Shown piece by piece: positions 1 to 64,000 of a stretch of 64,000 bases of DNA (position 1 is its first letter; each line of letters starts with the position of its first letter). The notes beneath the pieces are model-generated. The model was not told the origin of the DNA and made no database searches. It was given only the letters and a program-made list of their open reading frames with translations. The position numbers and the translations under genes are program-made. This DNA comes from Parcubacteria group bacterium GW2011_GWA2_42_14 (lineage in GTDB: Bacteria; Patescibacteriota; Minisyncoccia; Sungbacterales; GWA2-42-14). The stretch spans positions 9,073 to 73,072 of the forward strand of contig LCCV01000010.1 in the NCBI GenBank assembly GCA_000998135.1. The letters are read 5' to 3'.

Positions 1-605
1 TTCGCGGAGGATTAAAGGGCGCGGGAGCCATTGTTACAGCTGATGAGCTTAAAAAAGCCGAAGAGGAAGTTACGGCTAAGGCTTTTGAGGAGGCCAGAAA
101 AGAATTGGATTCAAAAATTCCTCCCGGTTATATGTTGCGCAATAAGGACATGCTGCGGAAGGGCGGCAGTGTTATTAAAATTACCAAAGTATCAAAACCG
201 CGCGCGGGAGAAGCGGTAAGGACTTTTACGGTAGCCGCCGATGCTGTTGCCAGCGCTACGCTTTTTAAAGAAGACGATTTGTATTTACTGCTTTCAAAAC
301 TCGTGATAAAGGAAGGTTCGCGGGAAAGCATACTGAAGCAAAAAACGGATATTAATCCCACTCAAACAAATTTTGATTTTGATAACCGTCTGCTTACTTT
401 TAATATTGGAGATAATTTGGTTTTAAGTTACGATATTGACCAGGAAAGATTAAAAAATGAAATTGGAGGAAAATCTAAAAGCGAGGCGGAGGATATTTTA
501 CGGGACAGGCCGGAATTTACGGGTTTTGTCGTGGAAATTTCTCCGTTTTGGGTAAAGAAAGTGCCGTCCAATCCCAAGAAGGTTGATATTAAAGTTGAGT
601 TATGA
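1..605 (+). CDS. hypothetical protein (5'-partial; ORF runs in from the window edge in the frame of 105..605)
   Basis: Open frame from position 3 with no stop; stop TGA at 603-605; no recognisable motif. Confidence 0.45.
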   Translation, partial: RGGLKGAGAIVTADELKKAEEEVTAKAFEEARKELDSKIPPGYMLRNKDMLRKGGSVIKITKVSKPRAGEAVRTFTVAADAVASATLFKEDDLYLLLSKLVIKEGSRESILKQKTDINPTQTNFDFDNRLLTFNIGDNLVLSYDIDQERLKNEIGGKSKSEAEDILRDRPEFTGFVVEISPFWVKKVPSNPKKVDIKVEL

Positions 606-630
606 CCCCATACTAAATTTTGAACAAATT

Positions 631-1791
631 ATGAAATTTGATGTAGCCATTGTTGGAGCCGGGCCGGCCGGAAGCTGGCTGGCTAGAGAGCTTGCCAAAA
701 ACAATATTTCCGTTGTCTTGTTTGAACGTTCGCCGGTTATCGGCGAGCCAAATTTTTCCAGCGCCGGTTCTCCCGCGTATACGGTTGAACGATTCCGTCT
801 TCCTCCGGCATCCGTTGCGGCACGGTGGGATATTCTTCGCATAAATGGCCCCACCACCACATTTAGCTGGCGATATGATACGCCGATAGGTGTTGTTTTT
901 GACTTCCGCGAATTGAAAGTTTTACTTCTTAAAGAAGCGGAAAAGATGGGCGCAATTATCAAGCTGGGGTCCACGGTAGAGAATGTTAAAATTCTTAATG
1001 ATTATTCAGAGATATATGTCAAATCGGAAAAAGAAGCGTATCGCGCCAAAGTAGTAGTAGATGCATCAGGTCCTTCCGGGGTTATAGCTACACGATTAGG
1101 GATGAGAAAAGCCATACCGATAAAACCCTCGGTTGGTCTTGAAATTATAGCTGAAACGCCGCAGGCCCCAATAGATGTTTTTCGTACTCTCGATTTTTAT
1201 TTTGGCCGTGTATGGGTTCCGCATGGATACGGTTGGATTTTTCCCATGATGAAACCATGCGTAAAGATCGGCGTAGGTGTTTTTCAACTCGCGCGTTATG
1301 GAGGAGGCCCTCGATTAGAAGATTTCCTCAATGAATTAATTAAGCGGGTTCCTTATCTTTCCGGACATCATATTGTTGAAACACATGGCGGCATGCTTTA
1401 TGGAATGGGGATTCGACATCACGTATTTAAAAATGTTATAGCAATTGGTGATGCCGCGGATCAAGTAAACCCTTTGGGGGGTGAAGGAATCCGGCATGCT
1501 CTTCAATCTGCGGAATTTGCGCGCGATGTTATACTTGATGCCATTGCAAAAAATGATTTAGCGCGATTGGAACAATACGATATACGGTGGAGAAAATATA
1601 TCGGGTGGCGGTGGTGGAAATGTCGTATCCTTGCGCAGTTTTTTTATCATCATTTCTCCGATAGCATGCATGACAATTTTGTAAGAGCCGTATCCAAGAT
1701 TACTGCCCAGGAGATTTTTGACGCTCTTTTCGAATATAAGATATGGCCAAGTATACATGCCAGATTATTCAAACGACATACGGGGTATTGA
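631..1791 (+). CDS. geranylgeranyl reductase family FAD-dependent oxidoreductase
   Basis: N-terminal Rossmann GxGxxG motif (VAIVGAGPAGS); 'DASGPSGV' and 'IGDAADQVNPLGGEGI' motifs typical of GGR/ChlP-like flavoproteins; ATG at 631 preferred over TTG at 583. Confidence 0.7.
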   Translation: MKFDVAIVGAGPAGSWLARELAKNNISVVLFERSPVIGEPNFSSAGSPAYTVERFRLPPASVAARWDILRINGPTTTFSWRYDTPIGVVFDFRELKVLLLKEAEKMGAIIKLGSTVENVKILNDYSEIYVKSEKEAYRAKVVVDASGPSGVIATRLGMRKAIPIKPSVGLEIIAETPQAPIDVFRTLDFYFGRVWVPHGYGWIFPMMKPCVKIGVGVFQLARYGGGPRLEDFLNELIKRVPYLSGHHIVETHGGMLYGMGIRHHVFKNVIAIGDAADQVNPLGGEGIRHALQSAEFARDVILDAIAKNDLARLEQYDIRWRKYIGWRWWKCRILAQFFYHHFSDSMHDNFVRAVSKITAQEIFDALFEYKIWPSIHARLFKRHTGY

Positions 1792-1936
1792 CAATGCCCT
1801 TTTTATTTATTACATTTGGTATATTACTCATTATTTGACGTGTTTTAAATCAAATTAACCGCATTTTTAAACGCTTATAGACGCAGGCGGCGTTGGAGCG
1901 TTTTATTTTGTGTTTTAAACAGTAAAATAGCGTCGG

Positions 1937-2152
1937 ATGGCAAAAGAAAGAATTTACAAGGAAGGAGCCGTTGAGGAGGCCTTGGGGGGCACGCTTTTTC
2001 GCGTAAAACTGGATGATGGAGGGGAAATGCTCGCGCATCCTTCGGGCAAAATGCGCTTAAATTATATTAAAATTCTTCCCGGAGACAGGGTTCGCGTTGA
2101 GCCGTCGCCGTATGACGGGAAGAGGGGGAGAATAGTTCACCGATTAAAATAA
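1937..2152 (+). CDS. infA: translation initiation factor IF-1
   Basis: 71 aa, S1-like IF-1 sequence ([23 protein letters not shown]...[10 protein letters not shown]). Confidence 0.95.
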
Positions 2153-2225
2153 ATCATGATTCATGAATAATGAATAATGAATCAAGTAAACGATTTATGT
2201 TTCAGGTTTCATGTTTCAAGTATGA
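2151..2225. repeat. CATG-rich intergenic element, copy 1 (AAATCATGATTCATGAAT...TTTCAGGTTTCATGTTTCAAG)
   Basis: ~70-bp sequence repeated at 2337-2404 and 2792-2853, each immediately upstream of a ribosomal protein gene. Confidence 0.6.
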
Positions 2226-2339
2226 ATGAAGGTACGCGCTTCGGTAAAAAAATTTTGCATGAAATGCAGGACGGTGCGCCGCAAAAGGCGGATTTTTGTC
2301 ATTTGCAGCAACCCCAAACATAAACAGAGGCAAGGATAA
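2226..2339 (+). CDS. rpmJ: 50S ribosomal protein L36
   Basis: 37-aa [40 protein letters not shown]; below the ORF-track length cutoff; canonical position after infA. Confidence 0.9.
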
Positions 2340-2404
2340 ATCATGGGTCATGAATCATGAATCAAAGAAAGATTTATGTTTCAAGTTTCATGTTTCAAGC
2401 GTGA
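2337..2404. repeat. CATG-rich intergenic element, copy 2
   Basis: Near-identical to 2151-2225; ends at the rpsM start codon. Confidence 0.6.
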
Positions 2405-2791
2405 ATGAGAATTGTAGGCATTAACATCCCTGATAATAAAAAAATTGAAATCGCCCTGCGATATATTTTTGGTGTCGGGCCGGGCTTGGCAAAACTCATT
2501 TTAAAAACGGCGCAGGTTGACGTTAATAAACGCGCTAAAGATTTGTCGCCTGACGAAATTAACCGCGTTCGAGACATTATTGAGAAAAATTATAAGATTG
2601 AAGGTGATTTGAGACGTGAAATAATGATGAATATTAAGCGGTTAAAAGAAGTGGGGACTTATCGCGGTTTACGGCACATTAGAGGTCTTCCGGCAAGAGG
2701 ACAGCGCACCAAGACGAATTCCCGCACACGGCGCGGAAATGTGCGTAAGACGATGGGCTCGGGAAGGAAACCGGCGTCAAGTCCTACATAA
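2405..2791 (+). CDS. rpsM: 30S ribosomal protein S13
   Basis: MRIVGINIP... typical S13 N-terminus; basic C-terminus. Confidence 0.95.
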
Positions 2792-2853
2792 AAATCATGA
2801 GTCATGAATCATGAATCAAAGAAAGATTTATGTTTCAAGTTTCATGTTTCAGG
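2792..2853. repeat. CATG-rich intergenic element, copy 3
   Basis: Near-identical to copies 1 and 2; precedes rpsK. Confidence 0.6.
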
Positions 2854-2862
2854 TTACACGAG

Positions 2863-3318
2863 ATGGGCAAAAAGAGAATAAAAGAAGATGCTAACGAAGA
2901 AGGAAAGAGCGCCTCAGGAGAGGCGGCTGTTAAGAAGTCTGCTGAAACAAAAGTTAAGGGTCGGGTGGAAGCAGTTAAAAAAGCTTTTGTTTATATTCAG
3001 GCCACTTATAATAATACCATTATCAGTCTTAGCGACGAGAAAGGTAATGTTTTGGCATGGTCTTCTGCCGGGGCCCTGGGGTTTAAAGGAACGAAAAAAT
3101 CAACGCCGTATGCGGCGGCTCGCGTGGCAGAATCATTGGTTGATAAGGCGGGCAAAATCAGTATTCCCGAAGTTGTTGTTTTGGTAAAGGGCGTTGGTTC
3201 TGGCAGAGAGTCGGCGATTAGAGCGCTTGTCAACAGGGGTCTGAATGTAACTTTTATTAAGGATGTAACGCCGATTCCGCATAACGGGCCAAGGGCGAGA
3301 AAAGTTAGACGTGTTTAA
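2863..3318 (+). CDS. rpsK: 30S ribosomal protein S11
   Basis: S11 core ([15 protein letters not shown]...[16 protein letters not shown]); start moved to ATG 2863 (MGKKRIK), downstream of the repeat. Confidence 0.93.
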
Positions 3319-3410
3319 TATCACTAATCAATTTCGAATTATTTCGCGAATGCCTGTGGTGAGCTTGTCGAACTATTCGCGAACGAAATTAGCGACTGAT
3401 TAGAGATTTA
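3319..3410. repeat. imperfect inverted repeat (hairpin) between rpsK and rpsD
   Basis: cactaatcaatttcgaattatttcgcgaat ... attcgcgaacgaaattagcgactgattag. Confidence 0.4.
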
Positions 3411-4034
3411 ATGAGGGTATTAGAAAAAGTTGAACGTCGTTTAGGTGAAAAGCTCTTTTTAAAAGGGGAGCGTTGTCTTGGGCCAAAATGCGCTCATATT
3501 CGCCGTCCTTATCCGCCTGGTGTTCACGGCAAGGGTTCGAGAGCCAGTAACTCTGAATTCGGAATTCAGCTTCGAGAAAAACAAAAAGTAAAATTTTTAT
3601 ACGGTCTTCGGGAGCGGATGCTTGCAAGATATTTCGGTAAAGCTCTTCGCGACAAAAAACATCCGACCGGAGATGCCCTTGTTAATACGCTTGAAAAACG
3701 TTTTGATAATGTTATTTTTAGGGCGGGTTTTGTCGTTTCCCGAAGCATCGCCCGTCATCTTGTAAGTTACGGGCACGTGCTTGTTAATAAACGCACGGTT
3801 ACCAAGCCTTCTTATTCGGTCAGAATCGGCGATATTATAGAATTGTCGCCTAAGGTTTTTAATAATCATGTTTTTGGCGAAGAATTTTTATTCCGTATCA
3901 AAAAACACGAAGCTCCGGAATGGATTAAATTGGATAAGGAAAAGAAAATCGCCGAAATTATAAAAGAGCCGTATGAAAGCGATTTAATTATTGACCCAAA
4001 TATAAAATTAGTTGTTGAGTACTATTCTCGTTAG
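3411..4034 (+). CDS. rpsD: 30S ribosomal protein S4
   Basis: S4 N-terminal Zn-ribbon-like region (CLGPKCAHIRRPYPPGVHG) plus S4 RNA-binding domain. Confidence 0.95.
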   Translation: MRVLEKVERRLGEKLFLKGERCLGPKCAHIRRPYPPGVHGKGSRASNSEFGIQLREKQKVKFLYGLRERMLARYFGKALRDKKHPTGDALVNTLEKRFDNVIFRAGFVVSRSIARHLVSYGHVLVNKRTVTKPSYSVRIGDIIELSPKVFNNHVFGEEFLFRIKKHEAPEWIKLDKEKKIAEIIKEPYESDLIIDPNIKLVVEYYSR

Positions 4035-4130
4035 CGACAAGAGACAAGAGACAAGCGACATGGCAATTTAAAAACGATACCAGTTTTTAAAAAAACATGT
4101 CTCATGTTTCATGTCACATGTTGCAAAAAA

Positions 4131-5084
4131 ATGATACCATTACCACAAAAACCAAAAGTAATCATCGAAGAAGGCAATAGGGGGGTTTATGAAATTGAGA
4201 GCTTGTATCCCGGATACGGCCATACTCTCGGCAATTCTTTAAGAAGAGTTCTTCTTTCTTCCCTAAGCGGCGCGGTAATAACTTCTGTAAAAATTGAGGG
4301 CGTGCAGCATGAATTCTCTACTATTCAGGGAGTTCTTGAAGATATGGTTGATATTATACTGAATTTAAAGCAGGTCAGATTTAAAATACACGGTGAAGGT
4401 TTTTATAAAATAAACCTTGAGGCCAAGGGAGAGGGTGAGGTTACAGCCAAAGATTTTTCATTGCCTTCTCAGGTGGAAGTGCAAAATCCCGAGCTTCATA
4501 TAGCCACCCTGACCGATAAAAAAACAGTTTTTAAATTAGAAGCGGAAGTTGAAACCGGCCTTGGTTATCAGTCGGTGGAATCAAGGAAAAAAGAAAAGGT
4601 TGAAATCGGTTCAATCGCGCTGGATGCTTCTTTTTCGCCGGTTAGGCTCGTAAATTACGAAGTGGAAAATATGCGGGTAGGGGACAGAACGGATTATAAC
4701 CTTCTTCGTATTCATATTAATACTGATAGCTCCATTGCGCCCAGAGAAGCCTTAAAACAGGCATCGGCTATTTTGGTGGGGCAATTTCAGGAACTTGCCG
4801 GCGTGTTTGAGGAAAAAGGAAAAGAGGCGCCTGAATTAAGGGCGGTGGAGGTTCTAGAGGGGCCCGGAGAAACATATGAAGAAGAATCTTCTAAGAAAAA
4901 AATAGAAGATCTAGGTTTTTCTAACAGAACCATGAATGCGTTGAATAAGGCGGGTATAAAGAATATAGGATCTTTGGTTAAAAAAACAGAAAAGAAGCTA
5001 AAGGAAATTGAAGGACTTGGAGATAAGGGCATACGGGAAATAAAGAAAGAATTGGGGAACCTTGGGGTTACATTGAAACAGTAA
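4131..5084 (+). CDS. rpoA: DNA-directed RNA polymerase alpha subunit
   Basis: Alpha N-terminal domain (GYGHTLGNSLRRVLLSSL) and C-terminal alphaCTD; start at ATG 4131 (MIPLPQKPKV). Confidence 0.95.
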   Translation: MIPLPQKPKVIIEEGNRGVYEIESLYPGYGHTLGNSLRRVLLSSLSGAVITSVKIEGVQHEFSTIQGVLEDMVDIILNLKQVRFKIHGEGFYKINLEAKGEGEVTAKDFSLPSQVEVQNPELHIATLTDKKTVFKLEAEVETGLGYQSVESRKKEKVEIGSIALDASFSPVRLVNYEVENMRVGDRTDYNLLRIHINTDSSIAPREALKQASAILVGQFQELAGVFEEKGKEAPELRAVEVLEGPGETYEEESSKKKIEDLGFSNRTMNALNKAGIKNIGSLVKKTEKKLKEIEGLGDKGIREIKKELGNLGVTLKQ

Positions 5085-5184
5085 GGCGACCCCAATTTAC
5101 GAATAGCACTCGAATGACTCGAATAACGCGAAACGGAAACATTTGAATCATTCGGGTGAATTCGAGTCGTATTAGAGTCGCTCC
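5085..5184. repeat. ~100-bp hairpin-forming intergenic element, copy 1 (GCGACCCCAATTTACGAATAGCACTCGAATGAC...)
   Basis: ~98% identical to 6223-6321; internal complementary arms gactcgaat/attcgagtc and gcgac/gtcgc; fills the whole rpoA-rplQ spacer. Confidence 0.7.
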
Positions 5185-5187
5185 ATA

Positions 5188-5538
5188 ATGAAACATCTTA
5201 AGAAAGGCAGAAAATTCGGAAGAGTTAAGAAAGTTCGGGAGGCCTTGCTAAAAAGCCTTGCTTATTCGTTTTTAACGCATGGCCGAATAAATACTACCGA
5301 AGCCAAAGCAAAAGAACTTCGCGGTTTTATGGAAAAAATAATCACTCATGCCAAAGCGGGCGGGCTGGCTAAAAGGCGTTTAGTCGCGGGAATTTTACCG
5401 CCGCGTACCGTAAAAAAACTTTTTGAAGAAATAGCGCCTGATTTTAAAGATAGAAAAGGCGGATATACAAGAATTATCCGGCTTGGTGTAAGAAAAAGCG
5501 ACGGAGCCAGAATGGCGATTATTGAGTTGTTGAATTGA
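5188..5538 (+). CDS. rplQ: 50S ribosomal protein L17
   Basis: MKHLKKGRKFGR... L17 family sequence. Confidence 0.95.
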   Translation: MKHLKKGRKFGRVKKVREALLKSLAYSFLTHGRINTTEAKAKELRGFMEKIITHAKAGGLAKRRLVAGILPPRTVKKLFEEIAPDFKDRKGGYTRIIRLGVRKSDGARMAIIELLN

Positions 5539-5619
5539 AAAATTTTTGTAGGTTAAGGAAAACAACTACTTATAAAAGGTCGATGAATTTATGCTATTGA
5601 TGAATAAAAAATTAAAGTT

Positions 5620-5796
5620 ATGGAATTTGGACAAGAAAAAAGTTTTGGAGATCCTGCAAGGATCCTTGAAGAACAAAGATATCTCGGTCTTCTAAAAAAA
5701 ATAGAAAGTGGAATAGAATTATCAAAGACTGAACGGATAGATTATGAGCGGTTACACCCTTTATATGGTTTAGATAAACAAACAGTGAAAGAGTAA
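5620..5796 (+). CDS. possible small protein (58 aa, MEFGQEKSFGDPARILEEQRY...)
   Basis: Unannotated ORF in the 320-bp rplQ-rplM gap; a competing 34-aa ORF starts at 5591 in another frame. Confidence 0.25.
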   Translation: MEFGQEKSFGDPARILEEQRYLGLLKKIESGIELSKTERIDYERLHPLYGLDKQTVKE

Positions 5797-5805
5797 TTGT
5801 TATTT

Positions 5806-5850
5806 TACCATTTTTTAGATGCTACAGTTGTAAAATAACAACTGAGGGAT
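5806..5850. terminator. hairpin ttgttattttac...gtaaaataacaa
   Basis: Perfect 12-bp inverted repeat. Confidence 0.35.
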
Positions 5851-5859
5851 TTTAGTTGG

Positions 5860-6222
5860 TTGTTTAATAGTATGGAACACAAGTTTGACGCATCAGGCAA
5901 AATACTTGGAAGATTGGCAACGGAAATTGCCGGAATTTTGATGGATAAAAACACACCGTCTTTTGCTCCGAATAAAATGCCCAAAAATACGGCGGCTGTT
6001 GTTAATACCGACAATATCGTTGTTACCGGCAAAAAATTAAAAAATAAAATGTACTACCGCCATTCTGGGTATATTGGAAATTTGAAAACATCACGGCTTG
6101 AGGAAGAAATGAAAAAAGATTCACGCCGGGTTTTATACAAAGCCGTATGGAATATGCTGCCCAAAAATAAATTAAGAAAATTAAGGATGAAAAATTTGAA
6201 ACTTTATAAAAGAGATAAGTAG
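5860..6222 (+). CDS. rplM: 50S ribosomal protein L13 (short N-terminus)
   Basis: DASGKILGRLATEIA matches the L13 core motif; start uncertain (5860 or 5872). Confidence 0.9.
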   Translation: MFNSMEHKFDASGKILGRLATEIAGILMDKNTPSFAPNKMPKNTAAVVNTDNIVVTGKKLKNKMYYRHSGYIGNLKTSRLEEEMKKDSRRVLYKAVWNMLPKNKLRKLRMKNLKLYKRDK

Positions 6223-6321
6223 CGACCCCAATTTACGAATAGCACTCGAATGACCCGAATAACGCGAAACGGAAACATTTGAATCATTCGGGTGAATTCG
6301 AGTCGTATTAGAGTCGCCTCC
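6223..6321. repeat. ~100-bp hairpin-forming intergenic element, copy 2
   Basis: Near-identical to 5085-5184; fills the rplM-rpsI spacer. Confidence 0.7.
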
Positions 6322-6324
6322 TTA

Positions 6325-7017
6325 ATGATTAAGAAAGCAGATACAAAAGAAAAAAAAGCAAAAACCGTTGCTAAAAAGGCGGTGAAAGAAAAGGAATTAA
6401 AAAAAGAATCGGCTGTTAAAAAGCCGGTTGTTGAAGTTTCGGTTAAAGAGGTAATAAAACCGGTTAAGGCCGTTGATGATAATTCTTCTTTCGTTTCCGC
6501 CACGGGCGGAAAAACCGCGGAAGTTCAGGAAAAAAGGGTTGAAGCGAAAAAGAAAACTATTGAAAAAAAACCGGAAGAAAAAAAAGAGCCGGTTTCGGAC
6601 AAAACCCTTGAAATCGCGCCTAAGCCGGATCGTTATTGGGAAGCGGTGGGAAGAAGGAAAACGGCTATTGCCAGAGTCCGGCTTTTTACGAAAGGCGATA
6701 AGGTTTTAGTTGTCAACGGCAAGCCGTATGACGTTTATTTTCAGGATTTAGCGCATAGAGCCGTGGTGGAAGACGCTTTGAAAAAAATGAAGTCATTGGA
6801 AAGATTTCGGATGTCGGCTAAAGTTCAAGGCGGAGGAATCCACGCGCAGGCCGAGGCGATCAGGCACGGAATTTCCCGCGCTCTTACAAAATTTAACCCC
6901 GATTTCAAAAAACGTCTTCGTCGCGCTGGTTATTTAACCCGCGACCCAAGGATGAAAGAGCGCAAAAAATTCGGATTGAAAAAGGCAAGGCGCGCTCCCC
7001 AGTGGGCGAAGCGATAA
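6325..7017 (+). CDS. rpsI: 30S ribosomal protein S9 with ~100-aa lysine-rich N-terminal extension
   Basis: C-terminal 130 aa is canonical S9 (...GGGIHAQAEAIRHGISRAL...RDPRMKERKK.GLKKARRAPQ.AKR); N-terminus KKAVKEKELKK-rich; the ORF-track start 6292 lies inside the repeat, so ATG 6325 is preferred. Confidence 0.88.
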   Translation: MIKKADTKEKKAKTVAKKAVKEKELKKESAVKKPVVEVSVKEVIKPVKAVDDNSSFVSATGGKTAEVQEKRVEAKKKTIEKKPEEKKEPVSDKTLEIAPKPDRYWEAVGRRKTAIARVRLFTKGDKVLVVNGKPYDVYFQDLAHRAVVEDALKKMKSLERFRMSAKVQGGGIHAQAEAIRHGISRALTKFNPDFKKRLRRAGYLTRDPRMKERKKFGLKKARRAPQWAKR

Positions 7018-7141
7018 ACGAGCCCTCAGACACGCCTCTCCACGCAAAAATAAAGGATAAATCGGACTTGAGCATTCGGTTGACGGAAAAATAAATGAGC
7101 GTTTCGGATATGTTGTCTTCAGGAAGTTTATAGTTGTTGAA

Positions 7142-7177
7142 TTTGAACAAGAACCGCGATTTTCGCGGTTCTTGACT
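7142..7177 (+). terminator. Rho-independent terminator after rpsI
   Basis: Perfect hairpin caagaaccgcg-attttc-gcggttcttg followed by T-rich tract. Confidence 0.7.
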
Positions 7178-7227
7178 TTTAATAGAGGTATGTTACTGAT
7201 AAGAGCAATTCCTTAAATGCGGAGGAG

Positions 7228-7623
7228 TTGATGAGAGAAATGAGAGAAGTCACCAAAGACGAAATTCGTAACGAAATTGACGAGTTTGAAAGTGCTTTGA
7301 AAAATCCTGGTTTTCCAGAGTTGTTTGATACCGTTCGTCCCTCAATACTTGCAGATGCTACCTTTGTTCTTGCGATAACGACGGGTGGTTGTAAGGTCAT
7401 TTTGACCGGAAAGGTTGCGGAGGTTTCCTATCAACATACTTCCATTTTTATTACTCTTCAGACAGATGGAAAGTTTTTTGGTAAAGATGGCACATTTCAT
7501 TATCTTTGCGGTTTCTTTTATGACTCATACGGTCCGCTTGGGTGGATACCGGATTTCGTTGGCGGCCGTATACCAGAAGGTGTATACTGCCAGATAAAAT
7601 TTTTTGTTCCTTATAGTTTCTAA
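7228..7623 (+). CDS. hypothetical protein
   Basis: 131-aa ORF flanked by terminators on both sides; no recognised motif. Confidence 0.45.
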   Translation: MMREMREVTKDEIRNEIDEFESALKNPGFPELFDTVRPSILADATFVLAITTGGCKVILTGKVAEVSYQHTSIFITLQTDGKFFGKDGTFHYLCGFFYDSYGPLGWIPDFVGGRIPEGVYCQIKFFVPYSF

Positions 7624-7701
7624 TTTATTACCGCATGGTTCGCCTTGCGGTTTTTTTATTTGAAAATTTCCTAAGCTTAAAAGATTAATTGTTCAAAGTT
7701 A

Positions 7702-9174
7702 CTAAAACGCCATCTCATATACCATTCTTCCGTCGCTCCAGTAAAGTTTTTGGTTTTGCGTGGAATAAATGAAGTTTTGCGCGAAGCCGTCAATTATTTT
7801 TTTAACAAAAAATCCTCCTCTATCGTCAATGTCGCTTACAAAAATTCCTTTTTGCGTAAGAACCATTATATGCTCGTTGTCATCGTCGTACCAAGCAGCT
7901 TTTTTGACCCGTTCGACCTTGCTCAGGGTCAATCCTGAGCTTGTCGAAGGATTGATTTTTTCGCTGGCGGCAGGAATTTTAATGTGAGTTCCGGCTTTGC
8001 GATATGGCTGATATGATTCATCTTTGATGAACAAAATATGCAATTCACTTTCTTTCCAGTATAAAAGTTTTTTTGCTTCAGAATCGAATTCAGCCCCCAG
8101 CACCGCGCCGTCAAACGGCTGGATTTCTGTCCCGCCGTTTTGCATAAAGAAAAGTCCGCCCGAAGCGTCAATTAAATAAATATCGCCGTTTTTTGATTCG
8201 CCGATTTTGGCCGCTTCTTTGCTTAAATATACCCCTTGTCTGCCGAGAACTTCCGTATTTTTTCCGTCCAGGCCGGTTCTGGCAAAAAAACCGTTTTTAA
8301 AAAGAGCAAGAATTTTATTTTCTCCAAAGCCCAAAGAATTGATATTTTCCAAGAGCGCCGTTGTCGAAGAATTCTGGTCATTTTTGAAATCCATGCCTGA
8401 TAACCTGCCGGATTCGTCAAGCACGAAAAGTTTATCAAAACCCGACTTATCAAACGCGTAAGACATTGCTTTAAGCGTTATTTCGTTATTGTCTTGGCGA
8501 TAAGTTATTTTTTCAGGAAGTTCTATTATGTCTTTTTTGGGCAAGGACGCCAAATTCATTAGGTGCCATATTTCACTTGCTTCTTTGAAAATAAGTTTTT
8601 GCGAGTTATTGTTCCACCATATCTGAATTATATTGTGTTTGGAAAAAAGAGAGGTTAAGGGGTTTTTTCCGAATCCGCCTGATTCTGCGAGATAAAGCGC
8701 GCCGTCTTTCTGGTCGCGGATAATAATTTTTGATTCATCGGGAGAAATTGATAAAAGGGCAAAGTTCGCGGTTGTGGTTCCATGGGTAGATTGTGTTTTG
8801 TTTTGGGCAATATCGGGCAGGAGCAAAATATTTCTTATTTCCGTGACTATTTCTTTTTGCACCTTTATAGTTTTTGACCACATTAAAAAACCATCTTTTT
8901 TGATTTCCACGGCGTATTCGCCCTCGTCAAGATTTCCCAAAAGCGCTCCGGAAGTGATAAAGGAAATTTCTTTGGCAAAGTTGTTGTTTAAAAATATTCG
9001 GTATCCGGAAGCGTTTGAGGATTTAAGAAAAATGCCCCCGGTTTTTATCAGGGTTTGGTTTTTTAAATTATAATAGTAGCCGAGGGAGTAAAGAATTACC
9101 GCCGGGGTTATGACGAGGAAGATTAAAACCGAGAGATAAAAAATTATTCGTCTTTTGGTCTTAGTTAATGACAT
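7702..9174 (-). CDS. membrane-anchored hypothetical protein (N-terminal TM; PEGA-like beta domain)
   Basis: 490 aa; N-terminal hydrophobic helix; 'YAVEIKKDGFLMWSKTIKV' resembles PEGA domain. Confidence 0.55.
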   Translation of the reverse strand: MSLTKTKRRIIFYLSVLIFLVITPAVILYSLGYYYNLKNQTLIKTGGIFLKSSNASGYRIFLNNNFAKEISFITSGALLGNLDEGEYAVEIKKDGFLMWSKTIKVQKEIVTEIRNILLLPDIAQNKTQSTHGTTTANFALLSISPDESKIIIRDQKDGALYLAESGGFGKNPLTSLFSKHNIIQIWWNNNSQKLIFKEASEIWHLMNLASLPKKDIIELPEKITYRQDNNEITLKAMSYAFDKSGFDKLFVLDESGRLSGMDFKNDQNSSTTALLENINSLGFGENKILALFKNGFFARTGLDGKNTEVLGRQGVYLSKEAAKIGESKNGDIYLIDASGGLFFMQNGGTEIQPFDGAVLGAEFDSEAKKLLYWKESELHILFIKDESYQPYRKAGTHIKIPAASEKINPSTSSGLTLSKVERVKKAAWYDDDNEHIMVLTQKGIFVSDIDDRGGFFVKKIIDGFAQNFIYSTQNQKLYWSDGRMVYEMAF

Positions 9175-9180
9175 TTTTTA

Positions 9181-9235
9181 GTGACATGTGGCATGAAACA
9201 TGGGACTTGTCTCTTGTTACTTGTCGCATGTCTCT
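9181..9235. repeat. CATG/GACAAGAGACA-type element upstream of the 7702-9174 gene
   Basis: gacatgtggcatgaaacatgggacttgtctcttgttacttgtcgcatgtctc; same word family as 4035-4123, 15301-15350 and 54846-54925. Confidence 0.45.
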
Positions 9236-9328
9236 AAGGGAAAGTGTAGCGCATTTTTGAGGAAAATTAAATGGCCCCGCGGAGGTTTTTCCTCTTTGGG
9301 GCTTGGTGGTAAACTATATCAGAAATTA

Positions 9329-9685
9329 TTAGCGGAGTAAATCATTCATTCCCGCCTGTTGCAGGGCAAGACGGATACCTACGCTGACGCAGTATGGTTG
9401 GGATTCGTAATTTTTTAGGTCGTTCGGTAAATGTCCTCTGTGTTTGATGATTTTCAGTGTTCTTTTGAAGTAATCGTAAGTAAGGAAGCCAAACCCGGTC
9501 GCCATAAGGAGAAAACATGCAGCAAAGAATAATAGGATTATGACACCGATGAAGGTTTCGGTATATGCATGGAAAAGATCTAACCAAAAAGTGTTTATCG
9601 CCAAGACGACAATTAAGATTATTAAAGAAACATAGCCGAGAAGAGTGAAGCGATTTGCAATGACGCAACAAATATATTCTCGCAT
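9329..9685 (-). CDS. small integral membrane protein, hypothetical
   Basis: 118 aa with 2-3 hydrophobic segments. Confidence 0.45.
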   Translation of the reverse strand: MREYICCVIANRFTLLGYVSLIILIVVLAINTFWLDLFHAYTETFIGVIILLFFAACFLLMATGFGFLTYDYFKRTLKIIKHRGHLPNDLKNYESQPYCVSVGIRLALQQAGMNDLLR

Positions 9686-9810
9686 TTTACCCCCTCTCTT
9701 GGTTCGAGGAATCTCGATGCCATGGGATTTGTTTCTATTTTAGCACACTATTTTATACTTGTCAATAGTTACAAAAAGGGCTTTTTTCTTTACTATAACC
9801 TTAGAAGCAA

Positions 9811-9893
9811 TGGCAAACGCAAACGAGTACGCAACGTTTAACGCAATTGCGTTTAATTTTGCGTTGTATCTTGCGTTTAATTTTTGCTTCTAA
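9811..9893. repeat. hairpin element TTAGAAGCAA...AACGCAATTGCGTT...TTGCTTCTAA, copy 1
   Basis: 10-bp terminal inverted repeat with internal palindromes; related copy at 30390-30480. Confidence 0.55.
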
Positions 9894-9897
9894 TTCC

Positions 9898-11208
9898 ATG
9901 AATGAAAGATTTATAATTCAAGGCGGCAAACCTCTTCAGGGCACTATTGAAGTTAAGGGCGCTAAAAACTCTATCGGCAATTTGCTTATGGCGACTTTGT
10001 TGACCGATGAACCGTGTGTTTTGCAAAATGTTCCGGATAATAAAGAAACGGAAATTGTTTCGGGGATTTGCGCTGATATCGGCAGTAAGATTGAACGCGA
10101 TGGCGATACTCTTAAAATCCATACCTCGGAAATAAAGAATTCGCGGGTAAAAGAATTTTCAAGAAAAAATCGCATTCCGATTTTGGCTTTGGGTCCGCTT
10201 TTAATACGCGTTCAAGAAGCCGAAGTGCCGCTTTTGGGAGGAGATAAAATCGGCCCGCGGCCGGTTGATTTTCATATCGGAGCTTTGGAAAAATTAGGGG
10301 CGGAAATTGGGATAACTGATAATGCCTATATCGCGCGCGCCCAAAACGGGCTTCGCGGCGCAAATATTATTTTGCCTTATCCGAGTGTGGGTGCCACACA
10401 GAATATAATTCTTTCATCGGTTATGGCCGAGGGCAAAACTATTATATCTAATGCCGCAGTAGAGCCGGAAATTGTTGATTTGGTTCGTATGCTTCAGGAT
10501 ATGGGCTCCCTTATTGCCATTTTCCCGAACCGTACCATAAATATAGAAGGAGTTAAAAAACTTCGTGGCGTTACTCATCGTTTGATTCCGGACCGGCTGG
10601 AAACCGCTTCTTTCGGAATTTTGGCGGTTGCCACCAACGGAAATATTTTAGCAAAGAACGCATTGCAGGGACAGCTCGCGTCTTTCCTTAACGCGCTTCG
10701 CAGGGCAGGAGGAGATTATTCAATTGAGGAAAACGGCATTCGTTTTTTCAGGCACAATAACAGCGGCTGTTTTTTGAATCCGCTTAATATTGAAACCGAT
10801 ACTTATCCGGGATTTGTAACTGACTGGCAGCAGCCATTCGCGGTTCTTTTGACGCAGGCCGACGGCGAGTCAATCATTCATGAAACAGTTTATGAAGACC
10901 GTTTTAATTATGTTGAGGACCTGAACCGCATGGGAGCGAAAATGCGGGTGGAAACGCGTTGTTCGGGCGAGCTTCCTTGCAGATTTCAGGGAAAGTCGTA
11001 TAATCATACTTGTGTTATAAAGGGTTCTACGAAACTTAGTTCTGCCAAAGTTGAGATGCGCGATATTCGTTCCGGCATGGCTCACGTTGTTGCCGCGCTT
11101 CTCTCTGAAGGAGAGTCGGAGATTTCGGGAGTGGAGCATATTGATAGAGGGTATGAGAAGATTGATGAGAGATTAAGAAGTGTTGGTGCAGACATTCGGC
11201 GCGTATAA
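9898..11208 (+). CDS. murA: UDP-N-acetylglucosamine 1-carboxyvinyltransferase
   Basis: EPSP-synthase-like fold, MurA N-terminus (FIIQGGKPLQGTIEVKGAKNS) including the KN active-site region; start ATG 9898. Confidence 0.93.
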   Translation: MNERFIIQGGKPLQGTIEVKGAKNSIGNLLMATLLTDEPCVLQNVPDNKETEIVSGICADIGSKIERDGDTLKIHTSEIKNSRVKEFSRKNRIPILALGPLLIRVQEAEVPLLGGDKIGPRPVDFHIGALEKLGAEIGITDNAYIARAQNGLRGANIILPYPSVGATQNIILSSVMAEGKTIISNAAVEPEIVDLVRMLQDMGSLIAIFPNRTINIEGVKKLRGVTHRLIPDRLETASFGILAVATNGNILAKNALQGQLASFLNALRRAGGDYSIEENGIRFFRHNNSGCFLNPLNIETDTYPGFVTDWQQPFAVLLTQADGESIIHETVYEDRFNYVEDLNRMGAKMRVETRCSGELPCRFQGKSYNHTCVIKGSTKLSSAKVEMRDIRSGMAHVVAALLSEGESEISGVEHIDRGYEKIDERLRSVGADIRRV

Positions 11209-11237
11209 GCGGTTAGCGCTTAGCGGTTAGCGTTTAG

Positions 11238-11272
11238 TATCCTAAACCCTAAACCCTAAACCCTAAACCCTA
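11238..11272. repeat. tandem heptamer (CCCTAAA)x5, preceded by GCGGTTAGCG(C/T)TTAG x2
   Basis: Direct reading of sequence. Confidence 0.9.
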
Positions 11273-11277
11273 AAATA

Positions 11278-12285
11278 TTGTTTATCAAAAAAATTGGAAT
11301 TGATTTAGGCACAGCCAACACTCTTGTATTTATCCCTGGAAAGGGCGTGGTTATTAATGAGCCGTCGGTGGTTGCCGTGTCCACGGATGACAATAAAGTT
11401 CTTGCGGTTGGAAATCAGGCCAGGGATATGATTGGTAAAACCCCGGAAACTATCGTGGCCTACAGGCCGTTGAAAGACGGCGTTATTGCCGATTACCGGG
11501 TAACAGAAGCAATGCTTCGCTATTTTATTGACAGCGCTGCCGGGCGTTTTCGTTTGTTTAAGCCGGAAGTAATGGTTAGTGTTCCCGCGGGAGTTACCTC
11601 AACCGAAAGAAGGGCGGTTATTGAAGCCACTATGAATGCCGGGGCCAAAGCCGCCTATGTTGTAAAAGAGCCGGTTTTGGCGGCTATAGGCGCGGGTATT
11701 CCGATTAATGAGCCGGCAGGACACATGGTTGTGGATATCGGCGGAGGCACAACTGACGTGGCCGTGATTTCTCTTGGGGGAATTGTGGCTTCAACTTCGG
11801 TAAAAGTTGCCGGAAATAAGTTTGACCAGGCCATAGCCGAATATATCAAGAAAAATTATAATCTTGCCATCGGCGACAGAACCGCGGAAGATATAAAAAT
11901 AAAAATCGGTTCGGCCGTTCCTATACAGGATGAATTGTCAATACAAATTAAAGGACGGGATTTGATGACCGGTTTACCAAGAAATATTGAAATATTTACC
12001 CAAGAGGTTACCGAGGCCATTTCTTATGAATTGGACGAAGTAATTCGCGCTATTAAAAAAGTTTTGCAGGATACTCCACCCGAACTTGCGGCCGATATTA
12101 TGGAAAGGGGAATTGTGATGACCGGCGGTTCGTCTTTACTGCGAAATATAGGGGAGCTGGTTTTTCAGGAAACCGGGGTTGAGGCCCATATTGCCGAAGA
12201 CGCGCTTTTGTGCGTGGCCAAAGGAACCGGGATTGCGCTTGAGCACCTGGATGTTTATAAGAAAAGCATTAAGTCTAAAAGATAA
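11278..12285 (+). CDS. mreB: rod shape-determining protein MreB (stand-alone paralog)
   Basis: Actin-like ATPase motifs (IGIDLGTANT, VVDIGGGTTDVAV, MTGGSSLL). Confidence 0.9.
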   Translation: MFIKKIGIDLGTANTLVFIPGKGVVINEPSVVAVSTDDNKVLAVGNQARDMIGKTPETIVAYRPLKDGVIADYRVTEAMLRYFIDSAAGRFRLFKPEVMVSVPAGVTSTERRAVIEATMNAGAKAAYVVKEPVLAAIGAGIPINEPAGHMVVDIGGGTTDVAVISLGGIVASTSVKVAGNKFDQAIAEYIKKNYNLAIGDRTAEDIKIKIGSAVPIQDELSIQIKGRDLMTGLPRNIEIFTQEVTEAISYELDEVIRAIKKVLQDTPPELAADIMERGIVMTGGSSLLRNIGELVFQETGVEAHIAEDALLCVAKGTGIALEHLDVYKKSIKSKR

Positions 12286-12312
12286 GCTTGATTCGTTGGT
12301 GGTTGGTTAATA

Positions 12313-12350
12313 AAAAAGCGGGCGAGGGATTCGCGCCGCTTATTTTATTT
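12313..12350. terminator. bidirectional hairpin terminator, copy 1 (AAAAAAGCGGGCGAGGGATTCGCGCCGCTTATTTTATT)
   Basis: Stem-loop with T-run on both strands; identical 38-bp copy at 13042-13079. Confidence 0.6.
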
Positions 12351-12371
12351 TTCGTCCGCAAGAACAATTTT

Positions 12372-12647
12372 TTATTCGCCAAACCTCCAGCACGTCATGG
12401 CTTTGTGTTCTTCCATAAGACGGTCGTATTCTGCCTGGTTGTTTGCTTCCAGCGCGGCTTTAGCCGCTTTTTCCGTAGCAATTTCCATGTCCATAAAATC
12501 ATCATCCCCAATGGGTAGCTTTTTTTCTAAAGCTTCTTGGAAAGCAGCCACTAATTCCTCTTTTTTCTTAAGAAGTTCCTGAAAACGCGTTTCTTTTTCT
12601 GCCGGCGAGATTTTCGGTATTTGATTGTTTTCAATACCCTCGTTCAT
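12372..12647 (-). CDS. small hypothetical protein (91 aa); paralog of the 12686-12895 gene
   Basis: Shares LP[IY]GDDD and C-terminal W-R-[FY]-G-E motifs with the neighbouring gene. Confidence 0.45.
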   Translation of the reverse strand: MNEGIENNQIPKISPAEKETRFQELLKKKEELVAAFQEALEKKLPIGDDDFMDMEIATEKAAKAALEANNQAEYDRLMEEHKAMTCWRFGE

Positions 12648-12685
12648 ATTTTTAGCATTTTATTGACCTTTTAAAATATTCAGAT

Positions 12686-12895
12686 TTAAAAATCTTCCCC
12701 ATATCTCCATGTGAGTATTCGCGCTTTTTCATGCGGAGCCGCCCGTTCTGCGGTCAAGGTGTCGTCGTCTCCGTATGGCAAGCTTTCCTGTAAAGCATAA
12801 TTAATTGCCTCCCAGCCCTTGCCCCGTCTCAAAAGGTCTGCCCTGATACCTTCTTTTTGTTCCGGTGAGTTAATACTTTCAAAACCAAAACCCAT
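12686..12895 (-). CDS. small hypothetical protein (69 aa); paralog of the 12372-12647 gene
   Basis: Same motifs as above. Confidence 0.45.
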   Translation of the reverse strand: MGFGFESINSPEQKEGIRADLLRRGKGWEAINYALQESLPYGDDDTLTAERAAPHEKARILTWRYGEDF

Positions 12896-12984
12896 ATTTT
12901 TTGACTTGCTATGATTTATAACTATAGTATATGCTTTTAAACGCGCATGTCAAGCTTCTGGGTATTTACGTAAATTTGGTAAGT

Positions 12985-13002
12985 AATATGCTTAAGCATA
13001 TT
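12985..13002. promoter_or_regulatory. perfect 18-bp palindrome AATATGCTTAAGCATATT, candidate operator upstream of the small-gene pair
   Basis: Palindrome extends imperfectly to ~28 bp (gtaagtaatatgcttaagcatattttacttgc); ~90 bp upstream of the 12895 start. Confidence 0.45.
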
Positions 13003-13041
13003 TTACTTGCTAATTTTAGGATTAAAAAATAGGCTTAAAAA

Positions 13042-13079
13042 AGCGGGCGAGGGATTCGCGCCGCTTATTTTATTGCCGG
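13042..13079. terminator. bidirectional hairpin terminator, copy 2 (identical to 12313-12350)
   Basis: Immediately after the stop codon of the 13065-13820 gene on the minus strand. Confidence 0.6.
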
Positions 13080-13820
13080 CTTCATTATTTTGGTTTGTTT
13101 TTCTGGACTCTCCGGCCAGCCGGAAATGACCTCCCCAACCATTTCAATGGCGCGATTGAGCGGGACTTCAGGTCCGGGTCCCAGTCCGAATTTGCGCGGA
13201 TTTCCTTCTTCTCCAGAGAACCAAATTGCTTGTGACTTTTTCCCTCTGCCGCGTTCAAAAATCACGCTGATGCGGCCGCAAAAATTACTTGTTTTTAGAT
13301 TGGTTTTCCTAAACCGTCCTACGCGCAGCGAGTGTTTATTAATCAGGTTATATAATCCCTTTTGCCAGACGGCGCTATTAAAACGGTCTGCTAACTGCCA
13401 TAATACATTATATTGAGCATCCCAATATGATTTGAGATGTTCTTCAAGATTGGAAAATCCGGTTGCCTGTACCAGTAGTTTTGTAAAACTAAGAATCGTT
13501 TTGTGGCGCGTTATTTCTTCCGCACCAGATGAAAGAAGTGCCGTTATGGATGAAAGTCTGTAGTCGGTAAAAGGACCGAGCTGTTGCTCGTGCTGCGGCA
13601 GGCGGGCGTCGTCTTCAATTCTTTTTGCAATGACCGGGGCGAGATAATCCAGCGCGTTATCGTGGGGACGGGTTGGAAGATCGGATGAAGCAAGAAAATC
13701 AGCGAGTACTTGTGCCTGAAAACTTGCATAAAAAAGATGAGGTTTTTTCTCATTATTTTTCGCAAACTCTTTGAGCCGTTTAAGCAAATCATCTTTATTC
13801 ATGAAGTTTTCAAAGGGCAT
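13065..13820 (-). CDS. hypothetical protein (251 aa), no recognised domain
   Basis: Clean ORF with its own terminator; divergent from the TA pair. Confidence 0.5.
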   Translation of the reverse strand: MPFENFMNKDDLLKRLKEFAKNNEKKPHLFYASFQAQVLADFLASSDLPTRPHDNALDYLAPVIAKRIEDDARLPQHEQQLGPFTDYRLSSITALLSSGAEEITRHKTILSFTKLLVQATGFSNLEEHLKSYWDAQYNVLWQLADRFNSAVWQKGLYNLINKHSLRVGRFRKTNLKTSNFCGRISVIFERGRGKKSQAIWFSGEEGNPRKFGLGPGPEVPLNRAIEMVGEVISGWPESPEKQTKIMKPAIK

Positions 13821-13942
13821 TGCGCGTCCCCCTTATTAAGGTATTGCGCTGTCTATTAGTAACAAACCTATTTTAAATAGTCAACGGCAATATGTATAAA
13901 CTAGGGGCTTGAATTTTTTATTCAATATGCTAATATTTAACC

Positions 13943-14140
13943 ATGACCACCATTACTATTCCTAAAAAATTAATAAATGGCGACAATTTCATATTGGTAG
14001 AAAAGGAAGATTTTGAAAGGTTAAATAAGGAAAATACTGAGTTGCGTTTGGCGGTTAAGGCTATATTAGCCGGGGAAATTGCCCTTAGAAATGGCAAAAC
14101 CAGGTCTTTTAAGCAATTCCTGAAATCTCGTCATGGCTAA
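13943..14140 (+). CDS. putative type II antitoxin (AbrB/MazE-like N-terminus 'TITIPKKL')
   Basis: 65 aa; stop overlaps the downstream toxin start (ATGGCTAA). Confidence 0.55.
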   Translation: MTTITIPKKLINGDNFILVEKEDFERLNKENTELRLAVKAILAGEIALRNGKTRSFKQFLKSRHG

Positions 14141-14402
14141 AATAAATCTTTCGCACACCTCTCCATATTTTGAAAGACAGTTTGATAAATTACCTGGTCA
14201 TCTTAAAAAAATAGCTACTCGAAAAATACTCCTATTTGAAAATAATCCATTTCACCCAAGCCTTAATACACACAAACTTAAAGGCGCCCTATCTTTATAC
14301 TGGGCGTTTTATATTACAAAAGCATATCGTGTTATGCTCCGTTTTCTTGATAATAACGAGGTTATTTATTACGATATTGATACGCACGATATTTATGAAT
14401 AA
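14133..14402 (+). CDS. type II toxin, RelE/ParE (YoeB/Txe-like) family
   Basis: 89 aa; KLKGALSLYWAFYITKAYRVMLRF...VIYYDIDTHDIY matches the RelE/ParE-fold conserved core. Confidence 0.75.
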   Translation: MAKINLSHTSPYFERQFDKLPGHLKKIATRKILLFENNPFHPSLNTHKLKGALSLYWAFYITKAYRVMLRFLDNNEVIYYDIDTHDIYE

Positions 14403-14414
14403 TATTTGAGTAGT

Positions 14415-15314
14415 ATGCTAAAGATTATAGGTCATAAACGTCAAGTTGAATACTTGAAAAAAGTGCGTGAGCGCGGAACTTTTGCCCACGCGTATTTATT
14501 TTTTGGGCCGGAGAACGTCGGGAAATTGCATATAGCCCATGAGTGGGCAAAATTGTTTTTTGAATCGGCGGATTGGCGCGCGATAGATGAAAACCGCCAT
14601 CCGGATTTTATCTATCTTTCCAGGGAAAAATTGTTGGTATCCGACAATCAAAAAGAAATAGGTGTTGATGATATTTTGGAACTAAGACATCTGGCGTCTT
14701 TGAGTTCTAATTCGGGCGGCCATAAATTTATGGTAATTGACGGAGCGGATGATATGTCGGATACAGCCCAAAACAGTCTTTTAAAAATACTTGAAGAGCC
14801 GCCGCCAAAAACCGTATTTATTTTAATTACCGATTCTTTAGAGGGACTTCTTCCGACAATTGTTTCGCGAACAGTGCCGATGGAATTTTCTTTTGTCGCG
14901 GATGATGACCTGATTCCATTGCTTGATGAATCGGATGTCGGCGCGCCAAAAAAAGAAAAAATTTTGACTATTTCTTCCGGCAGGCCGGGAATTGCCATTC
15001 GTGCCGTATCCGACAAAGATTATTTGGAAAACGAATGGCTGTTTTATGAATCTTTTAAAAAAGTTTTTGATTCCGACGCGCTAAGCCAGTTTTTATATTC
15101 GCAAAAGATTTGTCAGGAACCGGAAACTGTTGAAAAATTTCTCTTTTTTTTATTGTCCGAATTAAGGAAGAAACTCGTTTTTAACGAAAATTATGGTTGG
15201 GAAGCGGTTGGGTCATGCAAGGAGGTTTTTAATAGTAGCGATTTATTAAGAAAAACTAATGTAAATAAAAGGATGTTATTGGATAATATATTTTTAGAGA
15301 CATGCGATAAGTGA
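14415..15314 (+). CDS. holB: DNA polymerase III delta-prime subunit
   Basis: AAA+ clamp-loader motifs (AHAYLFFGPENVGK, FMVIDGADDMS, SRT sensor). Confidence 0.8.
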   Translation: MLKIIGHKRQVEYLKKVRERGTFAHAYLFFGPENVGKLHIAHEWAKLFFESADWRAIDENRHPDFIYLSREKLLVSDNQKEIGVDDILELRHLASLSSNSGGHKFMVIDGADDMSDTAQNSLLKILEEPPPKTVFILITDSLEGLLPTIVSRTVPMEFSFVADDDLIPLLDESDVGAPKKEKILTISSGRPGIAIRAVSDKDYLENEWLFYESFKKVFDSDALSQFLYSQKICQEPETVEKFLFFLLSELRKKLVFNENYGWEAVGSCKEVFNSSDLLRKTNVNKRMLLDNIFLETCDK

Positions 15315-15350
15315 CAAGAGACATGTTCCATGTTTCATGTCACATGTTAC
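15301..15350. repeat. CATG/GACAAGAGACA-type element upstream of the BNR gene
   Basis: gtgacaagagacatgttccatgtttcatgtcacatgtt. Confidence 0.45.
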
Positions 15351-15360
15351 TAAAAGGGTT

Positions 15361-16485
15361 ATGAAAGGATTATTTATAACAATAGGTATTATTATGACTC
15401 TGGGTCTTGTTTTGGTCGTTATTTTGCCGTTCATGCTGGGATATTCTTCTGAATCCAGGCCCTCATCCGGCAGTTCGGTAAAAACCAAGGATGATATAGG
15501 TTTTTTTAAATCTCAAGACGGAGGCGCTTCTTGGGAGAAAAAAAACGAATCGGAAGAAAGAATTCCCATTAATGCCTTTTCTATTTTGGATTTTGCATTT
15601 TACCCGGCCCTTGTGGACAAGAGCGGGGTTTATTTGAAAGACTCTAAAATAATTTTTGTCGGCACCAAGGGCGGGGGGCTTTGGAAAACCGAGGACGGCG
15701 CCAACTCTTGGAAGAAAGTTTCGGATAAAAATAAAATTCTTGAGGCAGATGCCTGGGTTCATAAAATCGCTATTTCCAAGTCCAATCCTGATGAAATGTA
15801 TCTGGCGGTTTTTCAAAAAAACAGAGGCCGGATTTTAAAAAGCAGCGACGGCGGAAATTCTTTTATAGAAGTTTATTTTACGCCTCTGGAAAAATTCGGA
15901 GTTTTTGATGTATTTGTTGATGAGGCGGGAACGGTTTTTATAGTTACCGGCCAGGGGGGATTTTTTGAAAGCCGGGACCATGGAAAAACCTGGAAAATAG
16001 TCCGTTGGTTTAAGGACGGTTTGATTGAATTGGCGGTTAATCCCAATAATTATTCCACAATGTATGTTTTAAGTCCTCCCGGAAATATTTTTAAAACCCC
16101 GGATAAGGGAAAATCATGGATAGATATTACTCCGGCCTTATCAGAATTTGACGGGGCAAAAATCAACCAGTACTTGTATATTGATCCGGCGTCGTCCAAT
16201 TTGTTTCTTGCTTCCAATTACGGTCTTTTGAAATCTTCTTCAGGTGGAGTTTCCTGGGACCATGTTCGGGTAATAATTCCTCCGGAAGCATTGCCGGCCT
16301 TGGCCGTTGCTACCGATCCGCGCAATGCCGGCATTATTTATGTTTCTGCTTCCAGCCAGCTTTATAAAAGCAGTGACGGAGGCACAAGCTGGTCGGTGGC
16401 GAATTCGCCTTCCGGCAAGAAATTAACCATGCTTAAGATTGACCCGAAAAATCCGGAGGTGATGTACGCGGTAGTATCAAAATAA
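15361..16485 (+). CDS. membrane-anchored BNR/Asp-box repeat protein (Ycf48/sortilin-like beta-propeller)
   Basis: N-terminal TM; at least six S-x-D-x-G-x-(S/T)-W Asp-box repeats (SQDGGASWEK, TEDGANSWKK, SSDGGNSF, SRDHGKTWK, SSGGVSWD, SSDGGTSWS). Confidence 0.7.
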   Translation: MKGLFITIGIIMTLGLVLVVILPFMLGYSSESRPSSGSSVKTKDDIGFFKSQDGGASWEKKNESEERIPINAFSILDFAFYPALVDKSGVYLKDSKIIFVGTKGGGLWKTEDGANSWKKVSDKNKILEADAWVHKIAISKSNPDEMYLAVFQKNRGRILKSSDGGNSFIEVYFTPLEKFGVFDVFVDEAGTVFIVTGQGGFFESRDHGKTWKIVRWFKDGLIELAVNPNNYSTMYVLSPPGNIFKTPDKGKSWIDITPALSEFDGAKINQYLYIDPASSNLFLASNYGLLKSSSGGVSWDHVRVIIPPEALPALAVATDPRNAGIIYVSASSQLYKSSDGGTSWSVANSPSGKKLTMLKIDPKNPEVMYAVVSK

Positions 16486-16545
16486 CCAACAACTCACAAC
16501 TCACAACAACGATATGTGCTGTAAGTTGTGAGTTATGGGTTGTGG
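16486..16545. repeat. CAACAAC / GTTGTGAGTTGTG hairpin element
   Basis: accaacaactcacaactcacaacaacg...gtaagttgtgagttatgggttgtgg; same family at 35845-36050 and 44365-44431. Confidence 0.5.
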
Positions 16546-16553
16546 CTTAAGCT

Positions 16554-17096
16554 ATGGAATCGCTGAAAGAAAAATTAAATAAAATTATAGAGCATTTTAA
16601 AAGTGAGATTGCCGTTTTAAGGACCGGGCGGGCAACACCCGCGCTGGTTGAGAATTTGCCGGTTGATTACTACGGAACAAAAACTCCCTTAAAGGCGCTG
16701 GCTTCTATTTCTACGCCTGACCCGCGTCAAATTTTGATTCAGCCGTGGGATAAAGGAGCGCTTCAGCCGATTGAAAAAGCGATTCAGGTTTCGCAATTGG
16801 GATTGAATCCGGCGGTTGACGGCGTTTATATCCGTCTTAATCTTCCGCAATTAACAGAGGAACGAAGAAAGGACTTGATTAAACTTTTGGGGCAAAAAGC
16901 AGAAGAAACGAAAATTTCCGTAAGAAAAACACGGGAGGAAGCATTAAGAGAAGTTGACGAACAAGAAAAGAAAAAAGAAATATCCGAAGACGAAAAATTC
17001 CGTAAAAAATCAGAGGCCCAGAAAACCGTAGATGAAATTAATAAAAAGATTGAAGAAATAGTGAATGGAAAAGAAAAAGAGATAATGAACGGATAA
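16554..17096 (+). CDS. frr: ribosome recycling factor
   Basis: RRF sequence (VLRTGRATPALVENLPVDYYG...IRLNLPQLTEERR). Confidence 0.95.
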   Translation: MESLKEKLNKIIEHFKSEIAVLRTGRATPALVENLPVDYYGTKTPLKALASISTPDPRQILIQPWDKGALQPIEKAIQVSQLGLNPAVDGVYIRLNLPQLTEERRKDLIKLLGQKAEETKISVRKTREEALREVDEQEKKKEISEDEKFRKKSEAQKTVDEINKKIEEIVNGKEKEIMNG

Positions 17097-17104
17097 AAAA
17101 TAAA

Positions 17105-18124
17105 ATGGAAAAAGAATCTTTTGAAAATACTCATGGAAAAAAGGAAATTCCACAGATTGAACTCAAAATCCGTGAGCCGGACGGCTCAAAAGGATTTATA
17201 ATTGCATTTCAGTGCCGAACCGAGGAAGAATGCGCCGCGTACAATTATGTGGTTTCGGCCATTATGAAAAGAGAAAAGTTGAATCCATTTCATCAACTTG
17301 GAGCTGAATTTGACGGGTCGAATAAGCCGGGACTTCATTGGTGGGAGGCATTGTTTAAGGGTGATGTTACTAGGGGGCAAATTGAGACCTTGCTTCCCGA
17401 GATGGAAGAACACATTAAAAAACATCTTGAAGGAAAAGGGGAATGGGGTTTGGGACTGTTAGGAAAAAAAATTACTGGCAAGGCAGAAAGTTTAGAAGAA
17501 GGGCGTGAACGCGCTTATGAGGGCAGTATTGGGCCAAGTATAGTTTTTGAACGCGGTATTGAGAGATATGAAAAGTTGTTGGGTTTGCCCACACAAGAAA
17601 TGAAAGGGCAATTGGTTTTAGATATTGGTTCTGGTCCGGAAGAAGTGTTTTCCAAAGAAGCAAAAAAGAAAGGATTTAAAGTTGTTTCTCTATCCCCCGA
17701 ACTTAAATATGAAGATATACGAAAAAGCACTAAAGGTAATTTCTTTGTTTTTTTGCGTAAGGGTTTTGGCAAGGGGAAATGGCAAAAGCGATCGGCGGGA
17801 GGAATTACTCAGGAACTTCCTTTTAAAAATGAAACATTTGACACCGAGGTTTCTTTATACGGAGGAATTCATTATCTGCCATATTTAAAATCAGAGTATA
17901 GAATGGCGTTTGGAGAAATCCTTAGAACTTTAAAACATGGGGGTAAGGCCTATTTATATCCTGTTAACATAAGAGATGAGCATAAGGAAGATTTTTTTAA
18001 GCTTATGCAAGAATTGTCGCCGCAAGCCGATTTTATAATTGATTTAGTGGAAAAGTCATTTAGTAGTACAAATATGTATAGAGTGGTTTTAATTAAAAAG
18101 ATAGCGGATAATAGGGGAAAATAG
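17105..18124 (+). CDS. class I SAM-dependent methyltransferase-like protein with ~150-aa N-terminal extension
   Basis: Motif I LVLDIGSGPEE; C-terminal half paralogous to the 38614-39300 gene. Confidence 0.55.
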   Translation: MEKESFENTHGKKEIPQIELKIREPDGSKGFIIAFQCRTEEECAAYNYVVSAIMKREKLNPFHQLGAEFDGSNKPGLHWWEALFKGDVTRGQIETLLPEMEEHIKKHLEGKGEWGLGLLGKKITGKAESLEEGRERAYEGSIGPSIVFERGIERYEKLLGLPTQEMKGQLVLDIGSGPEEVFSKEAKKKGFKVVSLSPELKYEDIRKSTKGNFFVFLRKGFGKGKWQKRSAGGITQELPFKNETFDTEVSLYGGIHYLPYLKSEYRMAFGEILRTLKHGGKAYLYPVNIRDEHKEDFFKLMQELSPQADFIIDLVEKSFSSTNMYRVVLIKKIADNRGK

Positions 18125-18137
18125 TTATTGGGATTAT

Positions 18138-18857
18138 ATGAAGAAAAGATTGGGCGATGCTTTAATAGAAAAAGGTTTGGCGCAAGATAAAAATAGCGCC
18201 TTTATTATTGTTACCGAAGGCAGGATTTTGGTAAATGGCCAGAAAGCGGTGTCGCCTTCGCAGTTGGTCGGGGAAGGCGCAAAAATTGAAGTTCGCGAAT
18301 CCCAAAAATATGTCGGCCGGGGCGCTTATAAGTTAGAAGCCGCGCTGAATTATTTTAAAATTGACGTTAAGGATAAAATTTGCTTGGATATTGGTTCGGC
18401 TACCGGAGGATTTGTTGAGGTTTTGTTGAATCATGGAGCAAAAAGGGTTTTTGCCGTTGATACAGCGTATGGCAAGTTGGCTTTAAAATTAAGACAAAAC
18501 TCAAAAGTGGTAGTGATGGAGGAAACGGATATTCGCGATTTGGAAAAGTTGCCTGAAACGGTCTCTCTTGTTACCATTGATGTATCTTTGATTTCGCTTA
18601 AGAATATTCTGCCCCATGTTGGGTGTTTTTTAGAAAGGGGCGGCGAAGTAGTAGCCTTATTTAAACCGCAATATGAAACCCGCGACCCGAAAATTTTAAA
18701 ACACGGCGTGATTAAAGATGATGAAGCAAGAGAAAAATTATTAAGCGATTTCATAAGTTGGGCTGAAGTAAGCAGGTGGAAAATAAAAGGTAAAATTACA
18801 TCTCCAATAAGCGGTTCAAAGGGCAATATAGAGTATTTATTATATATAACATTATGA
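18138..18857 (+). CDS. tlyA: TlyA family rRNA (cytidine-2'-O)-methyltransferase
   Basis: S4-like N-terminus plus FtsJ-like MTase (RGAYKLEAAL, LDIGSATGGF). Confidence 0.88.
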   Translation: MKKRLGDALIEKGLAQDKNSAFIIVTEGRILVNGQKAVSPSQLVGEGAKIEVRESQKYVGRGAYKLEAALNYFKIDVKDKICLDIGSATGGFVEVLLNHGAKRVFAVDTAYGKLALKLRQNSKVVVMEETDIRDLEKLPETVSLVTIDVSLISLKNILPHVGCFLERGGEVVALFKPQYETRDPKILKHGVIKDDEAREKLLSDFISWAEVSRWKIKGKITSPISGSKGNIEYLLYITL

Positions 18858-19969
18858 TTCTTGCCATTATTTCATTCATAATTTTGTTGGCCTTGGTTGT
18901 TTTGGTTCATGAATTCGGGCATTTTTGGGTTGCTCGCCGGTTCAAAATAAAAGTTGAAGAATTCGGTTTTGGTTTTTCCGGGCAGGAATTCGGTTTTCGT
19001 TTTCCGCCTAAACTTTTTAAATTTAAAAAAGGAGATGTGGTGTATTCCATAAATCCGTTACCTTTGGGCGGGTTTGTTAAGATTTTTGGCGAAGGCGGGG
19101 AAGGGGAAGGCAATCCCGAAAGTTTCATATCTCGTCCAATATGGCAGAGATTTTTAATACTTTTCGCGGGGGTTTTTATGAATATAGTTCTGGCATGGGT
19201 GTTATTTACCATTGGCGCCGGCTTTGGGGCGCCCGCGGTAGTGGACGAAACAACCATTGGTTCGGTTAAAGAAATTGGGGTCATGATTACGGCTGTTGCC
19301 GAAAATTCTCCCGCGAAAACAGCTGATATTCGGGTTGGAGATATGGCGGTGAGTTTGAAAAATATTGTTTCCGGTAACGCGTTGGAAATTAAGACCGTTG
19401 AAGAACTTCAGGGTTTTACCAAGGATAATCTTTCTCAAAAAGTTAAAATAACCATAAAAAGAGGAAAAATAATTATGGAAAAAGAATTGGTGCCACGGGC
19501 CAATCCCCCTGAAGGAGAGGGCGCTATGGGTGTGGGCATTGCTCTAGTGGGCATAGTTAAGGCGCCGTGGTATAAAGCTCCGTGGGAAGGTTTAAAAGAT
19601 GTTTTTCGGCTTTTTTATCTTATTGCCAGAGGATTTTATAATTTATTTTTGGATATATTTGTTTCGGGTACTATTCCAACCGATATTGCCGGGCCGGTAG
19701 GCATTGCGGCCTTGTCGGGACAATTTGCTTCTTTGGGCATTCTTTATTTTTTAAACTTTGTCGCTGCTATTTCCGTAAATCTTGCTTTTTTGAATGTTAT
19801 ACCGATTCCTGCGCTGGACGGAGGAAGAATCCTGTTTTTGCTTATTGAAAAAATAAAGGGTTCCAAAGTTGACCAAAAAGTGGAGCACGCGATTCACGGA
19901 GCATTCTTTGTTTTTTTGATGATTTTGGTATTTTTTGTGACTTATCGCGATTTGACAAGATTTTTGTAG
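18854..19969 (+). CDS. rseP: RIP metalloprotease RseP (site-2 protease)
   Basis: HEFGH zinc motif in TM1, PDZ region, C-terminal LDGG motif; 4-bp overlap with tlyA. Confidence 0.85.
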   Translation: MILAIISFIILLALVVLVHEFGHFWVARRFKIKVEEFGFGFSGQEFGFRFPPKLFKFKKGDVVYSINPLPLGGFVKIFGEGGEGEGNPESFISRPIWQRFLILFAGVFMNIVLAWVLFTIGAGFGAPAVVDETTIGSVKEIGVMITAVAENSPAKTADIRVGDMAVSLKNIVSGNALEIKTVEELQGFTKDNLSQKVKITIKRGKIIMEKELVPRANPPEGEGAMGVGIALVGIVKAPWYKAPWEGLKDVFRLFYLIARGFYNLFLDIFVSGTIPTDIAGPVGIAALSGQFASLGILYFLNFVAAISVNLAFLNVIPIPALDGGRILFLLIEKIKGSKVDQKVEHAIHGAFFVFLMILVFFVTYRDLTRFL

Positions 19970-19982
19970 TAGTTATAATGAA

Positions 19983-20291
19983 TTGGTTAGGTCTTTGATA
20001 ATGGAGGGTTGCATGAAACGAAACAAGGAAGTTAATCTTGATGAAGTAAAAACTTTTTATGGCCCGCACCCCGGTTTTGCCGGCGCGGCCATATCCATTC
20101 CGGAAGCGGTAAAAAAAGTTGCCGATGCGCTGAATGGTAAAAAATTATCCGTTCGCAAAGCAATACAAAAGATTCGGAAAGTTACCAATGGCAATCTTCG
20201 GGTTGTTATTATGGATATAAGCTTTATTATGCTTGAGATTAAAACAGAAGATGGGGCTCGTCATGGTTTTCGTGTTATTTGTTTCAAGTAA
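19983..20291 (+). CDS. hypothetical protein (102 aa)
   Basis: ORF followed by a strong terminator. Confidence 0.4.
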   Translation: MVRSLIMEGCMKRNKEVNLDEVKTFYGPHPGFAGAAISIPEAVKKVADALNGKKLSVRKAIQKIRKVTNGNLRVVIMDISFIMLEIKTEDGARHGFRVICFK

Positions 20292-20295
20292 CAGA

Positions 20296-20322
20296 TCCCT
20301 TCAGGGGTCTTTTTTATTGTCC
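20296..20322 (+). terminator. Rho-independent terminator (gatcccttcaggggtc + T6)
   Basis: GC stem plus T-run. Confidence 0.7.
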
Positions 20323-20389
20323 TTGACTTTATTTATGTAAGGAGTATAATGTTAAAATAAGGTCGATTATTAACAAGTTAATATGAGCC

Positions 20390-20566
20390 AGCACGAATAT
20401 AATATTTAATTTAGAGAATAACCGCGAATATTAATTAATTTTGCTAACTTTAACTAATCTGGCCGCAAATTTCACGAATATTTATTCGTGTATATTTGGG
20501 AGCCATTTGTGTAAATTTGCGATTAGAGATATTTAGGTGTATTCAAAAATTAGTAAATATTCGTGG
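20390..20566. promoter_or_regulatory. AT-rich region with five CACGAATAT(T) sites in both orientations
   Basis: Sites at 20392, 20424, 20473, 20482 (reverse) and 20557 (reverse); 20473-20490 is a perfect palindrome CACGAATATTTATTCGTG. Confidence 0.5.
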
Positions 20567-20577
20567 TTATTCTAAAA

Positions 20578-20802
20578 ATGTTTCAAGATGACAACGGAGG
20601 AGGAGGACGCGGAAATTGGCGGGGAGGAGGAGGAAGCGGTGGCGGTGGCCGCGGAAATTGGAATCCGCGCCCTCGCGAAGAGCATCAGGCGGTTTGTTCC
20701 GACTGTGGAAAGGACACAACGGTTCCGTTTCCGCCCACCGAAGGAAGACCGGTTTACTGCAGAGACTGTTATTCAAAAAGGAGAACGAATCGTTATCAGT
20801 AG
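20578..20802 (+). CDS. small Gly/Arg-rich protein with C-terminal CxxC...CxxC zinc ribbon
   Basis: MFQDDNGGGGRGNWRGGGGSGGGGRGNW... then CSDCGKDTTVPFPPTEGRPVYCRDCYSKRR. Confidence 0.55.
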   Translation: MFQDDNGGGGRGNWRGGGGSGGGGRGNWNPRPREEHQAVCSDCGKDTTVPFPPTEGRPVYCRDCYSKRRTNRYQ

Positions 20803-20812
20803 ATTATATTTT

Positions 20813-20838
20813 CAAAAGCCCCGTATTGCGGGGCTTTT
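20813..20838 (+). terminator. Rho-independent terminator (aaagccccgtattgcggggctttt)
   Basis: Perfect stem plus T-run. Confidence 0.7.
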
Positions 20839-20916
20839 GAATTAGGCATTGGGAATAAAAATGCCGCGTGTTACAATGAAATTGTTTGACTGTAAAAATT
20901 TGTAATTCGTAAAGTT

Positions 20917-22170
20917 ATGGAGTATAAATATGTGATAATCGGTGGAGGAATTGCCGGAATAACCGCCGCCGAAACAATCAGGGAGCTTGACTCATCAGGC
21001 ACTATCGCTGTTTTTACGAAAGAAGCGCATTTATTATATTCCCGGGTTCTTCTGCCATCTTTTTTAAAAGGCGTAATCCGTAAAGACCAGCTGTTTTTAA
21101 GAACATTCGGCGATTTTGAAAAATCGCAAATAACCATTTTTCTTAAAAGAAATGTTATTGACATTGATATAAAGCAAAAAAAAATAACATTTCAGGATAA
21201 CGAATCCCTGTTTCATAAAAAAAACACCGTATTTTATGAAAAACTTCTGATTGCTTCGGGCGGAGAAGTTGAGGAGTGGCCGGTTGCAGGAAATGATAAA
21301 AAGGGAATTTTTTGCCTGCAAACCATTGGTGACGCCGAAGCCATTGCCAAATATTTGCCGCAAGCCAAAAAAGCGATTGTGGCCGGCGGTTCTTTTATTG
21401 CCCTTGAATTCCTTGAAATTTTTTCTTTGAGAAGAATTCCGATTTCGCTTATATGCAAAAGCGCGGGATTTTTCAGCAATTCTTTTGACAGTATCGGAGG
21501 AGAAATAATGGATTCCAATTTTAGAAGGCACGGAATAGAACCTCGTTATAAAGAAGAGGTGCGCGAGGTTTTAGGTGGAAATTGGGTTTCGGGGACAAGA
21601 ACCAATAGGCCTGCGGAATATCAGGGGAATATTATCGGCGTGGGCATAGGCCTGAATAAAAATTTGGACTTTTTTAAAGAGCGGGGGTTTTTAACGGGCG
21701 AGGAAGGAATTAGAACAAATGAATATTTAGAAACCGAAAATAAAGGAGTTTTTGCGGCTGGAGATATTGCCGAATTTTATGATGTTATTTTTGAAAAACA
21801 CCGCGCGGTCGGTAATTGGACCAATGCCTTTTTGCAGGGGGAAATAGCCGGTTTTAACATGGCGGGCAGAAAAACGGTTTTTCGCAATGTGCCTTCTTAT
21901 TCTATTACCAACCTCGGTTTTCAAATAACGGCTTTGGGAGAAATCGAAGCGGGAGAGGGTGTGGAAACAATTTCGCGCGCCAACCCGCCGTTTCATAAAT
22001 ACGAGAGGTTTTTTATAAAAGACGGCGTTATGAAGGGGGCTTTTATGATTAATATGTTTTTCGATAAGCCGATAATTTCACGCTGGATTGAGAATAAGGT
22101 CTCGGTTGAAAAAATAAAAGGCAATTTTGCCGATATTTCTTTTAATCTGGCTGAAGTTGTGGTTGAATAA
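20917..22170 (+). CDS. FAD/NAD(P)-dependent pyridine nucleotide-disulfide family oxidoreductase
   Basis: Two Rossmann motifs (VIIGGGIAG; IVAGGSFIALE) and GD motif (VFAAGDIAEF). Confidence 0.8.
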   Translation: MEYKYVIIGGGIAGITAAETIRELDSSGTIAVFTKEAHLLYSRVLLPSFLKGVIRKDQLFLRTFGDFEKSQITIFLKRNVIDIDIKQKKITFQDNESLFHKKNTVFYEKLLIASGGEVEEWPVAGNDKKGIFCLQTIGDAEAIAKYLPQAKKAIVAGGSFIALEFLEIFSLRRIPISLICKSAGFFSNSFDSIGGEIMDSNFRRHGIEPRYKEEVREVLGGNWVSGTRTNRPAEYQGNIIGVGIGLNKNLDFFKERGFLTGEEGIRTNEYLETENKGVFAAGDIAEFYDVIFEKHRAVGNWTNAFLQGEIAGFNMAGRKTVFRNVPSYSITNLGFQITALGEIEAGEGVETISRANPPFHKYERFFIKDGVMKGAFMINMFFDKPIISRWIENKVSVEKIKGNFADISFNLAEVVVE

Positions 22171-22274
22171 CTTTACTTGTTATTTTGTCTTTTATTCTGT
22201 AAAATTTTAATACTATTTTAATTCCATTGACTCGCTGTTCAAAATTGTCAGGAACAATTAGGTAACGCGGGAAA

Positions 22275-23111
22275 ATGTCAATTTTAATGACAAAATTAGA
22301 ACATCATCATGATGACGCGGTTGAGCATGTAGTTGAGGACTTAAAGGCGATAAAGGAACTAAATGAGGTTGCGCCAAGTTCCTTATCGGTCCCGATAGCA
22401 ATTATTGTTGCCGGCATTATTGTTGCTTTGGCGATTATATCTTCCGGGGGCAGGTCCGGAGTTGGCGGCGGTGAAGCTAGTGTTACCGGCGGCATTGTTG
22501 AACAAAAACCAGTAGTAGGGGCCGGAGGAATTCCCGCGGTAGAAGTTAATGCCGAAGATTTATTTACAGATAATGACGCGTTTTTGGGGAATCCCGCCGC
22601 TAAGATTGTTATAGTTGAATTCGGAGATTTTCAATGTCCGTTTTGCGGAAAGTTTTTTAAGGAAACAGAGCCGCAGATTATTGATAAATACGTGAAAACC
22701 GGAAAGGTCAGATTTATTTATAAACAATTTGCTTTTTTAGGGCAGGAATCCAATTGGGCGGCTGAGGCGTCGGAATGCGCCAAGGACCAGGGAAAATTTT
22801 GGCAATATCACGATTATCTTTATAATCATCTTTGGGATAATTATTACGCCAAAAATCAAAACGGTGAGAATGTAGGAGCGTTTAGCAAGGATAATTTAAA
22901 GAAATTTGCCGGAACCCTTGGTTTGAATGCTGGTGAATTTTCGCAGTGCCTTGATTCCGGAAAATATACAAAGAAAGTTCAGGCAGATATTGAGGTTGGA
23001 AGAAAAAATGGAGTTAGCGGGACCCCTACATCGTTTGTTAATGGAAAATTATTGGTTGGAGCCCAGCCATTGGAAGCATTTGACCAAGCAATTGCAGAAG
23101 CCCTAAAATAG
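22275..23111 (+). CDS. membrane-anchored DsbA-family thiol:disulfide oxidoreductase
   Basis: TM helix then thioredoxin fold with CPFC active site. Confidence 0.8.
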   Translation: MSILMTKLEHHHDDAVEHVVEDLKAIKELNEVAPSSLSVPIAIIVAGIIVALAIISSGGRSGVGGGEASVTGGIVEQKPVVGAGGIPAVEVNAEDLFTDNDAFLGNPAAKIVIVEFGDFQCPFCGKFFKETEPQIIDKYVKTGKVRFIYKQFAFLGQESNWAAEASECAKDQGKFWQYHDYLYNHLWDNYYAKNQNGENVGAFSKDNLKKFAGTLGLNAGEFSQCLDSGKYTKKVQADIEVGRKNGVSGTPTSFVNGKLLVGAQPLEAFDQAIAEALK

Positions 23112-23149
23112 AAACCAACAACGCATAGGTTGTCTGAAAATTGTTAGAA

Positions 23150-23395
23150 TTGCATTTTCGTCATTCTGAGTCCTTCGGTCGTCATTCTGACCCTGAGTCA
23201 TGCGAAGGGGAAGAATCTCAGGATAAACCCTGTGGTGAGTTTATCGAATCCATCCGCGAAGAATCTCCGGTAGTGAAAAACAAGAAACTCTTTAGATTTT
23301 TCGGGGTTGCGGAGCAACGGGTTCGGCGGGGCCGAACCCAGGGCTTTTGTGAGAAAACAAAAGGCGCCCTCAGAATGACGAAAGAGGGACATCAT
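23150..23395. repeat. MITE-like element with inverted termini TTCGTCATTCTGAG...CTCAGAATGACGAAA
   Basis: ~240 bp; internal second copy of GTCATTCTGA and GAAGAATCTC; related short copies at 24041-24075, 51823-51865 and 58300-58375. Confidence 0.45.
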
Positions 23396-23470
23396 TCACC
23401 AAACCCATAATAGACTCCAAATGGCGTTTAATATGGCATAATATTTGGCGTCTAACACGGCTTCTAAAAC

Positions 23471-24037
23471 ATGAATATAGGCAAAATAAATAGAGCAAAT
23501 CAAGCCAAAAGAGCGGTAAAAATAAAAACGGCGGTTGTTTTGCTGATTGCCGGAGTTTTGCTTATTGGCGGAACTGTTTGGCTGGTAAAATATGTTGGAA
23601 AACAGGAAGGCGATTTGCCCGGCCAATTGTATCCGGAGATAAGCAAAGAGCATATAGCTATTGGGGCAGAGCACCCTCCATATAATTCTAATCCGCCTAC
23701 TTCGGGGCATCATTACGGTCAGGCGGCCGAATGGGGGGTTTATAAGGAGCAGATGCCGGACGAACAGCTTATTCATAATCTGGAACACGGCGGAGTGTGG
23801 ATTTCCTATAAGCCCGGAATTTCGGATGAAATAGTAAAAAATCTTGAAGGCATGTTTGATAAATACGGCAGGAAAAAAATAATTGTTACCCCGCGCCCAG
23901 AAAACGATACTGATATTGCCCTTGCGGTTTGGACGCGTTTGGAAAAATTCAATGTTTCGGAATATTCTGATGAGCGCGTAGAAAATTTTATTAGAAGATT
24001 AAAGAATAAAACCGGCCCGGAACCGTTCGCGCCGTAA
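23471..24037 (+). CDS. DUF3105 domain membrane-anchored protein
   Basis: N-terminal TM; HPPYNSNPPTSGHHY and HNLEHGGVWISY motifs characteristic of DUF3105. Confidence 0.7.
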   Translation: MNIGKINRANQAKRAVKIKTAVVLLIAGVLLIGGTVWLVKYVGKQEGDLPGQLYPEISKEHIAIGAEHPPYNSNPPTSGHHYGQAAEWGVYKEQMPDEQLIHNLEHGGVWISYKPGISDEIVKNLEGMFDKYGRKKIIVTPRPENDTDIALAVWTRLEKFNVSEYSDERVENFIRRLKNKTGPEPFAP

Positions 24038-24110
24038 ATGTTATTTCGTCATTCTGAGTGATAGCGAAGAATCTTACATTTAAGGCATTTTCTAATAGCA
24101 AAGATTTTTC

Positions 24111-24878
24111 ATGTTGTTTAGAGGATTAAACAGTTTTTGGACGGCCTGGAACTTTATGGAAGGAGTACACTTTAATAAGATTAAAACAGAAGCGAAAAAA
24201 GAACCGGAATATGGTTGGGAAAATCGCGTCTGGAAAACCAGGAATTTTGAAGAGGGGCAATTTAAATATGAAGTTTTTAAGCGGGAAGGATTTGGCGTTG
24301 AAGATATTTTAAAGAAAAAAGGTGTTTCGGTAGAGATAGCCGGCCCGACCAATAATGGTTTTTGGTTTCACGGTTTTTCTGATAAAAGTACGGAAATAAC
24401 TAGTTTTAATCTTGCTGAAGTAAAAAAAATTTTAACTTCAAATCTCTATCCCGGCGCACCCTTATTTAGCGATGAAGGCCTTGTTGGTTATTCTGGAAAG
24501 GCAGATTTTATTGCTGACGCAAGAAAGATGCCGATTAAAAAAGAAGGTGCTGATTTAGTGTATTGTTCGTGTCTTGGGAGTATTGCCGAAAACGGTTTGA
24601 AAAAAATTATTCAAGCAAAGCCGAAAGACATGCCTGCTGTTGAAAAGGAGAGATTGGTTTCAGAATCTTTATCCGGTGAAATTGGTGACAATTACAAATT
24701 GCGCGAGCAAGCCATTGATGAGTCATGGAATATTCTTAAACCGGGAGGAATTCTTGTATGGCAGGGTGGTGTATTTCATGATGTTGATTTTGCGATAAAG
24801 CGCGGCTTTGTTTTATTACAGCGAGAGCAAAAATATATTAAAACACCTGATGGGTCTAATGACGAAGAGCCAACATAG
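24111..24878 (+). CDS. hypothetical protein, weak class I methyltransferase-like motifs
   Basis: VEIAGPTNNGF (motif I-like) and ILKPGGILV; start uncertain (24111 or 24156). Confidence 0.4.
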   Translation: MLFRGLNSFWTAWNFMEGVHFNKIKTEAKKEPEYGWENRVWKTRNFEEGQFKYEVFKREGFGVEDILKKKGVSVEIAGPTNNGFWFHGFSDKSTEITSFNLAEVKKILTSNLYPGAPLFSDEGLVGYSGKADFIADARKMPIKKEGADLVYCSCLGSIAENGLKKIIQAKPKDMPAVEKERLVSESLSGEIGDNYKLREQAIDESWNILKPGGILVWQGGVFHDVDFAIKRGFVLLQREQKYIKTPDGSNDEEPT

Positions 24879-24928
24879 AATGTTATTTTTTTGAAACCGG
24901 AATTAAAATAATTTTTAAAAAAAATTTT

Positions 24929-25981
24929 ATGCTCTACGACATTATTATTATAGGCGGCGGACCCGCAGGCACTGCGGCGGCTGTTTATACCGCCCGTAAA
25001 AAATTAAAAACACTTTTGATTACGGAGTCATTCGGCGGGCAGTCAATGGTTTCCGATGATATCCAAAATTGGATAGGCGAGAAGCACATCGGCGGTTTTG
25101 AGCTGGCTAAAAAATTTGAAGAGCATGTTCGCGCTTTTCCAGATATGGTTGATATTAAAATTCCGGAAAAAGTTACGGCAGTTCGTGAAATTTCTTGTTT
25201 GGAACCGACAATACCTCTTGGGGCGGCTTTGGGCCAGGTAAAAGACCATGAGCGTTATAGAATGTGCGATTTTGAAGTGGAAACGGATAAAGGCAATAAA
25301 TTTACGAGCAAGGCCATAATTTTGGCCGCCGGAGCAAGGCGCAGGAAACTCGGAGTTCCAGGAGAAGAAAAATTTGAAGGTAAGGGGGTTGCTTATTGTT
25401 CAACCTGTGACGCACCGCTTTTTTCCGGAAAAAAAGTTGCGGTAGTCGGCGGAGGAAATGCGGGACTGGAAGCTGTGCAGGACCTTTTTCTATACGCATC
25501 TGAAGTTTATCTTTTGGAATTTGGTGAAGCGGTGAAAGGAGACCCGGTCACTCTTGAGGAAATTAAAAAAAGCCAGAAATTGAAGCAAATAATTTTAAAC
25601 GCTCAAACCGTTGAGGTTTTGGGAGATAAATTTGTAACCGGATTAAAATATAAAGACCGGAAAACCATAGAAGAAAAGACCCTTGAAGTTGGCGGCGTTT
25701 TTGTGGAAATTGGCTCGGTGCCGAATTCAGAAATGGTTAAGGGCTTGGTTGATTTGGATAAATATGGACAGGTAATTATTGATTCCAAGCACGCTTTAAC
25801 ATCAAAACCCGGAATTTTTGCCGCCGGAGACATTACGGATGACCCGTACAAGCAAAATAACATTTCAGCGGGAGACGCGGTAAAAGCGGCATTGAGCGCG
25901 TATGCGTATTTGCTGCAGAGGCAGAAGATGAGTCCTGCTACGGAAGCGGGCCTCACTAATGGGCGGATTGCGGAAAAATAA
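24929..25981 (+). CDS. trxB: thioredoxin-disulfide reductase-like flavoprotein
   Basis: IIIGGGPAGTAAAVY, redox-active CSTC dithiol, second Rossmann VAVVGGGNAGLE, GDITD motif. Confidence 0.8.
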   Translation: MLYDIIIIGGGPAGTAAAVYTARKKLKTLLITESFGGQSMVSDDIQNWIGEKHIGGFELAKKFEEHVRAFPDMVDIKIPEKVTAVREISCLEPTIPLGAALGQVKDHERYRMCDFEVETDKGNKFTSKAIILAAGARRRKLGVPGEEKFEGKGVAYCSTCDAPLFSGKKVAVVGGGNAGLEAVQDLFLYASEVYLLEFGEAVKGDPVTLEEIKKSQKLKQIILNAQTVEVLGDKFVTGLKYKDRKTIEEKTLEVGGVFVEIGSVPNSEMVKGLVDLDKYGQVIIDSKHALTSKPGIFAAGDITDDPYKQNNISAGDAVKAALSAYAYLLQRQKMSPATEAGLTNGRIAEK

Positions 25982-26005
25982 AACCACACAAGTGTGTGGA
26001 TATTG

Positions 26006-26305
26006 TTAGTGTTTTTCGACTCCAAATTTTGAAAAACCGCGCCATGTTAGTGAGAAGCATAATTCGATTATATTCAACCTCATGTTAGTGCACCTTACTG
26101 TTTTTTTGATGTATCCTGCATTTTCTGCGTCTGCGATGCCTTTTAGTATTTCTTCTGTGTCAAAATCCGTAATTCCTTCTTGTTTCAAAATACGCTCGAT
26201 GGCTTGCCATTCGAATCGCGCGTCACAATTATTGTTTTGTCCCATGAGACGAGGTATTTCTTTTGAAAGATCAACTTGAACCATTGGGACGTGCTTCTGA
26301 GCCAT
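26006..26305 (-). CDS. hypothetical protein (99 aa)
   Basis: ORF only. Confidence 0.35.
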   Translation of the reverse strand: MAQKHVPMVQVDLSKEIPRLMGQNNNCDARFEWQAIERILKQEGITDFDTEEILKGIADAENAGYIKKTVRCTNMRLNIIELCFSLTWRGFSKFGVEKH

Positions 26306-26364
26306 TTTTATACCCCCTTGAGAGGTTTTAAGAATATATGTAATAATATTTAATTCTTTTTAAA

Positions 26365-27627
26365 ATGTCAACCTTTTTAGAAAATACTCAAAAATTGATT
26401 GAAGAAGCCGCGGATATCGCCATGATTGACGGCGGTATTTTAACGCGCTTAAAAAAACCCGAACGAATTTTGGAATTTGAAATTACTGCTGGGGGTAATA
26501 AATTTCAAGCGTGGCGAGTTCAGCATTCAAGCGTTTTGGGCCCCTATAAAGGGGGCATCCGTTTTCATCCTGATTCCAATCTTGACGAAGTCCAGGCGCT
26601 TGCGGCTTTGATGACTCTGAAGACATCATTGATGGGAATTCCGTATGGAGGGGGTAAGGGCGCTGTAAAAGTTAACCCAAAAGAATTATCTAAAAAAGAA
26701 CTGGAAGAGTTGAGCCGCGGATACGCAAAAGCGATTTTTGATAAAATCGGCCCGGAAAAAGATATTCCCGCGCCTGATGTGGGAACCGATTCTCAAATTA
26801 TGGCCTGGATGACGGATGAATATTCTAAAATTGCCGGATATAATGTTCCGGGCGTGTTTACCGGAAAACCGATTGAACTCGGCGGTTCCAAGGGGCGCGA
26901 GATTGCGACTTCATTCGGCGGATTTGTGGTTCTTCGCGAATATCTGCGCCAAGCCAAGGACTTGGCTTTGTTAAGCGGAGATTTAACGGTAGTGGTGCAG
27001 GGATTCGGAAATGTAGGCGGACATATCGCAAGAATTTTAAAAGAAGCGGGTTTTAAGATTGTCGGCGTTTCTGATTCCAAAAGCGCGATTTATTGTGATG
27101 AAGGAATTGATGTTCATGAAATTATAAAAATCCAAAAAGAAAAAACAGCCCAGGGCGCGGCAAAAATTTCTTTGGAGGAGGCGGCGTCCGGTAGATACAA
27201 GATAATATCAAATAAGGAATTGCTTGAATCGGATGCGGATATTTTGATTCCTTCGGCGCTGGAAAATCAGATTACTTTGGAAAATGCCAAAGATATTAAA
27301 GCAAAAGTTGTTTTGGAACTTGCTAATGGGCCGATTACCGCGGAAGCCGATAAAATTTTGGAAAAACAGGGAATTCAAATTATTCCCGATATTTTAGCCA
27401 ACGGCGGAGGAGTGGTTGGCTCATATTTTGAATGGGCGCAGAATTTACAGCGTCTTTATTGGGAAGAGGAAGAAGTTTTGGGCCGTCTTGATAAAATTAT
27501 GGCGGATGCGTTTCAGGCCGTAGCAAGAACCAAGAAAGAATACGGAATTACTTGGAGGCAGGCGGCATACGTGCGGGCCATTAAAAGAGTTGTTGACGCA
27601 ATGAAGTTACGCGGCCGCGTTATTTAA
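26365..27627 (+). CDS. gdhA: Glu/Leu/Phe/Val dehydrogenase family (glutamate dehydrogenase)
   Basis: Catalytic lysine region GGGKGAV, dinucleotide fold GFGNVGG. Confidence 0.9.
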   Translation: MSTFLENTQKLIEEAADIAMIDGGILTRLKKPERILEFEITAGGNKFQAWRVQHSSVLGPYKGGIRFHPDSNLDEVQALAALMTLKTSLMGIPYGGGKGAVKVNPKELSKKELEELSRGYAKAIFDKIGPEKDIPAPDVGTDSQIMAWMTDEYSKIAGYNVPGVFTGKPIELGGSKGREIATSFGGFVVLREYLRQAKDLALLSGDLTVVVQGFGNVGGHIARILKEAGFKIVGVSDSKSAIYCDEGIDVHEIIKIQKEKTAQGAAKISLEEAASGRYKIISNKELLESDADILIPSALENQITLENAKDIKAKVVLELANGPITAEADKILEKQGIQIIPDILANGGGVVGSYFEWAQNLQRLYWEEEEVLGRLDKIMADAFQAVARTKKEYGITWRQAAYVRAIKRVVDAMKLRGRVI

Positions 27628-27743
27628 TGGCTCGCTCTGGGTTTTTGAAATCCCTTGCTTTCAGGCGAATGCTTCAGCATAAAAATAGTTATTGCCTGAG
27701 CCGAGTCGAAGGCATACATTCAGAAAAAGCGTTTTTATTGGGA

Positions 27744-28034
27744 TTAATTTCGTGGTCTGTTGAAGAGCCGGAAGAAAAGAGCAACAATTGATGTTACAAC
27801 AAACCCTGTGGCGATATCAATAATAACGATTTGGTATGCAGTAAGAACCCTGGAAGTTTTTTCTAAAAAAATAAGATCTGGGATGATATAGATAACCGAA
27901 ATTATAAGCCACCAAAAAAGGAAGTTCCACAAAGTATTGAAACTGAGCGACACTGGTTTTTTGTTCACAAATTCTTCCTTTTGATAGTATAAAGTGCTAT
28001 AATCAATTATATATGAAACTAGCAAAAATTGCAA
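27744..28034 (-). CDS. small membrane protein, hypothetical (true start probably GTG 27968)
   Basis: Two hydrophobic helices; the ORF-track start would overlap gap. Confidence 0.35.
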   Translation of the reverse strand: MQFLLVSYIIDYSTLYYQKEEFVNKKPVSLSFNTLWNFLFWWLIISVIYIIPDLIFLEKTSRVLTAYQIVIIDIATGFVVTSIVALFFRLFNRPRN

Positions 28035-29026
28035 TTAACGGATTTGGCAGGATCGGGCGGTCTTTTTTTCGCGCCGTTTTTGCTTTGTCAGAGTTTGATA
28101 TTGTCGCGGTGAACGATTTAAGCGACACAAAAACACTGGCATATTTATTGAAATATGACAGTGTTTATGGCCGGTATCAAAAAGAAGTTTCTGCGTCTGA
28201 CGGCGAACTTATTGTTGATGGTAAAAAGGTAAAAGTTCTGGCTGAAAAAGAGCCGGCGAAACTTCCGTGGAAAGATTTGGGAATTGATATTGTTGTTGAG
28301 TCCACCGGTTTTTTTGCGGATGGCGAAAAAGCTAAAGCGCATTTGGATGCCGGCGCTAAAAGAGTTGTGATTACCGCTCCGGCCAAAGGAGATGTTCAAA
28401 CCGTACTTGTCGGAGTAAATGATGATTTATTTAAAAAAGGTATCGGCCCTATTACCTGCAATGCTTCCTGTACTACTAATTCCGTAGCGCCGGTGGTGGA
28501 AATTATCCGCGAGTCGCTCGGAATTAAAAAAGCCGCTATGACTACGGTGCACGGTTATACGGCAACGCAAAAACTGGTTGACGGGCCTGTTGCCAAAGAT
28601 GTTCGTCGGGGAAGGGCGGCGGCCGTAAATATAGTTCCTTCCACCACCGGAGCGGCTGAAGCGGTAATCCAGTCCATTCCGGAAATGAAAGGAATTTTTG
28701 GCGCTCTTTCTATGAGGGTGCCGGTTATTACCGGTTCTCTTTCTGATACCACTATGTTGGTTTCTCGGAAAACAAACACTGAAGAAGTAAATGCTCTTTT
28801 TAGAAAAGCTGCCCAAAACCCGCGCTGGTCAAAGATTTTAAAAGTTACCGAAGACCAGATTGTTTCTACCGATATAATCGGTGAGCCCTATGGCGCTATT
28901 GTTGATTTATCGCTTACCAAGGTTATTGACGGCGATTTAATTAAAGTTTTTTCATGGTATGATAATGAGGCAGGGTATACGGCAACACTGGTGGAGCACG
29001 TCCGGCGAGTAGCCGAACAGTTGTAG
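28013..29026 (+). CDS. gap: glyceraldehyde-3-phosphate dehydrogenase
   Basis: INGFGRIGR NAD motif; active-site region ASCTTNSVAP. Confidence 0.95.
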   Translation: MKLAKIAINGFGRIGRSFFRAVFALSEFDIVAVNDLSDTKTLAYLLKYDSVYGRYQKEVSASDGELIVDGKKVKVLAEKEPAKLPWKDLGIDIVVESTGFFADGEKAKAHLDAGAKRVVITAPAKGDVQTVLVGVNDDLFKKGIGPITCNASCTTNSVAPVVEIIRESLGIKKAAMTTVHGYTATQKLVDGPVAKDVRRGRAAAVNIVPSTTGAAEAVIQSIPEMKGIFGALSMRVPVITGSLSDTTMLVSRKTNTEEVNALFRKAAQNPRWSKILKVTEDQIVSTDIIGEPYGAIVDLSLTKVIDGDLIKVFSWYDNEAGYTATLVEHVRRVAEQL

Positions 29027-29073
29027 GTTGCTTGCCCTGAGCCCGTCGAAGGGTTAGTTGTCGGTTAAAATAA

Positions 29074-29097
29074 GACGGCCCGCAGGCCGTTTTTTTG
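29074..29097 (+). terminator. Rho-independent terminator (gacggcccgcaggccg + T7)
   Basis: GC stem plus T-run. Confidence 0.7.
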
Positions 29098-29131
29098 CTT
29101 TTTTCCATATTTTAGCATAAAATTTGAATAT

Positions 29132-30391
29132 ATGCGTCAATCTCAATTATTCGGGAAAACATTAAGAGAAGACCCTAAAGACGAGATTTCGGCCAATGCG
29201 CGGCTTTTAGAGCGCGGCGGTTTTGTTGCCAAAGAAATGGCCGGCATATATTCTTTTTTGCCGCTCGGTCTTCGCGTACTGGGGAAAGTCGCGAATATTA
29301 TCCGCGATGAATTGAATGAAAAGCTCGGGGCCCGGGAGATTTTGATGCCCGCGCTTCATCCGATTGAAAATTATGTAAAGACGGGCCGCGATAAGATTGA
29401 TATTCTTTTTCATACCGAACTTGCTTCGGGCGGCCATTTGGTTCTTGGCCAGAGCCACGAAGAGATTGTGGTGCCGCTTGCTAAGCGTTTTATTTCTTCT
29501 TATCACGATTTGCCGCTCGGGCTTTATCAGATTCAGACAAAATTCCGCAATGAGCCGAGGGCAAAATCCGGGCTTCTTCGCGGCCGGGAATTTATCATGA
29601 AAGATTTATACTCTTTTCACGCAACCGAGGATGATTTGGAAAAATATTATGAAAAGGCCAAAGACGCCTATAAAAATATATTCGCGCGTTTGGGTATTGG
29701 CGACATTACTTTTTTGACATTTGCTTCCGGCGGAACGTTCTCGCGCTACTCCCACGAATTTCAAACGATTACCGATGCCGGCGAGGATACGATTTATTTT
29801 TGTGAAAATTGCCTTATCGCAGTTAACGACGAAATTATCGGAGAACAGCCGTATTGCGCCAAGTGCAAGGCGCCTAGTGAAAAACTTTTGAAAAAAAGAG
29901 CCATTGAGGTCGGCAATATTTTTCCTCTGAAAACGAGGTATGCCGATGCTTTTGACTTGACTTATACGGATGAAACGGGCGTGTTAAAACCGGTTATAAT
30001 GGGTTGTTACGGCATTGGCCTTAGCCGTGTTATGGGCGCAATCGTAGAGGTGCATCATGACGAAAAAGGGATTTTGTGGCCGGAAACGGTTGCGCCGTTT
30101 AATGTTCATCTTGTGGAAATACCGGGCAAGAATAAAGCCGATATTGTTAAAAAAACGGCGGAAAAGTTTTATGAGGAACTGCTTGCCAAAAACATTGAAG
30201 TATTATATGATGACCGCGCGGATAAAACACCGGGCGAAAAGTTTGCTGATGCGGATTTAATAGGGATTCCGTTACGGGTGGTGGTATCGGAAAAAACCTT
30301 AGAGAAAAAGGGGGTGGAGGTTAAAAAACGGGGCGAGAAAGAAGCGAGGATTGTGTCGGAGAAAGAGATGTTGAAAATGCTTGAGAAATAG
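29132..30391 (+). CDS. proS: prolyl-tRNA synthetase (short form without editing insertion)
   Basis: Class II aaRS motifs (FRNEPRAKSGLLRGREF; GCYGIGLSRV) and C-terminal anticodon-binding domain. Confidence 0.9.
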   Translation: MRQSQLFGKTLREDPKDEISANARLLERGGFVAKEMAGIYSFLPLGLRVLGKVANIIRDELNEKLGAREILMPALHPIENYVKTGRDKIDILFHTELASGGHLVLGQSHEEIVVPLAKRFISSYHDLPLGLYQIQTKFRNEPRAKSGLLRGREFIMKDLYSFHATEDDLEKYYEKAKDAYKNIFARLGIGDITFLTFASGGTFSRYSHEFQTITDAGEDTIYFCENCLIAVNDEIIGEQPYCAKCKAPSEKLLKKRAIEVGNIFPLKTRYADAFDLTYTDETGVLKPVIMGCYGIGLSRVMGAIVEVHHDEKGILWPETVAPFNVHLVEIPGKNKADIVKKTAEKFYEELLAKNIEVLYDDRADKTPGEKFADADLIGIPLRVVVSEKTLEKKGVEVKKRGEKEARIVSEKEMLKMLEK

Positions 30392-30480
30392 AAGCAAAAA
30401 TGAACGCAAGACGTAACGCAAAATTATACGCAATTTGCGTTTAAGGTCGCGTGGTCATTTGCGTTTTATATTGCTTCTAC
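30390..30480. repeat. hairpin element AGAAGCAA...ACGCAATTTGCGTT...TTGCTTCTA, copy 2
   Basis: Related to 9811-9893. Confidence 0.5.
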
Positions 30481-30611
30481 AAAATAAAAAAAGGCCTACT
30501 TTTCTGTTTGGCTGACCGTAAGTTCAGTTGAACGTATTTTTGGAGCGAAAAAGAAAGAGCCCGACGATACCCATAAGAATATCGCCAGGCTGTGAGCCCT
30601 TGTGGGGGCTC

Positions 30612-30866
30612 TTAGCGCTTGTTGCGCTTGCGCCGGGGCGCGGTGCCGCGCGCGCGGTAGCCGCTGCGGAATCGGTCGGAGAGGCTGGTGGAGACGTGTG
30701 CCATCTCCATCTCCACCACGCTCGGTCCTCGCTTCTTCAGAAGCCCGCCGAGCGTGATGAATGCCTCTACGACATTCATGCCGCTTGCTACCGTTCTGCC
30801 GTCAAACTTGATGGCGACTCCGCCATCGTAGGCGGGTCGTGCATGGATGGAAATCCTGCCGCGCAT
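30612..30866 (-). CDS. small arginine-rich protein (84 aa) in a ~65% GC island; unknown function, probably foreign origin
   Basis: ATG preceded by AAGGAGA at -7; protein MRGRISIHARPAYDGGVAIKFDGRTVASGM...RSGYRARGTAPRRKRNKR; hairpin gagcccttgtgggggctc immediately 3' of the stop; the 128-aa ORF-track version adds an AT-rich N-terminus and is probably wrong. Confidence 0.5.
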   Translation of the reverse strand: MRGRISIHARPAYDGGVAIKFDGRTVASGMNVVEAFITLGGLLKKRGPSVVEMEMAHVSTSLSDRFRSGYRARGTAPRRKRNKR

Positions 30867-30975
30867 GCTGGTCTCCTTGGCCAATCGGCCTTTAGGGGGT
30901 TTGAGGCCACGGCGCTTAAAAATACGCCATTTTACTGCTAATCTAATTATAGCATAAATAAATATATTTGTCAAT

Positions 30976-31056
30976 ATGATAAATAAACTTCTCGGCATAT
31001 TTTCAAAAGACCCCGCACCAAATTCCGAAATAGTGCGAGGTAGAATTTGGGGTTAA
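30976..31056 (+). CDS. 26-codon upstream ORF whose first 12 codons (MINKLLGIFSKD) duplicate the MreB N-terminus
   Basis: All differences from mreB codons 1-12 are synonymous; 89 nt upstream of mreB. Confidence 0.3.
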   Translation: MINKLLGIFSKDPAPNSEIVRGRIWG

Positions 31057-31123
31057 CACCGCGGTAACGGCTTCGCCTTACGCCATTTTAAAAAGAAGTT
31101 CTTTTTGAGAATTGGTGCGGGGC
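31008..31123. repeat. ~115-nt element bounded by inverted repeat CCCCGCACCAA / TTGGTGCGGGG (mreB leader)
   Basis: gaccccgcaccaaattcc ... gaattggtgcggggc; related element at 56655-56775. Confidence 0.5.
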
Positions 31124-31144
31124 AAGTATCGAAATTGACCTATT

Positions 31145-32206
31145 ATGATAAATAAATTATTAGGAATTTTTTCTAAAGACATAGGTATTGACCTGGGAAC
31201 GGCCAATACTTTGGTTTACGTTCGTGGGAAGGGGATTGTGATAAATGAGCCGTCGGTGGTGGCGGTTAACCAGAAAACCGGACAGATTGTGGAGATTGGA
31301 ACAGAGGCCAAAAAAATGGTTGGCAGAACTCCTGCCTATATTATAGCATCCCGTCCTTTGGTTGAAGGCGTTATTTCCGATTTTGAAGTAACCGAGGAGA
31401 TGTTGCGTTATTTCATCCAAAAGGTTCACAAAGAAACCTTTTCCTTTTTTCCGAGGCCGCGAGTTGTGATTGGCATCCCATCGGAGGTAACCGAAGTTGA
31501 AAGGAGGGCGGTTGAGGATGCGGCCAGAAACGCGGGAGCCCGTGAAGTTTATTTGATTGAAGAGCCAATGGCCGCGGCCATTGGCGTGCGCATGCCCGTG
31601 CAGGAGGCGGTTGGTTCAATGGTGGTTGATATCGGCGGAGGTACTTCCGATATAGCCGTAATATCTCTTGGCGGAATTGTAGTATCCAAGAATTTAAGAA
31701 TTGCCGGAGATAAATTAAATGACGATATCATCCGTTTTGCCCGCGATGAATATAAACTTTTGTTGGGTGAGCGAACAGCCGAAGACATTAAAATTGCCAT
31801 TGGTTCGGCTTTTGAATTGGAGGAGCCCCTGGAAGCGGTTATGCGAGGCCGCGATTTGGTAACAGGTCTTCCCAAGGAAGTTGTGGTTGATGATTCGGAA
31901 ATCAGGAGAGCCATGCAGCATTCCAATAAAATCCTGGTTCAGGCGATAAAATCAGTGATTGAATCAACCCCTCCGGAACTGGTTGCCGACATAATGCATC
32001 GGGGCATAATTCTTGTCGGAGGCGGTTCGCTTCTTCGCGGACTTGATAAATTGGTAGCTCAAGAAACCAAAATGCCCACTCGCACCGCCGAAGACCCGTT
32101 AACCGCGGTAGTAAGGGGCACGGGAGTGGTGTTGGAAGACATAGACGCGCTAAGGGCTGTTTTAATCGGTTCGTCCTTTTATCAGAAAACACCAAGTACT
32201 TCATAA
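31145..32206 (+). CDS. mreB: rod shape-determining protein MreB
   Basis: Actin-like motifs; first gene of an mreBCD-mrdA cluster. Confidence 0.95.
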   Translation: MINKLLGIFSKDIGIDLGTANTLVYVRGKGIVINEPSVVAVNQKTGQIVEIGTEAKKMVGRTPAYIIASRPLVEGVISDFEVTEEMLRYFIQKVHKETFSFFPRPRVVIGIPSEVTEVERRAVEDAARNAGAREVYLIEEPMAAAIGVRMPVQEAVGSMVVDIGGGTSDIAVISLGGIVVSKNLRIAGDKLNDDIIRFARDEYKLLLGERTAEDIKIAIGSAFELEEPLEAVMRGRDLVTGLPKEVVVDDSEIRRAMQHSNKILVQAIKSVIESTPPELVADIMHRGIILVGGGSLLRGLDKLVAQETKMPTRTAEDPLTAVVRGTGVVLEDIDALRAVLIGSSFYQKTPSTS

Positions 32207-32214
32207 ATCCCAAT

Positions 32215-32310
32215 GCTAAAATCCAAATTTCAAATCAAGCCCAAAATCTAAAAAATCTTGAACCTTGGACTTTGGATTTGATTTTTGCATTAGAACTTTG
32301 ATATTTGGAT
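32215..32310. repeat. AAATCCAAAT / ATTTGGATTT simple-repeat hairpin, intergenic copy of the family found inside genes
   Basis: aaatccaaatttcaaatcaagcccaaaatc ... gatttgatttttgcattagaactttgatatttggattt. Confidence 0.5.
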
Positions 32311-32321
32311 TTTTATAACCT

Positions 32322-33137
32322 TTGTTTATGAAAACAAACAAGGCGGTGAATAAAAGAAATATTTTTTTGATGATTTTGTTTGTAGCATTCTTGACTGCGG
32401 CTTTTTTTTATAAATCACCTGCCATTTTTTTTGTCAGAAGTTCTGTTATTAAAATTATTTTCCCCGTAATGAAAAAATTTTCGTATGCCGCGGAATTTTT
32501 GAAGGGTGGATATTTTTATTCGTCAAAGGATTTGATTGCGGAAAACCAAAAATTGAAGGAAGAGAATGATACTTTAATTTTAAAACTGGGCGATTTTATT
32601 TTGTTGGAAAGGGAAAATGAAGATTTAAAAAAGTTGCTGAATTTTCAGGGGAGTTATCCTTTTTTTGATTTCGCCGCTTCCCGCCCCATTGGCTTTATAA
32701 GGGATGGTTCTGATGAATATATTTTGATTTCTCGCGGGATTAAAGACGGTATTCATAGCGATTTATGGGTCATTGATTCAAAAAAAACGTTGGTGGGAAA
32801 GGTGACTGAGGCCTATCAGGGTTCTTCCAAAGTAAAATTAATATCATCTGCTTCTGAAATCGTGAATGGGATTTTGCCCGCTACGGGCATGAGGGTTTTG
32901 GTCAAAGGCAACGGTTTCCGAGAACTTTTAATTGATTTGGTTCCTGAAAACACTGAAGTTAAAGAGGGGGACGAAGTGATGGCGGCAGAAAGCTGGGAGT
33001 ATCCCGGCCTCATTCTTTTTTTGGGAAAAATCGTTGAAGTCGGTTCTACCGGCGCGCAGGTTTTTAAAAGCGTTAAGGCGCTGCATTATTTTGATCCTCA
33101 ATCGCTTGAGACGGTTTTTGTTGTTAGGAAGCAATGA
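32322..33137 (+). CDS. mreC: rod shape-determining protein MreC
   Basis: N-terminal TM, coiled coil (ENQKLKEENDTL) and C-terminal beta domain; downstream of mreB. Confidence 0.8.
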   Translation: MFMKTNKAVNKRNIFLMILFVAFLTAAFFYKSPAIFFVRSSVIKIIFPVMKKFSYAAEFLKGGYFYSSKDLIAENQKLKEENDTLILKLGDFILLERENEDLKKLLNFQGSYPFFDFAASRPIGFIRDGSDEYILISRGIKDGIHSDLWVIDSKKTLVGKVTEAYQGSSKVKLISSASEIVNGILPATGMRVLVKGNGFRELLIDLVPENTEVKEGDEVMAAESWEYPGLILFLGKIVEVGSTGAQVFKSVKALHYFDPQSLETVFVVRKQ

Positions 33138-33309
33138 TGCGAATTTACGAATGAAATGCTAATCTACAAATTGCGAATCTTTTGCTATAAATTACGAAAT
33201 TTTACGAAAGTACGAAAATTTCGTAATTTCGCGCTTTTTCGTATTTCGTAGCCATATTCGCAATTCGCCAGATTCGCATTAAATTCGCATCGTATGGGCA
33301 TCATATTTT

Positions 33310-33777
33310 ATGAAGCTTTTTCTTTTTTCCATAATTTATTTATTTTCGCTGGTTTTTGAGGTCGGTTTTATCTCTTTTTTGGGAATTACGCCTCTTTTTT
33401 CCTTTTGGATTTTTATAATATGCGCTTATTTTTTTAGAAAAGAAGATATTTTTATTTTTGGAACCATATCTTCAATTTTTGCTTTAGTGTTTTTTACCGT
33501 ATCTTCTTTGTATCCCCTGGTAATACTTTTGGGTACGGTAAGTGCTTTATTAATAAAATCATTTCAGGGTTTGAATAAGAAAACCGCTTTTTTGTCGCAT
33601 GCCTTGTTGGCAATTATTTTTTTTGAGTCAGCGCGCGCTTTTATTTTTTTTCCTGGCCATTTTTTTTGGCGTTTTTGGGAAGAAGTGGCGATAAACGGCG
33701 TTTTTTTAGCGAGTCTTTTGGTAATAATGATTTTTTATGAAATTAGGGTAGGGTTTAATAAAGGATACAGCATATAA
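33310..33777 (+). CDS. mreD: rod shape-determining protein MreD-like polytopic membrane protein
   Basis: 155 aa, 4-5 TM helices, position between mreC and mrdA. Confidence 0.55.
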   Translation: MKLFLFSIIYLFSLVFEVGFISFLGITPLFSFWIFIICAYFFRKEDIFIFGTISSIFALVFFTVSSLYPLVILLGTVSALLIKSFQGLNKKTAFLSHALLAIIFFESARAFIFFPGHFFWRFWEEVAINGVFLASLLVIMIFYEIRVGFNKGYSI

Positions 33778-33900
33778 AAAATTTTAAAGCAGGGCGCAGT
33801 AGACAAAATTATTTTTACGAATTACGAATAAATACGAATTTACGGATATTGTAAATTTTTACGATTCGTATATTTGTAAAAATTCGTAATTCATAAGGTT

Positions 33901-35841
33901 GTGGATATTTTTAAGAAAAAGAATAATAAAAAAATCGATATTGATCCCGAGGATATATTTTCCGATTCTTTAAATTCTCCAGGCTTTGTCAAAGAGAAAC
34001 AGGAAGGGCTTATTGAGTCATCTTTAGGAGAGCGCCCTTTTTTTATTTTGAGCGTTTTTTTGTTTGTGGGCGTGTTTCTTGTTGTGGCGCAGCTGTGGCG
34101 GCTGGAAATTATGGGAGGAGAAGATTTTGAAAAAATGGTTATAAATAACGAATTTGACATTTATGATAGCAAACCGCTTCGGGGGATTATCTACGATTTT
34201 AAAAATAAAAAACTTGTTTCTAATATCCAGACTTTTTCTATAGTGTTGCGAAAGAAATTTATTAAGGACAAAGAGTCGTTGGCCGCGGTTTTGTCTAATT
34301 TAGGAGAGGTTTTGGGCAGAGAGCCGGAAAATTTGCTGGCCGATATGGGAATTGAAGCCAATAATAATAATTATTTTTTGCTTTTTCCCGATGAGGCCTT
34401 GCTGGATGATGATGTTTCAAGAGAAGCTGTCTTGGAGATTGAATCAAATTTTGAAAAGTTTCCCGGCGTTTCCGTTGAAGAAAAATACTCGCGGGAATAT
34501 TTCTACGGCCAATCTTTTTCTCATATCATAGGTTTTGTGGGGCGCGTTTCGCCAAAGGACCTGCAAAGTGAATATGCCATTCATGATATTATAGGTAAAG
34601 ATGGTCTTGAGTACGCGTATGAAAACGAACTTAAGGGTTCCAAGGGTAAAAAAATCGTTGAAGTGGACGCTTTGGGCCGGCGTTTAAAGGAGCGTCAGTT
34701 TATTAAGGGGGAATCGGGTTACAATCTGGTATTGAATGTTGACGCTGATTTGCAAAAGTTCGCCTATGAAGTATTGTCGCGGCATGTTTTGTCCGGCAAT
34801 AAGACCGCGGGCGCGGTTGTGGTTTCCGATGTTAAGACCGGCGGTATTTTGGCTATTGCTAATTTTCCCAGTTTTGACAATAATATTTTTCGCGGCAAAA
34901 CACCTAAAAAAGAAATAGAAAAAATTTTGAAAGACAAGCGCTCCCCGCTTTTAAACAGAGCCATTTCCAGCTCTTATCCGTCCGGTTCTTCCATTAAGCC
35001 GATAATCGCGGCTGCGGCATTGGAAGAAAAAATAATTGACCCGTCCCGTTATATTTATGACCCGGGCTATATTGAAGTTCTGAATCCTTATAAACCCGGG
35101 GAGAAATCCGTTTTTAGGGACTGGAAGGTTTTTGGAGAAGTTGATATGAGGGAAGCATTAGCGTGGTCAGCCAATGTTTATTTTTTTACCATTGGAGGGG
35201 GACATGATGATATTAGGGGGCTCGGCATTGAGCGTATTAAAAAATATGCGACTCTTTTTGGATTTGGCGCAAAACTCGGCATTGATCTTCCCGGCGAGTC
35301 GGAGGGTCTTATGCCTGACCCTGTCTGGAAAGAAAAAACTAGACCCAAGGACCCGATTTGGCGGCTTGGGGATACTTACAACGTTTCCATAGGACAGGGA
35401 GACGCGCTGATGACTCCGCTACAGATGAATTTTGCCATTGCGACCATTGCTAATGGCGGAAAATTAATGCGACCGCGAGTCGTAAAAGAAATTGTTGACG
35501 AAGATGGGCATTCGGTAAAAAAGTTTGAGCCGGAAGTATTGAAGGAAAATTTTGTCGGCCGGGATCCGTTGAGGGTTGTGGGGGAAGGAATGCGCAGAGC
35601 CGTAACTGCCGGTTCTGCTTGGGATTTGGCTGATTTGCCCGTGGCCGTAGCTGGAAAAACAGGGACCGCGCAGACAGAAACGCAGGTTTTTGACAGGAAT
35701 CACGCTTGGTTTACAGGGTTTGCTCCGTATGAAAATCCTGAGATCGCCATAACGGTTTTTGTAGAAAAGGGCGGAGGAGGTGCCACCATGTCGGTTCCGA
35801 TTGCCAAAGAAATCTTGAATTATTACTTCAGTAAAAATTAA
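33901..35841 (+). CDS. mrdA: penicillin-binding protein 2 (transpeptidase)
   Basis: N-terminal TM, dimerisation domain, transpeptidase motifs SSIKP (SxxK), SxN region, KTGTA; GTG start. Confidence 0.9.
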   Translation: MDIFKKKNNKKIDIDPEDIFSDSLNSPGFVKEKQEGLIESSLGERPFFILSVFLFVGVFLVVAQLWRLEIMGGEDFEKMVINNEFDIYDSKPLRGIIYDFKNKKLVSNIQTFSIVLRKKFIKDKESLAAVLSNLGEVLGREPENLLADMGIEANNNNYFLLFPDEALLDDDVSREAVLEIESNFEKFPGVSVEEKYSREYFYGQSFSHIIGFVGRVSPKDLQSEYAIHDIIGKDGLEYAYENELKGSKGKKIVEVDALGRRLKERQFIKGESGYNLVLNVDADLQKFAYEVLSRHVLSGNKTAGAVVVSDVKTGGILAIANFPSFDNNIFRGKTPKKEIEKILKDKRSPLLNRAISSSYPSGSSIKPIIAAAALEEKIIDPSRYIYDPGYIEVLNPYKPGEKSVFRDWKVFGEVDMREALAWSANVYFFTIGGGHDDIRGLGIERIKKYATLFGFGAKLGIDLPGESEGLMPDPVWKEKTRPKDPIWRLGDTYNVSIGQGDALMTPLQMNFAIATIANGGKLMRPRVVKEIVDEDGHSVKKFEPEVLKENFVGRDPLRVVGEGMRRAVTAGSAWDLADLPVAVAGKTGTAQTETQVFDRNHAWFTGFAPYENPEIAITVFVEKGGGGATMSVPIAKEILNYYFSKN

Positions 35842-36047
35842 AAATTTTTTAAACAACAACAGCCAATCAATAACTGATAACATTTTATTTGCGTGTTTTT
35901 ATGTTGTTTTTATTCAACTATTTGATGGTGGATAAAAACCCTTGACGGATTTCGCATATTTGTTATTATTTAAAACAATTTTTAGTTACTTCAACTTGCT
36001 TAATTAATGACTGTTGTAGGTTGTTGGTTGTAAGTTGTAAGTTAATT

Positions 36048-36503
36048 ATGGCAGATTACATTAGCCCGGAAGGGCTGGAAAAATTAAAAGAAGAGCTTAA
36101 TAAGTTTAAAACCGAGGAGCGGCAAGCCATTGCGGCGCGTCTTGAATCAGCCAAAGCGCTCGGAGATTTGTCGGAGAATGCCGAATATCAGGAGGCCAAA
36201 GAAGCCCAATCTTTAAATGAGGCCCGTATTGTTGAACTTGAGGAAATGCTCAAGGATATTATTGTTATTAAAAAACCGGTTGGGACAGATTTTGTTCAGA
36301 TTGGCTCTCAGGTGGTGACAGAAAGAGACGGCAATGAGGAAATTTATACGATTGTCGGCTCGGAAGAAGCTGATCCCGTATCGGGAAAAATTTCCAATGA
36401 ATCCCCCATGGGAAAATCGTTCTTGGGGAAAAGAAGGGGTGAGACGGTAGAAGTAAAGACCCCGGGCGGAAATATGACATATATGATTAAGGATATCCGT
36501 TAA
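36048..36503 (+). CDS. greA: transcription elongation factor GreA
   Basis: Coiled-coil N-domain with LSENAEYQEAKE and FKBP-like C-domain. Confidence 0.9.
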   Translation: MADYISPEGLEKLKEELNKFKTEERQAIAARLESAKALGDLSENAEYQEAKEAQSLNEARIVELEEMLKDIIVIKKPVGTDFVQIGSQVVTERDGNEEIYTIVGSEEADPVSGKISNESPMGKSFLGKRRGETVEVKTPGGNMTYMIKDIR

Positions 36504-36532
36504 TATAAAAATTGCGATTTTACACAAAGAAA

Positions 36533-36570
36533 AAGCCCTTACTGATGTTGTAAGGGTTTTGCGTTTTCAT
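36533..36570 (+). terminator. Rho-independent terminator (cccttactgatgttgtaaggg + T-run)
   Basis: Hairpin plus T-run. Confidence 0.65.
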
Positions 36571-36971
36571 AACGCGGTTTGCCAGTATCTTACAGGATCT
36601 CTATTTATATTATTTTTGACAATTTTATCCTTCATAATTATTAGTAAACAGTCTTCTGAAATTTCGTACATAAGATTTTTACTTTCGTAATAAATCCCTT
36701 TCGGGAAGTGTATTATAAACAGTCGGTTGTTTAAAGATAAAACGTTTTTTGGTTCACCGCGAATGACACCTTTATCCTTTTCGTCATATGCGTTATGACT
36801 TATGTCCCCAATTCCGCCAGCGATTTTTGGCTTACCGTCGATAAGGCAGATTTCATAGGAGCATTTTGAAATTGAAAAAGAACCATCTATTTCTTGTTTC
36901 ATCACATCTGAAATTGTGGTTTCTTTAAATAATGTGATATCTGTGTCCGGAAACAGCGGTTTTAAGTTCAT
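36567..36971 (-). CDS. hypothetical protein (134 aa)
   Basis: ORF between convergent greA and divergent lysS. Confidence 0.4.
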   Translation of the reverse strand: MNLKPLFPDTDITLFKETTISDVMKQEIDGSFSISKCSYEICLIDGKPKIAGGIGDISHNAYDEKDKGVIRGEPKNVLSLNNRLFIIHFPKGIYYESKNLMYEISEDCLLIIMKDKIVKNNINRDPVRYWQTAL

Positions 36972-37069
36972 GGCCGTTTTTGATGGTCAATTATTACGGA
37001 TTAAGTATTATAAAAAATTGTCTTTATGTGTTAATAGTCGAAAGAAAAGGAGTGTGTTATTATCTTTAT

Positions 37070-38599
37070 ATGGCCTTGGAAGAAATTAGAAGTGAGAGAA
37101 TAAAAAAGCTGGAACGGCTGGAAAAAGCCGGTATTGATATTTTTCCGGCATCGGTTTCAAAATCGCGCGAGGAAATTGGTGCGGTTTTGAAAAATTTTGC
37201 GAAACGTATAAGGTTAACCCCTCGACTTCGCTCGGGGGGTAAAAGGGGGGTTGTTGTGGCAGGACGGCTTTTTGCCAAACGTGAGCATGGCGGTTCTTGT
37301 TTTGGAGACCTCAAGGACGCTTCGGGAAAAATTCAAGTTTTTTTTAAAGAGGATGTTTTGGGGAAAGATTCTTATGATTTGTTTATTCGTGATATTGATA
37401 TCGGCGATTTTTTGGAAGTTTCAGGTAAACCATTTGTAACTAAACGGGGAGAGCAGACGATTGAAGTTTTGGAATGGCGGATTTTGGCGAAGTCGTTAAG
37501 GCCGCTTCCGGAAAAGTGGCACGGACTTCAGGATGTTGAGGAAAGATTTCGCAAACGATATTTGGATTTATTGATGAATGAAGAAGTGCGGCAAAAATTT
37601 TTGGCGCGTTCGAGAATTATTAGAGACCTGCGGGGTTTTCTTGAAAAAAATGGTTTTGAGGAATTTGAAACCCCGATGCTTCAATCTATTCCCGGCGGCG
37701 CTTTAGCCAAACCATTTAAGACGCATCACAATGCTTTAGATGTTGATTTATATTTGCGAATAGCTCCCGAACTTTACTTAAAGCGTCTTTTGGTTGGTGG
37801 TTTTGAAAAAGTATATGAATTAGGACGCGATTTTCGAAACGAGGGAATTGACGTAACACATAATCCGGAATTTACCATGCTTGAGGTTTATGCGGCATGG
37901 TGGGATGAAAATGATATGATGAAATTCGTGGAAGAGATGTTTTTAAACGCGGTTGCAAAAATTTTCAAAAAAAAGGAATTTGAGTATGACGGCTCAAAAG
38001 TTGCGATTAAAGCGCCGTTTCCAAGAGTTACTTTTGCCGATTTGTTGAAAAAATACGCGCTAATCGTTGATTATGATGCTGAAACCCGCGATTCAATGGC
38101 CTTGATTGCAAGGCGATTTGGTTTGGATGTTGAAAAACATGAGTCAAAGGGTAAAATTGCCGATGAAATTTATAAAAAAATCTGCCGTCCGCACCTGAAA
38201 AATCCGGTTTTTGTGGTTAGTCACCCATTAGATATTTCACCTTTGGCCAAAAAAATAAGTAAAAATTCTAATAATGTAAGGCGCTTTCAGCTTATTGTCG
38301 GGGGTCTAGAAATCGCTAATGGCTTCTCCGAATTAAATGACCCCATTGACCAAAAAGCGCGTTTTGAAGAGCAGGAAAAAATGCGTGGAGGAGGCTCGCC
38401 CTCCCAAATTTTGCATGGCAAAACTTGGGAGGGTGAAGAAGAAGCCCATCCAATGGACGAGGACTTTGTGGAAGCGCTTGAATATGGTATGCCTCCGGCC
38501 GCGGGCCTAGGTGTTGGTATTGACAGGCTGATAATGCTTTTAACTAATACACATAATGTTAAGGAGATTATATTGTTTCCGACAATGCGTTCTAAATAA
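37070..38599 (+). CDS. lysS: lysyl-tRNA synthetase (class II)
   Basis: OB-fold N-domain, class II motifs (FRNEGIDVTHNPEFTMLE; GGLEIANGFSELNDP; GLGVGIDRL); SD-like AAAGGAG upstream of ATG 37070. Confidence 0.9.
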   Translation: MALEEIRSERIKKLERLEKAGIDIFPASVSKSREEIGAVLKNFAKRIRLTPRLRSGGKRGVVVAGRLFAKREHGGSCFGDLKDASGKIQVFFKEDVLGKDSYDLFIRDIDIGDFLEVSGKPFVTKRGEQTIEVLEWRILAKSLRPLPEKWHGLQDVEERFRKRYLDLLMNEEVRQKFLARSRIIRDLRGFLEKNGFEEFETPMLQSIPGGALAKPFKTHHNALDVDLYLRIAPELYLKRLLVGGFEKVYELGRDFRNEGIDVTHNPEFTMLEVYAAWWDENDMMKFVEEMFLNAVAKIFKKKEFEYDGSKVAIKAPFPRVTFADLLKKYALIVDYDAETRDSMALIARRFGLDVEKHESKGKIADEIYKKICRPHLKNPVFVVSHPLDISPLAKKISKNSNNVRRFQLIVGGLEIANGFSELNDPIDQKARFEEQEKMRGGGSPSQILHGKTWEGEEEAHPMDEDFVEALEYGMPPAAGLGVGIDRLIMLLTNTHNVKEIILFPTMRSK

Positions 38600-38613
38600 C
38601 TCCACTTATTATT

Positions 38614-39300
38614 ATGAAAAAACAAGAATTTTTCCATGATTATTTAATCGCAAAAGAAAGGGAGCCTGGTGCATTAAAGAGAGAGTTTTTTTATGAAGGA
38701 ACGACGTTAACCGAAAGGTCTCTTGAGCATTATAAAGAAGTTTTGCGTCTTCCTGTTGAGGACTGGAAAGGGAAATTGGTGCTTGATATCGGATCAAGCG
38801 CAGATGAAAGGTTTTCTAAACAAGCTGCTCAAAAAGGCATTAAGGTTATCTCTCTTAATCCGGAATTGAAAGAAAGTGAGATACGAAATTTGTCAAAAGC
38901 AAGCATTTGGGACTCTTTAAGATGGAAGAAAAAACAGCGGAAGTCGGCAGCGGGCATTGCCCAGGAATTGCCGTTTAAAGATAATAGTTTTGACGCAGAG
39001 GTTTCTGTTTTCGGCATTCCCGCTTATTTGCCGCCCTACGAATCAGAATATCACACCACTTTTAAAGAAATTATTCGGACGCTTAAACATGGTAGCAGCG
39101 CTTATTTTTATCCAATATTGGAAGGATTGTACCATAGTCCAAGTTTTGCCCGCATTTTGCAAGAATTTTCAGAAGTAGCAGTTTTTGATTTTGAAGAAGC
39201 AGAAATGGACGTTGCGGCCAGGGCGTGGTCTGGGTATCGTGGGGAAAGGAGGGTGTTCAGGTTAACCATAACAAAGAAATCTTTTGAGGATAAAAACTGA
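38614..39300 (+). CDS. class I methyltransferase-like protein, paralog of the 17105-18124 C-terminal domain
   Basis: LVLDIGSSADE motif I; shared blocks KGIKVISLNPELKE, AGGIAQELPFKD, IRTLKHG. Confidence 0.5.
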   Translation: MKKQEFFHDYLIAKEREPGALKREFFYEGTTLTERSLEHYKEVLRLPVEDWKGKLVLDIGSSADERFSKQAAQKGIKVISLNPELKESEIRNLSKASIWDSLRWKKKQRKSAAGIAQELPFKDNSFDAEVSVFGIPAYLPPYESEYHTTFKEIIRTLKHGSSAYFYPILEGLYHSPSFARILQEFSEVAVFDFEEAEMDVAARAWSGYRGERRVFRLTITKKSFEDKN

Positions 39301-39331
39301 TTTTACAAGATTTTTTAACAAGAACACAAAA

Positions 39332-39937
39332 ATGATAAAACAATTACTTCTTGCTACAACTAATCCCGGCAAGGTGACCGAATACAAAGTTCTTCTCGGT
39401 CATTTGCCTATTGACTTGGTATCATTAAAAGAGGCAGGAATTACTATGGCCGTTGAGGAAGACGGAAAAACATTTGAAGAAAATTCCATAAAAAAGGCGG
39501 CGGTATATCATGGTTTGTCCGGCCTGCCCACACTTGCCGATGACGGTGGATTGGAAATTGACCATCTTGGGGGAGAACCCGGAGTTATGTCGCGCAGATG
39601 GCCCGGTTATGAAGCTAGTGACGAAGAATTGATAAAAATGGCGCTGGATAAATTAAACGGTGTTCCGCGAGAAAAAAGGGGGGCTAAATTAAAAGTTTCT
39701 ATTGCGCTTATTTTTCCGGAAGATAATAATATTTATACCGCCGAAGGCGAAAAGCGGGGATTTATAGGCACTGAGCCGGTTAATTTTCAGGAGGGTTATC
39801 CGTTCCGTTGTCTTTTCTACATTCCCGAACTCGGAAAATATTATAGCGAACTGACTTTGGAAGAAGAAGCAATGCTTGCTCATCGAAAAGAAGCGATTGA
39901 TAAAATAATGCCGATATTGAAAGAGAAGTTAATGTGA
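39332..39937 (+). CDS. rdgB: non-canonical purine NTP pyrophosphatase (RdgB/Ham1 family)
   Basis: TTNPGKVTEY N-terminus and ADDGGLEIDHLGGEPG motif. Confidence 0.85.
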   Translation: MIKQLLLATTNPGKVTEYKVLLGHLPIDLVSLKEAGITMAVEEDGKTFEENSIKKAAVYHGLSGLPTLADDGGLEIDHLGGEPGVMSRRWPGYEASDEELIKMALDKLNGVPREKRGAKLKVSIALIFPEDNNIYTAEGEKRGFIGTEPVNFQEGYPFRCLFYIPELGKYYSELTLEEEAMLAHRKEAIDKIMPILKEKLM

Positions 39938-40119
39938 TGCTAATTCGATGCGAATATAATGCTAATTCGGCGAATTGCGAATAATTATTCTTCGAGCCGA
40001 GTCGAGAAGTTCACCTTAATGTAAAGTTCTTGACAAGCTCGAACAGTAGTTCGACAGGCTCACTACAGGCATTCGCAATTTGTAGATTAGCATTAAATTT
40101 GTAGATTGGCATCATTGCT

Positions 40120-41385
40120 ATGCTCGACATAAAATTCATCCGCGAAAATCCTGATAAAACCAGAGAAGGTCTTAAGAAAAAAGGCATGGATTTTGATTTG
40201 GATTATTTATTGTCGCTTGATGAAAAAAGAAGGAAAAAAATTCAGGAGGTTGATGAAATGAGGGCCCGGCAAAACGCGTTAAGCGGGGAAATCGCAACGG
40301 CCAGAAAATCGGATAGGGATAAAAATATAGCGGAATCAAAAGAATTAAAAATTAAACTCGGAGATGTTGAGTTTGAATTGAAAGCCATTGAAGAAGAATT
40401 TGAAGAACTGACGGGCAAGTTTCCCAATCTTCCGCTTGATAATGTTCCGGTTGGCGCCGGGGAGCGCGATAATGTCGCGTTTCGTGAAATTGGAGAGCGC
40501 CCTAAATTTTCTTTTGAGACAAAAGACCATTTGGAACTTGGTATCAACCTCGGCATCATTGATTTTGAAACCGGAGCAAAGGTTTCCGGTTCGGATTTTT
40601 ATTATTTAAAAAATGCCGGTGTCATGCTTGAGCTTGCTCTTGTTCAATACGCGTTGGAATTTCTTTCCCAAAAAGGTTTTTCGCCGCGCATTACTCCTGA
40701 TTTGGCGCGAAGCAAATTTTACTTGGGAACCGGATATTTGCCCCGCGGTTCCGAAGCGCAGACATATATGATTGAGGATTCCGATTTGGGGCTTATTGCT
40801 ACGGCAGAGGTAACTTTAGCCGGTATTCATGCTGATGAAATTTTGGATAATAAACAATTGCCTATTTACTATGCGGGTTATTCGCATTGTTTTCGCAGGG
40901 AGTCGGGAAGTTACGGCAAATATTCCAAAGGGTTGTATCGCGTTCATCAGTTTACAAAAGTTGAAATGTTTGTTTATTGCCGTCCGGAGGATTCGCCTAA
41001 AATTCATGAGGATCTTCTTGGCTATGAAGAAAAATTATGGCAGGGACTGGGCATACCGTATCGCGTGGTAGAGATGTGCGCAGGGGATTTGGGGGCGCAG
41101 GCCGCGCGAAAGTTTGATTTAGAGGCCTGGATGCCCGGCAGAAAAGATTGGGGGGAAGTTACCTCAACTTCCAACACCACCGATTATCAGGCGCGCCGTT
41201 TAGGAATAAAGTATCGCGACGCGGATGGCAAGATTAAATTCGTCCATACGCTTAATGGTACGGCCATTGCCGTTTCCCGCGCGATTATCGCGATTTTGGA
41301 AAATTATCAGCAAGAGGACGGTTCGGTTGAAATACCGGAAGTTTTGCAAAAATATATGGGAGGGATGAAAGATATCCGGCTATGA
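40120..41385 (+). CDS. serS: seryl-tRNA synthetase
   Basis: N-terminal coiled-coil arm, class II motifs (CFRRESGSYGK...GLYRVHQF; NGTAIAVSRAI). Confidence 0.95.
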   Translation: MLDIKFIRENPDKTREGLKKKGMDFDLDYLLSLDEKRRKKIQEVDEMRARQNALSGEIATARKSDRDKNIAESKELKIKLGDVEFELKAIEEEFEELTGKFPNLPLDNVPVGAGERDNVAFREIGERPKFSFETKDHLELGINLGIIDFETGAKVSGSDFYYLKNAGVMLELALVQYALEFLSQKGFSPRITPDLARSKFYLGTGYLPRGSEAQTYMIEDSDLGLIATAEVTLAGIHADEILDNKQLPIYYAGYSHCFRRESGSYGKYSKGLYRVHQFTKVEMFVYCRPEDSPKIHEDLLGYEEKLWQGLGIPYRVVEMCAGDLGAQAARKFDLEAWMPGRKDWGEVTSTSNTTDYQARRLGIKYRDADGKIKFVHTLNGTAIAVSRAIIAILENYQQEDGSVEIPEVLQKYMGGMKDIRL

Positions 41386-41416
41386 TTCTTGCATTGAATA
41401 ATCGTGATTGAAATTT

Positions 41417-41446
41417 AAAATCCCGCTTATGAGCGGGATTTGTTTT
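41417..41446. terminator. bidirectional terminator (aaatcccgcttatgagcgggattt + T5)
   Basis: Perfect hairpin. Confidence 0.7.
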
Positions 41447-41831
41447 TATTAACGCATTCCTGTTTTTCCCAGAAGTAAATGATAAATTTATTTTTCTTTT
41501 CGTGGAGCCAGATGTTCGGTATGGTAATGCTTTGTTTATGATAAAAGAGCGTTATGATTAAATTGCCCTTGTCGGCGAACGGTCTAAGAGTTGTTCCTTT
41601 ATCGGCAATATCATCCACAACGAGCGTTTGCCGGCTTTTCGGTCCGTCGAGGAATTGAGGAATGTCCAAACGATGTGATAAAGCCGTTGCAAGCGTTAAA
41701 CCTCCCCGCGGGGGTCCATAGACGCCGTCAAAATTTATGTCCAAAAGCATTTGCCAAAGCCGGTCAACGTCTTTTTCAAATTCATGACCCCGGTAATATC
41801 GGCAACAGGAACAGGGTGGTTTCATCGGCAT
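41427..41831 (-). CDS. small phosphoribosyltransferase-domain protein
   Basis: PRPP-binding motif TLVVDDIADKGTTL; N-terminal Cys cluster CSCCRYY. Confidence 0.55.
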   Translation of the reverse strand: MPMKPPCSCCRYYRGHEFEKDVDRLWQMLLDINFDGVYGPPRGGLTLATALSHRLDIPQFLDGPKSRQTLVVDDIADKGTTLRPFADKGNLIITLFYHKQSITIPNIWLHEKKNKFIIYFWEKQECVNKNKSRS

Positions 41832-42289
41832 TCCTGTTTTTCAATTTCATTCGGATATACGGCCCGGATAAAGTCGCACCATTCTGTTTTCCAATCCTTA
41901 CTGTTTATATCGGCGATTGTCCATTCAGGTGAGTGCTTTTTAGGAAGCCAAACGCCTTCCGAGGAATAATGTATGTGAAGGATTGCGTGCATTGTTGTTT
42001 GTCGCAACCCTTCATAAGTAACGTCAACATTCGCCATACACTCTCCTATTTCTTGGTCGAATGAAATATCATTAAAGGCCTTGATCGAAAATTTTAATAT
42101 ATAATCCTTTGCGGGTGGAAATTGGCTTTCTATAAGATGCGCTACTGCCGCTTGAAGAGGGGTTTTGCGGTCCAGATTTTGGGTAACGTTTTGATTTTCA
42201 TGGTGGCGTTGAGCGTATGTTATTCCGGTTGAGGGAAATAAGTATAGTAACAAGAAACCAATGAGTAAGAAAATTTGATTATACCTCAT
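41822..42289 (-). CDS. secreted hypothetical protein (signal peptide)
   Basis: N-terminal hydrophobic leader; overlaps the downstream PRTase gene by 10 bp. Confidence 0.4.
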   Translation of the reverse strand: MRYNQIFLLIGFLLLYLFPSTGITYAQRHHENQNVTQNLDRKTPLQAAVAHLIESQFPPAKDYILKFSIKAFNDISFDQEIGECMANVDVTYEGLRQTTMHAILHIHYSSEGVWLPKKHSPEWTIADINSKDWKTEWCDFIRAVYPNEIEKQECR

Positions 42290-42400
42290 GGTGACTTCCT
42301 TGTGTTGTGAAAGAACATTTTAGAATAATTCACAGTTTAACAGTAAAAATACAAAAGTCAATCCCTTTGTCAATTATAAATCGAATCATGTATAATAGTA

Positions 42401-43612
42401 TTGACTATGAAAAAAAATGATTTTTTACGAACATGGATTGAATTAGATAAAAAAGCGCTCGTGCAAAATATTGGGCAGTTTTTAAAATTTATTCCGGTGC
42501 GTACGCGGTTAATGGCCGTGGTTAAATCAAACGCCTATGGTCATGGCCTCGCGCAAGTTGCAAAGCAACTCGCGGAATTGGGAGTTAAGAATAATGAATT
42601 AGGCGTCCATAATTCAAAATTCATAATTCATAATTCACGTTTATGGTTCGGCGTTGATTCTATTGTTGAGGCCTTGCGGCTTCGCGAAGAAGGCATTAAA
42701 AATTCAATTCTGGTTTTGGGGTCAACTCTGCCGGGGCGTTTTAAGGAAGCTGAAGAAAATAATATCATTTTAACTGTTTCCAATTTTGAGTCACTTGGGG
42801 CGTTAAAGAAACTTAAGAACCCGCCGGAATTTCACATAAAAATTGATACCGGCATGTATCGTCAGGGTTTTTTGCCCGAACAAATCCAAAAACTTCTTAA
42901 ACTTATTAAATTGTATAAGCTTGCGCCGGAGGGAATATATACTCATTTTGCCAGCGCCAAAGACCGCGGTTATCCTACATATACTTTTGAGCAACTAAGA
43001 AAATTTAAACAAGCGATTAAAGAGTTTGAGCGCGCCGGTTTCAGAAAGTTAATTAAACACGCCGCGGCTTCGGGGGGGACTATTTTATTTCCGTCAAGCC
43101 ATCTTGATATGGTTAGGATAGGAATAGGGCTTTATGGCTATTGGCCGGCCCCTGAAACTGAAAAGACGTTTCGGTTTCAGGGAAATCCCAAATCCCAAAG
43201 CCCAAATTCCAAACTTTCTCTAAAACCAGTATTAACGTGGAAAACAATTGTGGGTGAGGTTAAGGAAATCCCAAAAGGATCGCACATCGGGTACGACTTT
43301 ACCGAACGTATCAATCGGAAAACCAAAATCGCCGTACTGCCGATTGGCTATTGGCATGGTTATGACCGCGGCTTGTCGTCCATAGGCGAAGTTTTGCTCC
43401 GAGGACGGCGTAGAAAGATTTTAGGAAGGGTTTCAATGGATATGATTGTTGTTGATGTTACCGATAAGCCATCGGTAAAAGTGGGTAATGAAGCGGTTTT
43501 GCTCGGAAAACAGGGAAAAGATGCAATTTGGGCTGATGAAATCGCTTTGAAAATTGGAACTTCTGCTTATGAAGTATTAACTCGTATAAACCCTCTTATA
43601 GAGAGGAATTAG
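42401..43612 (+). CDS. alr: alanine racemase with two in-frame low-complexity insertions
   Basis: PLP-lysine region AVVKSNAYGHG; C-terminal domain; insert-like tracts NSKFIIHNSR and GNPKSQSPNSKLS. Confidence 0.85.
   Translation: MTMKKNDFLRTWIELDKKALVQNIGQFLKFIPVRTRLMAVVKSNAYGHGLAQVAKQLAELGVKNNELGVHNSKFIIHNSRLWFGVDSIVEALRLREEGIKNSILVLGSTLPGRFKEAEENNIILTVSNFESLGALKKLKNPPEFHIKIDTGMYRQGFLPEQIQKLLKLIKLYKLAPEGIYTHFASAKDRGYPTYTFEQLRKFKQAIKEFERAGFRKLIKHAAASGGTILFPSSHLDMVRIGIGLYGYWPAPETEKTFRFQGNPKSQSPNSKLSLKPVLTWKTIVGEVKEIPKGSHIGYDFTERINRKTKIAVLPIGYWHGYDRGLSSIGEVLLRGRRRKILGRVSMDMIVVDVTDKPSVKVGNEAVLLGKQGKDAIWADEIALKIGTSAYEVLTRINPLIERN
42611..42638. repeat. AATTCAAAATTCATAATTCATAATTCAC repeat inside alr, in frame
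   Basis: Same family as 60367-60437 and others. Confidence 0.6.
43183..43217. repeat. AAATCCCAAATCCCAAAGCCCAAATTCCAAAC repeat inside alr, in frame
   Basis: Same family as 50755-50823. Confidence 0.6.
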
Positions 43613-43739
43613 CCCTTTACACTGTTTTTGAATAAGTAGTGGATTAACTGTGTATATAATTTTTCCTAAAATTTGGTATTATTTGTGATATATGTTTTGG
43701 TCGAATATAGCAATTATTAAGTAAAAAATAAAAATAATT

Positions 43740-44360
43740 ATGATTAAGAATTTTATATCATTTTTAGTCGCGTTTTCGGTTGTGTTTGGCGGAGTAGCGC
43801 CGGTTTTGGCGCAATCGCAGAATCGCCCTTCGTTGCCCAATAAGCCGAAAATAATGGGAACGGCCACGACAACGCCGGCAATGCGCCTTGAGGAAAAACA
43901 AGAAAGAATGGAAGCGAGAATGCAGAAATTGGAAGAAAGGAGAAAACAGATGATTAAGAAATTTTTTGAGAAAATGGTCAGGCGGTTTGAGGCGGCCGTT
44001 AACCGTCTTAAAAAATTGGCTGACCGTATAGATAGCCGGTTGACTAAATTTGCAACCGAAAGGGGTAAGGATGTAGCCGCTCTTAGGGCAAGATTGGCCG
44101 AAGCCAGAGTAAAAATTACGGAAGCCGAAGTGGCTATTAATTCGGCCAAGGCGGGATTGGAAAGCGCCTTAAATTCTGAAACTCCGCGCGAGGCCCTTGA
44201 GGCCGTTCGAAAGTTGGTTGTCGAGGCTCGTGATAAAATAAAAGAAGCGCATAAGGCGTTAGTAAAGGTCGTAACAGAAATCAAAGGAGTATCCGGAGGA
44301 ATTAATTCTGGAAGAATTAATGGTGGTCCAGCCACAACTACTCCGATAATGGTACCGTAA
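43740..44360 (+). CDS. secreted coiled-coil protein, hypothetical
   Basis: Signal peptide plus long Glu/Arg/Lys-rich helices; the overlapping minus ORF is low-complexity antisense. Confidence 0.4.
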   Translation: MIKNFISFLVAFSVVFGGVAPVLAQSQNRPSLPNKPKIMGTATTTPAMRLEEKQERMEARMQKLEERRKQMIKKFFEKMVRRFEAAVNRLKKLADRIDSRLTKFATERGKDVAALRARLAEARVKITEAEVAINSAKAGLESALNSETPREALEAVRKLVVEARDKIKEAHKALVKVVTEIKGVSGGINSGRINGGPATTTPIMVP

Positions 44361-44364
44361 TTTA

Positions 44365-44431
44365 ACCAACAACCAACAACTGACAACCAACAACACGTGT
44401 TATGGGTTGTAAATTGTAGGTTGTAAGTTAA
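44365..44431. repeat. CAACAAC / GTTGTAAGTTGTAAG hairpin element
   Basis: ccaacaaccaacaactgacaaccaacaac...gggttgtaaattgtaggttgtaagtt. Confidence 0.5.
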
Positions 44432-44437
44432 TAAACT

Positions 44438-44776
44438 ATGGATTTTCAACCATCAATTCCGACCGGACCTTCTTTAACTCCGGCAGTAGGCAAAAAATCT
44501 TCTCTGCTTCGGATACTTTTGGTTATAGCGGCCGTTCTTGTGGTATTAGCGCTTTGGGTTTGGTTTTACGGAGGAAGTTTACTGCCCTCACCGAAAGAAA
44601 CTTATAATTCACAGCCGACTATAGGTATTAAGCCGCCGCCGGAACCAGATGTCGCTGCCCTACAAAAGCAAAGCGTTTCTGATGATATTACCGCTATTGA
44701 AAACGATTTGAATGCTACTGACCTTGAAAATCTTGACCTTGAATTGGACGCGATTGATAAAGAGTTTGCGCAGTAA
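44438..44776 (+). CDS. small membrane-anchored protein, hypothetical
   Basis: One TM helix, acidic C-terminus. Confidence 0.4.
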   Translation: MDFQPSIPTGPSLTPAVGKKSSLLRILLVIAAVLVVLALWVWFYGGSLLPSPKETYNSQPTIGIKPPPEPDVAALQKQSVSDDITAIENDLNATDLENLDLELDAIDKEFAQ

Positions 44777-44794
44777 AATTTGTATTAGATCAAA

Positions 44795-44828
44795 AGGCCC
44801 GACCCCCTTTGTGAGGGTCGGGTTTTGG
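44795..44828 (+). terminator. Rho-independent terminator (ggcccgaccccctttgtgagggtcggg + tttt)
   Basis: GC stem plus T-run. Confidence 0.7.
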
Positions 44829-44993
44829 TTTTAGCAATTTTTAGAGTTTAATTTGGCGTTACTATCGGCGTTTAACATGGCTTCTAATTTCTTGAATTAA
44901 AAATAAGCTCCGGCCGGACTGCTTATACGGCCGTTTTTTCTTTTTTGCCTGGCGTTTTTCGGATTTTGGCTTCACCGCTTTCATGTAAATTAT

Positions 44994-45033
44994 TGAAGTC
45001 CGACTTCCCTAATTTAGCGAAGTCGGACTTCGC
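44994..45033. repeat. GAAGTCCGACTTC...GAAGTCGGACTTC palindromic element (intergenic copy)
   Basis: 13-bp arms; the same 13-mer recurs inside uvrA at 50022. Confidence 0.55.
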
Positions 45034-45134
45034 TAGTTTTTCTCGTATGTCACTATTGACATATTTTTTTCATTTTGCTACTTATATTATCGGGGTCTTT
45101 AACGGCTAAAACAATTAAAAACCGAGAAAAAACA

Positions 45135-45371
45135 ATGAAAAAGTGGGGAATAGTGCTTTTGGGATGGTTTTTTATTGCGCTTGGGCCTAACACTGGTGGT
45201 AATAATGTATCAAATGTTTTTACCGTTGTACCAAATTTTAGGACAAAGGCTGACTGTCAGACCGCTGCTTTTTGGGTAAGAAGTACGACCACGGGTGGCC
45301 AATTTTTTATAAATGATCGGGCCTCGGATTGTTACCCCGATGACAAAGAGCCCTTTTATGATATTAAGTAA
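45135..45371 (+). CDS. small secreted or membrane protein, hypothetical
   Basis: MKKWGIVLLGWFFIALG signal-like start. Confidence 0.35.
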   Translation: MKKWGIVLLGWFFIALGPNTGGNNVSNVFTVVPNFRTKADCQTAAFWVRSTTTGGQFFINDRASDCYPDDKEPFYDIK

Positions 45372-45405
45372 CAAGCAAACGGGAAACCATGCGGATGGAA
45401 ATTTT

Positions 45406-46827
45406 TCATCCGTTTTTGAATTTCTTTTCGCGAAGTTTATGATGATATTTTTTCGCGAACCGGTGCGATTCGTCGCGGATTCTTTGAAACAAATGCAAAA
45501 TTTCTTGCGGCTGTTTTTTGAGTTTAATCGGAAACCTCCACCTTTCAATATATAGTTCTTCGTTTTGTTTCGCCAGTGCTGTAATAATTGGAATTTTGAA
45601 TTTTGAATTTATTTGGGGTTTGTGTTTTGGGATTTGGGATTTTAATGCGGCCGTCGCCGCATTTAATTGAGGTTTGCCACCGTCCATAACAATTAAGTCC
45701 GGGTAGATCCATTCGGGATGGTTAAAGCGGCGCGTGATGACTTCGCGCATCATATCAACATCGCTGATTTGATGCACGGTTTTAATTTTAAATTTGCGGT
45801 ATTGGTTTTTATCGGGTGCGTAACTATTTGCTTGTTTGGAAAATACTACCATTGAACTGGTTGCTTCGGTTCCCGAAATGTTGGAGATGTCATATCCTTC
45901 AATTCGCGAAATATTTTTTGCAGTATGCAGGAGTATCTTTAGCCGATTTTCGAGCTCGGCAGAGGTCTGACCTCTCGCGAGGGGTCGGACCTCAAGCGTT
46001 TGCCGATGTTCAAAAATGTTTTTTAATCCAAAAAGCTGGTCGCGCAATACTGCGGCTTTTTCAAATTCCTGATTTTTGGACATCGTGGACATTTTATTTT
46101 TCAGTTCGTGTATCAGTTGTTTCTTTTTTCCCCGGAGTACCGCCATAATGTTTTTAATGTTTGACTGATATTCTAATCGTTGTTTGGAATTTAGAATTTT
46201 GGATTTTGAATTTGTTTCGAATTTCGGATTTAGAATTTTGAATTTGCTATTGTTGTCAAAACAACAATAGCCGGGGCATCTTCCAATCTCCGCGTTTAAG
46301 CAGGGCCTTTTATGCGTTTCTTTGCAAGTACAGTAGGGAAAGATTCGGCGAAGCAATCGTAATGTTATTTTTAAGGCGTTTCCATCAGTAAAGGGCCCGA
46401 TATAACTGATTTCGTGTTTTAATTTTTGGATTTTGTGTTTTGTTTGGGATTTGGGATTTGGATTTTGGTATTTTGGGCGGGTATCTGGTTGATGAGTAAT
46501 TAAGATTTTTGGGAAAATTTCTTTTGTAAAACCAATATAGAAGTAACCCTTATCATCTCTCATTAAAACGTTGTATTTTGGCAAATATTTTTTTATTAGT
46601 TCGGCCTCTTTAATCAGCGCTTCAATTTCTGATGCCGTCTCAAGTATTTGTATTTTTTTTGCCTCTTCAAGAAGTTTTGCAATTTTAGGGATTTTTATCG
46701 TTTGGGAAAAATAAAAAGCCAGACGGTTTTTCAGGTTCCCCGCCTTGCCGATATAAAGAGGTTTTTGATGCCTATCTTTGAAGATATAAACCCCGGGCTT
46801 ATGGGGGATTTTTTTGGGTTTATTCAT
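45406..46827 (-). CDS. uvrC: excinuclease ABC subunit C (short form lacking C-terminal HhH; three in-frame simple-repeat tracts)
   Basis: GIY-YIG (PGVYIFKD...YIGKAGNLKNR), UVR domain, RNaseH-like endonuclease (IEGYDISN; DESHRFA). Confidence 0.82.
   Translation of the reverse strand: MNKPKKIPHKPGVYIFKDRHQKPLYIGKAGNLKNRLAFYFSQTIKIPKIAKLLEEAKKIQILETASEIEALIKEAELIKKYLPKYNVLMRDDKGYFYIGFTKEIFPKILITHQPDTRPKYQNPNPKSQTKHKIQKLKHEISYIGPFTDGNALKITLRLLRRIFPYCTCKETHKRPCLNAEIGRCPGYCCFDNNSKFKILNPKFETNSKSKILNSKQRLEYQSNIKNIMAVLRGKKKQLIHELKNKMSTMSKNQEFEKAAVLRDQLFGLKNIFEHRQTLEVRPLARGQTSAELENRLKILLHTAKNISRIEGYDISNISGTEATSSMVVFSKQANSYAPDKNQYRKFKIKTVHQISDVDMMREVITRRFNHPEWIYPDLIVMDGGKPQLNAATAALKSQIPKHKPQINSKFKIPIITALAKQNEELYIERWRFPIKLKKQPQEILHLFQRIRDESHRFAKKYHHKLREKKFKNG
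45587..45645. repeat. AATTTTGAATTTTGAATTT...GGGATTTGGGATTT repeat inside uvrC
   Basis: Encodes ...SQIPKHKPQINSKFKIP... on the minus strand. Confidence 0.6.
46184..46245. repeat. GAATTTAGAATTTTGGATTTTGAATTT repeat inside uvrC
   Basis: Encodes NSKFKILNPKFETNSKSKILNSKQ. Confidence 0.6.
46418..46475. repeat. TTTGGGATTTGGGATTTGGATTTTGG repeat inside uvrC
   Basis: Encodes KYQNPNPKSQTKHKIQK. Confidence 0.6.
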
Positions 46828-46870
46828 TTTTTCATACTATCATTTTTTTTATTTATTAACACGGCTGTTT

Positions 46871-46982
46871 GCCCCGTTAGAAATCTTTATGAAGCGCATT
46901 TTATTCGGAAAGGCGCAAGATAGAGCCGCTTTGCTTCATGCCGTTAAGCTATAATTTACGTATTGCCGGATTTCTAACGGGG
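46871..46982. repeat. element bounded by inverted repeat CCCCGTTAGAAATC / GATTTCTAACGGGG
   Basis: Related elements at 56836-56950 and 53927-54030. Confidence 0.5.
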
Positions 46983-47114
46983 TAAGACGTTTTCGCTTTT
47001 TGATGTACTGAAAACTTTAGGCCAACGCCGGACCTCTAACCAGGTTTGCTTTTAGCTGACAAGGAAGGTACTTTTAAAGCAGTTATTTTCCAACAAAATA
47101 TAGAGAGGGTGGCG

Positions 47115-48356
47115 ATGCCGCGTTTTAGATATGTGATAGCGTTGGGGCTGGCGGTTTTATTGCTTGTTTTTGCCCTTGTTTTCAGCATTCTTGGCCGCGT
47201 TCGTTACGGCGATTTCTATGAAACAGCGGAAGTAATGAGCATAATTGAGAATAATTATGTTGATAAGGTTGATATTAAAAAATGCCAGGAAAAAATTTTG
47301 CAATCGGGCCTTCAGGATTGTCTTGATAAGCATTCTTATTATTATAGCGCTGACGATCTTAAAGCGGTTAAATCTTTAGATAGCGCCCCATTTGTCGGCA
47401 TCGGCCTACAGGTAAATAAAAAGGATGATTATATTCATGTGGTTTCGGTTTTAGAAAACTCGCCCGCGCAAAGAGTCGGAATTATTCCTGACGATTTAAT
47501 TGTCGCGGTAAACGGCGTTTCTACAAAAAATATGTCGCCCGAGGATGCCACTAATAAAATCAGGGGCAAGTCCGGAGAAAAAGTTGTTTTAACCATTCAG
47601 CGCGGACAGAAAAAACAGAAAGATTTTATTCTAGTTAGGGAAAAAATTGAACGGTTTTACGTGAAGCCGTCGTTTATAACGCCGGAAATCGGTTATATAA
47701 GAATTACTTCGTTTGAACAGCTATCCTCCCTTGAACTTTATTCATCTTTTTACAGCCTTGGGATTTTGAGCGATTTTTCCAGCAAAGATTTTACCGGCAA
47801 TAAAAGCGCAAGAGGAATAATTATTGACTTGAGGCGTAATCCCGGAGGGTTTCTCGGTGAAGTGCTGAGTATGCTTGATTTCTTTTCGCCGGACAAAGGC
47901 AGAACGGTGTTTTCGGCCAAGGGACTCCATGTAAATGAAAAATTTACAACCGGCATCAAGGGATTTTTTGACAATCTGCCGATTGTTGTCTTGATTGATG
48001 CTAATTCGGCTTCGGCCGCGGAAGTTATGGCCGGAGTTCTTAAAATTTGGGGGCATGCGGTTGTCGGTGAAAAAAGTTACGGCAAAGGAACGGTTCAGGA
48101 ATTTCCCATTCGGCTTTCATCCGGTTCGGCGCTTCGTTTGACTGTTGCGCGTTATTTTTTGGGAGAGCAAGAAGTCGCCGTTGATGGCATTGGAATTTCG
48201 CCCGACCACGAAGTAAAATGGAAAAAATCGGAAAACCAGAGCGAAGAAGATTTTGCCGCTGAATTTTTCCCTAATTTTGGCAATCCGGAAAAAGATCCGC
48301 AGCTGAAAAAAGCGGTTGAGGTTTTGAAAGAACAAATGAAAAAGCCGAGGAATTAA
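47115..48356 (+). CDS. ctpA: carboxyl-terminal processing protease (S41) with PDZ domain
   Basis: N-terminal TM, PDZ (GIGLQV...VVSVLENSPAQRVGIIPDDLIVAVNG), S41 catalytic region (GGFL...ANSASAAE). Confidence 0.85.
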   Translation: MPRFRYVIALGLAVLLLVFALVFSILGRVRYGDFYETAEVMSIIENNYVDKVDIKKCQEKILQSGLQDCLDKHSYYYSADDLKAVKSLDSAPFVGIGLQVNKKDDYIHVVSVLENSPAQRVGIIPDDLIVAVNGVSTKNMSPEDATNKIRGKSGEKVVLTIQRGQKKQKDFILVREKIERFYVKPSFITPEIGYIRITSFEQLSSLELYSSFYSLGILSDFSSKDFTGNKSARGIIIDLRRNPGGFLGEVLSMLDFFSPDKGRTVFSAKGLHVNEKFTTGIKGFFDNLPIVVLIDANSASAAEVMAGVLKIWGHAVVGEKSYGKGTVQEFPIRLSSGSALRLTVARYFLGEQEVAVDGIGISPDHEVKWKKSENQSEEDFAAEFFPNFGNPEKDPQLKKAVEVLKEQMKKPRN

Positions 48357-48370
48357 CTTCGGTTTTTTGC

Positions 48371-48399
48371 TTGACTCAAATTAAAAAAAATGATATATT
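48371..48399 (+). promoter_or_regulatory. sigma70-like promoter TTGACT-17nt-TATATT
   Basis: Near-consensus -35 and -10 with 17-nt spacing upstream of ATG 48416. Confidence 0.4.
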
Positions 48400-48415
48400 G
48401 ATACAAGTTCATTTA

Positions 48416-48820
48416 ATGGGAAAGAAGGGGTTGTTGGATATGCGAGGAATGGAAGATCGGTTTAGGGATTTATATCAGTCTCTCTTAAAAAGGATGCGTC
48501 TGATTCGAGTACAAAACCCAGAATTACGTGGCGCTATTGAGGTTGTTATTGCGCACAATAATGTTAGTTCACTTGTTCTAAGCGAATCGCCTTATTGGGA
48601 GATTAGGTATTTAAATCACCAATACTGCATTAGTGGTGTATCCCTTGACGGAGTTGTTAAAGAATATGCTCGTATTCAGGATATTGAATACCGTGTTCTA
48701 CTAAGTTGTTATTTATTACAGGGCCCGTTTGGCAAAGAAACGCAACATGAGTACTTTGTTAGGGTGTGCGACGTTTTAAATATATTAAAGAGAATAGGCT
48801 GGAACTTTTGGATGGTCTGA
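48416..48820 (+). CDS. hypothetical protein (134 aa)
   Basis: ORF; start moved downstream of the promoter. Confidence 0.4.
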   Translation: MGKKGLLDMRGMEDRFRDLYQSLLKRMRLIRVQNPELRGAIEVVIAHNNVSSLVLSESPYWEIRYLNHQYCISGVSLDGVVKEYARIQDIEYRVLLSCYLLQGPFGKETQHEYFVRVCDVLNILKRIGWNFWMV

Positions 48821-48872
48821 TTTCTAAAATGGAAGTCGCCCTTCAAAAACTTAATGAAGGTTAGGCTTTTTT

Positions 48873-48900
48873 AACCGAAGCGTTATGCTTCGGTTTTTCT
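48873..48900 (+). terminator. Rho-independent terminator (aaccgaagcgttatgcttcggtt + T-run)
   Basis: Perfect hairpin. Confidence 0.7.
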
Positions 48901-48938
48901 ATTGATTTCTCTCTTTTTTTGTTATAGTATATATAACT

Positions 48939-51818
48939 ATGCCTAATAGCGATGTCATAAAAATCCGTGGAGCTCGGGTCCATAATCTCAAGAATATTGA
49001 TGTGGATATTCCTAAAAATAAACTGGTGGTAATTACCGGCCTTTCCGGTTCCGGGAAATCATCTTTGGCATTTGATACGATTTATGCCGAGGCCGAACGC
49101 AGATTTGTTGAGTCGCTTTCCAGTTATGCCCGTCAGTTTTTGGGAGTGCAGGATAAACCGGATGTGGAAAAAATGGAGGGTTTAAGTCCGGCAATTTCCA
49201 TTGATCAAAAATCTGTTTCCAAAAATCCGCGCTCAACCGTAGGCACTATTACGGAGATTTATGATTATCTCCGTATTTTATTTGCCCGCATCGGGAAACC
49301 TTTTTGCCCGCAGTGCGGAAAGCCGGTTGGAAAACAAACCGTTGACCAGATTGTAGACAGGATTAGGCAATTTAAATCCGGGCAGGAGATTTTGATTTTA
49401 GCCCCGCTTGTATCGGGCAAAAAAGGGGAACATCGTTTAATTTTAGAAGAAGTTGAAAGAGGAGGTTTTTTAAAAGTCCGGCTGGACGGAGAATTTATGC
49501 CGATTGAAGAAGCAGAGGACAAAATGCTTGATAAAAAGAAAAAACATTTTATTGAAGTTGTCGTGGACAGGTTTTTATTGAATCGGGATATAGAACGTTC
49601 CCGTATGGCTGATTCTGTGGAAACAGCCCTTAAGGTTGGTAAGGGAATATTGGTTGTTCAGGCGGGAAGTCAGGATTATTTCTTTTCAGAAAAATTCGCA
49701 TGTATTGATTGCGGAATTGATTTGCCCGATATTGAACCGAGAATTTTCTCTTTTAACAGTCCTTATGGAGCGTGCTCTGAATGTACCGGTTTGGGGTCGC
49801 AATTGGAAGTTGACCCGGAACTTGTTTTGCCCAATACGCGCCTGACTCTTGGTGAAGGCGCGATAAGGCCGTGGGCTTCGGCGTCGCATCGCGTAGGAAG
49901 GCAGTCATGGTATTGGTGGCTACTTACCGACTTGGCTGAAAGGCATAAGTTTTCTTTAAATACATCGGTTAAAGAGTTGTCAAAAGATGTTATTGATTTG
50001 ATTTTGTACGGAGAGGAGCGTCGAAGTCCGACTTCCGCGGGAAGTCGTACTTCAGAAAATTCGTTTGAAGGCGTGATTCCTAATCTTAAGCGAAGATGGA
50101 AAGAGACCGATTCCGATTTTACGCGGGCCGAGATTGAAAAATATATGCTTATAAAAAAGTGTCCTGTTTGCGAGGGCAGGCGATTGCGGCGGGAAACATT
50201 GGCCGTGAAAATTTTGGATAAAAATATTGCCGATATTTCTGTTATGTCTATTGGGGAAGCAAGAATATTCTTGAGTGTATCAATGTATCAATATATTAAA
50301 ACATCAAAACGTCTGCAAACCATAGCCGAGCCGCTGGTTAAGGAAATTTTGAAGCGTTTGGAATTTTTAATGGACGTGGGATTGGAATATCTTACTATTA
50401 ATCGGGAATCAACATCGCTTTCAGGAGGAGAAGCGCAGCGAATTCGGCTCGCGACGCAAATCGGTTCACAATTAACGGGAATATTATACATTCTTGATGA
50501 GCCGTCTATTGGTCTTCATCAGCGCGACCAGGAACGCCTGATTAAAACCTTGAAGGATTTGCGCGATTTGGGAAACACGGTTATTGTGGTGGAACATGAC
50601 GCGCAGACAATTCGTGAGGCCGATTGGGTAATTGATTTGGGCCCGGGAGCGGGGAAGCATGGCGGCGAAATTATATTTGAAGGAACGCCGAAAACTTTAC
50701 TAAAAGTTAAAACTTTGACAGGGGAATATCTCTCGGGAAGGAAGAAAATTGATATCAAAAATCCAAAAATCCCAAATCCCAAATCCCAAATCCCAAATAA
50801 AACACAAAGCACAAAATCCAAATCACAAACCTATTTAACTATTAAAGGAGCGAAAGAGCATAACCTTAAAAATATTGATGTTAAAATTCCTCTTGGAAAA
50901 TTTGTGGCGGTTTCCGGTGTCTCCGGTTCCGGAAAGTCATCTTTGATTAATGATATTTTGGCGCGTGCGCTTTTGGTGAAATTTTATGACGCGCATTTGT
51001 ATCCGGGCGAGCATAAACAGGTTACGGGAACGGAAAATATTGATAAAGTTGTGGTGGTGGACCAGTCGCCGATTGGCAGAACTCCGCGTTCTAACCCAGC
51101 AACTTATACCGGCGCTTTTTCTCATATCCGCGCTCTTTTTGCCAATTTGCCGGAATCACGCGCTCGCGGATTTGAGCCGGGACGTTTCAGTTTTAACGTC
51201 AAAGGGGGCAGGTGCGAGGTTTGCGAGGGCCAGGGAGTTAAAAAAATTGAAATGTTTTTTCTGCCGGATGTATATGTTGAATGCGAAGAGTGCAAGGGGA
51301 AACGGTATAATCGCGAGGCCTTGTCGGTGGAATATAGCGGTTTAAATATTTCTGAAATTCTTAACCAAACCATTGAAGAATCGCTGCCGCTTTTTAAAAA
51401 TATTCCGGCCGTTGAACGAATTTTGAAAGTTCTTTCGGATGTGGGGCTCGGCTATATGCGTCTGGGACAGTCGGCAACTACTTTGTCGGGAGGTGAAGCC
51501 CAGCGGATTAAACTTGCGTCAGAACTTTCCCGAAAAGACACCGGCAAAACTTTATATATTCTTGATGAGCCGACAACAGGATTGCATTTTGACGATATTC
51601 GCAAACTTCTTACGATTTTGCGGGCACTCGTAGATAAGGGCAACAGCGTTTTAATAATTGAGCATAATCTTGATGTATTACGAAACGCGGATTGGATTAT
51701 TGATTTAGGGCCGGAAGGAGGCGATAAGGGCGGAGAAATTGTTGCTGAAGGAATACCTGAAGAAGTTATAAAAGAGAAAAAATCATATACCGGTCAGTGG
51801 CTGAAAAATGATTTTTAA
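48939..51818 (+). CDS. uvrA: excinuclease ABC subunit A
   Basis: Two ABC ATPase modules ([10 protein letters not shown]; [10 protein letters not shown]; LSGGEAQR x2) and zinc-finger CxxC pairs. Confidence 0.96.
50022..50054. repeat. CGAAGTCCGACTTCCGCGGGAAGTCGTACTTCAG palindromic element inside uvrA, in frame
   Basis: Encodes [13 protein letters not shown] in a variable linker; the 13-mer is shared with 44994-45033. Confidence 0.55.
50755..50823. repeat. AAAAATCCAAAAATCCCAAATCCCAAATCCCAAAT...AAATCCAAATCACAAA repeat inside uvrA, in frame
   Basis: Encodes [24 protein letters not shown] at the linker before the second ABC module (inference that it is unusually long there; no alignment run). Confidence 0.65.
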
Positions 51819-51822
51819 AAAT

Positions 51823-51865
51823 TGCCGTCATTCTGAGTTCGCCAGCTGGCGGACGAAGAATCCCA
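51823..51865. repeat. GTCATTCTGAG...GAAGAATC short element
   Basis: gccgtcattctgagttcgccagctggcggacgaagaatccc. Confidence 0.5.
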
Positions 51866-51885
51866 ATCACAGGTTTTTTTATTCC

Positions 51886-51919
51886 CCCTATCTTCTGCTT
51901 AAGCAGAAGATAGGGGGAA
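51886..51919. terminator. perfect 34-bp palindrome CCCCCTATCTTCTGCTTAAGCAGAAGATAGGGGG
   Basis: Downstream of uvrA. Confidence 0.6.
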
Positions 51920-51994
51920 TTTGATTCCTATTGCAATTTTTTTGAGGAAATGATACATATTGAGAGCATCTTTGAAAAGTGAAAGGAAAAAACA

Positions 51995-52414
51995 ATGAAA
52001 AGTATTGTGGCTTTGGTTGTTTTTACCATTATTATTGTGTTTTCTGCCGATTCGGCTGTGGCGGAGAGTAACCCTTTGCTTACTATTTTTGAGGGGGTTG
52101 GGGTAGGAATGAATGTGGGTGAAGTGATAGATGCGGTACTGGGTTTTGATATGGGAGGCGGTTGCTATTGTATGGTTATCAAAACTGATAACCCTAAAGT
52201 TCTAGAGGCGATATCTTACAGTCGTGATTTTAAGTCTCCTGGAAAGGATGTTTTAATTGGCGTAAAAGCGCCCATAGGGCCCCACGCCTCTTTGCAAATT
52301 GAAATGGATAGATCGTTGGATTCGTTCGTAAAAGACTTAAAAAACGCTAAAGTAGTAAAAATTACTTATAGTTATGAATTTATGAAATTTAAAAAAGAAT
52401 TGGTTAAAAAGTAA
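51995..52414 (+). CDS. secreted hypothetical protein
   Basis: Signal peptide MKSIVALVVFTIIIVFSADSAVA. Confidence 0.4.
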   Translation: MKSIVALVVFTIIIVFSADSAVAESNPLLTIFEGVGVGMNVGEVIDAVLGFDMGGGCYCMVIKTDNPKVLEAISYSRDFKSPGKDVLIGVKAPIGPHASLQIEMDRSLDSFVKDLKNAKVVKITYSYEFMKFKKELVKK

Positions 52415-52447
52415 AACCGCGTAAAATTTACGCGGTGTTTTTTTATT
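52414..52447. terminator. Rho-independent terminator (aaccgcgtaaaatttacgcggt + T7)
   Basis: Hairpin plus T-run. Confidence 0.7.
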
Positions 52448-52471
52448 CGCGGTGTTCGCATGTAATTCGCA

Positions 52472-52996
52472 TTATGTTTTCTGAAAGTGAGAAAATAAAC
52501 TCAACCAGGAAAACACAACGGCGATATTGGCAAATGTTATTCCGGCGACGAGCGTTACCGGTATTTCCGTAATGAACCAAAGCATCATGAGAATGATCGC
52601 GAAGTACTGAAGGCATGCTTTGAATTTTCCCACGCGCGTGGCGGGAATTTTGGGACTAAACCATGTTTTTAAGGGCGGAAAGCGTATGGCCACAAGCAGG
52701 GCCTCTGGTATTACTGTAAAAACAAAAGTCCAATAAATCGGCAATATAAATGATAAAATCCACAATGTTCCGACATAAAGAATTTTGTCGGCCAAGGGGT
52801 CAAGAATTGCTCCTAATTCGCTTTGGGCGTTAAGCCAGCGCGCTGCAAGGCCGTCAAACCAGTCGGTGAGTGCTGCCAAAAGAAAAATTAGAAAAGCGGT
52901 AGCCGGATTTGTTTCAAAAAGCCAGTAAATCGCGACAAGCATTATTATCCTTGATAAGGAAATAAGATTCGGAATCGTTTTTTGGGTTAGAAACAT
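52472..52996 (-). CDS. pgsA: CDP-alcohol phosphatidyltransferase (PgsA-like)
   Basis: D-x2-DG-x2-AR...G-x3-D-x3-D motif (DWFDGLAARWLNAQSELGAILDPLADK). Confidence 0.75.
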   Translation of the reverse strand: MFLTQKTIPNLISLSRIIMLVAIYWLFETNPATAFLIFLLAALTDWFDGLAARWLNAQSELGAILDPLADKILYVGTLWILSFILPIYWTFVFTVIPEALLVAIRFPPLKTWFSPKIPATRVGKFKACLQYFAIILMMLWFITEIPVTLVAGITFANIAVVFSWLSLFSHFQKT

Positions 52997-53008
52997 ATTA
53001 ATCTCCGC

Positions 53009-53857
53009 TTATGCATTATTTTTAAATTGGCGGAGTTTTTCCCGGAATTTTTTGATTTTTGTTTCGGAATAATCAATGGCGTCCCTGATGCTGTATCCGC
53101 CGAGCACCAAATAGAAAGCAAGGCAGGTATAAATAACTAATATCAGGGCCATTGCCGGTAGGGCTTGCAGCAGCTCGTAAAAAATAAAGTCCGGATTGTT
53201 TGCGGATTCAATAAAGAGTCCGCCGAAAAGCGCTATGGCCAGAAGTCCGAACTGTATTCTACCCCAAACATCGGTTTGCAGCTCTTCATTGGCAAATTCA
53301 GTTATGTTTTTAATCCAAGGAATTTCCGGGTCACAAAATCTTTTGAATTTGGCTATATTTATAAACAGAAGTATCGTAATAATCAGGAATGACACAAAAA
53401 GGAAGGGAAGCAGGATGGTTTGGTGCCATAAGTACCAGAAGTTTAAGAATATAACCCAGATGATAACGCTCCAGTCCCCGATATGGTCCATATAGGTGCC
53501 CAATTCCGTAACCTCGTTATTGTTCCGTGCGGTAGGGCCGTCAAAAAAATCTGTTATGATGGCAAAGAAAAGAAGCTTGGTTTGTTCGGTAAGCGTTGCT
53601 CCGGTAAAAAATCCAATCATTGCTTCAATCAACAGCCAGAAACGGACGGAAGTAAGAGCGTTGGCTGGAGTCAGAATTTTTTTATACAAAATCCCCTGTG
53701 TTCGTTCTCCGAAGATTCGGCCCGCCGTCCACGAAAGCGCCTTGCGAAACGGCCATACGATCCACCAAATCGGCTGGGTAACAGGGTAACAGATTTTATC
53801 GCGTACGTTTTTTTCGGCAGAAGTGGTCTGGCTTGTGAGCGTTTCTTCTTCGGCCAT
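53009..53857 (-). CDS. CDP-alcohol phosphatidyltransferase family protein (second, larger paralog)
   Basis: DFFDGPTARNNNEVTELGTYMDHIGD motif; ~8 TM. Confidence 0.65.
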   Translation of the reverse strand: MAEEETLTSQTTSAEKNVRDKICYPVTQPIWWIVWPFRKALSWTAGRIFGERTQGILYKKILTPANALTSVRFWLLIEAMIGFFTGATLTEQTKLLFFAIITDFFDGPTARNNNEVTELGTYMDHIGDWSVIIWVIFLNFWYLWHQTILLPFLFVSFLIITILLFINIAKFKRFCDPEIPWIKNITEFANEELQTDVWGRIQFGLLAIALFGGLFIESANNPDFIFYELLQALPAMALILVIYTCLAFYLVLGGYSIRDAIDYSETKIKKFREKLRQFKNNA

Positions 53858-53926
53858 CGGTTGTCCCTGAATAATATGTCAAAGAAACTAGTTTATAGGT
53901 AGCGTATTTTGGGAAATTTTGCAAAC

Positions 53927-54030
53927 CTCGTTAGGTCCCCGTTTAGGAGTTTTTTTATTTGATTTTAAAAAAATTTTCCTTGAATCTTTCGTCTTTGGTT
54001 TTCTGACGGAGTTTTTAGGATCTAACGGGG
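53927..54030. repeat. CCCCGTTTAGGAG / TAGGATCTAACGGGG element
   Basis: Third member of the CCCCGTTAG-bounded family. Confidence 0.4.
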
Positions 54031-54059
54031 CAAAAAGAAAAAGCCCCCGCGCGTTTAAG

Positions 54060-54350
54060 CTAAAGGGGCTTCCAAATGCAATGCATTTGTTTGGCAATGA
54101 TTTTTTTCTTTTTCCAGTTGTCAAATTGCATTTTTGACACGGCTATTAAAACAGGAAATAGTTGGTATTGTTCGGTTATATCAACGGTAATAAGTTCTCC
54201 TGTTTTTGCGTCAGAAAATGAGTATCCAAGAATGACTTCTCCGTCTTTTCCGGCAAGAAGACCCTTGGCTGTTTCTTTTTTTTGAAACACCACTTCCGCA
54301 GTTGTTTTAGCGGCGCCGGCAAAGTTATTAAAGGACCATACGCATGACAT
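54060..54350 (-). CDS. hypothetical protein (96 aa)
   Basis: ORF with a downstream hairpin at 54040-54075. Confidence 0.35.
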   Translation of the reverse strand: MSCVWSFNNFAGAAKTTAEVVFQKKETAKGLLAGKDGEVILGYSFSDAKTGELITVDITEQYQLFPVLIAVSKMQFDNWKKKKIIAKQMHCIWKPL

Positions 54351-54438
54351 GTTTGTTTACCTCCTTGTTATTATTGTATCATATAAAAGATATGTTTGTC
54401 AAGTTGACATGGTTCTGGCTTATCGCATATATTTTAAT

Positions 54439-54465
54439 TTAGCAGTCGAATGATAAGAGTGCTAA
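54439..54465. promoter_or_regulatory. CIRCE element (HrcA operator) TTAGCAGTC-N9-GAGTGCTAA
   Basis: One mismatch to consensus TTAGCACTC-N9-GAGTGCTAA; ~80 bp upstream of groES. Confidence 0.7.
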
Positions 54466-54508
54466 TTTGAGTTTTTAGGCGGTTAGGTTTTTAGCTATTA
54501 TGTGTTTC

Positions 54509-54533
54509 CTAAAAGCTAAAAGCTAAAAGCTAA
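54509..54533. repeat. tandem octamer (AAAAGCTA)x3
   Basis: Direct reading. Confidence 0.8.
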
Positions 54534-54546
54534 AAGCTCTTAAAAA

Positions 54547-54845
54547 ATGTCTAATTTAAAGATAAAACCGCTCGGCGATCGGGTTCTGATAGAGCCCATG
54601 GACCAGGAAAAGGAAAAAACCAAGTCCGGCATCTATCTTCCCGAAACCGCCTCTAAAGAAAGGCCGGAAAGGGGCAGGGTTGTTGCCGTGGGCCCCGGCA
54701 AAATGCTTGATTCCGGAAAATTATCGCCCATGAATGTAAAAGAGGGGGATACGGTTCTTTTTACCAAATACGGACCGAATGAAATAAAGGTCGAGGAGAA
54801 AGAATACCTTATAGCAAGAGAGGAGGATATATTGGCAATCCTTGA

Positions 54846-54849
<4 letters not shown>
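54547..54849 (+). CDS. groES: co-chaperonin GroES
   Basis: [11 protein letters not shown]...GIYLPETA...GRVVAVGPG. Confidence 0.96.
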
Positions 54850-56600
<1,751 letters not shown>

Positions 56601-56654
56601 ATATTTGCCTGCGAGAACAAGCCCGCATGGCGCAGTTCGAGCAGATGCAAATAT

Positions 56655-56775
56655 TTAACCCCGCACCAAGCTTAATGAATTTCTGTTGTTAGGGGTTGTG
56701 TAAGCCGAAAGGCGATTCCGTGGAATATCTTTTGCATAATTCTGCCAAATTTCGAGCTTTGGTGCTGGGGTTAGC
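56655..56775. repeat. ~120-nt element bounded by AACCCCGCACCAAGC / GCTTTGGTGCTGGGGTT
   Basis: Same terminal motif as the mreB-leader element 31008-31123. Confidence 0.45.
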
Positions 56776-56808
56776 TCGTTTTTATGGTTGATGAAACGAA
56801 TAAAAAAT

Positions 56809-56833
56809 TGCCGGTTAACTCCGGCAGTTTTTA
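56809..56833 (+). terminator. hairpin ccggttaactccgg + T-run
   Basis: Short stem plus T5. Confidence 0.45.
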
Positions 56834-56835
56834 TT

Positions 56836-56950
56836 CACCCCGTTAGAGGTTTGAAGTTGGGTAGCCGTTTAAAATAGGACGTAAAGCGAAAGCGGCTTAC
56901 GCCTTATATTCATGCCTGAATATGGCCATCTTTAAACCTCTAACGGGGTT
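56836..56950. repeat. element bounded by CACCCCGTTAGAGGTTTG / AAACCTCTAACGGGGTT
   Basis: 14-bp terminal inverted repeats; inner stem gtaaagcgaaagcggcttac. Confidence 0.5.
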
Positions 56951-57012
56951 GACATTGTTTTATATTTGCCGTACATATTAAGTACTGTGGAAAATAACGC
57001 AAGGAGAGAGAA

Positions 57013-57435
57013 ATGTTTGAAAAACCGACGCAGGGTGTTGAAAGATGGATTGATGAAAAAGGCCAAACCATTATCGTAAAATCGTTCTTTAGCAAGTTTT
57101 ATATAGACCCGGAAATGGAAAGATTAAGCAGGGATTATAATATCTGGGAATGCGACGGTAAAATACGTTATTCAAGTTTGGGTAAGGGGGAGAAAGAGCA
57201 TCTTGCGGCCCGTATCCTTGGATTGGTCAGAGTAGTAAGCGATAGTGACGGCCCCCGTTTGGTTGGTATTAAAAAGAATGAGTTAGAGATGTTTGCCGGA
57301 AGATCATACGAAGATTGGTTCATTAACGGATTTGTTGAATACGGCTTTTTAAGGGAGAAATTGATTAAAGGAGAATTGGTGCTCTTTCCTACGGAAAAAC
57401 TTCTGGAAAATCAGCGTATCAGCAAAAGAAAATAA
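57013..57435 (+). CDS. hypothetical protein (140 aa)
   Basis: ORF with SD-like GGAGAGAGAAATG. Confidence 0.45.
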   Translation: MFEKPTQGVERWIDEKGQTIIVKSFFSKFYIDPEMERLSRDYNIWECDGKIRYSSLGKGEKEHLAARILGLVRVVSDSDGPRLVGIKKNELEMFAGRSYEDWFINGFVEYGFLREKLIKGELVLFPTEKLLENQRISKRK

Positions 57436-57474
57436 TTTTTATACAAGGCCTTATTTACAAGGCCTTTTTATAAT

Positions 57475-57504
57475 AAAAAAAGACGCGAAATGCGTCTTAT
57501 TTTT
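57475..57504. terminator. bidirectional terminator agacgcgaaatgcgtct + T-run
   Basis: Perfect hairpin; similar hairpin at 57838-57860. Confidence 0.6.
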
Positions 57505-57793
57505 CTTGATTTTTTTCCTGATTCTTTTTTACTTCATCGGCAATGTCTTTTATGAGCCGCTGTCGCCGTTCCTCATGCAGTTTTCTCATTTCGTTGAGAT
57601 GAATTTTTAACATTTCAAGTGTAAAGATAGACAGTGCTGGTCCAAGGATGAGCACCATCGGCCCTACCGGAAGGATATATGAGGCAATGCTTACGGCAAT
57701 ACCAACTCCTGCGTACGCACTGTAACGTTTACCAAACCAGATTCCTGCGATAGCAGCAAGAACTAATGTTATTATGATTCTGCCGATTTCCAT
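57497..57793 (-). CDS. small membrane protein (98 aa), hypothetical
   Basis: Two TM helices plus basic C-terminus. Confidence 0.45.
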   Translation of the reverse strand: MEIGRIIITLVLAAIAGIWFGKRYSAYAGVGIAVSIASYILPVGPMVLILGPALSIFTLEMLKIHLNEMRKLHEERRQRLIKDIADEVKKNQEKNQEK

Positions 57794-58299
57794 AAAATTA
57801 CCTCTTTTGCGTTTTTAAGCAACTATCCTAAGTTTATATGATTAAAGACGCGAAACGCGCCTTATTCTGAATTGATAATTGCGAGAAGAGCAACCCAAGT
57901 AGCTAAAAGAAAAAGTTGTAGTCCGCCAAGTAGCCACGCCTCCATACCAAAAAGAACCAGATTTTGCCATAATCCTTCGGGCGAGAAGAGTTTATAGGCG
58001 AATAGCCACAGCCAGGTTGGAATAAGCGCTAAGGCAAGAGCAATAAGGCCAAAGAGGGTTTTGAATATTGGTATTTCCTTCAGTTTTTAACGAACTGGCA
58101 TTGTAGTATAGCAGGTTATTTTCGTGCGTCAAGGTTTGCTATATACAGATAGTTTTATATAATTAAAATATAGAAAATAGGTTTTATTCTTCGAGCGGAA
58201 TCGAGAAGTTTTACTTCGATAAACTCAGTATAGGCATTATGGTAAAGTTCTCAACAGAGCCAGCTTAGCTGGTCAGGCTCGAACACTAATAAGTTTTGG

Positions 58300-58375
58300 G
58301 GTTAAAAAGTCATTCTGAGGCAACAGCCGAAGAATCTTGTTTTTTTGAGATTCTTCACTTCGTTCAGAATGACTC
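58300..58375. repeat. GTCATTCTGAGG...GAAGAATC...GATTCTTC...TTCAGAATGACTC hairpin element
   Basis: Inverted duplication of the GTCATTCTGAG/GAAGAATC unit. Confidence 0.5.
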
Positions 58376-58383
58376 AATAAGTT

Positions 58384-58938
58384 ATGTGGTTGCTTTATTA
58401 TATTTTTATTGGCGTTCCGATTGCGGTTATCGGGTGGCTGGTCATAATTTACAATAGTTTGATAAGCGGTAAACAGCAGATTCAAGAGGCCTGGTCGGAT
58501 ATTGAAGTCCAGTTGAAGCGCCGGTATGATTTGATTCCGAATGTCATTGAAACCGTTAAAGGATACGCGTCGCATGAGCGGAATCTTTTTGAAAAAGTAA
58601 CGCAAGCCAGAACCGCGGCTATGGGCGCAAAAAGCGCTCAAGAACATGCTCAATCGGAAAATATGCTTTCCAATACCCTGAAAACTCTTTTTGCGGTTGC
58701 GGAAAATTATCCCGATCTGAAAGCCAATGTTAATTTTCTTGATTTGCAAAGAGAATTGGCCGATACGGAAAATAAAATCCAGGCATCCCGCAGGTTTTAT
58801 AACGGCAATGTGCGCGATTTCAACATTAAGATACAATCTTTTCCCTCAAATTTTGTCGCCCGCGCCTTTGGTTTCAAAGAAGCGGAATTTTTTGATATGA
58901 ATGAGAGAGAAAAGGCCGTTCCAACCGTAAAATTTTAA
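58384..58938 (+). CDS. lemA: LemA family protein
   Basis: N-terminal TM and conserved LemA core (EAWSDIEVQLKRRYDLIPN...RRFYN). Confidence 0.85.
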   Translation: MWLLYYIFIGVPIAVIGWLVIIYNSLISGKQQIQEAWSDIEVQLKRRYDLIPNVIETVKGYASHERNLFEKVTQARTAAMGAKSAQEHAQSENMLSNTLKTLFAVAENYPDLKANVNFLDLQRELADTENKIQASRRFYNGNVRDFNIKIQSFPSNFVARAFGFKEAEFFDMNEREKAVPTVKF

Positions 58939-58989
58939 ATCGCCATCTCTGAATTCTAAATAAATTTCAATTGCAATTTTTTAAGTGAA

Positions 58990-59044
58990 TTAAGCGAGTT
59001 AAGCCAGTTAAGCTTAATTTACTTAATTCACTTAACTTGCTTAG
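58990..59044. repeat. hairpin TTAAGTGAATTAAG...CTTAATTCACTTAA
   Basis: 14-bp perfect arms with a 27-nt loop containing TTAAGC repeats. Confidence 0.5.
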
Positions 59045-59311
59045 TAAGCTTATTTAAAAACGGGGCTTGCTTTTTTCACAGTTTTTGTTATAATAGAGTT
59101 AATACGGTAGTTAATGCCGAAAAATGGGTATTTTCCAGGAGGGAATCCCAGGAAGGCGAAAAACCCTGCTTTTTCTGTAATCTTGCGGGGAGGTCGAACT
59201 ACTGCAATATCGCGAATTATCACAAATTGATTGCATCGCTAATCAAACACGAATACTCTTTTTAGAGATAATTTGAGACGGGATTCGAGATTGATTAGTG
59301 ATTGAGCATAT

Positions 59312-59635
59312 ATGGCAAGAGCTGAACACGCAGACGCGGAATTTTTGGAATATGTCGTAAAGTCCCTTGTTGACAATCCCGACGCCGTAAAGGTGGATAG
59401 GAAAGTTGATGAGATGGGAGTTCTTTTGACTCTCAAGGTTGGTCCCGAAAGTATGGGGCAGGTAATCGGGCGAAACGGCAATACCGCTAAAGCTATCCGA
59501 ACCTTGCTTCGAGTTGTGGGTTTGAAAAACAGCGCCCGCGTTAACTTGAAGATTGAAGAGCCGGAAGGCGGAAGAGGTCCGCGAATGGAACGAAGAACAA
59601 GCGTTGACGAAGTTGTTGATGACTTGAGACTTTAA
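59312..59635 (+). CDS. khpA: KH-domain RNA-binding protein (KhpA/YlqC-like)
   Basis: KH motif VIGRNGNTAKAIRTLL; usual neighbourhood with trmD. Confidence 0.7.
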   Translation: MARAEHADAEFLEYVVKSLVDNPDAVKVDRKVDEMGVLLTLKVGPESMGQVIGRNGNTAKAIRTLLRVVGLKNSARVNLKIEEPEGGRGPRMERRTSVDEVVDDLRL

Positions 59636-59660
59636 TCGAAATTTAAACATAAAATCCCCT

Positions 59661-59690
59661 GAGTTTATCAAAGGGGATTTTATGTTTGCG
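59661..59690 (+). terminator. Rho-independent terminator (aaatcccctgagtttatcaaaggggatttt)
   Basis: Perfect stem plus T-run. Confidence 0.7.
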
Positions 59691-59761
59691 GCCATTGGTG
59701 TTAAAATTAAAAGGCGCAACTATGCGCCAAATGAAAAGTTTTTTATGCGTTTTGATATTTT

Positions 59762-59968
59762 TTACAATTTTTCCTCGAATATGATATGCTCTCCCCAGTA
59801 GTGATATATCACCGAGGAGTGCTCTATCCCCTCCCATCTGATTTCAATGGTTGGCTCGCCTCTGTCCATGAAAAGTTTTGTAATTATGCCGATATTGCCA
59901 AGCACTGAACGTACTTTTTGTCCGACGCGAAGTTTTTCCCAGGGAACATCGCTGAGGAATGTTGGCAT
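59762..59968 (-). CDS. hypothetical small protein (68 aa)
   Basis: ORF only. Confidence 0.35.
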   Translation of the reverse strand: MPTFLSDVPWEKLRVGQKVRSVLGNIGIITKLFMDRGEPTIEIRWEGIEHSSVIYHYWGEHIIFEEKL

Positions 59969-60142
59969 GGCTTTTCTTCTTCTTTTTTTAAGGCAACTGA
60001 TAACATGGTATCAATGGTATTAACATTTGTCAATATACGTTTTGATATTATTATCCCGATTTCTCAAAATTTTTAGAGAAATTGAGGACTCTCGATTTTG
60101 TAGTTCCGCGCGGCGAAAACAAAATCGGGGCATTTTTCCACT

Positions 60143-60871
60143 ATGAAGTTCGATATTATAACTATATTTCCCGAAGCATTTGAATCATATTTAAATGCCT
60201 CAATGTTTAAACGCGCCCAAGAGAAAAAAATCGCGGATATTCGCGTTCACGATTTAAGAAAGTTCGCGCAAGATAAACACAAAAAAGTGGATGACCGGCC
60301 GTATGGCGGAGGTCCGGGAATGGTGCTCAAAATTGAGTCCATTGTAAGAGCCATCGAGTCAATTTTGAGAAATTCTAAATTCAAAATCCTAAATTCTGAA
60401 CAAATTCAAAATTCAAAATTCAAAATTCAAAATTCACGGACTAAAATTATTATTTTTTCCGCTTCAGGAAAACAGTTTGACGCAAAAATGGCGGATGATT
60501 TTGCAAAAAAATACAACCACATCATTATGATTTGCGGCCACTATGAAGGCGTTGACGAGCGAGTTAAGCGTGTGATTCACGATTCAGGATTCATGGTTCA
60601 AGAACTGTCCGTCGGTCCTTACGTTTTAACCGGTGGCGAGCTTCCGGCCATGATAGTAATTGATGCCGTTTCTCGGCATATACCCGGGTTTTTGGGCAAA
60701 GCCGAATCTTTGGAAGAAAAACGCTATGGCATTGGCGTGCCGGTATATACCAGGCCGGAAATATTTAAGCATAAGGGCAAGAAATTCACAGTGCCAAAAG
60801 TACTTTTATCAGGCGCTCATAAAAAGATTGCCGCCTGGCGCGAATCTCGCGTTAGGCGAGCCTCGCCTTGA
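60143..60871 (+). CDS. trmD: tRNA (guanine37-N1)-methyltransferase with in-frame low-complexity insertion
   Basis: SPOUT/TrmD motifs (DDRPYGGGPGMVL; GHYEGVDERV; LTGGELPAM). Confidence 0.9.
   Translation: MKFDIITIFPEAFESYLNASMFKRAQEKKIADIRVHDLRKFAQDKHKKVDDRPYGGGPGMVLKIESIVRAIESILRNSKFKILNSEQIQNSKFKIQNSRTKIIIFSASGKQFDAKMADDFAKKYNHIIMICGHYEGVDERVKRVIHDSGFMVQELSVGPYVLTGGELPAMIVIDAVSRHIPGFLGKAESLEEKRYGIGVPVYTRPEIFKHKGKKFTVPKVLLSGAHKKIAAWRESRVRRASP
60367..60437. repeat. AATTCTAAATTCAAAATCCTAAATTC...(AAATTCAAA)x4 repeat inside trmD, in frame
   Basis: Encodes RNSKFKILNSEQIQNSKFKIQNSR inside the TrmD fold (inference that this tract is an insertion; no alignment run). Confidence 0.65.
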
Positions 60872-60967
60872 AAGGGCGTGAGAAATATGGAGAAAAAACA
60901 TAGGACATAATTTATGGCTTAACAATTTATGATAATTTTGATAGTATATATAAGAAGTTCCTTGTAA

Positions 60968-61621
60968 ATGTCAATAAAGGGCCGGAAGATGAGCGGTAAA
61001 ACCGAATTTATCAGAATTACTTTTATAATGGCTTTGTTTTTAACAATTAGCTGGATTTTTCCCGTGCCGGCTTTTTCTTTAACCCCTATTGAGGAAATTA
61101 GAGCCGCAACTGACCAGGTTTTGTTAATTTTTAAAAATAGTAAGTTAAACGATGAACAAAAAAAGAAACTTGTCCGCGAAGCGCTTCTTCCAAAATTTGA
61201 TTTTGATGAAATTTCAAAGAGGGTATTGGCCCGCCACCACCAGAAATATTCCGGCCGGATGAATGAATTTACTCCTTTGTTTACCGAGTTGTTGGAAAGC
61301 GCTTATTTAAGAAATATGCAGCTTGAATCCGTAAGAAGCGCCAGATTCGTTTATATAAATGAACGGATAGATGATGGTTTTGCCACGGTTGAAACAAAAA
61401 TTATAACCGCCCGGGGTTTGGAAATAGATGTTGGTTATAGAATGAGATTATTAGGCGGACAATGGAAAGTTTACGATATTCTGGTTGAGGGTATTAGCAT
61501 GGTTTCTAATTACCGCTCGCAATTTAATAAGATTCTTTCAAGTTCTTCACCTTTGCCGTTTGACGAGTTATTGAATAAAATGCGCGGGAAAGTAAATTTA
61601 ATGAATAGCCGCCAAAAGTAA
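60968..61621 (+). CDS. MlaC/Ttg2D-like periplasmic lipid-binding protein (tentative)
   Basis: Signal peptide; FDFDEISKRVLARHHQKYS resembles the MlaC conserved block. Confidence 0.45.
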   Translation: MSIKGRKMSGKTEFIRITFIMALFLTISWIFPVPAFSLTPIEEIRAATDQVLLIFKNSKLNDEQKKKLVREALLPKFDFDEISKRVLARHHQKYSGRMNEFTPLFTELLESAYLRNMQLESVRSARFVYINERIDDGFATVETKIITARGLEIDVGYRMRLLGGQWKVYDILVEGISMVSNYRSQFNKILSSSSPLPFDELLNKMRGKVNLMNSRQK

Positions 61622-61663
61622 TTGGCGGTTTTTTGTTGGTTGTTCAAAATTTTAAAATCTGCC

Positions 61664-61691
61664 ATTCTCCGATTCGCGCGAATCGGAGAAT
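61664..61691. promoter_or_regulatory. perfect 28-bp palindrome ATTCTCCGATTCGCGCGAATCGGAGAAT
   Basis: Between the MlaC-like gene and the GH1 gene; could be a terminator or an operator. Confidence 0.5.
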
Positions 61692-61737
61692 AGTCACTTT
61701 CTTTCTTTTTTGTTTGGAAACATGGTATAACTGTGTT

Positions 61738-63021
61738 ATGCCGCAATTTTATTTTCCAAAAGGTTTTTATTTTGGCGCATCAACCTCGGCTCATCAGGTT
61801 GAAGGCGGAAATAATAATGATTGGACAGAATGGGAGCATGCGAATAGCGCTCGCCTTGCCGCTGAGGCAGCAAGGCGTCATGCGAAAGCGCCCATGCGAA
61901 TACCGGATTACATTTTGAATAATTACCCGAATCCGTTGCAGGAGGAAAATTATATTTCCGGCAAAGCATGCGACCACTATAACCGTTTTCGGGAAGATTT
62001 TGACATTGCCAAAAAACTAGGCCACAACGCCCATCGTTTTTCAATTGAATGGTCGCGGATTGAACCGGAAGAAGGGAAATTTAACGAGGCAGAAATTGAG
62101 CATTATCGTGAGGTAATTAAAGCCCTTCGAGAGCGCGGCATTGAGCCGTTTGTAACGCTGTGGCATTGGACGAATCCAGTTTGGTTTTCAGAACGCGGCG
62201 GCTGGAAGAAAAAAGACGCGAAAGATTGTTTTTTGAGATATTGCAAAAAAATTATTTCCGCGCTTGAAGATGTTCGTTTTTTGATGATTTTGAATGAACC
62301 GGAAGCTCCTGTTCGGCATGGTTATATTATTAAAGATAGGCCGCCTGCGGTTGGCAATATTGTAGACGCCTATGTTGTTTTGAAGAATTTAATGGAAGCT
62401 CACAAAGAAGGGTACACACTACTAAAGGATTTGAGAAATGATTTACAAATAGGCATTTCTGAAAATCTCGTTTTTTTTGAACCTTATAACCATTTGCCAA
62501 ATAATTATCTCGGGATGAAATTAATTAAATGGTGGAGAAATAATCCATTTTTTTCTCGACTTATTCGTTATTCAGATTTTATCGGTTTTCAATATTATTT
62601 TCATTCTAGAATAAGAATCAACCCTCTTGTTTCAAGATGGGGTATTCAGTTTAATGAGAATAAAGAGCTAAGTGATTTTGGCTGGGAAATTTATCCGGAA
62701 GGAATTTATCATGTTTTGAAAGATTTGAAAAAATACGGGAAGCCGATTTATATAACCGAAAATGGTTTGGCCGACGCGCGAGACGAAAAAAGGGCAAAAT
62801 TTATTGAAGAACATTTGCGGTGGGTTGCTAAAGCAATTAAGGAGGGCGTTGACGTCCGCGGCTATTTCTACTGGTCGCTTTTTGATAACTTTGAATGGGA
62901 CAAGGGTTTCTGGCTAAGATTCGGATTGGTTGAAGTTGATTATAAAACAATGGAGCGGAAAATTAGACAAAGTGCTTGGGAGTATGCTAAGATAACCAAA
63001 GAAAATTCTATTGCTCTTTAA
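61738..63021 (+). CDS. glycoside hydrolase family 1 (beta-glucosidase-like)
   Basis: GH1 signatures: FGASTSAHQVEG, acid/base LNEP, nucleophile YITENG. Confidence 0.88.
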   Translation: MPQFYFPKGFYFGASTSAHQVEGGNNNDWTEWEHANSARLAAEAARRHAKAPMRIPDYILNNYPNPLQEENYISGKACDHYNRFREDFDIAKKLGHNAHRFSIEWSRIEPEEGKFNEAEIEHYREVIKALRERGIEPFVTLWHWTNPVWFSERGGWKKKDAKDCFLRYCKKIISALEDVRFLMILNEPEAPVRHGYIIKDRPPAVGNIVDAYVVLKNLMEAHKEGYTLLKDLRNDLQIGISENLVFFEPYNHLPNNYLGMKLIKWWRNNPFFSRLIRYSDFIGFQYYFHSRIRINPLVSRWGIQFNENKELSDFGWEIYPEGIYHVLKDLKKYGKPIYITENGLADARDEKRAKFIEEHLRWVAKAIKEGVDVRGYFYWSLFDNFEWDKGFWLRFGLVEVDYKTMERKIRQSAWEYAKITKENSIAL

Positions 63022-63035
63022 AAGGAAACAAATCA

Positions 63036-63380
63036 ATGAACGAGAATTCTATTGAATTCTTGATTGAAGTTTTAACACCCGAACTTGCCGCTTTTGTTTT
63101 TTGTGAATCAAAAGAAAAATTGTTTGAATATGAAAATAATTTTAATACTATGCCTGCTGAAGTAAAAGCGCGTTTGGATTTTTTGCTGAAAATTATTAAA
63201 CACCTTGAAGAAATATGTAATGACGAAGGCGTGCGTCAATGGTTTTTCCGGCCAAGAGTACGACTTAACGGCATAAGTCCCATAATAATTTTTTATAAAG
63301 GTCGCTGGAAACCGGAAGACGAATTGCCGCAAGCTGTCATGCGTTTTGCTGAATCATTATGTGATGCCGACGTTACATAA
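63036..63380 (+). CDS. hypothetical protein (114 aa)
   Basis: ORF followed by two hairpin terminators. Confidence 0.4.
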   Translation: MNENSIEFLIEVLTPELAAFVFCESKEKLFEYENNFNTMPAEVKARLDFLLKIIKHLEEICNDEGVRQWFFRPRVRLNGISPIIIFYKGRWKPEDELPQAVMRFAESLCDADVT

Positions 63381-63439
63381 ATAATAAAAAAGCCCGTTCC
63401 GGAGCGGTCGTTATACGGCCTATCCCGGGCGGGTTATTT

Positions 63440-63470
63440 TTTAAAATCGGGGTAACTTTACCCCGTTTTT
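63440..63470. terminator. hairpin cggggtaactttaccccg + ttttt
   Basis: Stem plus T-run. Confidence 0.55.
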
Positions 63471-63627
63471 ACTTAGTGTTAGCAACGATTGCGGTTGAAA
63501 CAACTGCAAATATTCCGCCAAAGAATAATGTTACAAGTATGGCGCCGGGATTTCCAGACCAATATATCGCGGAAACGGCCATTAAGGCGTAGCTTAGCCA
63601 TATTGCGGCAATGGCGATGTATTTCAT
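63469..63627 (-). CDS. small hydrophobic protein (52 aa, MKYIAIAAIWLSYALMAVSAIYWSG...)
   Basis: AAGGGGG SD 5 nt upstream of ATG; the overlapping ORF-track entry 63479-63679 is in another frame and looks spurious. Confidence 0.35.
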   Translation of the reverse strand: MKYIAIAAIWLSYALMAVSAIYWSGNPGAILVTLFFGGIFAVVSTAIVANTK

Positions 63628-63686
63628 TGTTGCCCCCTTGTTTGTTTTTGGTTCTGGTTATTATGTAGCAATGCCTCAAAAATTTG

Positions 63687-64000
63687 TCAATAGTCTTTTT
63701 CTTTAAATACGCTTTTTACGCGGTTGCGGGATGATTCGTTGTCCGGTTCAATTTGGATATTGGCGCAAATTAATTTAGGATATCGTTCGCGAAGGGCAAG
63801 TTTTACTCTATGAGAAATGTTATCGTGGGCGGCCTCAATGCTCATTTTGGAATGGACGCCTATATGAATATCCATGAAAAAGGCGTCTTTTCTTCCCCGT
63901 GAACGAATGGCGTGGCAGAATTTTACCCCGCTGATTGACGTTACAAATGTTTTAATTTCGTCTTCAGGCACAACTGCGGCGTCACAGAGAGTGGCTATTG
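63687..64000 (-). CDS. cation diffusion facilitator family transporter, C-terminal cytoplasmic domain (3' end; gene continues past the window edge)
   Basis: CDF C-terminal motif FMDIHIGVHSKMSIEAAHDNISHRVKLALRERYP...IQIEP; frame open to position 64000. Confidence 0.7.
   Translation of the reverse strand, partial: IATLCDAAVVPEDEIKTFVTSISGVKFCHAIRSRGRKDAFFMDIHIGVHSKMSIEAAHDNISHRVKLALRERYPKLICANIQIEPDNESSRNRVKSVFKEKDY

Follow-up and report, generated by a model that had tools for sequence, protein, structure and literature searches.

The only strongly GC-rich stretch in the 64 kb of DNA analysed here (the window) lies at 30556-30920, where GC content is 0.60–0.65 against ~0.41, the island that the first-pass annotation had described. 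Measured in 200-nt windows, GC content is 0.585–0.65 across 30500-30899 and 0.38–0.47 on either side, and the island ranks first among the 255-nt windows of the 64 kb (GC 0.64; the next unrelated region reaches 0.545). Its neighbours are proS and the mre operon, again as annotated, with gapA-proS on one flank and mreB-mreC-mreD-pbp2-greA on the other (Table 1). The window MreB is identical to MreB of Candidatus Sungbacteria genomes.

On its minus strand the island encodes an 84-aa basic protein (ORF84), the translation of which (30866..30612) is exactly that given by the first-pass annotation. The AAGGAGA Shine–Dalgarno (SD) sequence six nt ahead of the ATG (30866-30864) and the hairpin adjoining the stop codon (30614-30612; gagccc-ttgtgg-gggctc on the forward strand) were also found as described. 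Compared with 61 crude gene calls (GC3 0.40 ± 0.06), ORF84 has a GC3 of 0.776, a distance of ~6.5 sd. By codon position its GC content is 0.60/0.53/0.78, compared with ~0.50/0.36/0.40 for host ORFs, and its codon choice (AAG 5/5, AGC, GTC, CTC) is unlike that of neighbouring genes. An SD core lies upstream in just 8 of the 61 crude gene calls, a count that depends on the crude start calls. The reported anomaly in codon usage, SD use and GC content is therefore genuine. A description of the host as leaderless-dominated was dropped, since −10-like hexamers were not enriched 5–8 nt before its crude start codons.

ORF84 has its own expression signals, which together form a cassette of ~390 nt from promoter to terminator. 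The promoter matches the consensus at 12 of 12 positions and carries a TG before the −10 box; exact TTGACA-N16-18-TATAAT sites occur twice in the 64 kb, this one included, where 0.05 would be expected. The leader contains two hairpins, HP1 and HP2, as seen when the window was aligned and folded to a consensus together with L008, L009 and L017. HP2 is present in all four of these sequences, with one compensatory change (GCCC/GGGC, in L017), so few sequences that the covariation support is thin. In the more distant L019 the leader reads GGCC-AUUUCU-GGCC-AAGGAGG, and the pattern GGCC-N3-7-GGCCAAGGAG has one occurrence in the window. In alignment, the stop-proximal hairpin becomes GGGGCC-ACAA-GGCUCC in L008, with two pairs altered on both sides, and GAGCCC-AAA-GGGCUC in L009; the intrinsic terminator is also present in both. 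The whole transcript folds at −188 kcal/mol (z = −7.1 against dinucleotide shuffles).

Table 1. Features of the ORF84 cassette and its flanks (window coordinates)
Feature	Position	Strand	Details
proS	29132-30391		island neighbour
Segment between proS and original mreB start	30392..30975	.	12–20 nt in sister genomes
Intrinsic terminator	30548..30591	-	15-pair stem and CUUUCUUUUU tail (U-run)
Stop-proximal hairpin	30594..30611	-	GAGCCC-CCACAA-GGGCUC, read directly in the sequence
ORF84 CDS	30612..30866	-	84-aa basic protein, stop included; GC 0.64, GC3 0.78
5′ leader	30867..30939	-	~73 nt
SD sequence	30872-30878	-	AAGGAGA
Hairpin HP2	30879-30890	-	GGCC-GAUU-GGCC; directly abuts the SD sequence
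Hairpin HP1	30909-30930	-	in leader
Transcription start	~30939	-	predicted
Promoter	30946..30974	-	TTGACA-N17-TATAAT
−10 box	30951-30946	-	consensus match
−35 box	30974-30969	-	consensus match
mreB	31145-32206		island neighbour

ORF84 belongs to a rare family of small proteins with a predicted alpha/beta core

A profile search of 1.84 billion representatives returned 17 proteins at E ≤ 0.001, one further family member came from 5.8 billion clusters searched by word index, and of two metagenome scans the first gave no relative and the second L018 and L019. No relative of ORF84 was detected in 185,579 GTDB species genomes, in phage and plasmid collections (tblastn) or in a scan of viral contigs. 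With 17 clusters among those 1.84 billion representatives and none in the GTDB genomes, ORF84 is not a common CPR core gene. The first-pass annotation could not assign a family, and the databases gave the same answer: Pfam, NCBIfam, PHROGs and PADLOC had no match for ORF84, Pfam had none at E ≤ 1 for any of 16 members, and neither Rfam nor PDB profiles gave a credible one. GyrB, the sole PDB profile match (E = 0.35), was taken as chance. Structure searches returned generic small alpha/beta fold matches only, and the literature yielded nothing specific. By its sequence relatives, ORF84 defines a new, unannotated and very rare small-protein family.

The conserved core runs hydrophobic strand - DGG - strand - DG - strand - GLN.[VIM]E[AT]F..L[AG]G - GP..V - strand - VS...F..GY. 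Conserved positions are mostly glycine and hydrophobic residues, and are therefore likely to be structural; the family alignment has no invariant polar residues and no catalytic signature. An AF2 model from 16 sequences reached a pLDDT of 85.7, with lower confidence in the tail (from 3 sequences, pLDDT was 55), and places strands at residues 4-9, 17-21, 24-30 and 50-55 and helices at 32-46 and 60-71. The core is thus predicted to be beta-beta-beta-alpha-beta-alpha, which gives the new family a confident predicted fold to set beside its lack of annotation.

The ends of the protein vary. ORF84 has a net charge of +12, of which the tail carries +10. Members with a strongly basic tail (P0001-5, P0010, P0012, P0015 and P0018) make up only about half of the family; P0006-8, P0013 and P0017 have no basic tail. 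A Cys/His-rich extension is found in P0011, P0014 and P0020, and in L011 this extension is also encoded by a gene of its own, which has the same promoter and leader in a second copy. The core is tandemly duplicated in P0012 and P0015. By eye, ORF84 has no long hydrophobic stretch fit for a membrane anchor or signal peptide, and the product is presumably a small cytoplasmic protein. It probably binds nucleic acid (DNA, RNA or the ribosome) and is probably not an enzyme; the first-pass suggestion that the basic tail may bind nucleic acid is plausible.

The cassette architecture recurs across Parcubacteria

Nine lineages besides the window were compared (L008, L009, L010, L011, L012-14, L015, L016, L017 and L018/19); 9 of the 17 family clusters lie outside this comparison of locus contexts. 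In all nine, the gene is GC-rich (GC3 0.62–0.85), the remaining contig has a GC content of 0.39–0.46 and flanking genes have a GC3 of 0.32–0.45. The distant relatives, at 29–49% identity, likewise sit in AT-rich contigs with the same architecture, and no high-GC home genome for the family was found among the nine lineages. Where upstream sequence is readable, the promoter stands before 8 cassettes on 7 loci, TTGACA- or TTGACT-N17-TATAAT preceding the homologs in L009, L010, L011 (twice), L016, L017 and L019; L015 has no exact match. A leader hairpin is present in every cassette with readable upstream sequence and a strong SD sequence in most; the ~70-nt leader with its SD-adjacent hairpin is found in the close subfamily. 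Where downstream sequence was inspected, terminators with GC-rich hairpins stand behind the homologs of L010, L011, L012, L015 and L017.

The loci differ in their surroundings. In L017, a 49%-identical relative leads a GC-rich operon of three genes that diverges from mreB, and its co-transcribed genes (L017b and L017c), which encode a 42-aa hydrophobic peptide and a 67-aa basic protein, are GC-rich as well. The same holds for L011b, a zinc-ribbon-like gene co-transcribed in L011. Homologs lie near dnaX in L010 and L011, and between a lytic transglycosylase gene and prfA in L016. No partner gene is conserved across loci.

The cassette was inserted before the window and L009 diverged

The proS stop codon and the mreB ATG are 20 nt apart in L020 and 12 nt apart in L022, whose MreB proteins are 89% and 87% identical to that of the window (92% over the first 170 residues), and tblastn found no ORF84 relatives in L020-L024. 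The site is thus empty in related genomes, and since sister Sungbacteria have 12–20 nt there, the ~580-nt segment from proS to the original mreB start is an insertion. L024, with an MreB 96% identical, has a different divergent SD-led gene at this position, which marks the proS-mreB junction as a variable spot.

ORF84 is kept next to proS in L008 and between proS and mreB in L009. Between the window and L009, dS is 0.82 for ORF84 and 0.94 for the flanking mreB; among the orthologs, nucleotide identity is 78–85% in the flanks and 81–87% in ORF84. As the two dS values are similar, the insertion predates the split between the window and L009. Of the 'recent horizontal acquisition' proposed in the first-pass annotation, the acquisition stands, borne out by the insertion itself, the patchy distribution and the empty sister sites, and the recency does not, given these dS values and a cassette common to L008 and L009. 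Dated by synonymous divergence, the insertion of the ORF84 cassette is not recent, and it has probably been followed by vertical inheritance.

Over longer distances the pattern changes. L019 carries a 44%-identical relative with the same hairpin-SD leader at a distance of 1.2 kb from mreB, and the MreB of this host is just 48% identical to that of the window; within the clade, ORF84 is 82% identical and MreB 97%. Similarity across distant hosts, together with absence from intermediate lineages, therefore indicates that the ORF84 family moved between distant groundwater Parcubacteria, a route that we infer. As for vehicles, no mobility gene, target duplication, or terminal or bounding repeat was found at the cassette and no tRNA in the window; the neighbours are housekeeping genes. 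The locus would thus illustrate how remote CPR lineages exchange a gene at the junction of a housekeeping operon.

The GC anomaly follows the predicted transcript

Over 8 cassettes, GC content is 0.10–0.24 in the promoter, 0.38–0.57 in the leader, 0.56–0.64 in the CDS, 0.50–0.62 in the 60 nt past the stop codon and 0.28–0.41 in the following 100 nt. The anomaly tracks the predicted transcript and is therefore not a block of imported DNA. Hence the GC signal does not read as a simple donor fingerprint: it is limited to the predicted transcript, begins beyond a promoter of 10–24% GC and recurs in 9 of 9 lineages.

The best-surviving alternative, which we nonetheless consider rather unlikely, is acquisition from a high-GC donor with amelioration still under way, so that the anomalies record donor composition and no selection on RNA is involved. 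The empty site in sister genomes agrees with this, as does the SD-led start, which is atypical of the host genome. There is also a net loss of GC3 within the clade: polarised third-position changes comprise 19 GC-to-AT and 7 AT-to-GC (small counts), and GC3 is decaying, from 0.85 in the inferred ancestor to 0.73–0.80 now. The equilibrium GC3 implied by these same small counts is, however, ~0.67 and not 0.40. Further, neutral decay toward 0.40 at a dS of ~0.8 would by rough estimate have brought GC3 to ~0.67, lower than the 0.73–0.80 observed, and AT-to-GC changes occurred at 7 of 12 AT sites compared with ~2 estimated under the host bias (small numbers). No relatives were found in a high-GC context, all examined loci being GC islands on AT-rich contigs. 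Finally, promoter and spacer are 10–24% GC with a rise only past the predicted start, which argues against a donor because imported high-GC DNA would not stop at a transcript boundary.

Folding of the CDS bears on selection at the RNA level. Compared with synonymous-codon shuffles, the CDS is over-structured in the window (z = −4.7), L009 (−2.9), L010 (−2.7), L012 (−5.6) and L019 (−5.8); for 255-nt pieces of 14 host-gene controls, z averages −0.3 with a minimum of −1.9. The excess is missing in 5 of 10 members (L008, −1.6; L011, L015, L016 and L017, ~0). The window, L008 and L009 do not share their CDS base pairs, and selection, if any, would therefore favour a stable or compact RNA in general and not one defined fold. 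GC-richness probably reflects selection on the RNA, or is at the least cassette-intrinsic, and is not the leftover of a high-GC donor; we hold loosely to selection on RNA combined with mobility in preference to a fading donor composition. An island of deviant composition is usually taken for a recent import. The one described here has outlasted synonymous divergence to saturation and has a counterpart in all relatives examined, and the locus may be a case of selection on mRNA composition in bacteria that are not yet culturable.

A proposed mobile expression cassette and its possible link to the mre operon

We favour the reading, with a probability of roughly 0.55, that the locus is an autonomous mobile cassette of a rare Parcubacteria family, with a GC content that is cassette-intrinsic or selected on the RNA and a product that binds nucleic acid. 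A single-gene cassette would have entered the tight junction of proS and mreB, in opposite orientation, in one Candidatus Sungbacteria sublineage. Its AT-rich consensus sigma-70 promoter is predicted to drive strong transcription; the 5′ hairpins, GC-rich body and 3′ hairpins may give a long-lived mRNA, and the strong SD sequence would favour efficient translation. The folded core of the protein may then carry one of two exchangeable ends for binding nucleic acid, a basic tail or a zinc-ribbon-like domain. As a by-product of its placement, the ORF84 promoter overlaps, on the opposite strand, the region of the original mreB promoter. The finding is of modest practical use unless both expression and binding can be demonstrated.

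A wider scenario we regard as quite doubtful. Groundwater Parcubacteria would exchange tiny expression cassettes with GC-rich, structured transcripts, kept by selection in AT-rich, SD-poor genomes; mreB would be a recurrent landing site, and the cell-shape and cell-wall machinery would be modulated either by the small basic protein or by the promoter overlap. If the link to mreB is real, it would point to accessory regulation of cell shape in these ultra-small bacteria.

In a distinctly unlikely alternative, the cassette would act mainly in cis on mreB-mreC-mreD-pbp2, through a promoter that fully overlaps the original mreB one and through lost read-through from proS, so that ORF84 transcription competes with or gates the cell-shape genes. 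In L003 and L009, which lack a 169-bp insert, the mreB ATG is 1 nt from the −35 box, and a TATATT lies 7 nt upstream of this type of mreB ATG, inside the ORF84 promoter spacer. The proS-mreB gaps of 12–20 nt in sister genomes suggest co-transcription, and mreB is the neighbour of the homolog in L017 and lies 1.2 kb away from that in L019. In the window, however, the 169-bp insert separates the functional mreB start from the promoter, and the homologs in L010, L011 and L016 are found beside the other genes named above. Purifying selection on the protein, described next, points to a trans-acting product.

ORF84 is a protein-coding gene under purifying selection

The diverged orthologs in L008 and L009 are each 82% identical to ORF84 in protein sequence. 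Substitutions among the window, L008 and L009, counted per codon position, are [8,6,19], [9,6,32] and [16,9,36], with the third position dominating; dN/dS is 0.11–0.27, and the sole indel among the orthologs is one whole codon. Two competing reading frames were rejected: a plus-strand 137-aa ORF across the island is split into 75-aa and 56-aa pieces in L009, and a 128-aa minus-strand ORF from 30998 overlaps the promoter and has an extension that is not conserved. From the codon-position pattern, dN/dS, the codon-sized indel and the broken antisense ORF, it follows that ORF84 is a protein-coding gene under purifying selection.

The same data make it improbable that the functional product is an RNA, structured non-coding or dual-function, with the ORF incidental or secondary. 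Structural RNA genes of AT-rich genomes typically look like this, with a consensus promoter ahead of a GC-rich island; the transcript folds with z = −7.1, and the leader and stop hairpins are conserved with a few compensatory changes. A structured ncRNA gene, however, would be free of codon periodicity and show covarying helices, and ORF84 has a third-position excess and CDS helices that are not conserved between the window and its orthologs, half of the family being without excess structure. Homology persists at the protein level down to 29% identity. Rfam gave 0 matches at gathering score in the whole 64-kb window and chance-level matches only at E ≤ 10 over 30380-31160 (one within the island, E = 1.4), and ARAGORN found no tRNA or tmRNA in the window.

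We consider it highly improbable that ORF84 serves selfish ends or genetic conflict, for instance in a toxin-antitoxin pair, phage defence or anti-defence. In favour of this are its patchy distribution, its small size with expression signals of its own and its place in a variable insertion hotspot (a different divergent gene stands here in L024), and the L017 operon includes the 42-aa hydrophobic peptide. ORF84 has, in contrast, no match in PADLOC, PHROGs, phage, plasmid or viral-contig collections; the window lacks a partner gene and the family lacks a catalytic signature. An assembly chimera or contaminating fragment, for which nothing speaks beyond the compositional jump, can be dismissed, because 13 contigs from different samples (ENA, JGI and Logan assemblies) carry the identical protein with the same flanks throughout, and diverged orthologs adjoin proS (and, in L009, also mreB).

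Comparison with known systems

The predicted fold has two candidate counterparts. The YegP/UPF0339 repeat domain (DUF1508; PDB 2k49, 2knr) may resemble ORF84 at the level of a common small fold, with no Pfam or profile match at any threshold; one more strand, a second helix and the basic tail set ORF84 apart. The periplasmic domain of TolR/ExbD (PDB 5by4, 2jwk) is 5–11% identical, with a Foldseek E of 4.3; ORF84 has neither tol/exb context nor an anchor-like hydrophobic stretch seen by eye.

Arg/Lys-rich tails occur on ribosomal, nucleoid and viral capsid proteins, in which, as in ORF84, a folded core is followed by a disordered basic C-terminal extension (RARGTAPRRKRNKR). The ORF84 family is, however, much too rare for a core constituent of the ribosome or nucleoid, and the tail is not conserved across it. 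With 17 clusters, and absent from sister Sungbacteria contigs and GTDB species genomes, ORF84 is not lineage-wide. It therefore also differs from a ribosomal protein with an autoregulated leader; of such a leader, just the conserved hairpin beside the SD sequence is seen.

At the RNA level, the E. coli ompA leader hairpin and the Bacillus thuringiensis cry3A STAB-SD are 5′ mRNA stabilisers that counter 5′-end-dependent decay. By analogy, the ORF84 transcript, which likewise combines a stable 5′ hairpin, a strong SD sequence and a 3′ terminator hairpin, may be built along similar lines. There is no sequence relation between them, and the ORF84 CDS differs in being itself GC-rich and, in half of the members, over-structured.

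The locus as a whole parallels phage morons, which are autonomous accessory gene cassettes. Like a moron, ORF84 stands alone between a promoter and a terminator that belong to it (consensus matches), placed between otherwise adjacent genes, with a composition unlike its surroundings and presence or absence varying among relatives. Morons reside in phage or prophage genomes, whereas ORF84 is flanked by gapA, proS, mreBCD, pbp2 and greA, has no phage genes nearby and is without viral relatives, and its compositional offset is bounded by the predicted transcript and family-wide. With these differences, ORF84 is an accessory, moron-like cassette that encodes an orphan small basic protein.

Insertion polymorphism at the start of mreB

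The upstream end of mreB, next to ORF84 (the 84-aa basic-protein gene between proS and mreB), is polymorphic for a 169-bp insert, which is present in the window and in six of seven same-strain contigs. It is absent from L003, which differs from the window by 12 mismatches in 9.9 kb, and from L009, a species carrying a diverged ORF84 orthologue. The insert comprises a 134-nt segment and a duplicate of the initial 35 nt of mreB; the two copies are 81% identical. The segment ends in terminal inverted repeats (CCCCGCACCAA.../...TTGGTGCGGGG) and its fold gives z = -3.6. The insert has left a 26-codon remnant ORF ahead of the functional mreB start. It looks like either a foreign mreB upstream region imported by recombination or a small hairpin element.

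In the insert-free arrangement (L003 and L009), the -35 box of the ORF84 promoter is 1 nt away from the mreB ATG, and a TATATT occurs within the spacer of that promoter, 7 nt upstream of the ATG. This geometry implies that the divergent ORF84 and mreB promoters would overlap completely, and mreB is possibly leaderless in this configuration.

Features of the window and of related contigs
Feature	Contig	Position	Strand	Remark
169-bp indel polymorphism	window	31006-31174		at codon 12 of mreB
Repeats at the indel	window	30975-31011 and 31144-31180
Remnant ORF	window	30976-31056
Functional mreB start	window	31145
ORF84 promoter region, with equivalents in L003 and L009	window	30940-30978
Long hairpin, 91 nt	window	30389-30479	+	begins at proS stop codon
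TTGACA-N16-TATAAT	window	19952-20016	+	only other exact site in window; drives SD-led gene (ATG at 20014)
Divergent SD-led gene	L024	1-90		immediately upstream of mreB
Three-gene GC-rich operon	L017	259-913		adjoins mreB; first gene a 49%-identical family member
Family relative's cassette and mreB	L019	4001-4240 and 5413-6414		1.2 kb apart
Two adjacent cassettes	L011	47-730 and 774-1195

Other features of the window

On the proS side, the long hairpin (-34.5 kcal/mol, z = -4.7) contains repeated ACGCAA/TTGCGT motifs. It has no conserved counterpart in the corresponding spacers of L008 and L009, the contigs with diverged ORF84 orthologues. A weak Rfam match to the aspC motif over it (E = 6) is probably due to chance. 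The gene behind the second consensus promoter has a GGAGG SD, begins MKRNKEVNLDEV... and is of ordinary GC. Across the 64-kb window (1-64000), searches for tRNA and tmRNA genes and for Rfam families at gathering score found nothing, and the plus strand carries 50 of the 61 crude gene calls.

Other cassettes of the family, and a different gene beside mreB

Cassettes of the ORF84 family also occur in distant hosts. In L011, two neighbouring cassettes share a promoter plus leader (77 nt, 88% identical) and a terminator (95% identical). In one, a family member is fused to a Cys/His-rich domain, and the other codes for this domain by itself (86 aa). The L017 operon encodes the family member (96 aa), a hydrophobic peptide (42 aa; MLKLIGFLMVSGVILWF...) and a basic protein (67 aa) that ends in KRG, as does the first gene product, and all three genes have their own SD. 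The L019 host has an MreB only 48% identical to that of the window; proximity of family cassettes to mreB recurs among very distant hosts.

In L024, where MreB is 96% identical, the gene next to mreB is a different one (AAGGAGGAAACC-ATG, METKRVV...). This suggests that the junction between proS and mreB is a hotspot where different insertions land.

What the first reader, a model, noticed from the sequence alone, without database searches (positions are those of the whole stretch)
30976..31144. A uORF copies the first 12 codons of MreB using only synonymous changes, followed by a long-range inverted repeat, immediately upstream of mreB
ATGATAAATAAACTTCTCGGCATATTTTCAAAAGAC at 30976 and ATGATAAATAAATTATTAGGAATTTTTTCTAAAGAC at 31145 both encode MINKLLGIFSKD. 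All 8 nucleotide differences are at synonymous positions, and the upstream copy uses GC-richer codons like the adjacent island. The uORF then diverges and stops after 26 codons. Between the two copies lies CCCCGCACCAA...(~85 nt)...TTGGTGCGGGG. Two readings fit: a relic of homologous recombination that brought in the GC-rich island with a donor mreB 5' end, or a conserved leader peptide and RNA structure regulating mreB.
Basis: seen in the sequence. Interest (0 to 1): 0.6.

Follow-up and report, generated by a model that had tools for sequence, protein, structure and literature searches.

The report
Duplicated mreB start around a palindromic repeat
In this uncultured groundwater bacterium, a 169-base block (a palindromic repeat plus a second, synonymously different copy of the first 12 codons) sits inside the start of the cell-shape gene mreB, so the old start now makes only a 26-residue peptide; some strains lack the block, and whether it regulates mreB is not shown.

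Summary
Positions 30976-31011 and 31145-31180 both encode MINKLLGIFSKD, and every difference is synonymous. A 112-nt palindrome lies between the copies.

The genome is Candidatus Sungbacteria RIFCSPLOWO2_12_FULL_41_11. One near-identical contig (L084) lacks exactly 169 nt (31011-31179), and there the "uORF" ATG is the true mreB start. Twelve of 13 contigs of this species carry the block.

The junction AAAGAC|CCCGC, followed by a spacer and a second start, recurs in a sister species (L113; its conspecific L101 is intact) and in a third lineage (L128). The GC-rich island is unrelated: L084 has it without the duplication, and L113 and L128 have the duplication without it.

The palindrome belongs to a dispersed ~111-nt repeat family, with four intact copies and one degenerate copy in the window. 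No Rfam family matches.

Best reading: an old structural allele of the mreB 5' end, made by insertion or recombination, which left two tandem starts. The upstream copy evolves like coding sequence (pS about 0.4-0.6, pN 0-0.12). Either it exchanges with intact alleles or the uORF is itself selected. In silico, the hairpin does not mask the second start. A regulatory role is possible but not shown.

The parts
30976..31056 (+). uORF of 26 codons (MINKLLGIFSKDPAPNSEIVRGRIWG*). Its first 12 codons (30976-31011, the 'F copy') are the original mreB start in its native upstream context.
   Evidence: In the intact allele L084 this same ATG and the next 35 nt open the full mreB gene. The upstream context GTCAAT-ATG is shared with L113 and, as GTCAAC-ATG, with L101.
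31011..31122 (+). 112-nt palindromic repeat unit ('H'). Terminal stem CCCCGCACCAA/TTGGTGCGGGG, central small hairpin GGCTTCGCC followed by TTACGCC, and an AAAAAGAAGTTCTTTTT hairpin.
   Evidence: Best hit of covariance model R1 at 118.5 bits. No Rfam family.
31123..31144 (+). 22-nt spacer ('S') CAAGTATCGAAATTGACCTATT between the palindrome and the working mreB start. Conserved as CGGGG|CAnGnATCGnnAT in four lineages.
   Evidence: 19 of 22 positions are identical to L113.
31145..31183 (+). Second copy of mreB codons 1-13 ('N copy'), which is the working start of mreB (31145-32206). Its codon choices match those of lineages L113, L101 and L102, not the rest of this gene.
   Evidence: All 9 differences from L084 within the first 39 nt lie here; after position 38 the next difference is at position 104.
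31011..31179 (.). The 169-nt block that is absent from the intact allele L084. L084 reads ...TCAAAAGA|TATCGGTATT; the window reads ...TCAAAAGA[169 nt]CATAGGTATT.
30946..30974 (-). Consensus sigma-70 promoter TTGACA-17-TATAAT preceded by TG. Its -35 box abuts the uORF ATG, and it drives the antisense small ORF.
   Evidence: 12 of 12 matches. The same arrangement is in L113 (11 of 12).
30612..30866 (-). 84-aa ORFan with an AAGGAG ribosome-binding site. This is the 60-65% GC 'island'. It is a neighbour of the duplication, not part of it.
   Evidence: Only 3 protein clusters in the database. Terminator-like hairpin at 30558-30591 on the minus strand.
46872..46982 (-). Paralogous 111-nt unit (CCCCGTTAGA... 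subfamily), between uvrC (minus strand) and an S41 peptidase gene (plus strand).
   Evidence: (90.9 bits).
56659..56770 (-). Paralogous 112-nt unit with the same arms as the mreB copy (CCCCAGCACCAA/TTGGTGCGGGG), downstream of groEL.
   Evidence: 110.2 bits.
56838..56948 (+). Paralogous 111-nt unit (CCCCGTTAGAGG...), 64 nt upstream of a 140-aa ORF.
   Evidence: 102.8 bits.
53920..54036 (+). Stretch matched by model R1 that holds a degenerate fifth copy (CCCCGTTTAGGAG...TCTAACGGGG, read by eye in the sequence at about 53938-54030).
   Evidence: 17.6 bits, E = 0.027; sequence.

Best explanation
This is an old structural allele of the 5' end of mreB, not a purpose-built riboswitch-like leader and not a by-product of the GC-rich island.

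A 169-nt block sits directly after codon 12 of the original reading frame. It consists of one copy of a dispersed ~111-nt palindromic repeat, a 22-nt spacer, and a second copy of the gene's first 12 codons. The original start stays in its native context, one base from the -35 box of a strong divergent promoter. It now opens a 26-codon uORF that reads into the 5' arm of the palindrome and stops. MreB is made from the second ATG, 22 nt past the palindrome.

Shown:
- The block is an exact indel relative to an otherwise near-identical contig of the same species.
- The same junction, spacer and second start occur in a sister species and in a third lineage.
- Intact alleles coexist with the block in both sister species.
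- The palindrome has paralogues elsewhere in the window.
- The island is not linked to the duplication.

Inferred:
- The junction arose once. Either the palindrome was inserted together with a duplicated or donor-derived gene start, or a start-less end was joined illegitimately to a homologous mreB anchor. It has since been inherited and passed between related lineages by homologous recombination.
- The two copies differ only synonymously because each is, or recently was, a working mreB start. The upstream copy is the working start in intact alleles that still circulate and recombine with carriers of the block.
- Both ATGs lack a Shine-Dalgarno sequence and lie in AU-rich, predicted-open RNA. 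The second start therefore initiates on its own, and the uORF is a tolerated, translated remnant that at most damps or insulates mreB translation.
For: The exact MreB protein occurs on 13 distinct contigs of this species, 12 with the block and 1 (L084 = L109) without it. L084 matches the window over 7 kb downstream apart from 19 differences. Nine of these cluster in mreB nt 1-39, and six more cluster about 6.5 kb downstream. Upstream the two are near-identical for about 3.2 kb, island included.

The L084 start equals the window's uORF copy at 35 of 35 positions.

L113 is a sister species (85.6% nt identity in mreB). It has uORF ATGATTAATAAATTACTCGGAATCTTTTCAAAAGAC|CCCGCACC..., a 112-nt unit, the spacer and then mreB. 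L101 is 98.8% identical to L113 in mreB and is intact. L128 (77.7%) has the same junction with a 35-nt hairpin, the spacer and a second start. L121 keeps the right arm and spacer.

Across lineages, upstream copies are closer to one another (5-9 differences), and downstream copies to one another (3-7), than upstream copies are to downstream copies (5-12, mean about 9). This fits a single origin.

The unit is one of four strong copies plus one weak copy in 64 kb. Their arms covary: 93% of cells pair, and 5 stem pairs carry compensatory changes.

Mosaic MreB genes (P0004/L127) show that recombination inside mreB happens.

Predicted cost of opening the RNA around the second ATG is 4.9 kcal/mol, and 5.7 with the uORF region held single-stranded. 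It is 7-8 kcal/mol for the old start. No promoter or terminator is predicted inside the block.
Against: The upstream copy evolves like a constrained coding sequence between lineages. Window against L113 gives 5 differences, all synonymous (pS 0.59 against 0.54 for the gene body). Window against L128 gives pN 0.12 and pS 0.43.

In the sister species, the one intact allele available (L101) differs from the L113 uORF copy at 8 of 36 positions. Refreshment from intact alleles is therefore directly supported only in the window's own species.

The palindrome arms, its 3' half and the spacer are about 95% identical between species whose synonymous sites differ by about 54%. That points to constraint or concerted evolution, and a passive scar does not predict it.

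L084 reads GAT ATC at codons 12-13 where the window reads GAC ATA. Neither allele is therefore a simple one-step derivative of the other.

No target-site duplication, transposase or integrase was found, so the insertion mechanism is unknown.

The mreB promoter was not located. Whether the uORF lies on the mreB mRNA is inferred.
Confidence: 0.5

Rival explanations
1. A selected regulatory leader. The uORF, which encodes the MreB N-terminal dodecapeptide, and the hairpin it reads into are kept because translation of the uORF sets or tunes mreB translation. Possible routes are termination-reinitiation or shunt-like delivery of ribosomes to a start without a Shine-Dalgarno sequence, or sensing through the nascent MreB-like peptide.
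For: The architecture is kept in three lineages down to 77% nt identity in mreB. The uORF is intact and in frame across the junction in all three, and always covers the 5' arm. In L128 it stops 12 nt before the mreB ATG. The first 12 codons have pN well below pS. In L128, uORF codon 2 is Leu like that lineage's own MreB, but with a different codon. The junction TTTTCAAAAGACCCCGC and the spacer are conserved at the nucleotide level. The block is the majority allele, 12 of 13 contigs.
Against: Intact alleles without the leader encode the same MreB in the same species. Many relatives also lack it. The hairpin interior and length are not conserved (112 nt against 35 nt), and about 35 nt of it are unalignable between the window and L113. 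uORF length (26, 20 and 28 codons) and tail vary. The L128 uORF carries G7S and I8V. Peptides of 20-28 residues would barely leave the ribosome tunnel (general knowledge). Predicted accessibility of the mreB start does not depend on the hairpin or on uORF occupancy. There is no terminator or anti-terminator pair. The hairpin is a dispersed repeat that also lies outside 5' leaders.
Confidence: 0.3
2. [quoted passage not shown] It is either still mobilisable in trans as a 169-nt mini-element or is the decayed remnant of a larger one.
For: Presence/absence polymorphism with an identical junction in separate clades. In this species both edges of the foreign tract are tight: the upstream copy is all native and the downstream copy is foreign-looking for exactly 13 codons. 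Palindrome arms, its 3' half, spacer and N copy are 92-100% identical between species whose gene bodies are 85.6% identical. The palindrome belongs to a multi-copy family. [quoted passage not shown]
Against: No integrase or transposase lies in the neighbourhood; the genes are proS, mreBCD, a PBP2-type transpeptidase, greA and similar. Only 133 nt lie between the repeats. The other family copies have no duplicated gene ends and no consistent target-site duplication or target motif. Spacer and upstream context follow host phylogeny (window close to L113; L128 close to L121), which argues for vertical descent rather than repeated insertion. The interior of the palindrome differs completely between the window and L113. 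A pure insertion into an L084-type site would give AAAGATATC, not AAAGACATA. No copy was found in viral contigs.
Confidence: 0.14
3. One reading: homologous recombination imported the GC-rich island, and the upstream mreB fragment is the donor's gene end that came along with it.
For: The island is compositionally foreign (60-65% GC against about 41%) and lies 110 nt from the uORF. The upstream copy is slightly GC-richer than the downstream one.
Against: L084 has the identical island but no duplication. L113 and L128 have the duplication with other antisense ORFs in that slot. The upstream copy matches the native type of this gene's body and of L084, and the downstream copy is the odd one. A decayed relative of the island ORF sits in the same slot in L132-L135 without any duplication.
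Confidence: 0.03
4. An assembly artefact or a chimeric contig.
For: Contigs of this species often end inside the repeat units or the island.
Against: The same arrangement is assembled independently in 12 contigs from NCBI, ENA, JGI and Logan sources, and in two other lineages.
Confidence: 0.01

Closest known systems
[quoted passage not shown] PMC8409611, PMC2791158.
   Same: The gene's original 5' coding fragment is displaced upstream. A second, diverged copy of the first codons restores the reading frame. The gene stays functional. Alleles with and without the insert coexist.
   Different: Those elements are 20-100 kb and carry a tyrosine integrase and defined att cores, and their new N-terminus differs in amino acids. 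Here only 133 nt separate the copies, no recombinase is nearby, the peptide is identical, and the insert is a dispersed palindromic repeat.
Small palindromic or inverted-repeat intergenic repeats of bacteria (MITE-like elements such as Neisseria Correia elements, enterobacterial ERIC, pneumococcal RUP, Rickettsia RPE). From my own knowledge.
   Same: About 110 nt long, with long terminal inverted repeats, multiple dispersed copies and mostly intergenic sites. One copy lies inside a coding region, as RPEs do. Contigs break at them.
   Different: Copies share only the termini (CCCCG...CGGGG), the length (111-112 nt) and a central hairpin-plus-CTTAC motif, and their interiors are diverged. No target-site duplication and no parent transposon were found. 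RPEs are read through in frame, whereas here the frame is broken and a second start is supplied.
Leader-peptide and hairpin control of translation (ermC-type leaders, secM-secA). From my own knowledge.
   Same: A short translated uORF runs into a stable hairpin just upstream of the main start.
   Different: No alternative pairing that hides the main start. No stalling motif is known here. The peptide copies the N-terminus of the regulated protein. The hairpin is a repeat element, and the leader is dispensable in conspecific strains.
Programmed translational bypassing (phage T4 gene 60; mitochondrial 'byp' elements). From my own knowledge.
   Same: A hairpin-forming insert in a coding sequence, flanked by matching codons (GAC ... 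GAC).
   Different: The gap is 169 nt rather than 27-55 nt. No stop codon follows the take-off codon. Another GAC lies in the spacer before the proper landing site. The second copy has its own ATG and all 12 codons, so bypassing is unnecessary.

Membership tests
MITE / small palindromic repeat element | Terminal inverted repeats bounding a short non-coding unit | tested here: met
   Perfect 11-nt arms, extendable to 20 nt at 80%. All four strong copies have arms of 10-24 nt.
MITE / small palindromic repeat element | Several dispersed copies of a common length and sequence | tested here: met
   Four copies of 111-112 nt score 91-119 bits with model R1, plus one degenerate copy. Interiors are diverged, with mean column identity of 68%.
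MITE / small palindromic repeat element | Target-site duplication of fixed length at each copy | tested here: not met
   The flanks of the five copies share no duplicated bases of fixed length (sequences). The 36-nt repeat at mreB is diverged and unique to that copy.
MITE / small palindromic repeat element | A parent transposon with the same ends, or filled and empty sites caused by transposition | tested here: inconclusive
   No transposase was seen near any copy. The groEL-proximal copies are fixed in all contigs. The only filled/empty pair is at mreB, and it includes the extra gene start. The rest of the genome could not be read.
Integrative element restoring a gene's 5' end (dusA / prfC type) | Displaced native 5' fragment plus an element-borne replacement start that flank the insert | tested here: met
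Integrative element restoring a gene's 5' end (dusA / prfC type) | Integrase or recombinase and cargo between the repeats or next to them | tested here: not met
   133 nt lie between the copies with no ORF beyond the uORF. The neighbours are housekeeping genes.
Integrative element restoring a gene's 5' end (dusA / prfC type) | An identical att core at both junctions that explains the empty site | tested here: inconclusive
   AAAGA(C) is shared, but the empty allele reads AAAGATATC against AAAGACATA.
Leader-peptide attenuation or translational control | Translated uORF upstream of the regulated gene, conserved in relatives | tested here: inconclusive
   An ORF is present in three lineages and shows coding-like constraint. 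It is absent from conspecific and many related alleles. Translation was not measured.
Leader-peptide attenuation or translational control | Mutually exclusive structures that hide or expose a terminator or the main start | tested here: not met
   No terminator follows the hairpin. Opening energy at the mreB start is 4.9 kcal/mol free and 5.7 with the uORF region held open. Centroid structures leave the start unpaired.
Known RNA families (Rfam 15) | A match at or above the family's gathering score | tested here: not met
   Zero hits in the whole window. Only weak chance-level hits around the units.
Diversity-generating retroelement template/variable repeat pair | Differences confined to adenines of one copy | tested here: not met
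   The changes are C>T, T>A, C>T, C>A, C>A, A>T and A>T. No reverse transcriptase gene is nearby.
Programmed translational bypass | Stop codon right after the take-off codon, and a short gap to the first matching landing codon | tested here: not met
   The codon after GAC is CCC, and the stop comes 14 codons later. The gap is 169 nt, with an earlier GAC in the spacer.

The most novel reading that the evidence does not exclude
The uORF is kept because the cell uses a copy of MreB's own N-terminal dodecapeptide (or its coding RNA) as a leader that tunes MreB synthesis. The first 12 codons of the uORF have stayed MreB-like under purifying selection in three lineages, while everything after them is free to vary. 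It would be a bacterial counterpart of autoregulation through a protein's own nascent N-terminus, built from a repeat-element insertion.
Probability: 0.15. Interest if true: 0.75.

Novelty: new variant of a known kind. Interest (0 to 1): 0.45.

Why it matters
- It shows how a conserved cell-shape gene can carry an insertion inside its coding 5' end and keep working. A second start with identical amino acids takes over, and the old start survives as a translated remnant.
- Gene-end replacement is known for large integrase-bearing elements. Here it occurs on the scale of 169 nt with a palindromic repeat and no recombinase in sight.
- It documents a structural polymorphism shared by sister species of an uncultured Candidate Phyla Radiation lineage, which is direct evidence for recombination in these populations.
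- It reveals a repeat family of about 111 nt that matches no Rfam family.
- Practically, it warns annotators that an upstream ORF copying a gene's N-terminus can be a displaced start.
- It also offers a natural pair of alleles for testing initiation without a Shine-Dalgarno sequence and uORF effects on mreB.

Tried and rejected
- **Known RNA family.** Rfam searches of the whole window and of the units found nothing.
- **Link to the GC-rich island.** Rejected by L084, L113 and L128. The island protein is an ORFan with 3 clusters and no Pfam match.
- **DGR-type mutagenesis.** The differences are not adenine-specific.
- **Long target-site duplication.** The copies differ at 7 positions while the flanks are about 99.9% identical to the intact allele, so this cannot be a recent duplication. 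The other units have no duplicated flanks.
- **Simple deletion of the block between the two copies as the origin of L084.** That would give AAAGACATA, not the observed AAAGATATC.
- **Translational bypass.** The geometry is wrong.
- **Hairpin masking of the mreB start, or coupling through melting.** Not supported by predicted opening energies or centroid structures.
- **Promoter or terminator inside the block.** None predicted. The only consensus promoter points away from mreB.
- **Phage origin.** Four scans of viral contigs gave only chance matches or none.
- **Literature.** Searches for MITEs in the Candidate Phyla Radiation and for mreB leader peptides found nothing relevant.
- **Relatives from the species-representative genome collection.** The best MreB identity there was 73%, and none of the 30 closest loci inspected has the arrangement.
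Full report
**1. Observation**

The repeat finder reports a 37-nt direct repeat at 81% identity. A direct count gives 7 differences, not 8, and all are synonymous. Only about a fifth of single substitutions in these codons are synonymous. None of 200,000 random sets of 8 substitutions kept the peptide, so the pattern is not chance.

The uORF is 30976-31056, 26 codons. The inverted repeat is real. It has 11 perfect base pairs at 31011-31021 and 31112-31122, extendable to 20 nt, and the 112-nt unit folds at -43.3 kcal/mol.

**2. Setting**

The window comes from a Patescibacteria genome. The exact MreB protein is named in NCBI as Candidatus Sungbacteria bacterium RIFCSPLOWO2_12_FULL_41_11.

The gene order is gdh, gap, proS, a small antisense ORF, mreB, mreC, a 155-aa ORF, a PBP2-type transpeptidase, then greA. 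More distant relatives have proS followed almost directly by mreB.

The GC-rich island (60-65% GC against about 41% for the genome) is an 84-aa minus-strand ORFan. It has an AAGGAG ribosome-binding site, no Pfam match, and only three protein clusters in the database.

A consensus sigma-70 promoter (TTGACA-17-TATAAT, preceded by TG) drives it from 30974-30946 on the minus strand. Its -35 box ends one base from the uORF ATG. This explains the conserved TGTCAAT in front of that ATG. The same promoter is in L113.

**3. The key comparison**

Thirteen distinct contigs of this species were recovered through exact-protein look-ups. Twelve have the arrangement of the window. One, L084 (ENA ERZ27254842, k141_1083478, the same contig as L109), does not.

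In L084 the ATG at the position of the uORF opens the full mreB gene: ATGATAAATAAACTTCTCGGCATATTTTCAAAAGATATCGGTATTGAC.... Downstream, L084 differs from the window at only 19 of 7062 positions. Nine of these fall within mreB nt 1-39. Upstream it is near-identical for about 3.2 kb, including the whole island.

The window therefore carries a 169-nt block (31011-31179) relative to L084, plus two synonymous differences at codons 12-13. The block has three parts:
- the 112-nt palindrome;
- a 22-nt spacer;
- a second copy of mreB codons 1-12.

The uORF is the displaced original start.

**4. Relatives**

*Sister species.* The single metagenome scan found L113. Its mreB is 85.6% identical to the window's in nucleotides. 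L113 has the same architecture: uORF ATGATTAATAAATTACTCGGAATCTTTTCAAAAGAC|CCCGCACC... (MINKLLGIFSKDPAPNSEIR*), a 112-nt unit, spacer CAAGTATCGGAATTGACCTT, and mreB starting MINKLLGVFSKD. The slot between proS and mreB holds a different, non-GC-rich antisense ORF.

L101 is 98.8% identical to L113 in mreB, so it is the same species. It is intact: the native upstream context abuts the mreB ATG. Both sister species therefore carry both alleles.

*A third lineage.* L128 (77.7% identity) has ATGCTCAACAAACTCCTCAGCGTATTTTCAAAAGAC|CCCGCG...(35-nt hairpin)...CGGGG|CACGCATCGGCATTTAATTCAAACCACTT|ATGTTAAAT... Its uORF ends 12 nt before mreB.

*Partial and absent cases.* L121 keeps only the right arm and spacer (GTGCGGGG|CAGGCATCGGCATCTTACCACT|ATG). 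L102, L114, L120, L127, L129 and L132 lack the arrangement.

*What follows.* The island is unlinked to the duplication. It is present without the duplication in L084 and absent with it in L113 and L128. A decayed relative of the island ORF sits in the same slot in L132-L135.

**5. Which copy is native**

The upstream copy uses the codons CTT CTC GGC ATA TTT TCA AAA GAT ATC, continuing GGT ATT GAC CTN GGA ACG GCC. That is the type found in L084, L114, L120 and L121, and in the body of the window's own gene.

The downstream copy uses GGA ATT TTT TCT AAA GAC ATA. That is the type found in L113, L101, L102 and L127, whose bodies continue GGY ATA GAT TTG GGT. In this genome the downstream 39 nt is therefore the foreign-looking patch, and it ends exactly at codon 13.

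Across lineages the distances are:
- upstream copies to one another: 5-9 differences;
- downstream copies to one another: 3-7 differences;
- upstream to downstream copies: 5-12 differences, mean about 9.

Spacer and upstream context also follow host relationships (window close to L113; L128 close to L121). Together with the identical junction, this points to one old origin followed by descent and exchange, not to repeated fresh insertions.

**6. The palindrome**

It is one of four intact units of 111-112 nt in the window: 31011-31122, 46872-46982, 56659-56770 and 56838-56948. All begin CCCCG and end CGGGG. There is also a degenerate copy inside 53920-54036.

The copies share:
- the termini;
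- the length;
- a central small hairpin followed by CTTAC.

The terminal stem covaries among copies. 93% of cells pair, and five stem pairs carry compensatory changes. None of 500 shuffles reached the observed covariation score. Palindromic DNA repeats would show the same pattern, so this does not prove an RNA function.

The other copies lie between uvrC and an S41 peptidase gene, and downstream of groEL. They have no duplicated gene ends. They are fixed in all contigs seen.

No Rfam family matches. Viral contigs gave nothing. About 160 kb of related loci gave only the L113 copy. No transposase, integrase or consistent target duplication was found.

**7. Constraint**

Identity between the window and L113, part by part:

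| Part | Identical positions |
|---|---|
| 60 nt upstream of the uORF | 43 of 64 aligned columns |
| uORF copy | 31 of 36 (all 5 differences synonymous) |
| 5' arm of the palindrome | 21 of 21 |
| Next 35 nt of the palindrome | about half, essentially unalignable |
| 3' half of the palindrome | 54 of 56 |
| Spacer | 19 of 22 |
| Downstream copy | 36 of 39 |
| Next 120 nt of mreB | 99 of 120 |

Synonymous divergence of the gene body is 0.54.

Two things are therefore more conserved than neutral sequence. The first is the arms, 3' half and spacer. The second is the amino-acid coding of the upstream copy: pS 0.59 and no amino-acid change against L113; pS 0.43 and pN 0.12 against L128.

For the upstream copy there are two explanations. 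It may be refreshed from intact alleles, in which it is the real start. This is directly supported in this species, where it equals L084 at 35 of 35 positions. It is not supported by the one intact allele known in the sister species, which differs at 8 of 36. Alternatively, the uORF itself may be under selection. I cannot separate these with the data in reach.

**8. How it works**

Neither ATG has a Shine-Dalgarno sequence, and the mreB starts of relatives lack one too. Other genes here do have one.

No plus-strand promoter or terminator is predicted in or near the block. Transcripts probably enter from upstream of the uORF, but the promoter itself was not found.

Predicted folding leaves the second start unpaired. 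Opening energies for the -15 to +15 region are:
- second start, RNA free to fold: 4.9 kcal/mol;
- second start, uORF region held single-stranded: 5.7 kcal/mol;
- old start: 7-8 kcal/mol.

The hairpin does not mask the mreB start, and melting it by uORF translation should not help.

My working mechanism is two tandem, independent start sites without Shine-Dalgarno sequences. The first yields a short peptide that ends in the palindrome. The second yields MreB. Any effect of the block on MreB level is quantitative rather than a switch. This is inference from sequence and folding only.

**9. Comparison with what is known**

The nearest precedent is integration into a gene's 5' end with replacement of promoter and N-terminus. 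This is shown for dusA-specific islands and recalled for SXT in prfC (PMC8409611; PMC2791158). The logic is the same: the native fragment is displaced, a diverged copy restores the frame, and filled and empty sites coexist. The membership test fails on the defining recombinase and element body.

The palindrome resembles MITE-like repeats in size, arms and copy number. It lacks a target duplication and a known parent element.

Leader-peptide control, translational bypass and DGR mutagenesis each fail at least one defining feature (see the membership table).

**10. Verdict**

I rate it a new variant of a known kind: gene-start replacement at an insertion site, here in miniature and built around a palindromic repeat, and segregating in two sister species.

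Confidence:
- 0.5: it is an inherited and exchanged structural allele with no dedicated regulatory role.
- 0.3: the uORF and hairpin are selected as a leader.
- 0.14: it is, or was, a site-specific mobile element carrying its own rescue start.
- The island-linked reading and an assembly artefact are essentially excluded.

Noticed in passing
window 30392-30975; L113 1010-1438; L128 1990-2404; L129 713-1500; L132 1126-1500: The slot between proS and mreB holds a different small antisense ORF in each lineage. The window has an 84-aa, 65%-GC ORFan. L113 has an 86-aa ORF, L128 a 58-aa ORF and L129 two ORFs. L132-L135 have a decayed relative of the window's ORF with an in-frame stop. In the window and L113 the ORF is preceded by a near-consensus divergent promoter next to the mreB start. 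It looks like a variable gene slot.
   Followed up: partly
window 30392-30500 against L113 1010-1120: The roughly 130 nt after the proS stop are built of ACGCAA/TTGCGT word palindromes. They are about 92% identical between the two sister species, more conserved than the adjacent proS coding sequence (54-83% per 100 nt).
   Followed up: no
window 4031-4127, 9815-9878, 16483-16549, 33815-33896, 44362-44431, 58981-59043: Many gene ends carry long imperfect palindromes made of short repeated words (for example AACCAACAACTCACAAC / GTTGTGAGTTATGGGTT). They are probably terminators of a style peculiar to this lineage.
   Followed up: no
P0004 / L127 222-1289; P0012: The MreB of L127 is a mosaic. Its first third is 72-74% identical to the window in nucleotides and the rest 83-89%, ending with the window's C-terminus. 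P0012 is a P0003-type MreB with a foreign internal patch. Recombination inside mreB appears common in these populations.
   Followed up: partly
L087-L089, L095-L100 (contig ends): Metagenome contigs of this species often end inside the 111-nt repeat units or inside the GC-rich island. This suggests strain variation or assembly difficulty at these elements.
   Followed up: no
window 20409-20579: A 171-nt unit bounded by 34-nt inverted repeats at 85% complementarity (ATTTAGAGAATAACCGCGAATATTAATTAATTTT...). It is unrelated in sequence to the CCCCG family.
   Followed up: no
window 32218-32313: A 17-nt inverted repeat at 94% complementarity (AAAATCCAAATTTCAAA / TTTGATATTTGGATTTT) with 62 nt between the arms, in the AT-rich gap between mreB and mreC.
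   Followed up: no

Follow-up and report, generated by a model that had tools for sequence, protein, structure and literature searches.

The housekeeping genes alr, uvrC, uvrA and trmD of a Candidatus Sungbacteria MAG (a groundwater CPR bacterium) carry tracts of tandem 7-nt repeats that are translated in frame. These tracts are, with a probability of roughly 0.7, heptanucleotide SSRs that were made and remodelled by slippage and that selection has kept only where they are free of stops, hydrophilic and in frame by net length, in loops that permit them. The analysis covers one stretch of 64,000 nt from this genome, referred to here as the window.

Heptanucleotide tracts in housekeeping genes

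Reading of the sequence together with TRF locates repeat tracts at all eight sites listed in an initial annotation of the window, and that observation is confirmed. Seven of the eight are in frame, in alr (two), uvrC (three), uvrA and trmD, and the remaining one is a hairpin in the mreB-mreC spacer. Genes were identified from Pfam matches. Each tract is flanked on either side by matches to conserved domains, so the frame is maintained across it.

31145-32206, + strand: mreB (Pfam)
32322-33137, + strand: mreC (Pfam)
42401-43612, + strand: alr (Pfam)
42603..42648, + strand: alr tract 1, ~4 units of CATAATT/AAATTCA; peptide VHNSKFIIHNS
43178..43217, + strand: alr tract 2, ~4 units of AAATCCC/AAAGCCC/AAATTCC, then AAAC; peptide GNPKSQSPNSK
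45406-46827, - strand: uvrC (Pfam)
45581..45646, - strand: uvrC tract 3, sense strand (AAATCCC)2 AAAACAC AAACCCC AAAT (AAATTCA)3; peptide KSQIPKHKPQINSKFKIP
46179..46251, - strand: uvrC tract 2, two modules of 32 nt, each four heptamers plus AAAC; peptide NSKFKILNPKFETNSKSKILNSKQ
46416..46476, - strand: uvrC tract 1, AAAATCC (AAATCCC)2 AAAC AAAACAC AAAATCC ...; peptide QNPNPKSQTKHKIQK
48939-51818, + strand: uvrA (Pfam)
50752..50829, + strand: uvrA tract, (AAATCCC)4.6 perfect, then AAAT and (AAAACAC)-type units
60143-60871, + strand: trmD (Pfam)
60366..60443, + strand: trmD tract 1, four units of AAATTCN/AAATCCT, GAAC, then five perfect AAATTCA units; peptide NSKFKILNSEQIQNSKFKIQNS
60571..60604, + strand: trmD tract 2, GATTCAC GATTCAG GATTCAT (unit GATTCAN); peptide IHDSGFM

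Sequence alignment to solved structures places every coding tract as extra sequence of 5-20 residues relative to the homologues, which bears out the earlier suggestion of 14-20-aa insertions in loops. In alr, tract 1 belongs to an 18-aa insertion relative to solved alanine racemases; a repeat is present there as had been proposed, but its unit is CATAATT/AAATTCA-like and not the one first given. Tract 2 of alr is a 13-15-aa insertion that appears as a gap in PDB alignments. A small in-frame inverted repeat (43151-43182) lies just before it. The GIY-YIG domain and the Cys-rich region flank tract 1 of uvrC, and tract 3 of this gene is within the RNase H-like endonuclease domain. The uvrA tract adds ~14-15 residues to the linker preceding the second ATP-binding domain. 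Tract 1 of trmD is a loop insertion of ~20 aa, and residues 79-97 are coil with pLDDT below 50 in the AlphaFold model of TrmD. Sister genomes have the same layout at this site with 2-3 units in the second array, against five perfect units in the window, where this array is a recent expansion. The second trmD tract, which was not among the sites first listed, adds five residues.

Enrichment of period 7 and arrays in spacers

Tandem tracts of period 7 number ~23 in the window against ~0.6 expected from Markov shuffles, and the same scan returns 0-3 tracts for each of the other periods from 4 to 13. A stricter scan over periods 2-15 yields 10 tracts at period 7, three at the harmonic 14 and one at period 9, with zero at all other periods and zero in shuffles. 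When up to two mismatches are allowed, AAATYCMAAATYCM is matched 65 times in the window versus 34.7 +/- 6.1 expected, and nearly all matches with 0-1 mismatches fall inside the claimed tracts.

The phenomenon is wider than the single repeat family first described: the AAATCCC/AAATTCA tracts do share a layout, but they are part of a class of heptamer arrays that occurs genome-wide and employs many other units (AATCATG, GTTTCAA, GACAAGA, CATGTCT, AGCGGTT, CCTAAAC, AACCAAC, GTTGTAA, CTAAAAG, CATGTAG and TTACGAA). Arrays of these other units are mostly intergenic, and most period-7 tracts in the window are intergenic, consist of units other than AAATCCC/AAATTCA and are paired in inverted orientation, giving hairpins in the spacers of operons. 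An array usually comprises ~4 units or ~30 nt. After merging, nine coding tracts in 5 of ~71 ORFs (1.7 per 10 kb) compare with 13-15 non-coding tracts in 9.8 kb (~14 per 10 kb), a depletion that is expected from selection against frame-breaking repeats. Three of the hairpins are listed below, without strand.

4031..4127: rpsD-rpoA spacer hairpin, (GACAAGA)4 ... (CATGTYT)4, with 6 bp and one mismatch per 7 nt
32207..32321: mreB-mreC spacer hairpin, left arm A/C-rich of AAATCCA type, right arm G/T-rich of TTTGGAT type
44362..44431: (AACCAAC)4 ... (GTTGTAA)4 hairpin, a member of the wider heptamer class

The mreB-mreC hairpin, correctly recognised at the outset as a related intergenic copy (32215-32310), folds at -23 to -30 kcal/mol with z of -3.1 and -3.6; the rpsD-rpoA hairpin has a z of -8.2. 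Such hairpins form dispersed families in which a given unit pair recurs at 3-4 loci: relatives of the rpsD-rpoA hairpin lie at 9190-9235, 15315-15350 and 54848-54918, and those of the (AACCAAC)4...(GTTGTAA)4 hairpin at 16484-16549 and 36013-36043.

Composition and shared layout of the coding tracts

The coding tracts are 30-75 nt long, variable in length and nearly free of G (0-5 G each), and self-pairing is impossible. The idea that they are palindromic elements spread in frame, comparable to Rickettsia palindromic elements (RPEs), is at odds with these properties, and a reading of the coding tracts revealed no terminal repeats. In all seven A/C-rich coding tracts the A-rich strand is the sense strand, across both genome strands. 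The complement units TGAATTT and AATTATG, as read from the sequence, contain TGA, and GGGATTT would encode GIWDLGF. Stop-containing units (AATCATG, CCTAAAC, CTAAAAG, CATGTAG, AGCGGTT) were seen only in intergenic DNA, and the stop-free TTACGAA is intergenic in the window and translated as ELRITN[KR] in UvrC orthologues. Orientation and units alike are consistent with a coding filter and, with the head-to-tail 7-nt units, the enrichment of period 7 only and a natural one-unit allele, support the other proposal of the initial annotation, that of slippage-generated SSRs tolerated by selection.

Six tracts in four genes have one layout, with ~4 units, a 4-nt AAA[C/T] break and a second array, and this common layout may hint at copying between loci. 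A dispersed, possibly mobile module (~4 heptamers, AAAY and a second array, 32 nt per module) could have been copied by transposition, gene conversion or template switching and have survived only at permissive in-frame sites, in effect a repeat-based analogue of RPEs. We consider this unlikely, although several observations are consistent with it. The layout recurs in trmD of sister genomes, and in uvrC tract 2 the units form a higher-order repeat of 32 nt (TRF period 32, 2.1 copies). The layout of uvrC tract 2 matches that of trmD tract 1 and both begin NSKFKILN, yet uvrC tract 2 is missing in the closest UvrC orthologue (P0130, 69% identical). The tails that follow the AAATCCC run in uvrC tract 1, uvrA and uvrC tract 3 share AAAACACAAA...ATCCAAA, with p ~0.005-0.03 versus shuffles, values that are too optimistic as the shuffle null ignores periodicity. 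Hairpin families repeat the same unit pairs at 3-4 loci, and (AAATCCC)n arrays are present in many unrelated environmental contigs. Against copying, a reading of the tracts brought up neither terminal inverted repeats nor target-site duplications, the coding copies are non-palindromic and of variable length, no transposase or RAYT-like gene was found in the 36 ORFs scanned, and the trmD tract has been passed on vertically with its gene in sister genomes. Arrays of ~4 units also occur in unrelated metagenome contigs (43/81), but the AAAC break is found in just 3 of the 81 arrays, and the sole polymorphism observed is a single unit rather than gain or loss of a whole element.

A natural one-unit variant in uvrC

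Two contigs from separate assemblies (L004, L005) are identical to the window over 4.8-5.4 kb, contig-end mismatches aside. Their sole indel relative to the window is one missing AAATTCA unit at 45604-45610, in uvrC tract 3, which puts uvrC out of frame beyond '...PQINSKF' and costs it the conserved 'IRDESHRFA' region at the C-terminus. The tract is in frame on 13 contigs and frameshifted on these 2 of 15, so that the indel polymorphism sought at such sites does exist; as natural alleles differ by one AAATTCA unit, single-unit change happens in nature. Across the population contigs examined the other arrays show no variation.

Reversible 7-nt slippage might also switch genes such as uvrC on and off by phase variation, with a reservoir of repair-deficient, mutator-like cells as the result. 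The unit lies inside an ORF and its length is not a multiple of 3, the frameshift allele is the consensus of its two contigs in an otherwise identical strain, and neuO of E. coli K1 (PMC13001214) provides a precedent for coding heptanucleotide repeats that control expression. Contingency loci of this kind are nevertheless improbable here: with only 3-5 units the arrays are short, and they are interrupted; their place is mid-gene or towards the 3′ end in housekeeping genes, not close to the 5′ end in surface or variable-function genes; alr and trmD, whose loss by switching off should harm or kill the cell, have similar arrays; and a single array was seen to vary.

Orthologous sites

In TrmD, UvrC and Alr orthologues from Parcubacteria the same sites are hypervariable in length, from 0 to ~40 residues, and contain 7-residue-periodic peptides derived from many units; some orthologues have no tract. 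The site of alr tract 1 is among the hypervariable ones, and that of trmD tract 2 holds peptides such as ENLKFKIEN, QNSKFKIQN and SDFGFRISD. Low-complexity tracts at the same positions in related Parcubacteria indicate long-lived hot spots, not recent private insertions. Same-site tracts in orthologues from unrelated lineages were initially named as an observation that would count against the proposed origin of the repeats. It does so in part, since such tracts are present in related Parcubacteria; they are absent from solved structures of other organisms.

This persistence at the same sites, the hydrophilic, lysine-rich peptides and the binding of nucleic acids by three of the four proteins would suit a selected protein feature, in which flexible lysine-rich disordered loops contribute to enzyme function (for example nucleic-acid contact) and the DNA periodicity is incidental. 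Such a role is very improbable, given that sequence and length are hypervariable at each site, that an Alr with 87% identity (P0250) has an unrelated tract at the site of alr tract 2, that Alr is no nucleic-acid binder, and that the same periodicity dominates non-coding DNA, which argues that a DNA process came first. Assembly or sequencing artefacts, conceivable because low-complexity repeats can be mis-assembled, have next to no chance of explaining the tracts. Identical sequences recur in several samples and in assemblies made independently, two NCBI MAGs and several from ENA among them. The contig names give a k-mer size (k141) that exceeds the length of the arrays, which would make collapse unlikely, and orthologues from many studies have the same tract type.

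Proposed slippage and selection

We infer that slippage generated the arrays, and the coding tracts would then be the coding-region part of a genome-wide population of short arrays comparable to cyanobacterial heptamer repeats. Arrays would originate by slipped-strand mispairing and change length in 7-nt steps. A step of 7 nt is not divisible by 3 and so is mostly destructive inside genes, and selection would leave only arrays that meet four conditions: the array would have to lie in a loop tolerant of added residues, its unit would lack stop codons in all three frames, the A/C-rich strand would be the sense strand and so give a hydrophilic K/N/S/P/Q-rich peptide, and the net length would preserve the frame. 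The orientation and unit bias, seen in few independent coding tracts, probably stems from this selection. Long-term turnover of arrays could produce the differing units and lengths in orthologous loops of related Parcubacteria. Slippage alone leaves unexplained the recurrence of the same few units at many loci and the one layout across six tracts in four genes, and simple slippage does not predict the preferred length of ~4 units.

Comparison with known repeats

We found no description of heptamer arrays in CPR or inside core enzymes. RPEs, from the work of Ogata and co-workers in 2000, are reportedly ~100-150-bp palindromic elements with family consensus sequences. The window resembles them in having in-frame repeats at surface positions of conserved genes whose function is not destroyed, and differs in that its coding tracts are non-palindromic tandem heptamers of 30-75 nt and variable length.

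An excess of heptamer repeats is already known from cyanobacteria, Xanthomonas and Beggiatoaceae. As relayed in PMC4679880 and PMC4692102, Mrazek et al. 2007 found that, among long SSRs, heptamers are the class with the greatest over-representation in many bacteria, proposed polymerase slippage, and reported that unit lengths in multiples of 3 are favoured in coding regions. The tandem heptanucleotides, the period-7-specific excess and the patchy distribution across phyla are common to both, going by that secondary account, whereas the window has its 7-nt arrays inside conserved core enzymes, at several sites per gene and in a CPR host.

Rehm et al. 2015 (PMC4692102) treat cyanobacterial heptamers and the G-rich repeats GGGGA(T/C)T (Nostoc) and GGGAATC (Xanthomonas). 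These closely resemble a unit of the window, as AAATCCC has GGGATTT as its complement. In both cases ~4 units are preferred, inverted pairs are frequent, arrays lie between co-oriented ORFs, and close relatives differ in length and sequence. The complement of the uvrA array, with four G3 runs, would likewise fit a G-quadruplex motif. Unlike the window, which is from a Parcubacterium, those genomes have mainly intergenic repeats, described as under-represented in coding regions, and many window units (AAATTCA, GACAAGA, AACCAAC and others) are incapable of forming quadruplexes yet show the ~4-unit layout too. TAACTGA direct repeats of marine Beggiatoaceae, cyanobacteria and Bacteroidetes (MacGregor 2015, PMC4679880) similarly form short arrays (2-6 copies), mostly in spacers adjoining start codons and including ribosomal-protein operons, with a minority translated in the stop-free orientation. 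There, one unit dominates the genome and translated copies are at protein termini or in hypothetical proteins; the window has many units, translated in internal loops of conserved enzymes.

The intergenic hairpins alone resemble REP/REPIN sequences as dispersed families of imperfect hairpins in extragenic spacers, but a conserved 16-mer core and a link to a RAYT transposase characterise REPINs (Bertels and Rainey 2011, PMC3116915), whereas the arms here consist of heptamers in tandem, mismatched once in every 7 nt, and the 36 ORFs scanned include no RAYT. The accessory, phage-borne surface-modification gene neuO (PMC13001214) shares a 7-nt unit within the ORF, frameshift upon one-unit change and natural alleles that vary in unit number; the loci of the window are housekeeping genes with short, interrupted internal arrays, for which adaptive switching would be hypothetical. 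The arrays of the window have a period of 7 within loops of essential enzymes, where a one-unit change shifts the frame, as is seen in the natural uvrC alleles.

Period-7 repeats in the window

The initial annotation had placed one simple-repeat family inside alr, uvrC, uvrA and trmD and once between mreB and mreC. At every one of these positions the sequence holds runs of 7-nt units and Tandem Repeats Finder reports period 7, with copy numbers of 2.7-10 across sites and units lying head-to-tail in a displayed register. The hosts are housekeeping genes as claimed, with Pfam matches to alanine racemase (42401-43612, +), UvrC (45406-46827, -), UvrA (48939-51818, +) and TrmD (60143-60871, +), and MreB and MreC flank the intergenic copy. 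Conserved domains are matched on either side of each coding tract, so the reading frame is kept, and codon-level translation reproduces the peptides listed earlier. A ninth coding tract, absent from that annotation, lies in trmD at 60571-60604.

A self-match scan found 23 period-7 tracts in the window as against ~0.6 in shuffles, and the other periods from 4 to 13 gave 0-3 tracts each. A stricter scan returned 10 tracts of period 7, 3 of period 14 and 1 of period 9, with 0 for other periods and for shuffles. These counts greatly exceed chance, and the excess is specific to a single period. Tandem 7-nt units, a period-specific excess and whole-unit copy-number variation among close relatives are the marks of heptanucleotide simple sequence repeats (SSRs), and all three are found here. 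The source is a Candidatus Sungbacteria MAG, deposited also as Parcubacteria GW2011_GWA2_42_14, and the same tracts recur in independent assemblies and so are not artefacts. The finding is real, wider than first reported, and mechanistically ordinary at its core. The sole clear non-heptamer tandem structure in the window is a period-9 palindromic array, TTAAGCGAG ... CTTAATTTA, at 58981-59052, after lemA.

Arrays between genes

The density of period-7 tracts is ~14 per 10 kb in non-coding and 1.7 per 10 kb in coding DNA; control periods give values near zero. The majority are intergenic and are built on units other than the A-rich ones, namely AATCATG, GTTTCAA, GACAAGA, CATGTCT, AGCGGTT, CCTAAAC, AACCAAC, GTTGTAA, CTAAAAG, CATGTAG and TTACGAA. 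Usually an array is followed by a short loop and then by an inverted array whose unit differs slightly. These tracts fold into long hairpins in which, regularly, 6 of every 7 nt are paired and 1 is mismatched; z lies between about -3 and -8, except for one strand of the 2150-2222 element, which reaches only -1.7.

Intercistronic hairpins with heptamer arms of ~4 units each
2152-2218: hairpin
2339-2399: hairpin
2793-2855: hairpin
4031-4127: hairpin
9190-9235: hairpin
11208-11276: hairpin
15315-15350: hairpin
16484-16549: hairpin
33815-33896: hairpin
36013-36043: hairpin
44362-44431: hairpin
54848-54918: hairpin

Identical unit pairs are found again at 3-4 loci, forming dispersed families (GACAAGA/CATGTYT at 4 loci, AACCAAC/GTTGTRA and AATCATG/GTTTCAA at 3 each). 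The hairpins occupy spacers of conserved operons (rpsM-rpsK-rpsD-rpoA, murA-mreB, holB to frr, groES-groEL), and their position inside operons such as rpsM-rpsK-rpsD-rpoA and groES-groEL makes it unlikely that they act as strong terminators. A sister genome (L089; 4919-4939, 5331-5428 and 5895-5977, compared with window 2339-2855) carries hairpins in the matching rpsM/rpsK spacers whose units are not those of the window (GCAAAGC...CTTAGCG, GAGTTTT...CTCATAA) and whose arms once more have 6/7 complementarity; place and structure are conserved and the sequence is replaced. Specificity of the hairpins for one RNA strand, through G-U pairs, was considered and set aside, as folding of both strands gave no consistent preference. 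Rfam matched zero families at the gathering threshold over all 64 kb (1-64000), and hence no tRNA, rRNA or riboswitch family is detected in the window.

Two further observations concern these arrays. A perfect (CCCTAAA) x 4.9 array at 11241-11274, which is the plant-type telomere unit, lies between murA-like and mreB-like genes and pairs with (AGCGGTT)4 at 11208-11237 as a weak hairpin. Arrays of CATG-containing units stand directly upstream of rpoA, the BNR-repeat gene, rpsK and groEL (4096-4122, 15321-15350, 2830-2855 and 54889-54918, respectively); with CATG in every unit, such arrays offer candidate ATG starts in all three frames.

Coding tracts and their positions in the host proteins

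The tracts are named by host gene and numbered, and extra residues at the tract sites were read from sequence alignment to solved structures. The earlier proposal of in-frame insertions at the protein surface is borne out, with 5-20 residues gained over PDB chains and a low-confidence coil in the TrmD model.

Coding tracts, with extra residues relative to PDB chains
42603..42648, +, alr-1: 18 residues, between 'GV' and 'FGV'
43178..43217, +, alr-2: 13-15 residues, before the C-terminal domain
45581..45646, -, uvrC-3: ~10 residues, in a loop of the RNase H-like endonuclease domain
46179..46251, -, uvrC-2
46416..46476, -, uvrC-1
50752..50829, +, uvrA: ~14-15 residues, in the linker before the second ATP-binding domain
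60366..60443, +, trmD-1: ~20 residues, after helix 64-76
60571..60604, +, trmD-2: 5 residues, after 'DERV'

In the AlphaFold model of TrmD, which is only moderate overall (mean pLDDT 69), the stretch from helix 64-76 to strand 100-111 includes a coil at residues 79-97, where pLDDT is below 50. The arrays flag positions where the host enzymes accept additional residues.

The A-rich strand is the sense strand in 7 of 7 A/C-rich coding tracts. These include the three minus-strand uvrC tracts, so orientation tracks the gene and not the chromosome. As 7 and 3 share no common factor, three successive units cover all frames and each array encodes a 7-residue peptide repeat (AAATCCC gives KSQIPNP; AAATTCA gives KFKIQNS). 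Direct reading of the complements shows that TGAATTT and AATTATG contain TGA and that GGGATTT would give GIWDLGF; units with stops in the sense orientation occur only between genes.

One coding period-7 tract has the opposite, T-rich sense orientation. It lies at 15573-15605 in a BNR/sortilin-like repeat protein, is short (ATTTTGG ATTTTGC ATTTTAC, translated ILDFAFY) and may be due to chance. By sequence, the uvrA (AAATCCC)4.6 array matches the G-quadruplex motif of the heptamer repeats in Rehm 2015 (>=4 successive runs of G3+ on the same strand, separated by short loops); the match is partial in uvrC-1 and alr-2 and absent from the AAATTCA arrays (trmD, uvrC-2, alr-1). A small in-frame inverted repeat, CCCTGAAAC ... 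GTTTCAGGG, lies in alr at 43151-43182, directly before the AAATCCC array, and its GTTTCRG units are similar to the right arm of the AATCATG/GTTTCAA hairpin family.

History of the sites

When TrmD, UvrC and Alr are aligned with relatives from Parcubacteria, every site is a length-hypervariable hot spot, from 0 to ~40 residues, and many orthologue tracts are 7-residue-periodic peptides encoded by different units (NPKSQIL, NSKSKTL, IKNQKLK, ITNHESR, FTIHDSR, ELRITNR, NLQPTTY, SSQLPAP). At site 2, an Alr with 87% identity carries an unrelated tract. The trmD linker tract was also compared as DNA. In four sister genomes it has the window's layout of array 1, AAAC break and array 2, and it is therefore inherited; the third unit of array 1, AAATCCT, is conserved, and array 2 has 5 perfect units in the window vs 2-3 in the sister genomes. 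From these comparisons the sites appear long-lived, with contents that turn over.

Small GC-rich elements were also encountered. Inside the heptamer array of a sister-genome trmD (L087, ~2888-2930) sits a GC-rich, palindromic insert of 42 nt (CCCGATGGCAAAGCCATCGAGGATCCTCGACAAGGTCGGGAC; peptide PMAKPSRILDKVGT), and further TrmD relatives have differing GC-rich-looking inserts elsewhere (SRLPGNRGS..., KGGSLPDRQAGASG..., VRGGLARAGMAKG...); such inserts might represent a distinct group of small elements carried in frame. In the window, GC-rich palindromes of the GAAGTCCGACTTC...GAAGTCGGACTTC type lie at 44987-45039 (intergenic), 45962-45993 (uvrC) and ~50018-50056 (uvrA), and the motif RGTCSGACY has 4 matches vs 0.52 expected. 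Two copies are translated, and that in uvrA substitutes a variable loop and adds no residues. Because the corresponding loop of solved UvrA is similar in length, this copy is not a clear insertion, and the palindromes were rejected as a second class of in-frame inserts.

A one-unit frameshift allele of uvrC

A 536-residue member of the 90%-identity UvrC cluster matches the window protein through '...PQINSKF' and diverges afterwards. Two contigs from different assemblies of the same strain encode this protein. Over 4.8-5.4 kb they agree with the window at all internal positions, the one difference being that a single AAATTCA unit, at 45604-45610, is deleted. The frameshift costs the last 60-odd residues of UvrC, with the conserved 'IRDESHRFA' stretch that aligns to solved UvrC endonuclease domains. 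In the T. maritima UvrC structure this stretch reportedly bears a catalytic histidine, and on that ground the shifted allele is probably defective in 5′ incision. The in-frame allele is present on 13 contigs and the frameshifted allele on 2. A clustering of substitutions in the arrays was rejected, as every mismatch of the population contigs to the window falls at the end of a contig.

Origin and maintenance of the arrays

Heptanucleotide SSRs shaped by slippage and selection, one of the readings offered by the initial annotation, are the best-supported account. Slippage would create and reshape arrays genome-wide, and selection would filter those inside genes, the survivors being arrays that lie in tolerant loops, consist of stop-free units, are read from the strand that encodes hydrophilic residues and, by their net length, preserve the frame. 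Consistent with this are the specificity for one period, an eight-fold lower density in coding DNA, the orientation rule and the hot spots, as are the recent growth of the trmD array and the uvrC allele that lacks one unit. Among long repeats, heptamers are reported to be the most over-represented class in many bacteria, and polymerase slippage has been proposed as their cause (Mrazek 2007, as summarized in PMC4679880 and PMC4692102).

Copying between loci, or a mobile module, is unlikely, yet it addresses features that slippage leaves unexplained. Six tracts in four genes share one layout of ~4 units, a 4-nt AAA[C/T] break and a second array, which is also the 32-nt higher-order period that Tandem Repeats Finder reports in uvrC-2. 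That tract is close to trmD-1 and is missing from the nearest UvrC orthologue, and the tails past the AAATCCC run are alike in uvrC-1, uvrA and uvrC-3, although the null used was lenient. The ~4-unit preference is seen here and in unrelated metagenome contigs, where 43 of 81 arrays have 4 units (search minimum 3). Against such copying, a scan of 36 window ORFs found no transposase. Nor did any of these ORFs match a Y1 transposase, the RAYT type that goes with the conserved core of REPIN/REP elements, a class to which only the intergenic hairpins would be comparable.

Contingency loci would share the structure seen here, a unit that is not a multiple of 3 within an ORF and natural alleles in different frames (the 13 vs 2 contigs of uvrC), but adaptive switching seems unlikely for alr and trmD. 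Also unlikely is a self-propagating heptamer-array module in Parcubacteria, forming hairpins in intercistronic spacers and direct arrays in permissive loops of essential proteins, whose 7-nt slippage would make core genes such as uvrC switchable, a mutator-like contingency switch for a streamlined, uncultured bacterium; if it were true, the cross-phylum ~4-unit preference would imply a dedicated mechanism over generic polymerase slippage. Palindromes like the Rickettsia palindromic elements, also suggested initially, do not describe the coding tracts, which are direct, A/C-rich arrays containing 0-5 G and hence unable to self-pair; the intergenic copy alone folds.

Slippage with selection stays the preferred reading, and two features are noteworthy. 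One is that frame-breaking microsatellites are kept in essential genes of a streamlined genome, with a natural uvrC frameshift allele; the other is the unexplained layout with its 4-unit preference. In CPR bacteria, whose genomes are small, core genes are presumed to be tightly constrained. The long retention of 7-nt repeats in the same loops of alr, uvrA, uvrC and trmD is a mutational hazard that the lineage tolerates, and the uvrC allele is that hazard realised. The tracts also break up profile alignments and inflate apparent protein divergence, and frameshift 'pseudogenes' that they produce in MAGs may be real population variants.

Distribution and comparison with known systems

Period-7 density was surveyed at trmD loci among the matches listed by a TrmD profile search of genomes, where relatives reach at most 55% identity, and proved patchy, with 3.6 tracts per 10 kb in the window, 2.6 in a Calothrix control, 2.4-4.8 at a few other CPR and Chloroflexota loci and 0 in most genomes among those matches. 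Over whole loci (L039, L049, L012), comparable richness is seen in a Chloroflexota genome (Candidatus Leptofilum) and a few other CPR genomes. Unrelated metagenome contigs also have NPKSQIP arrays in frame within TrmD-like and UvrC-like ORFs (L092, 1405-1432; L103, 2419-2456). A metagenome scan for (AAATCCC)3 found the unit widespread: 26 arrays lie within ORFs in the sense direction and 15 in the antisense direction, 28 lie outside ORFs and 18 at the edges of contigs. These counts are a poor gauge of strand bias because ORF calls in high-GC contigs are unreliable.

The literature searched contained nothing linking heptamer or SSR arrays to CPR/Patescibacteria, nor to in-frame positions in housekeeping genes. 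Six of the coding tracts share a layout of ~4 units, AAAY and a second array, but lengths run from 30 to 75 nt and unit content varies. The coding tracts lack the palindrome of Rickettsia palindromic elements, yet behave like them as tolerated in-frame inserts. The closest known systems are heptamer repeats described in cyanobacteria and Xanthomonas (PMC4692102) and in Beggiatoaceae (PMC4679880), which have in common with the window the unit size, the preference for ~4 units (reported for Nostoc and Xanthomonas; PMC4692102), inverted pairs and a location in spacers between co-oriented genes. If the layout and the ~4-unit preference reflect a specific mechanism, CPR, cyanobacteria, Xanthomonas and Beggiatoaceae would be joined by one poorly understood repeat phenomenon. 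Coding copies in the earlier reports are described as rare, or as peripheral and mostly in hypothetical proteins (PMC4692102, PMC4679880), whereas the window differs in its CPR host, in its many coexisting units and in having several arrays within internal loops of core enzymes.
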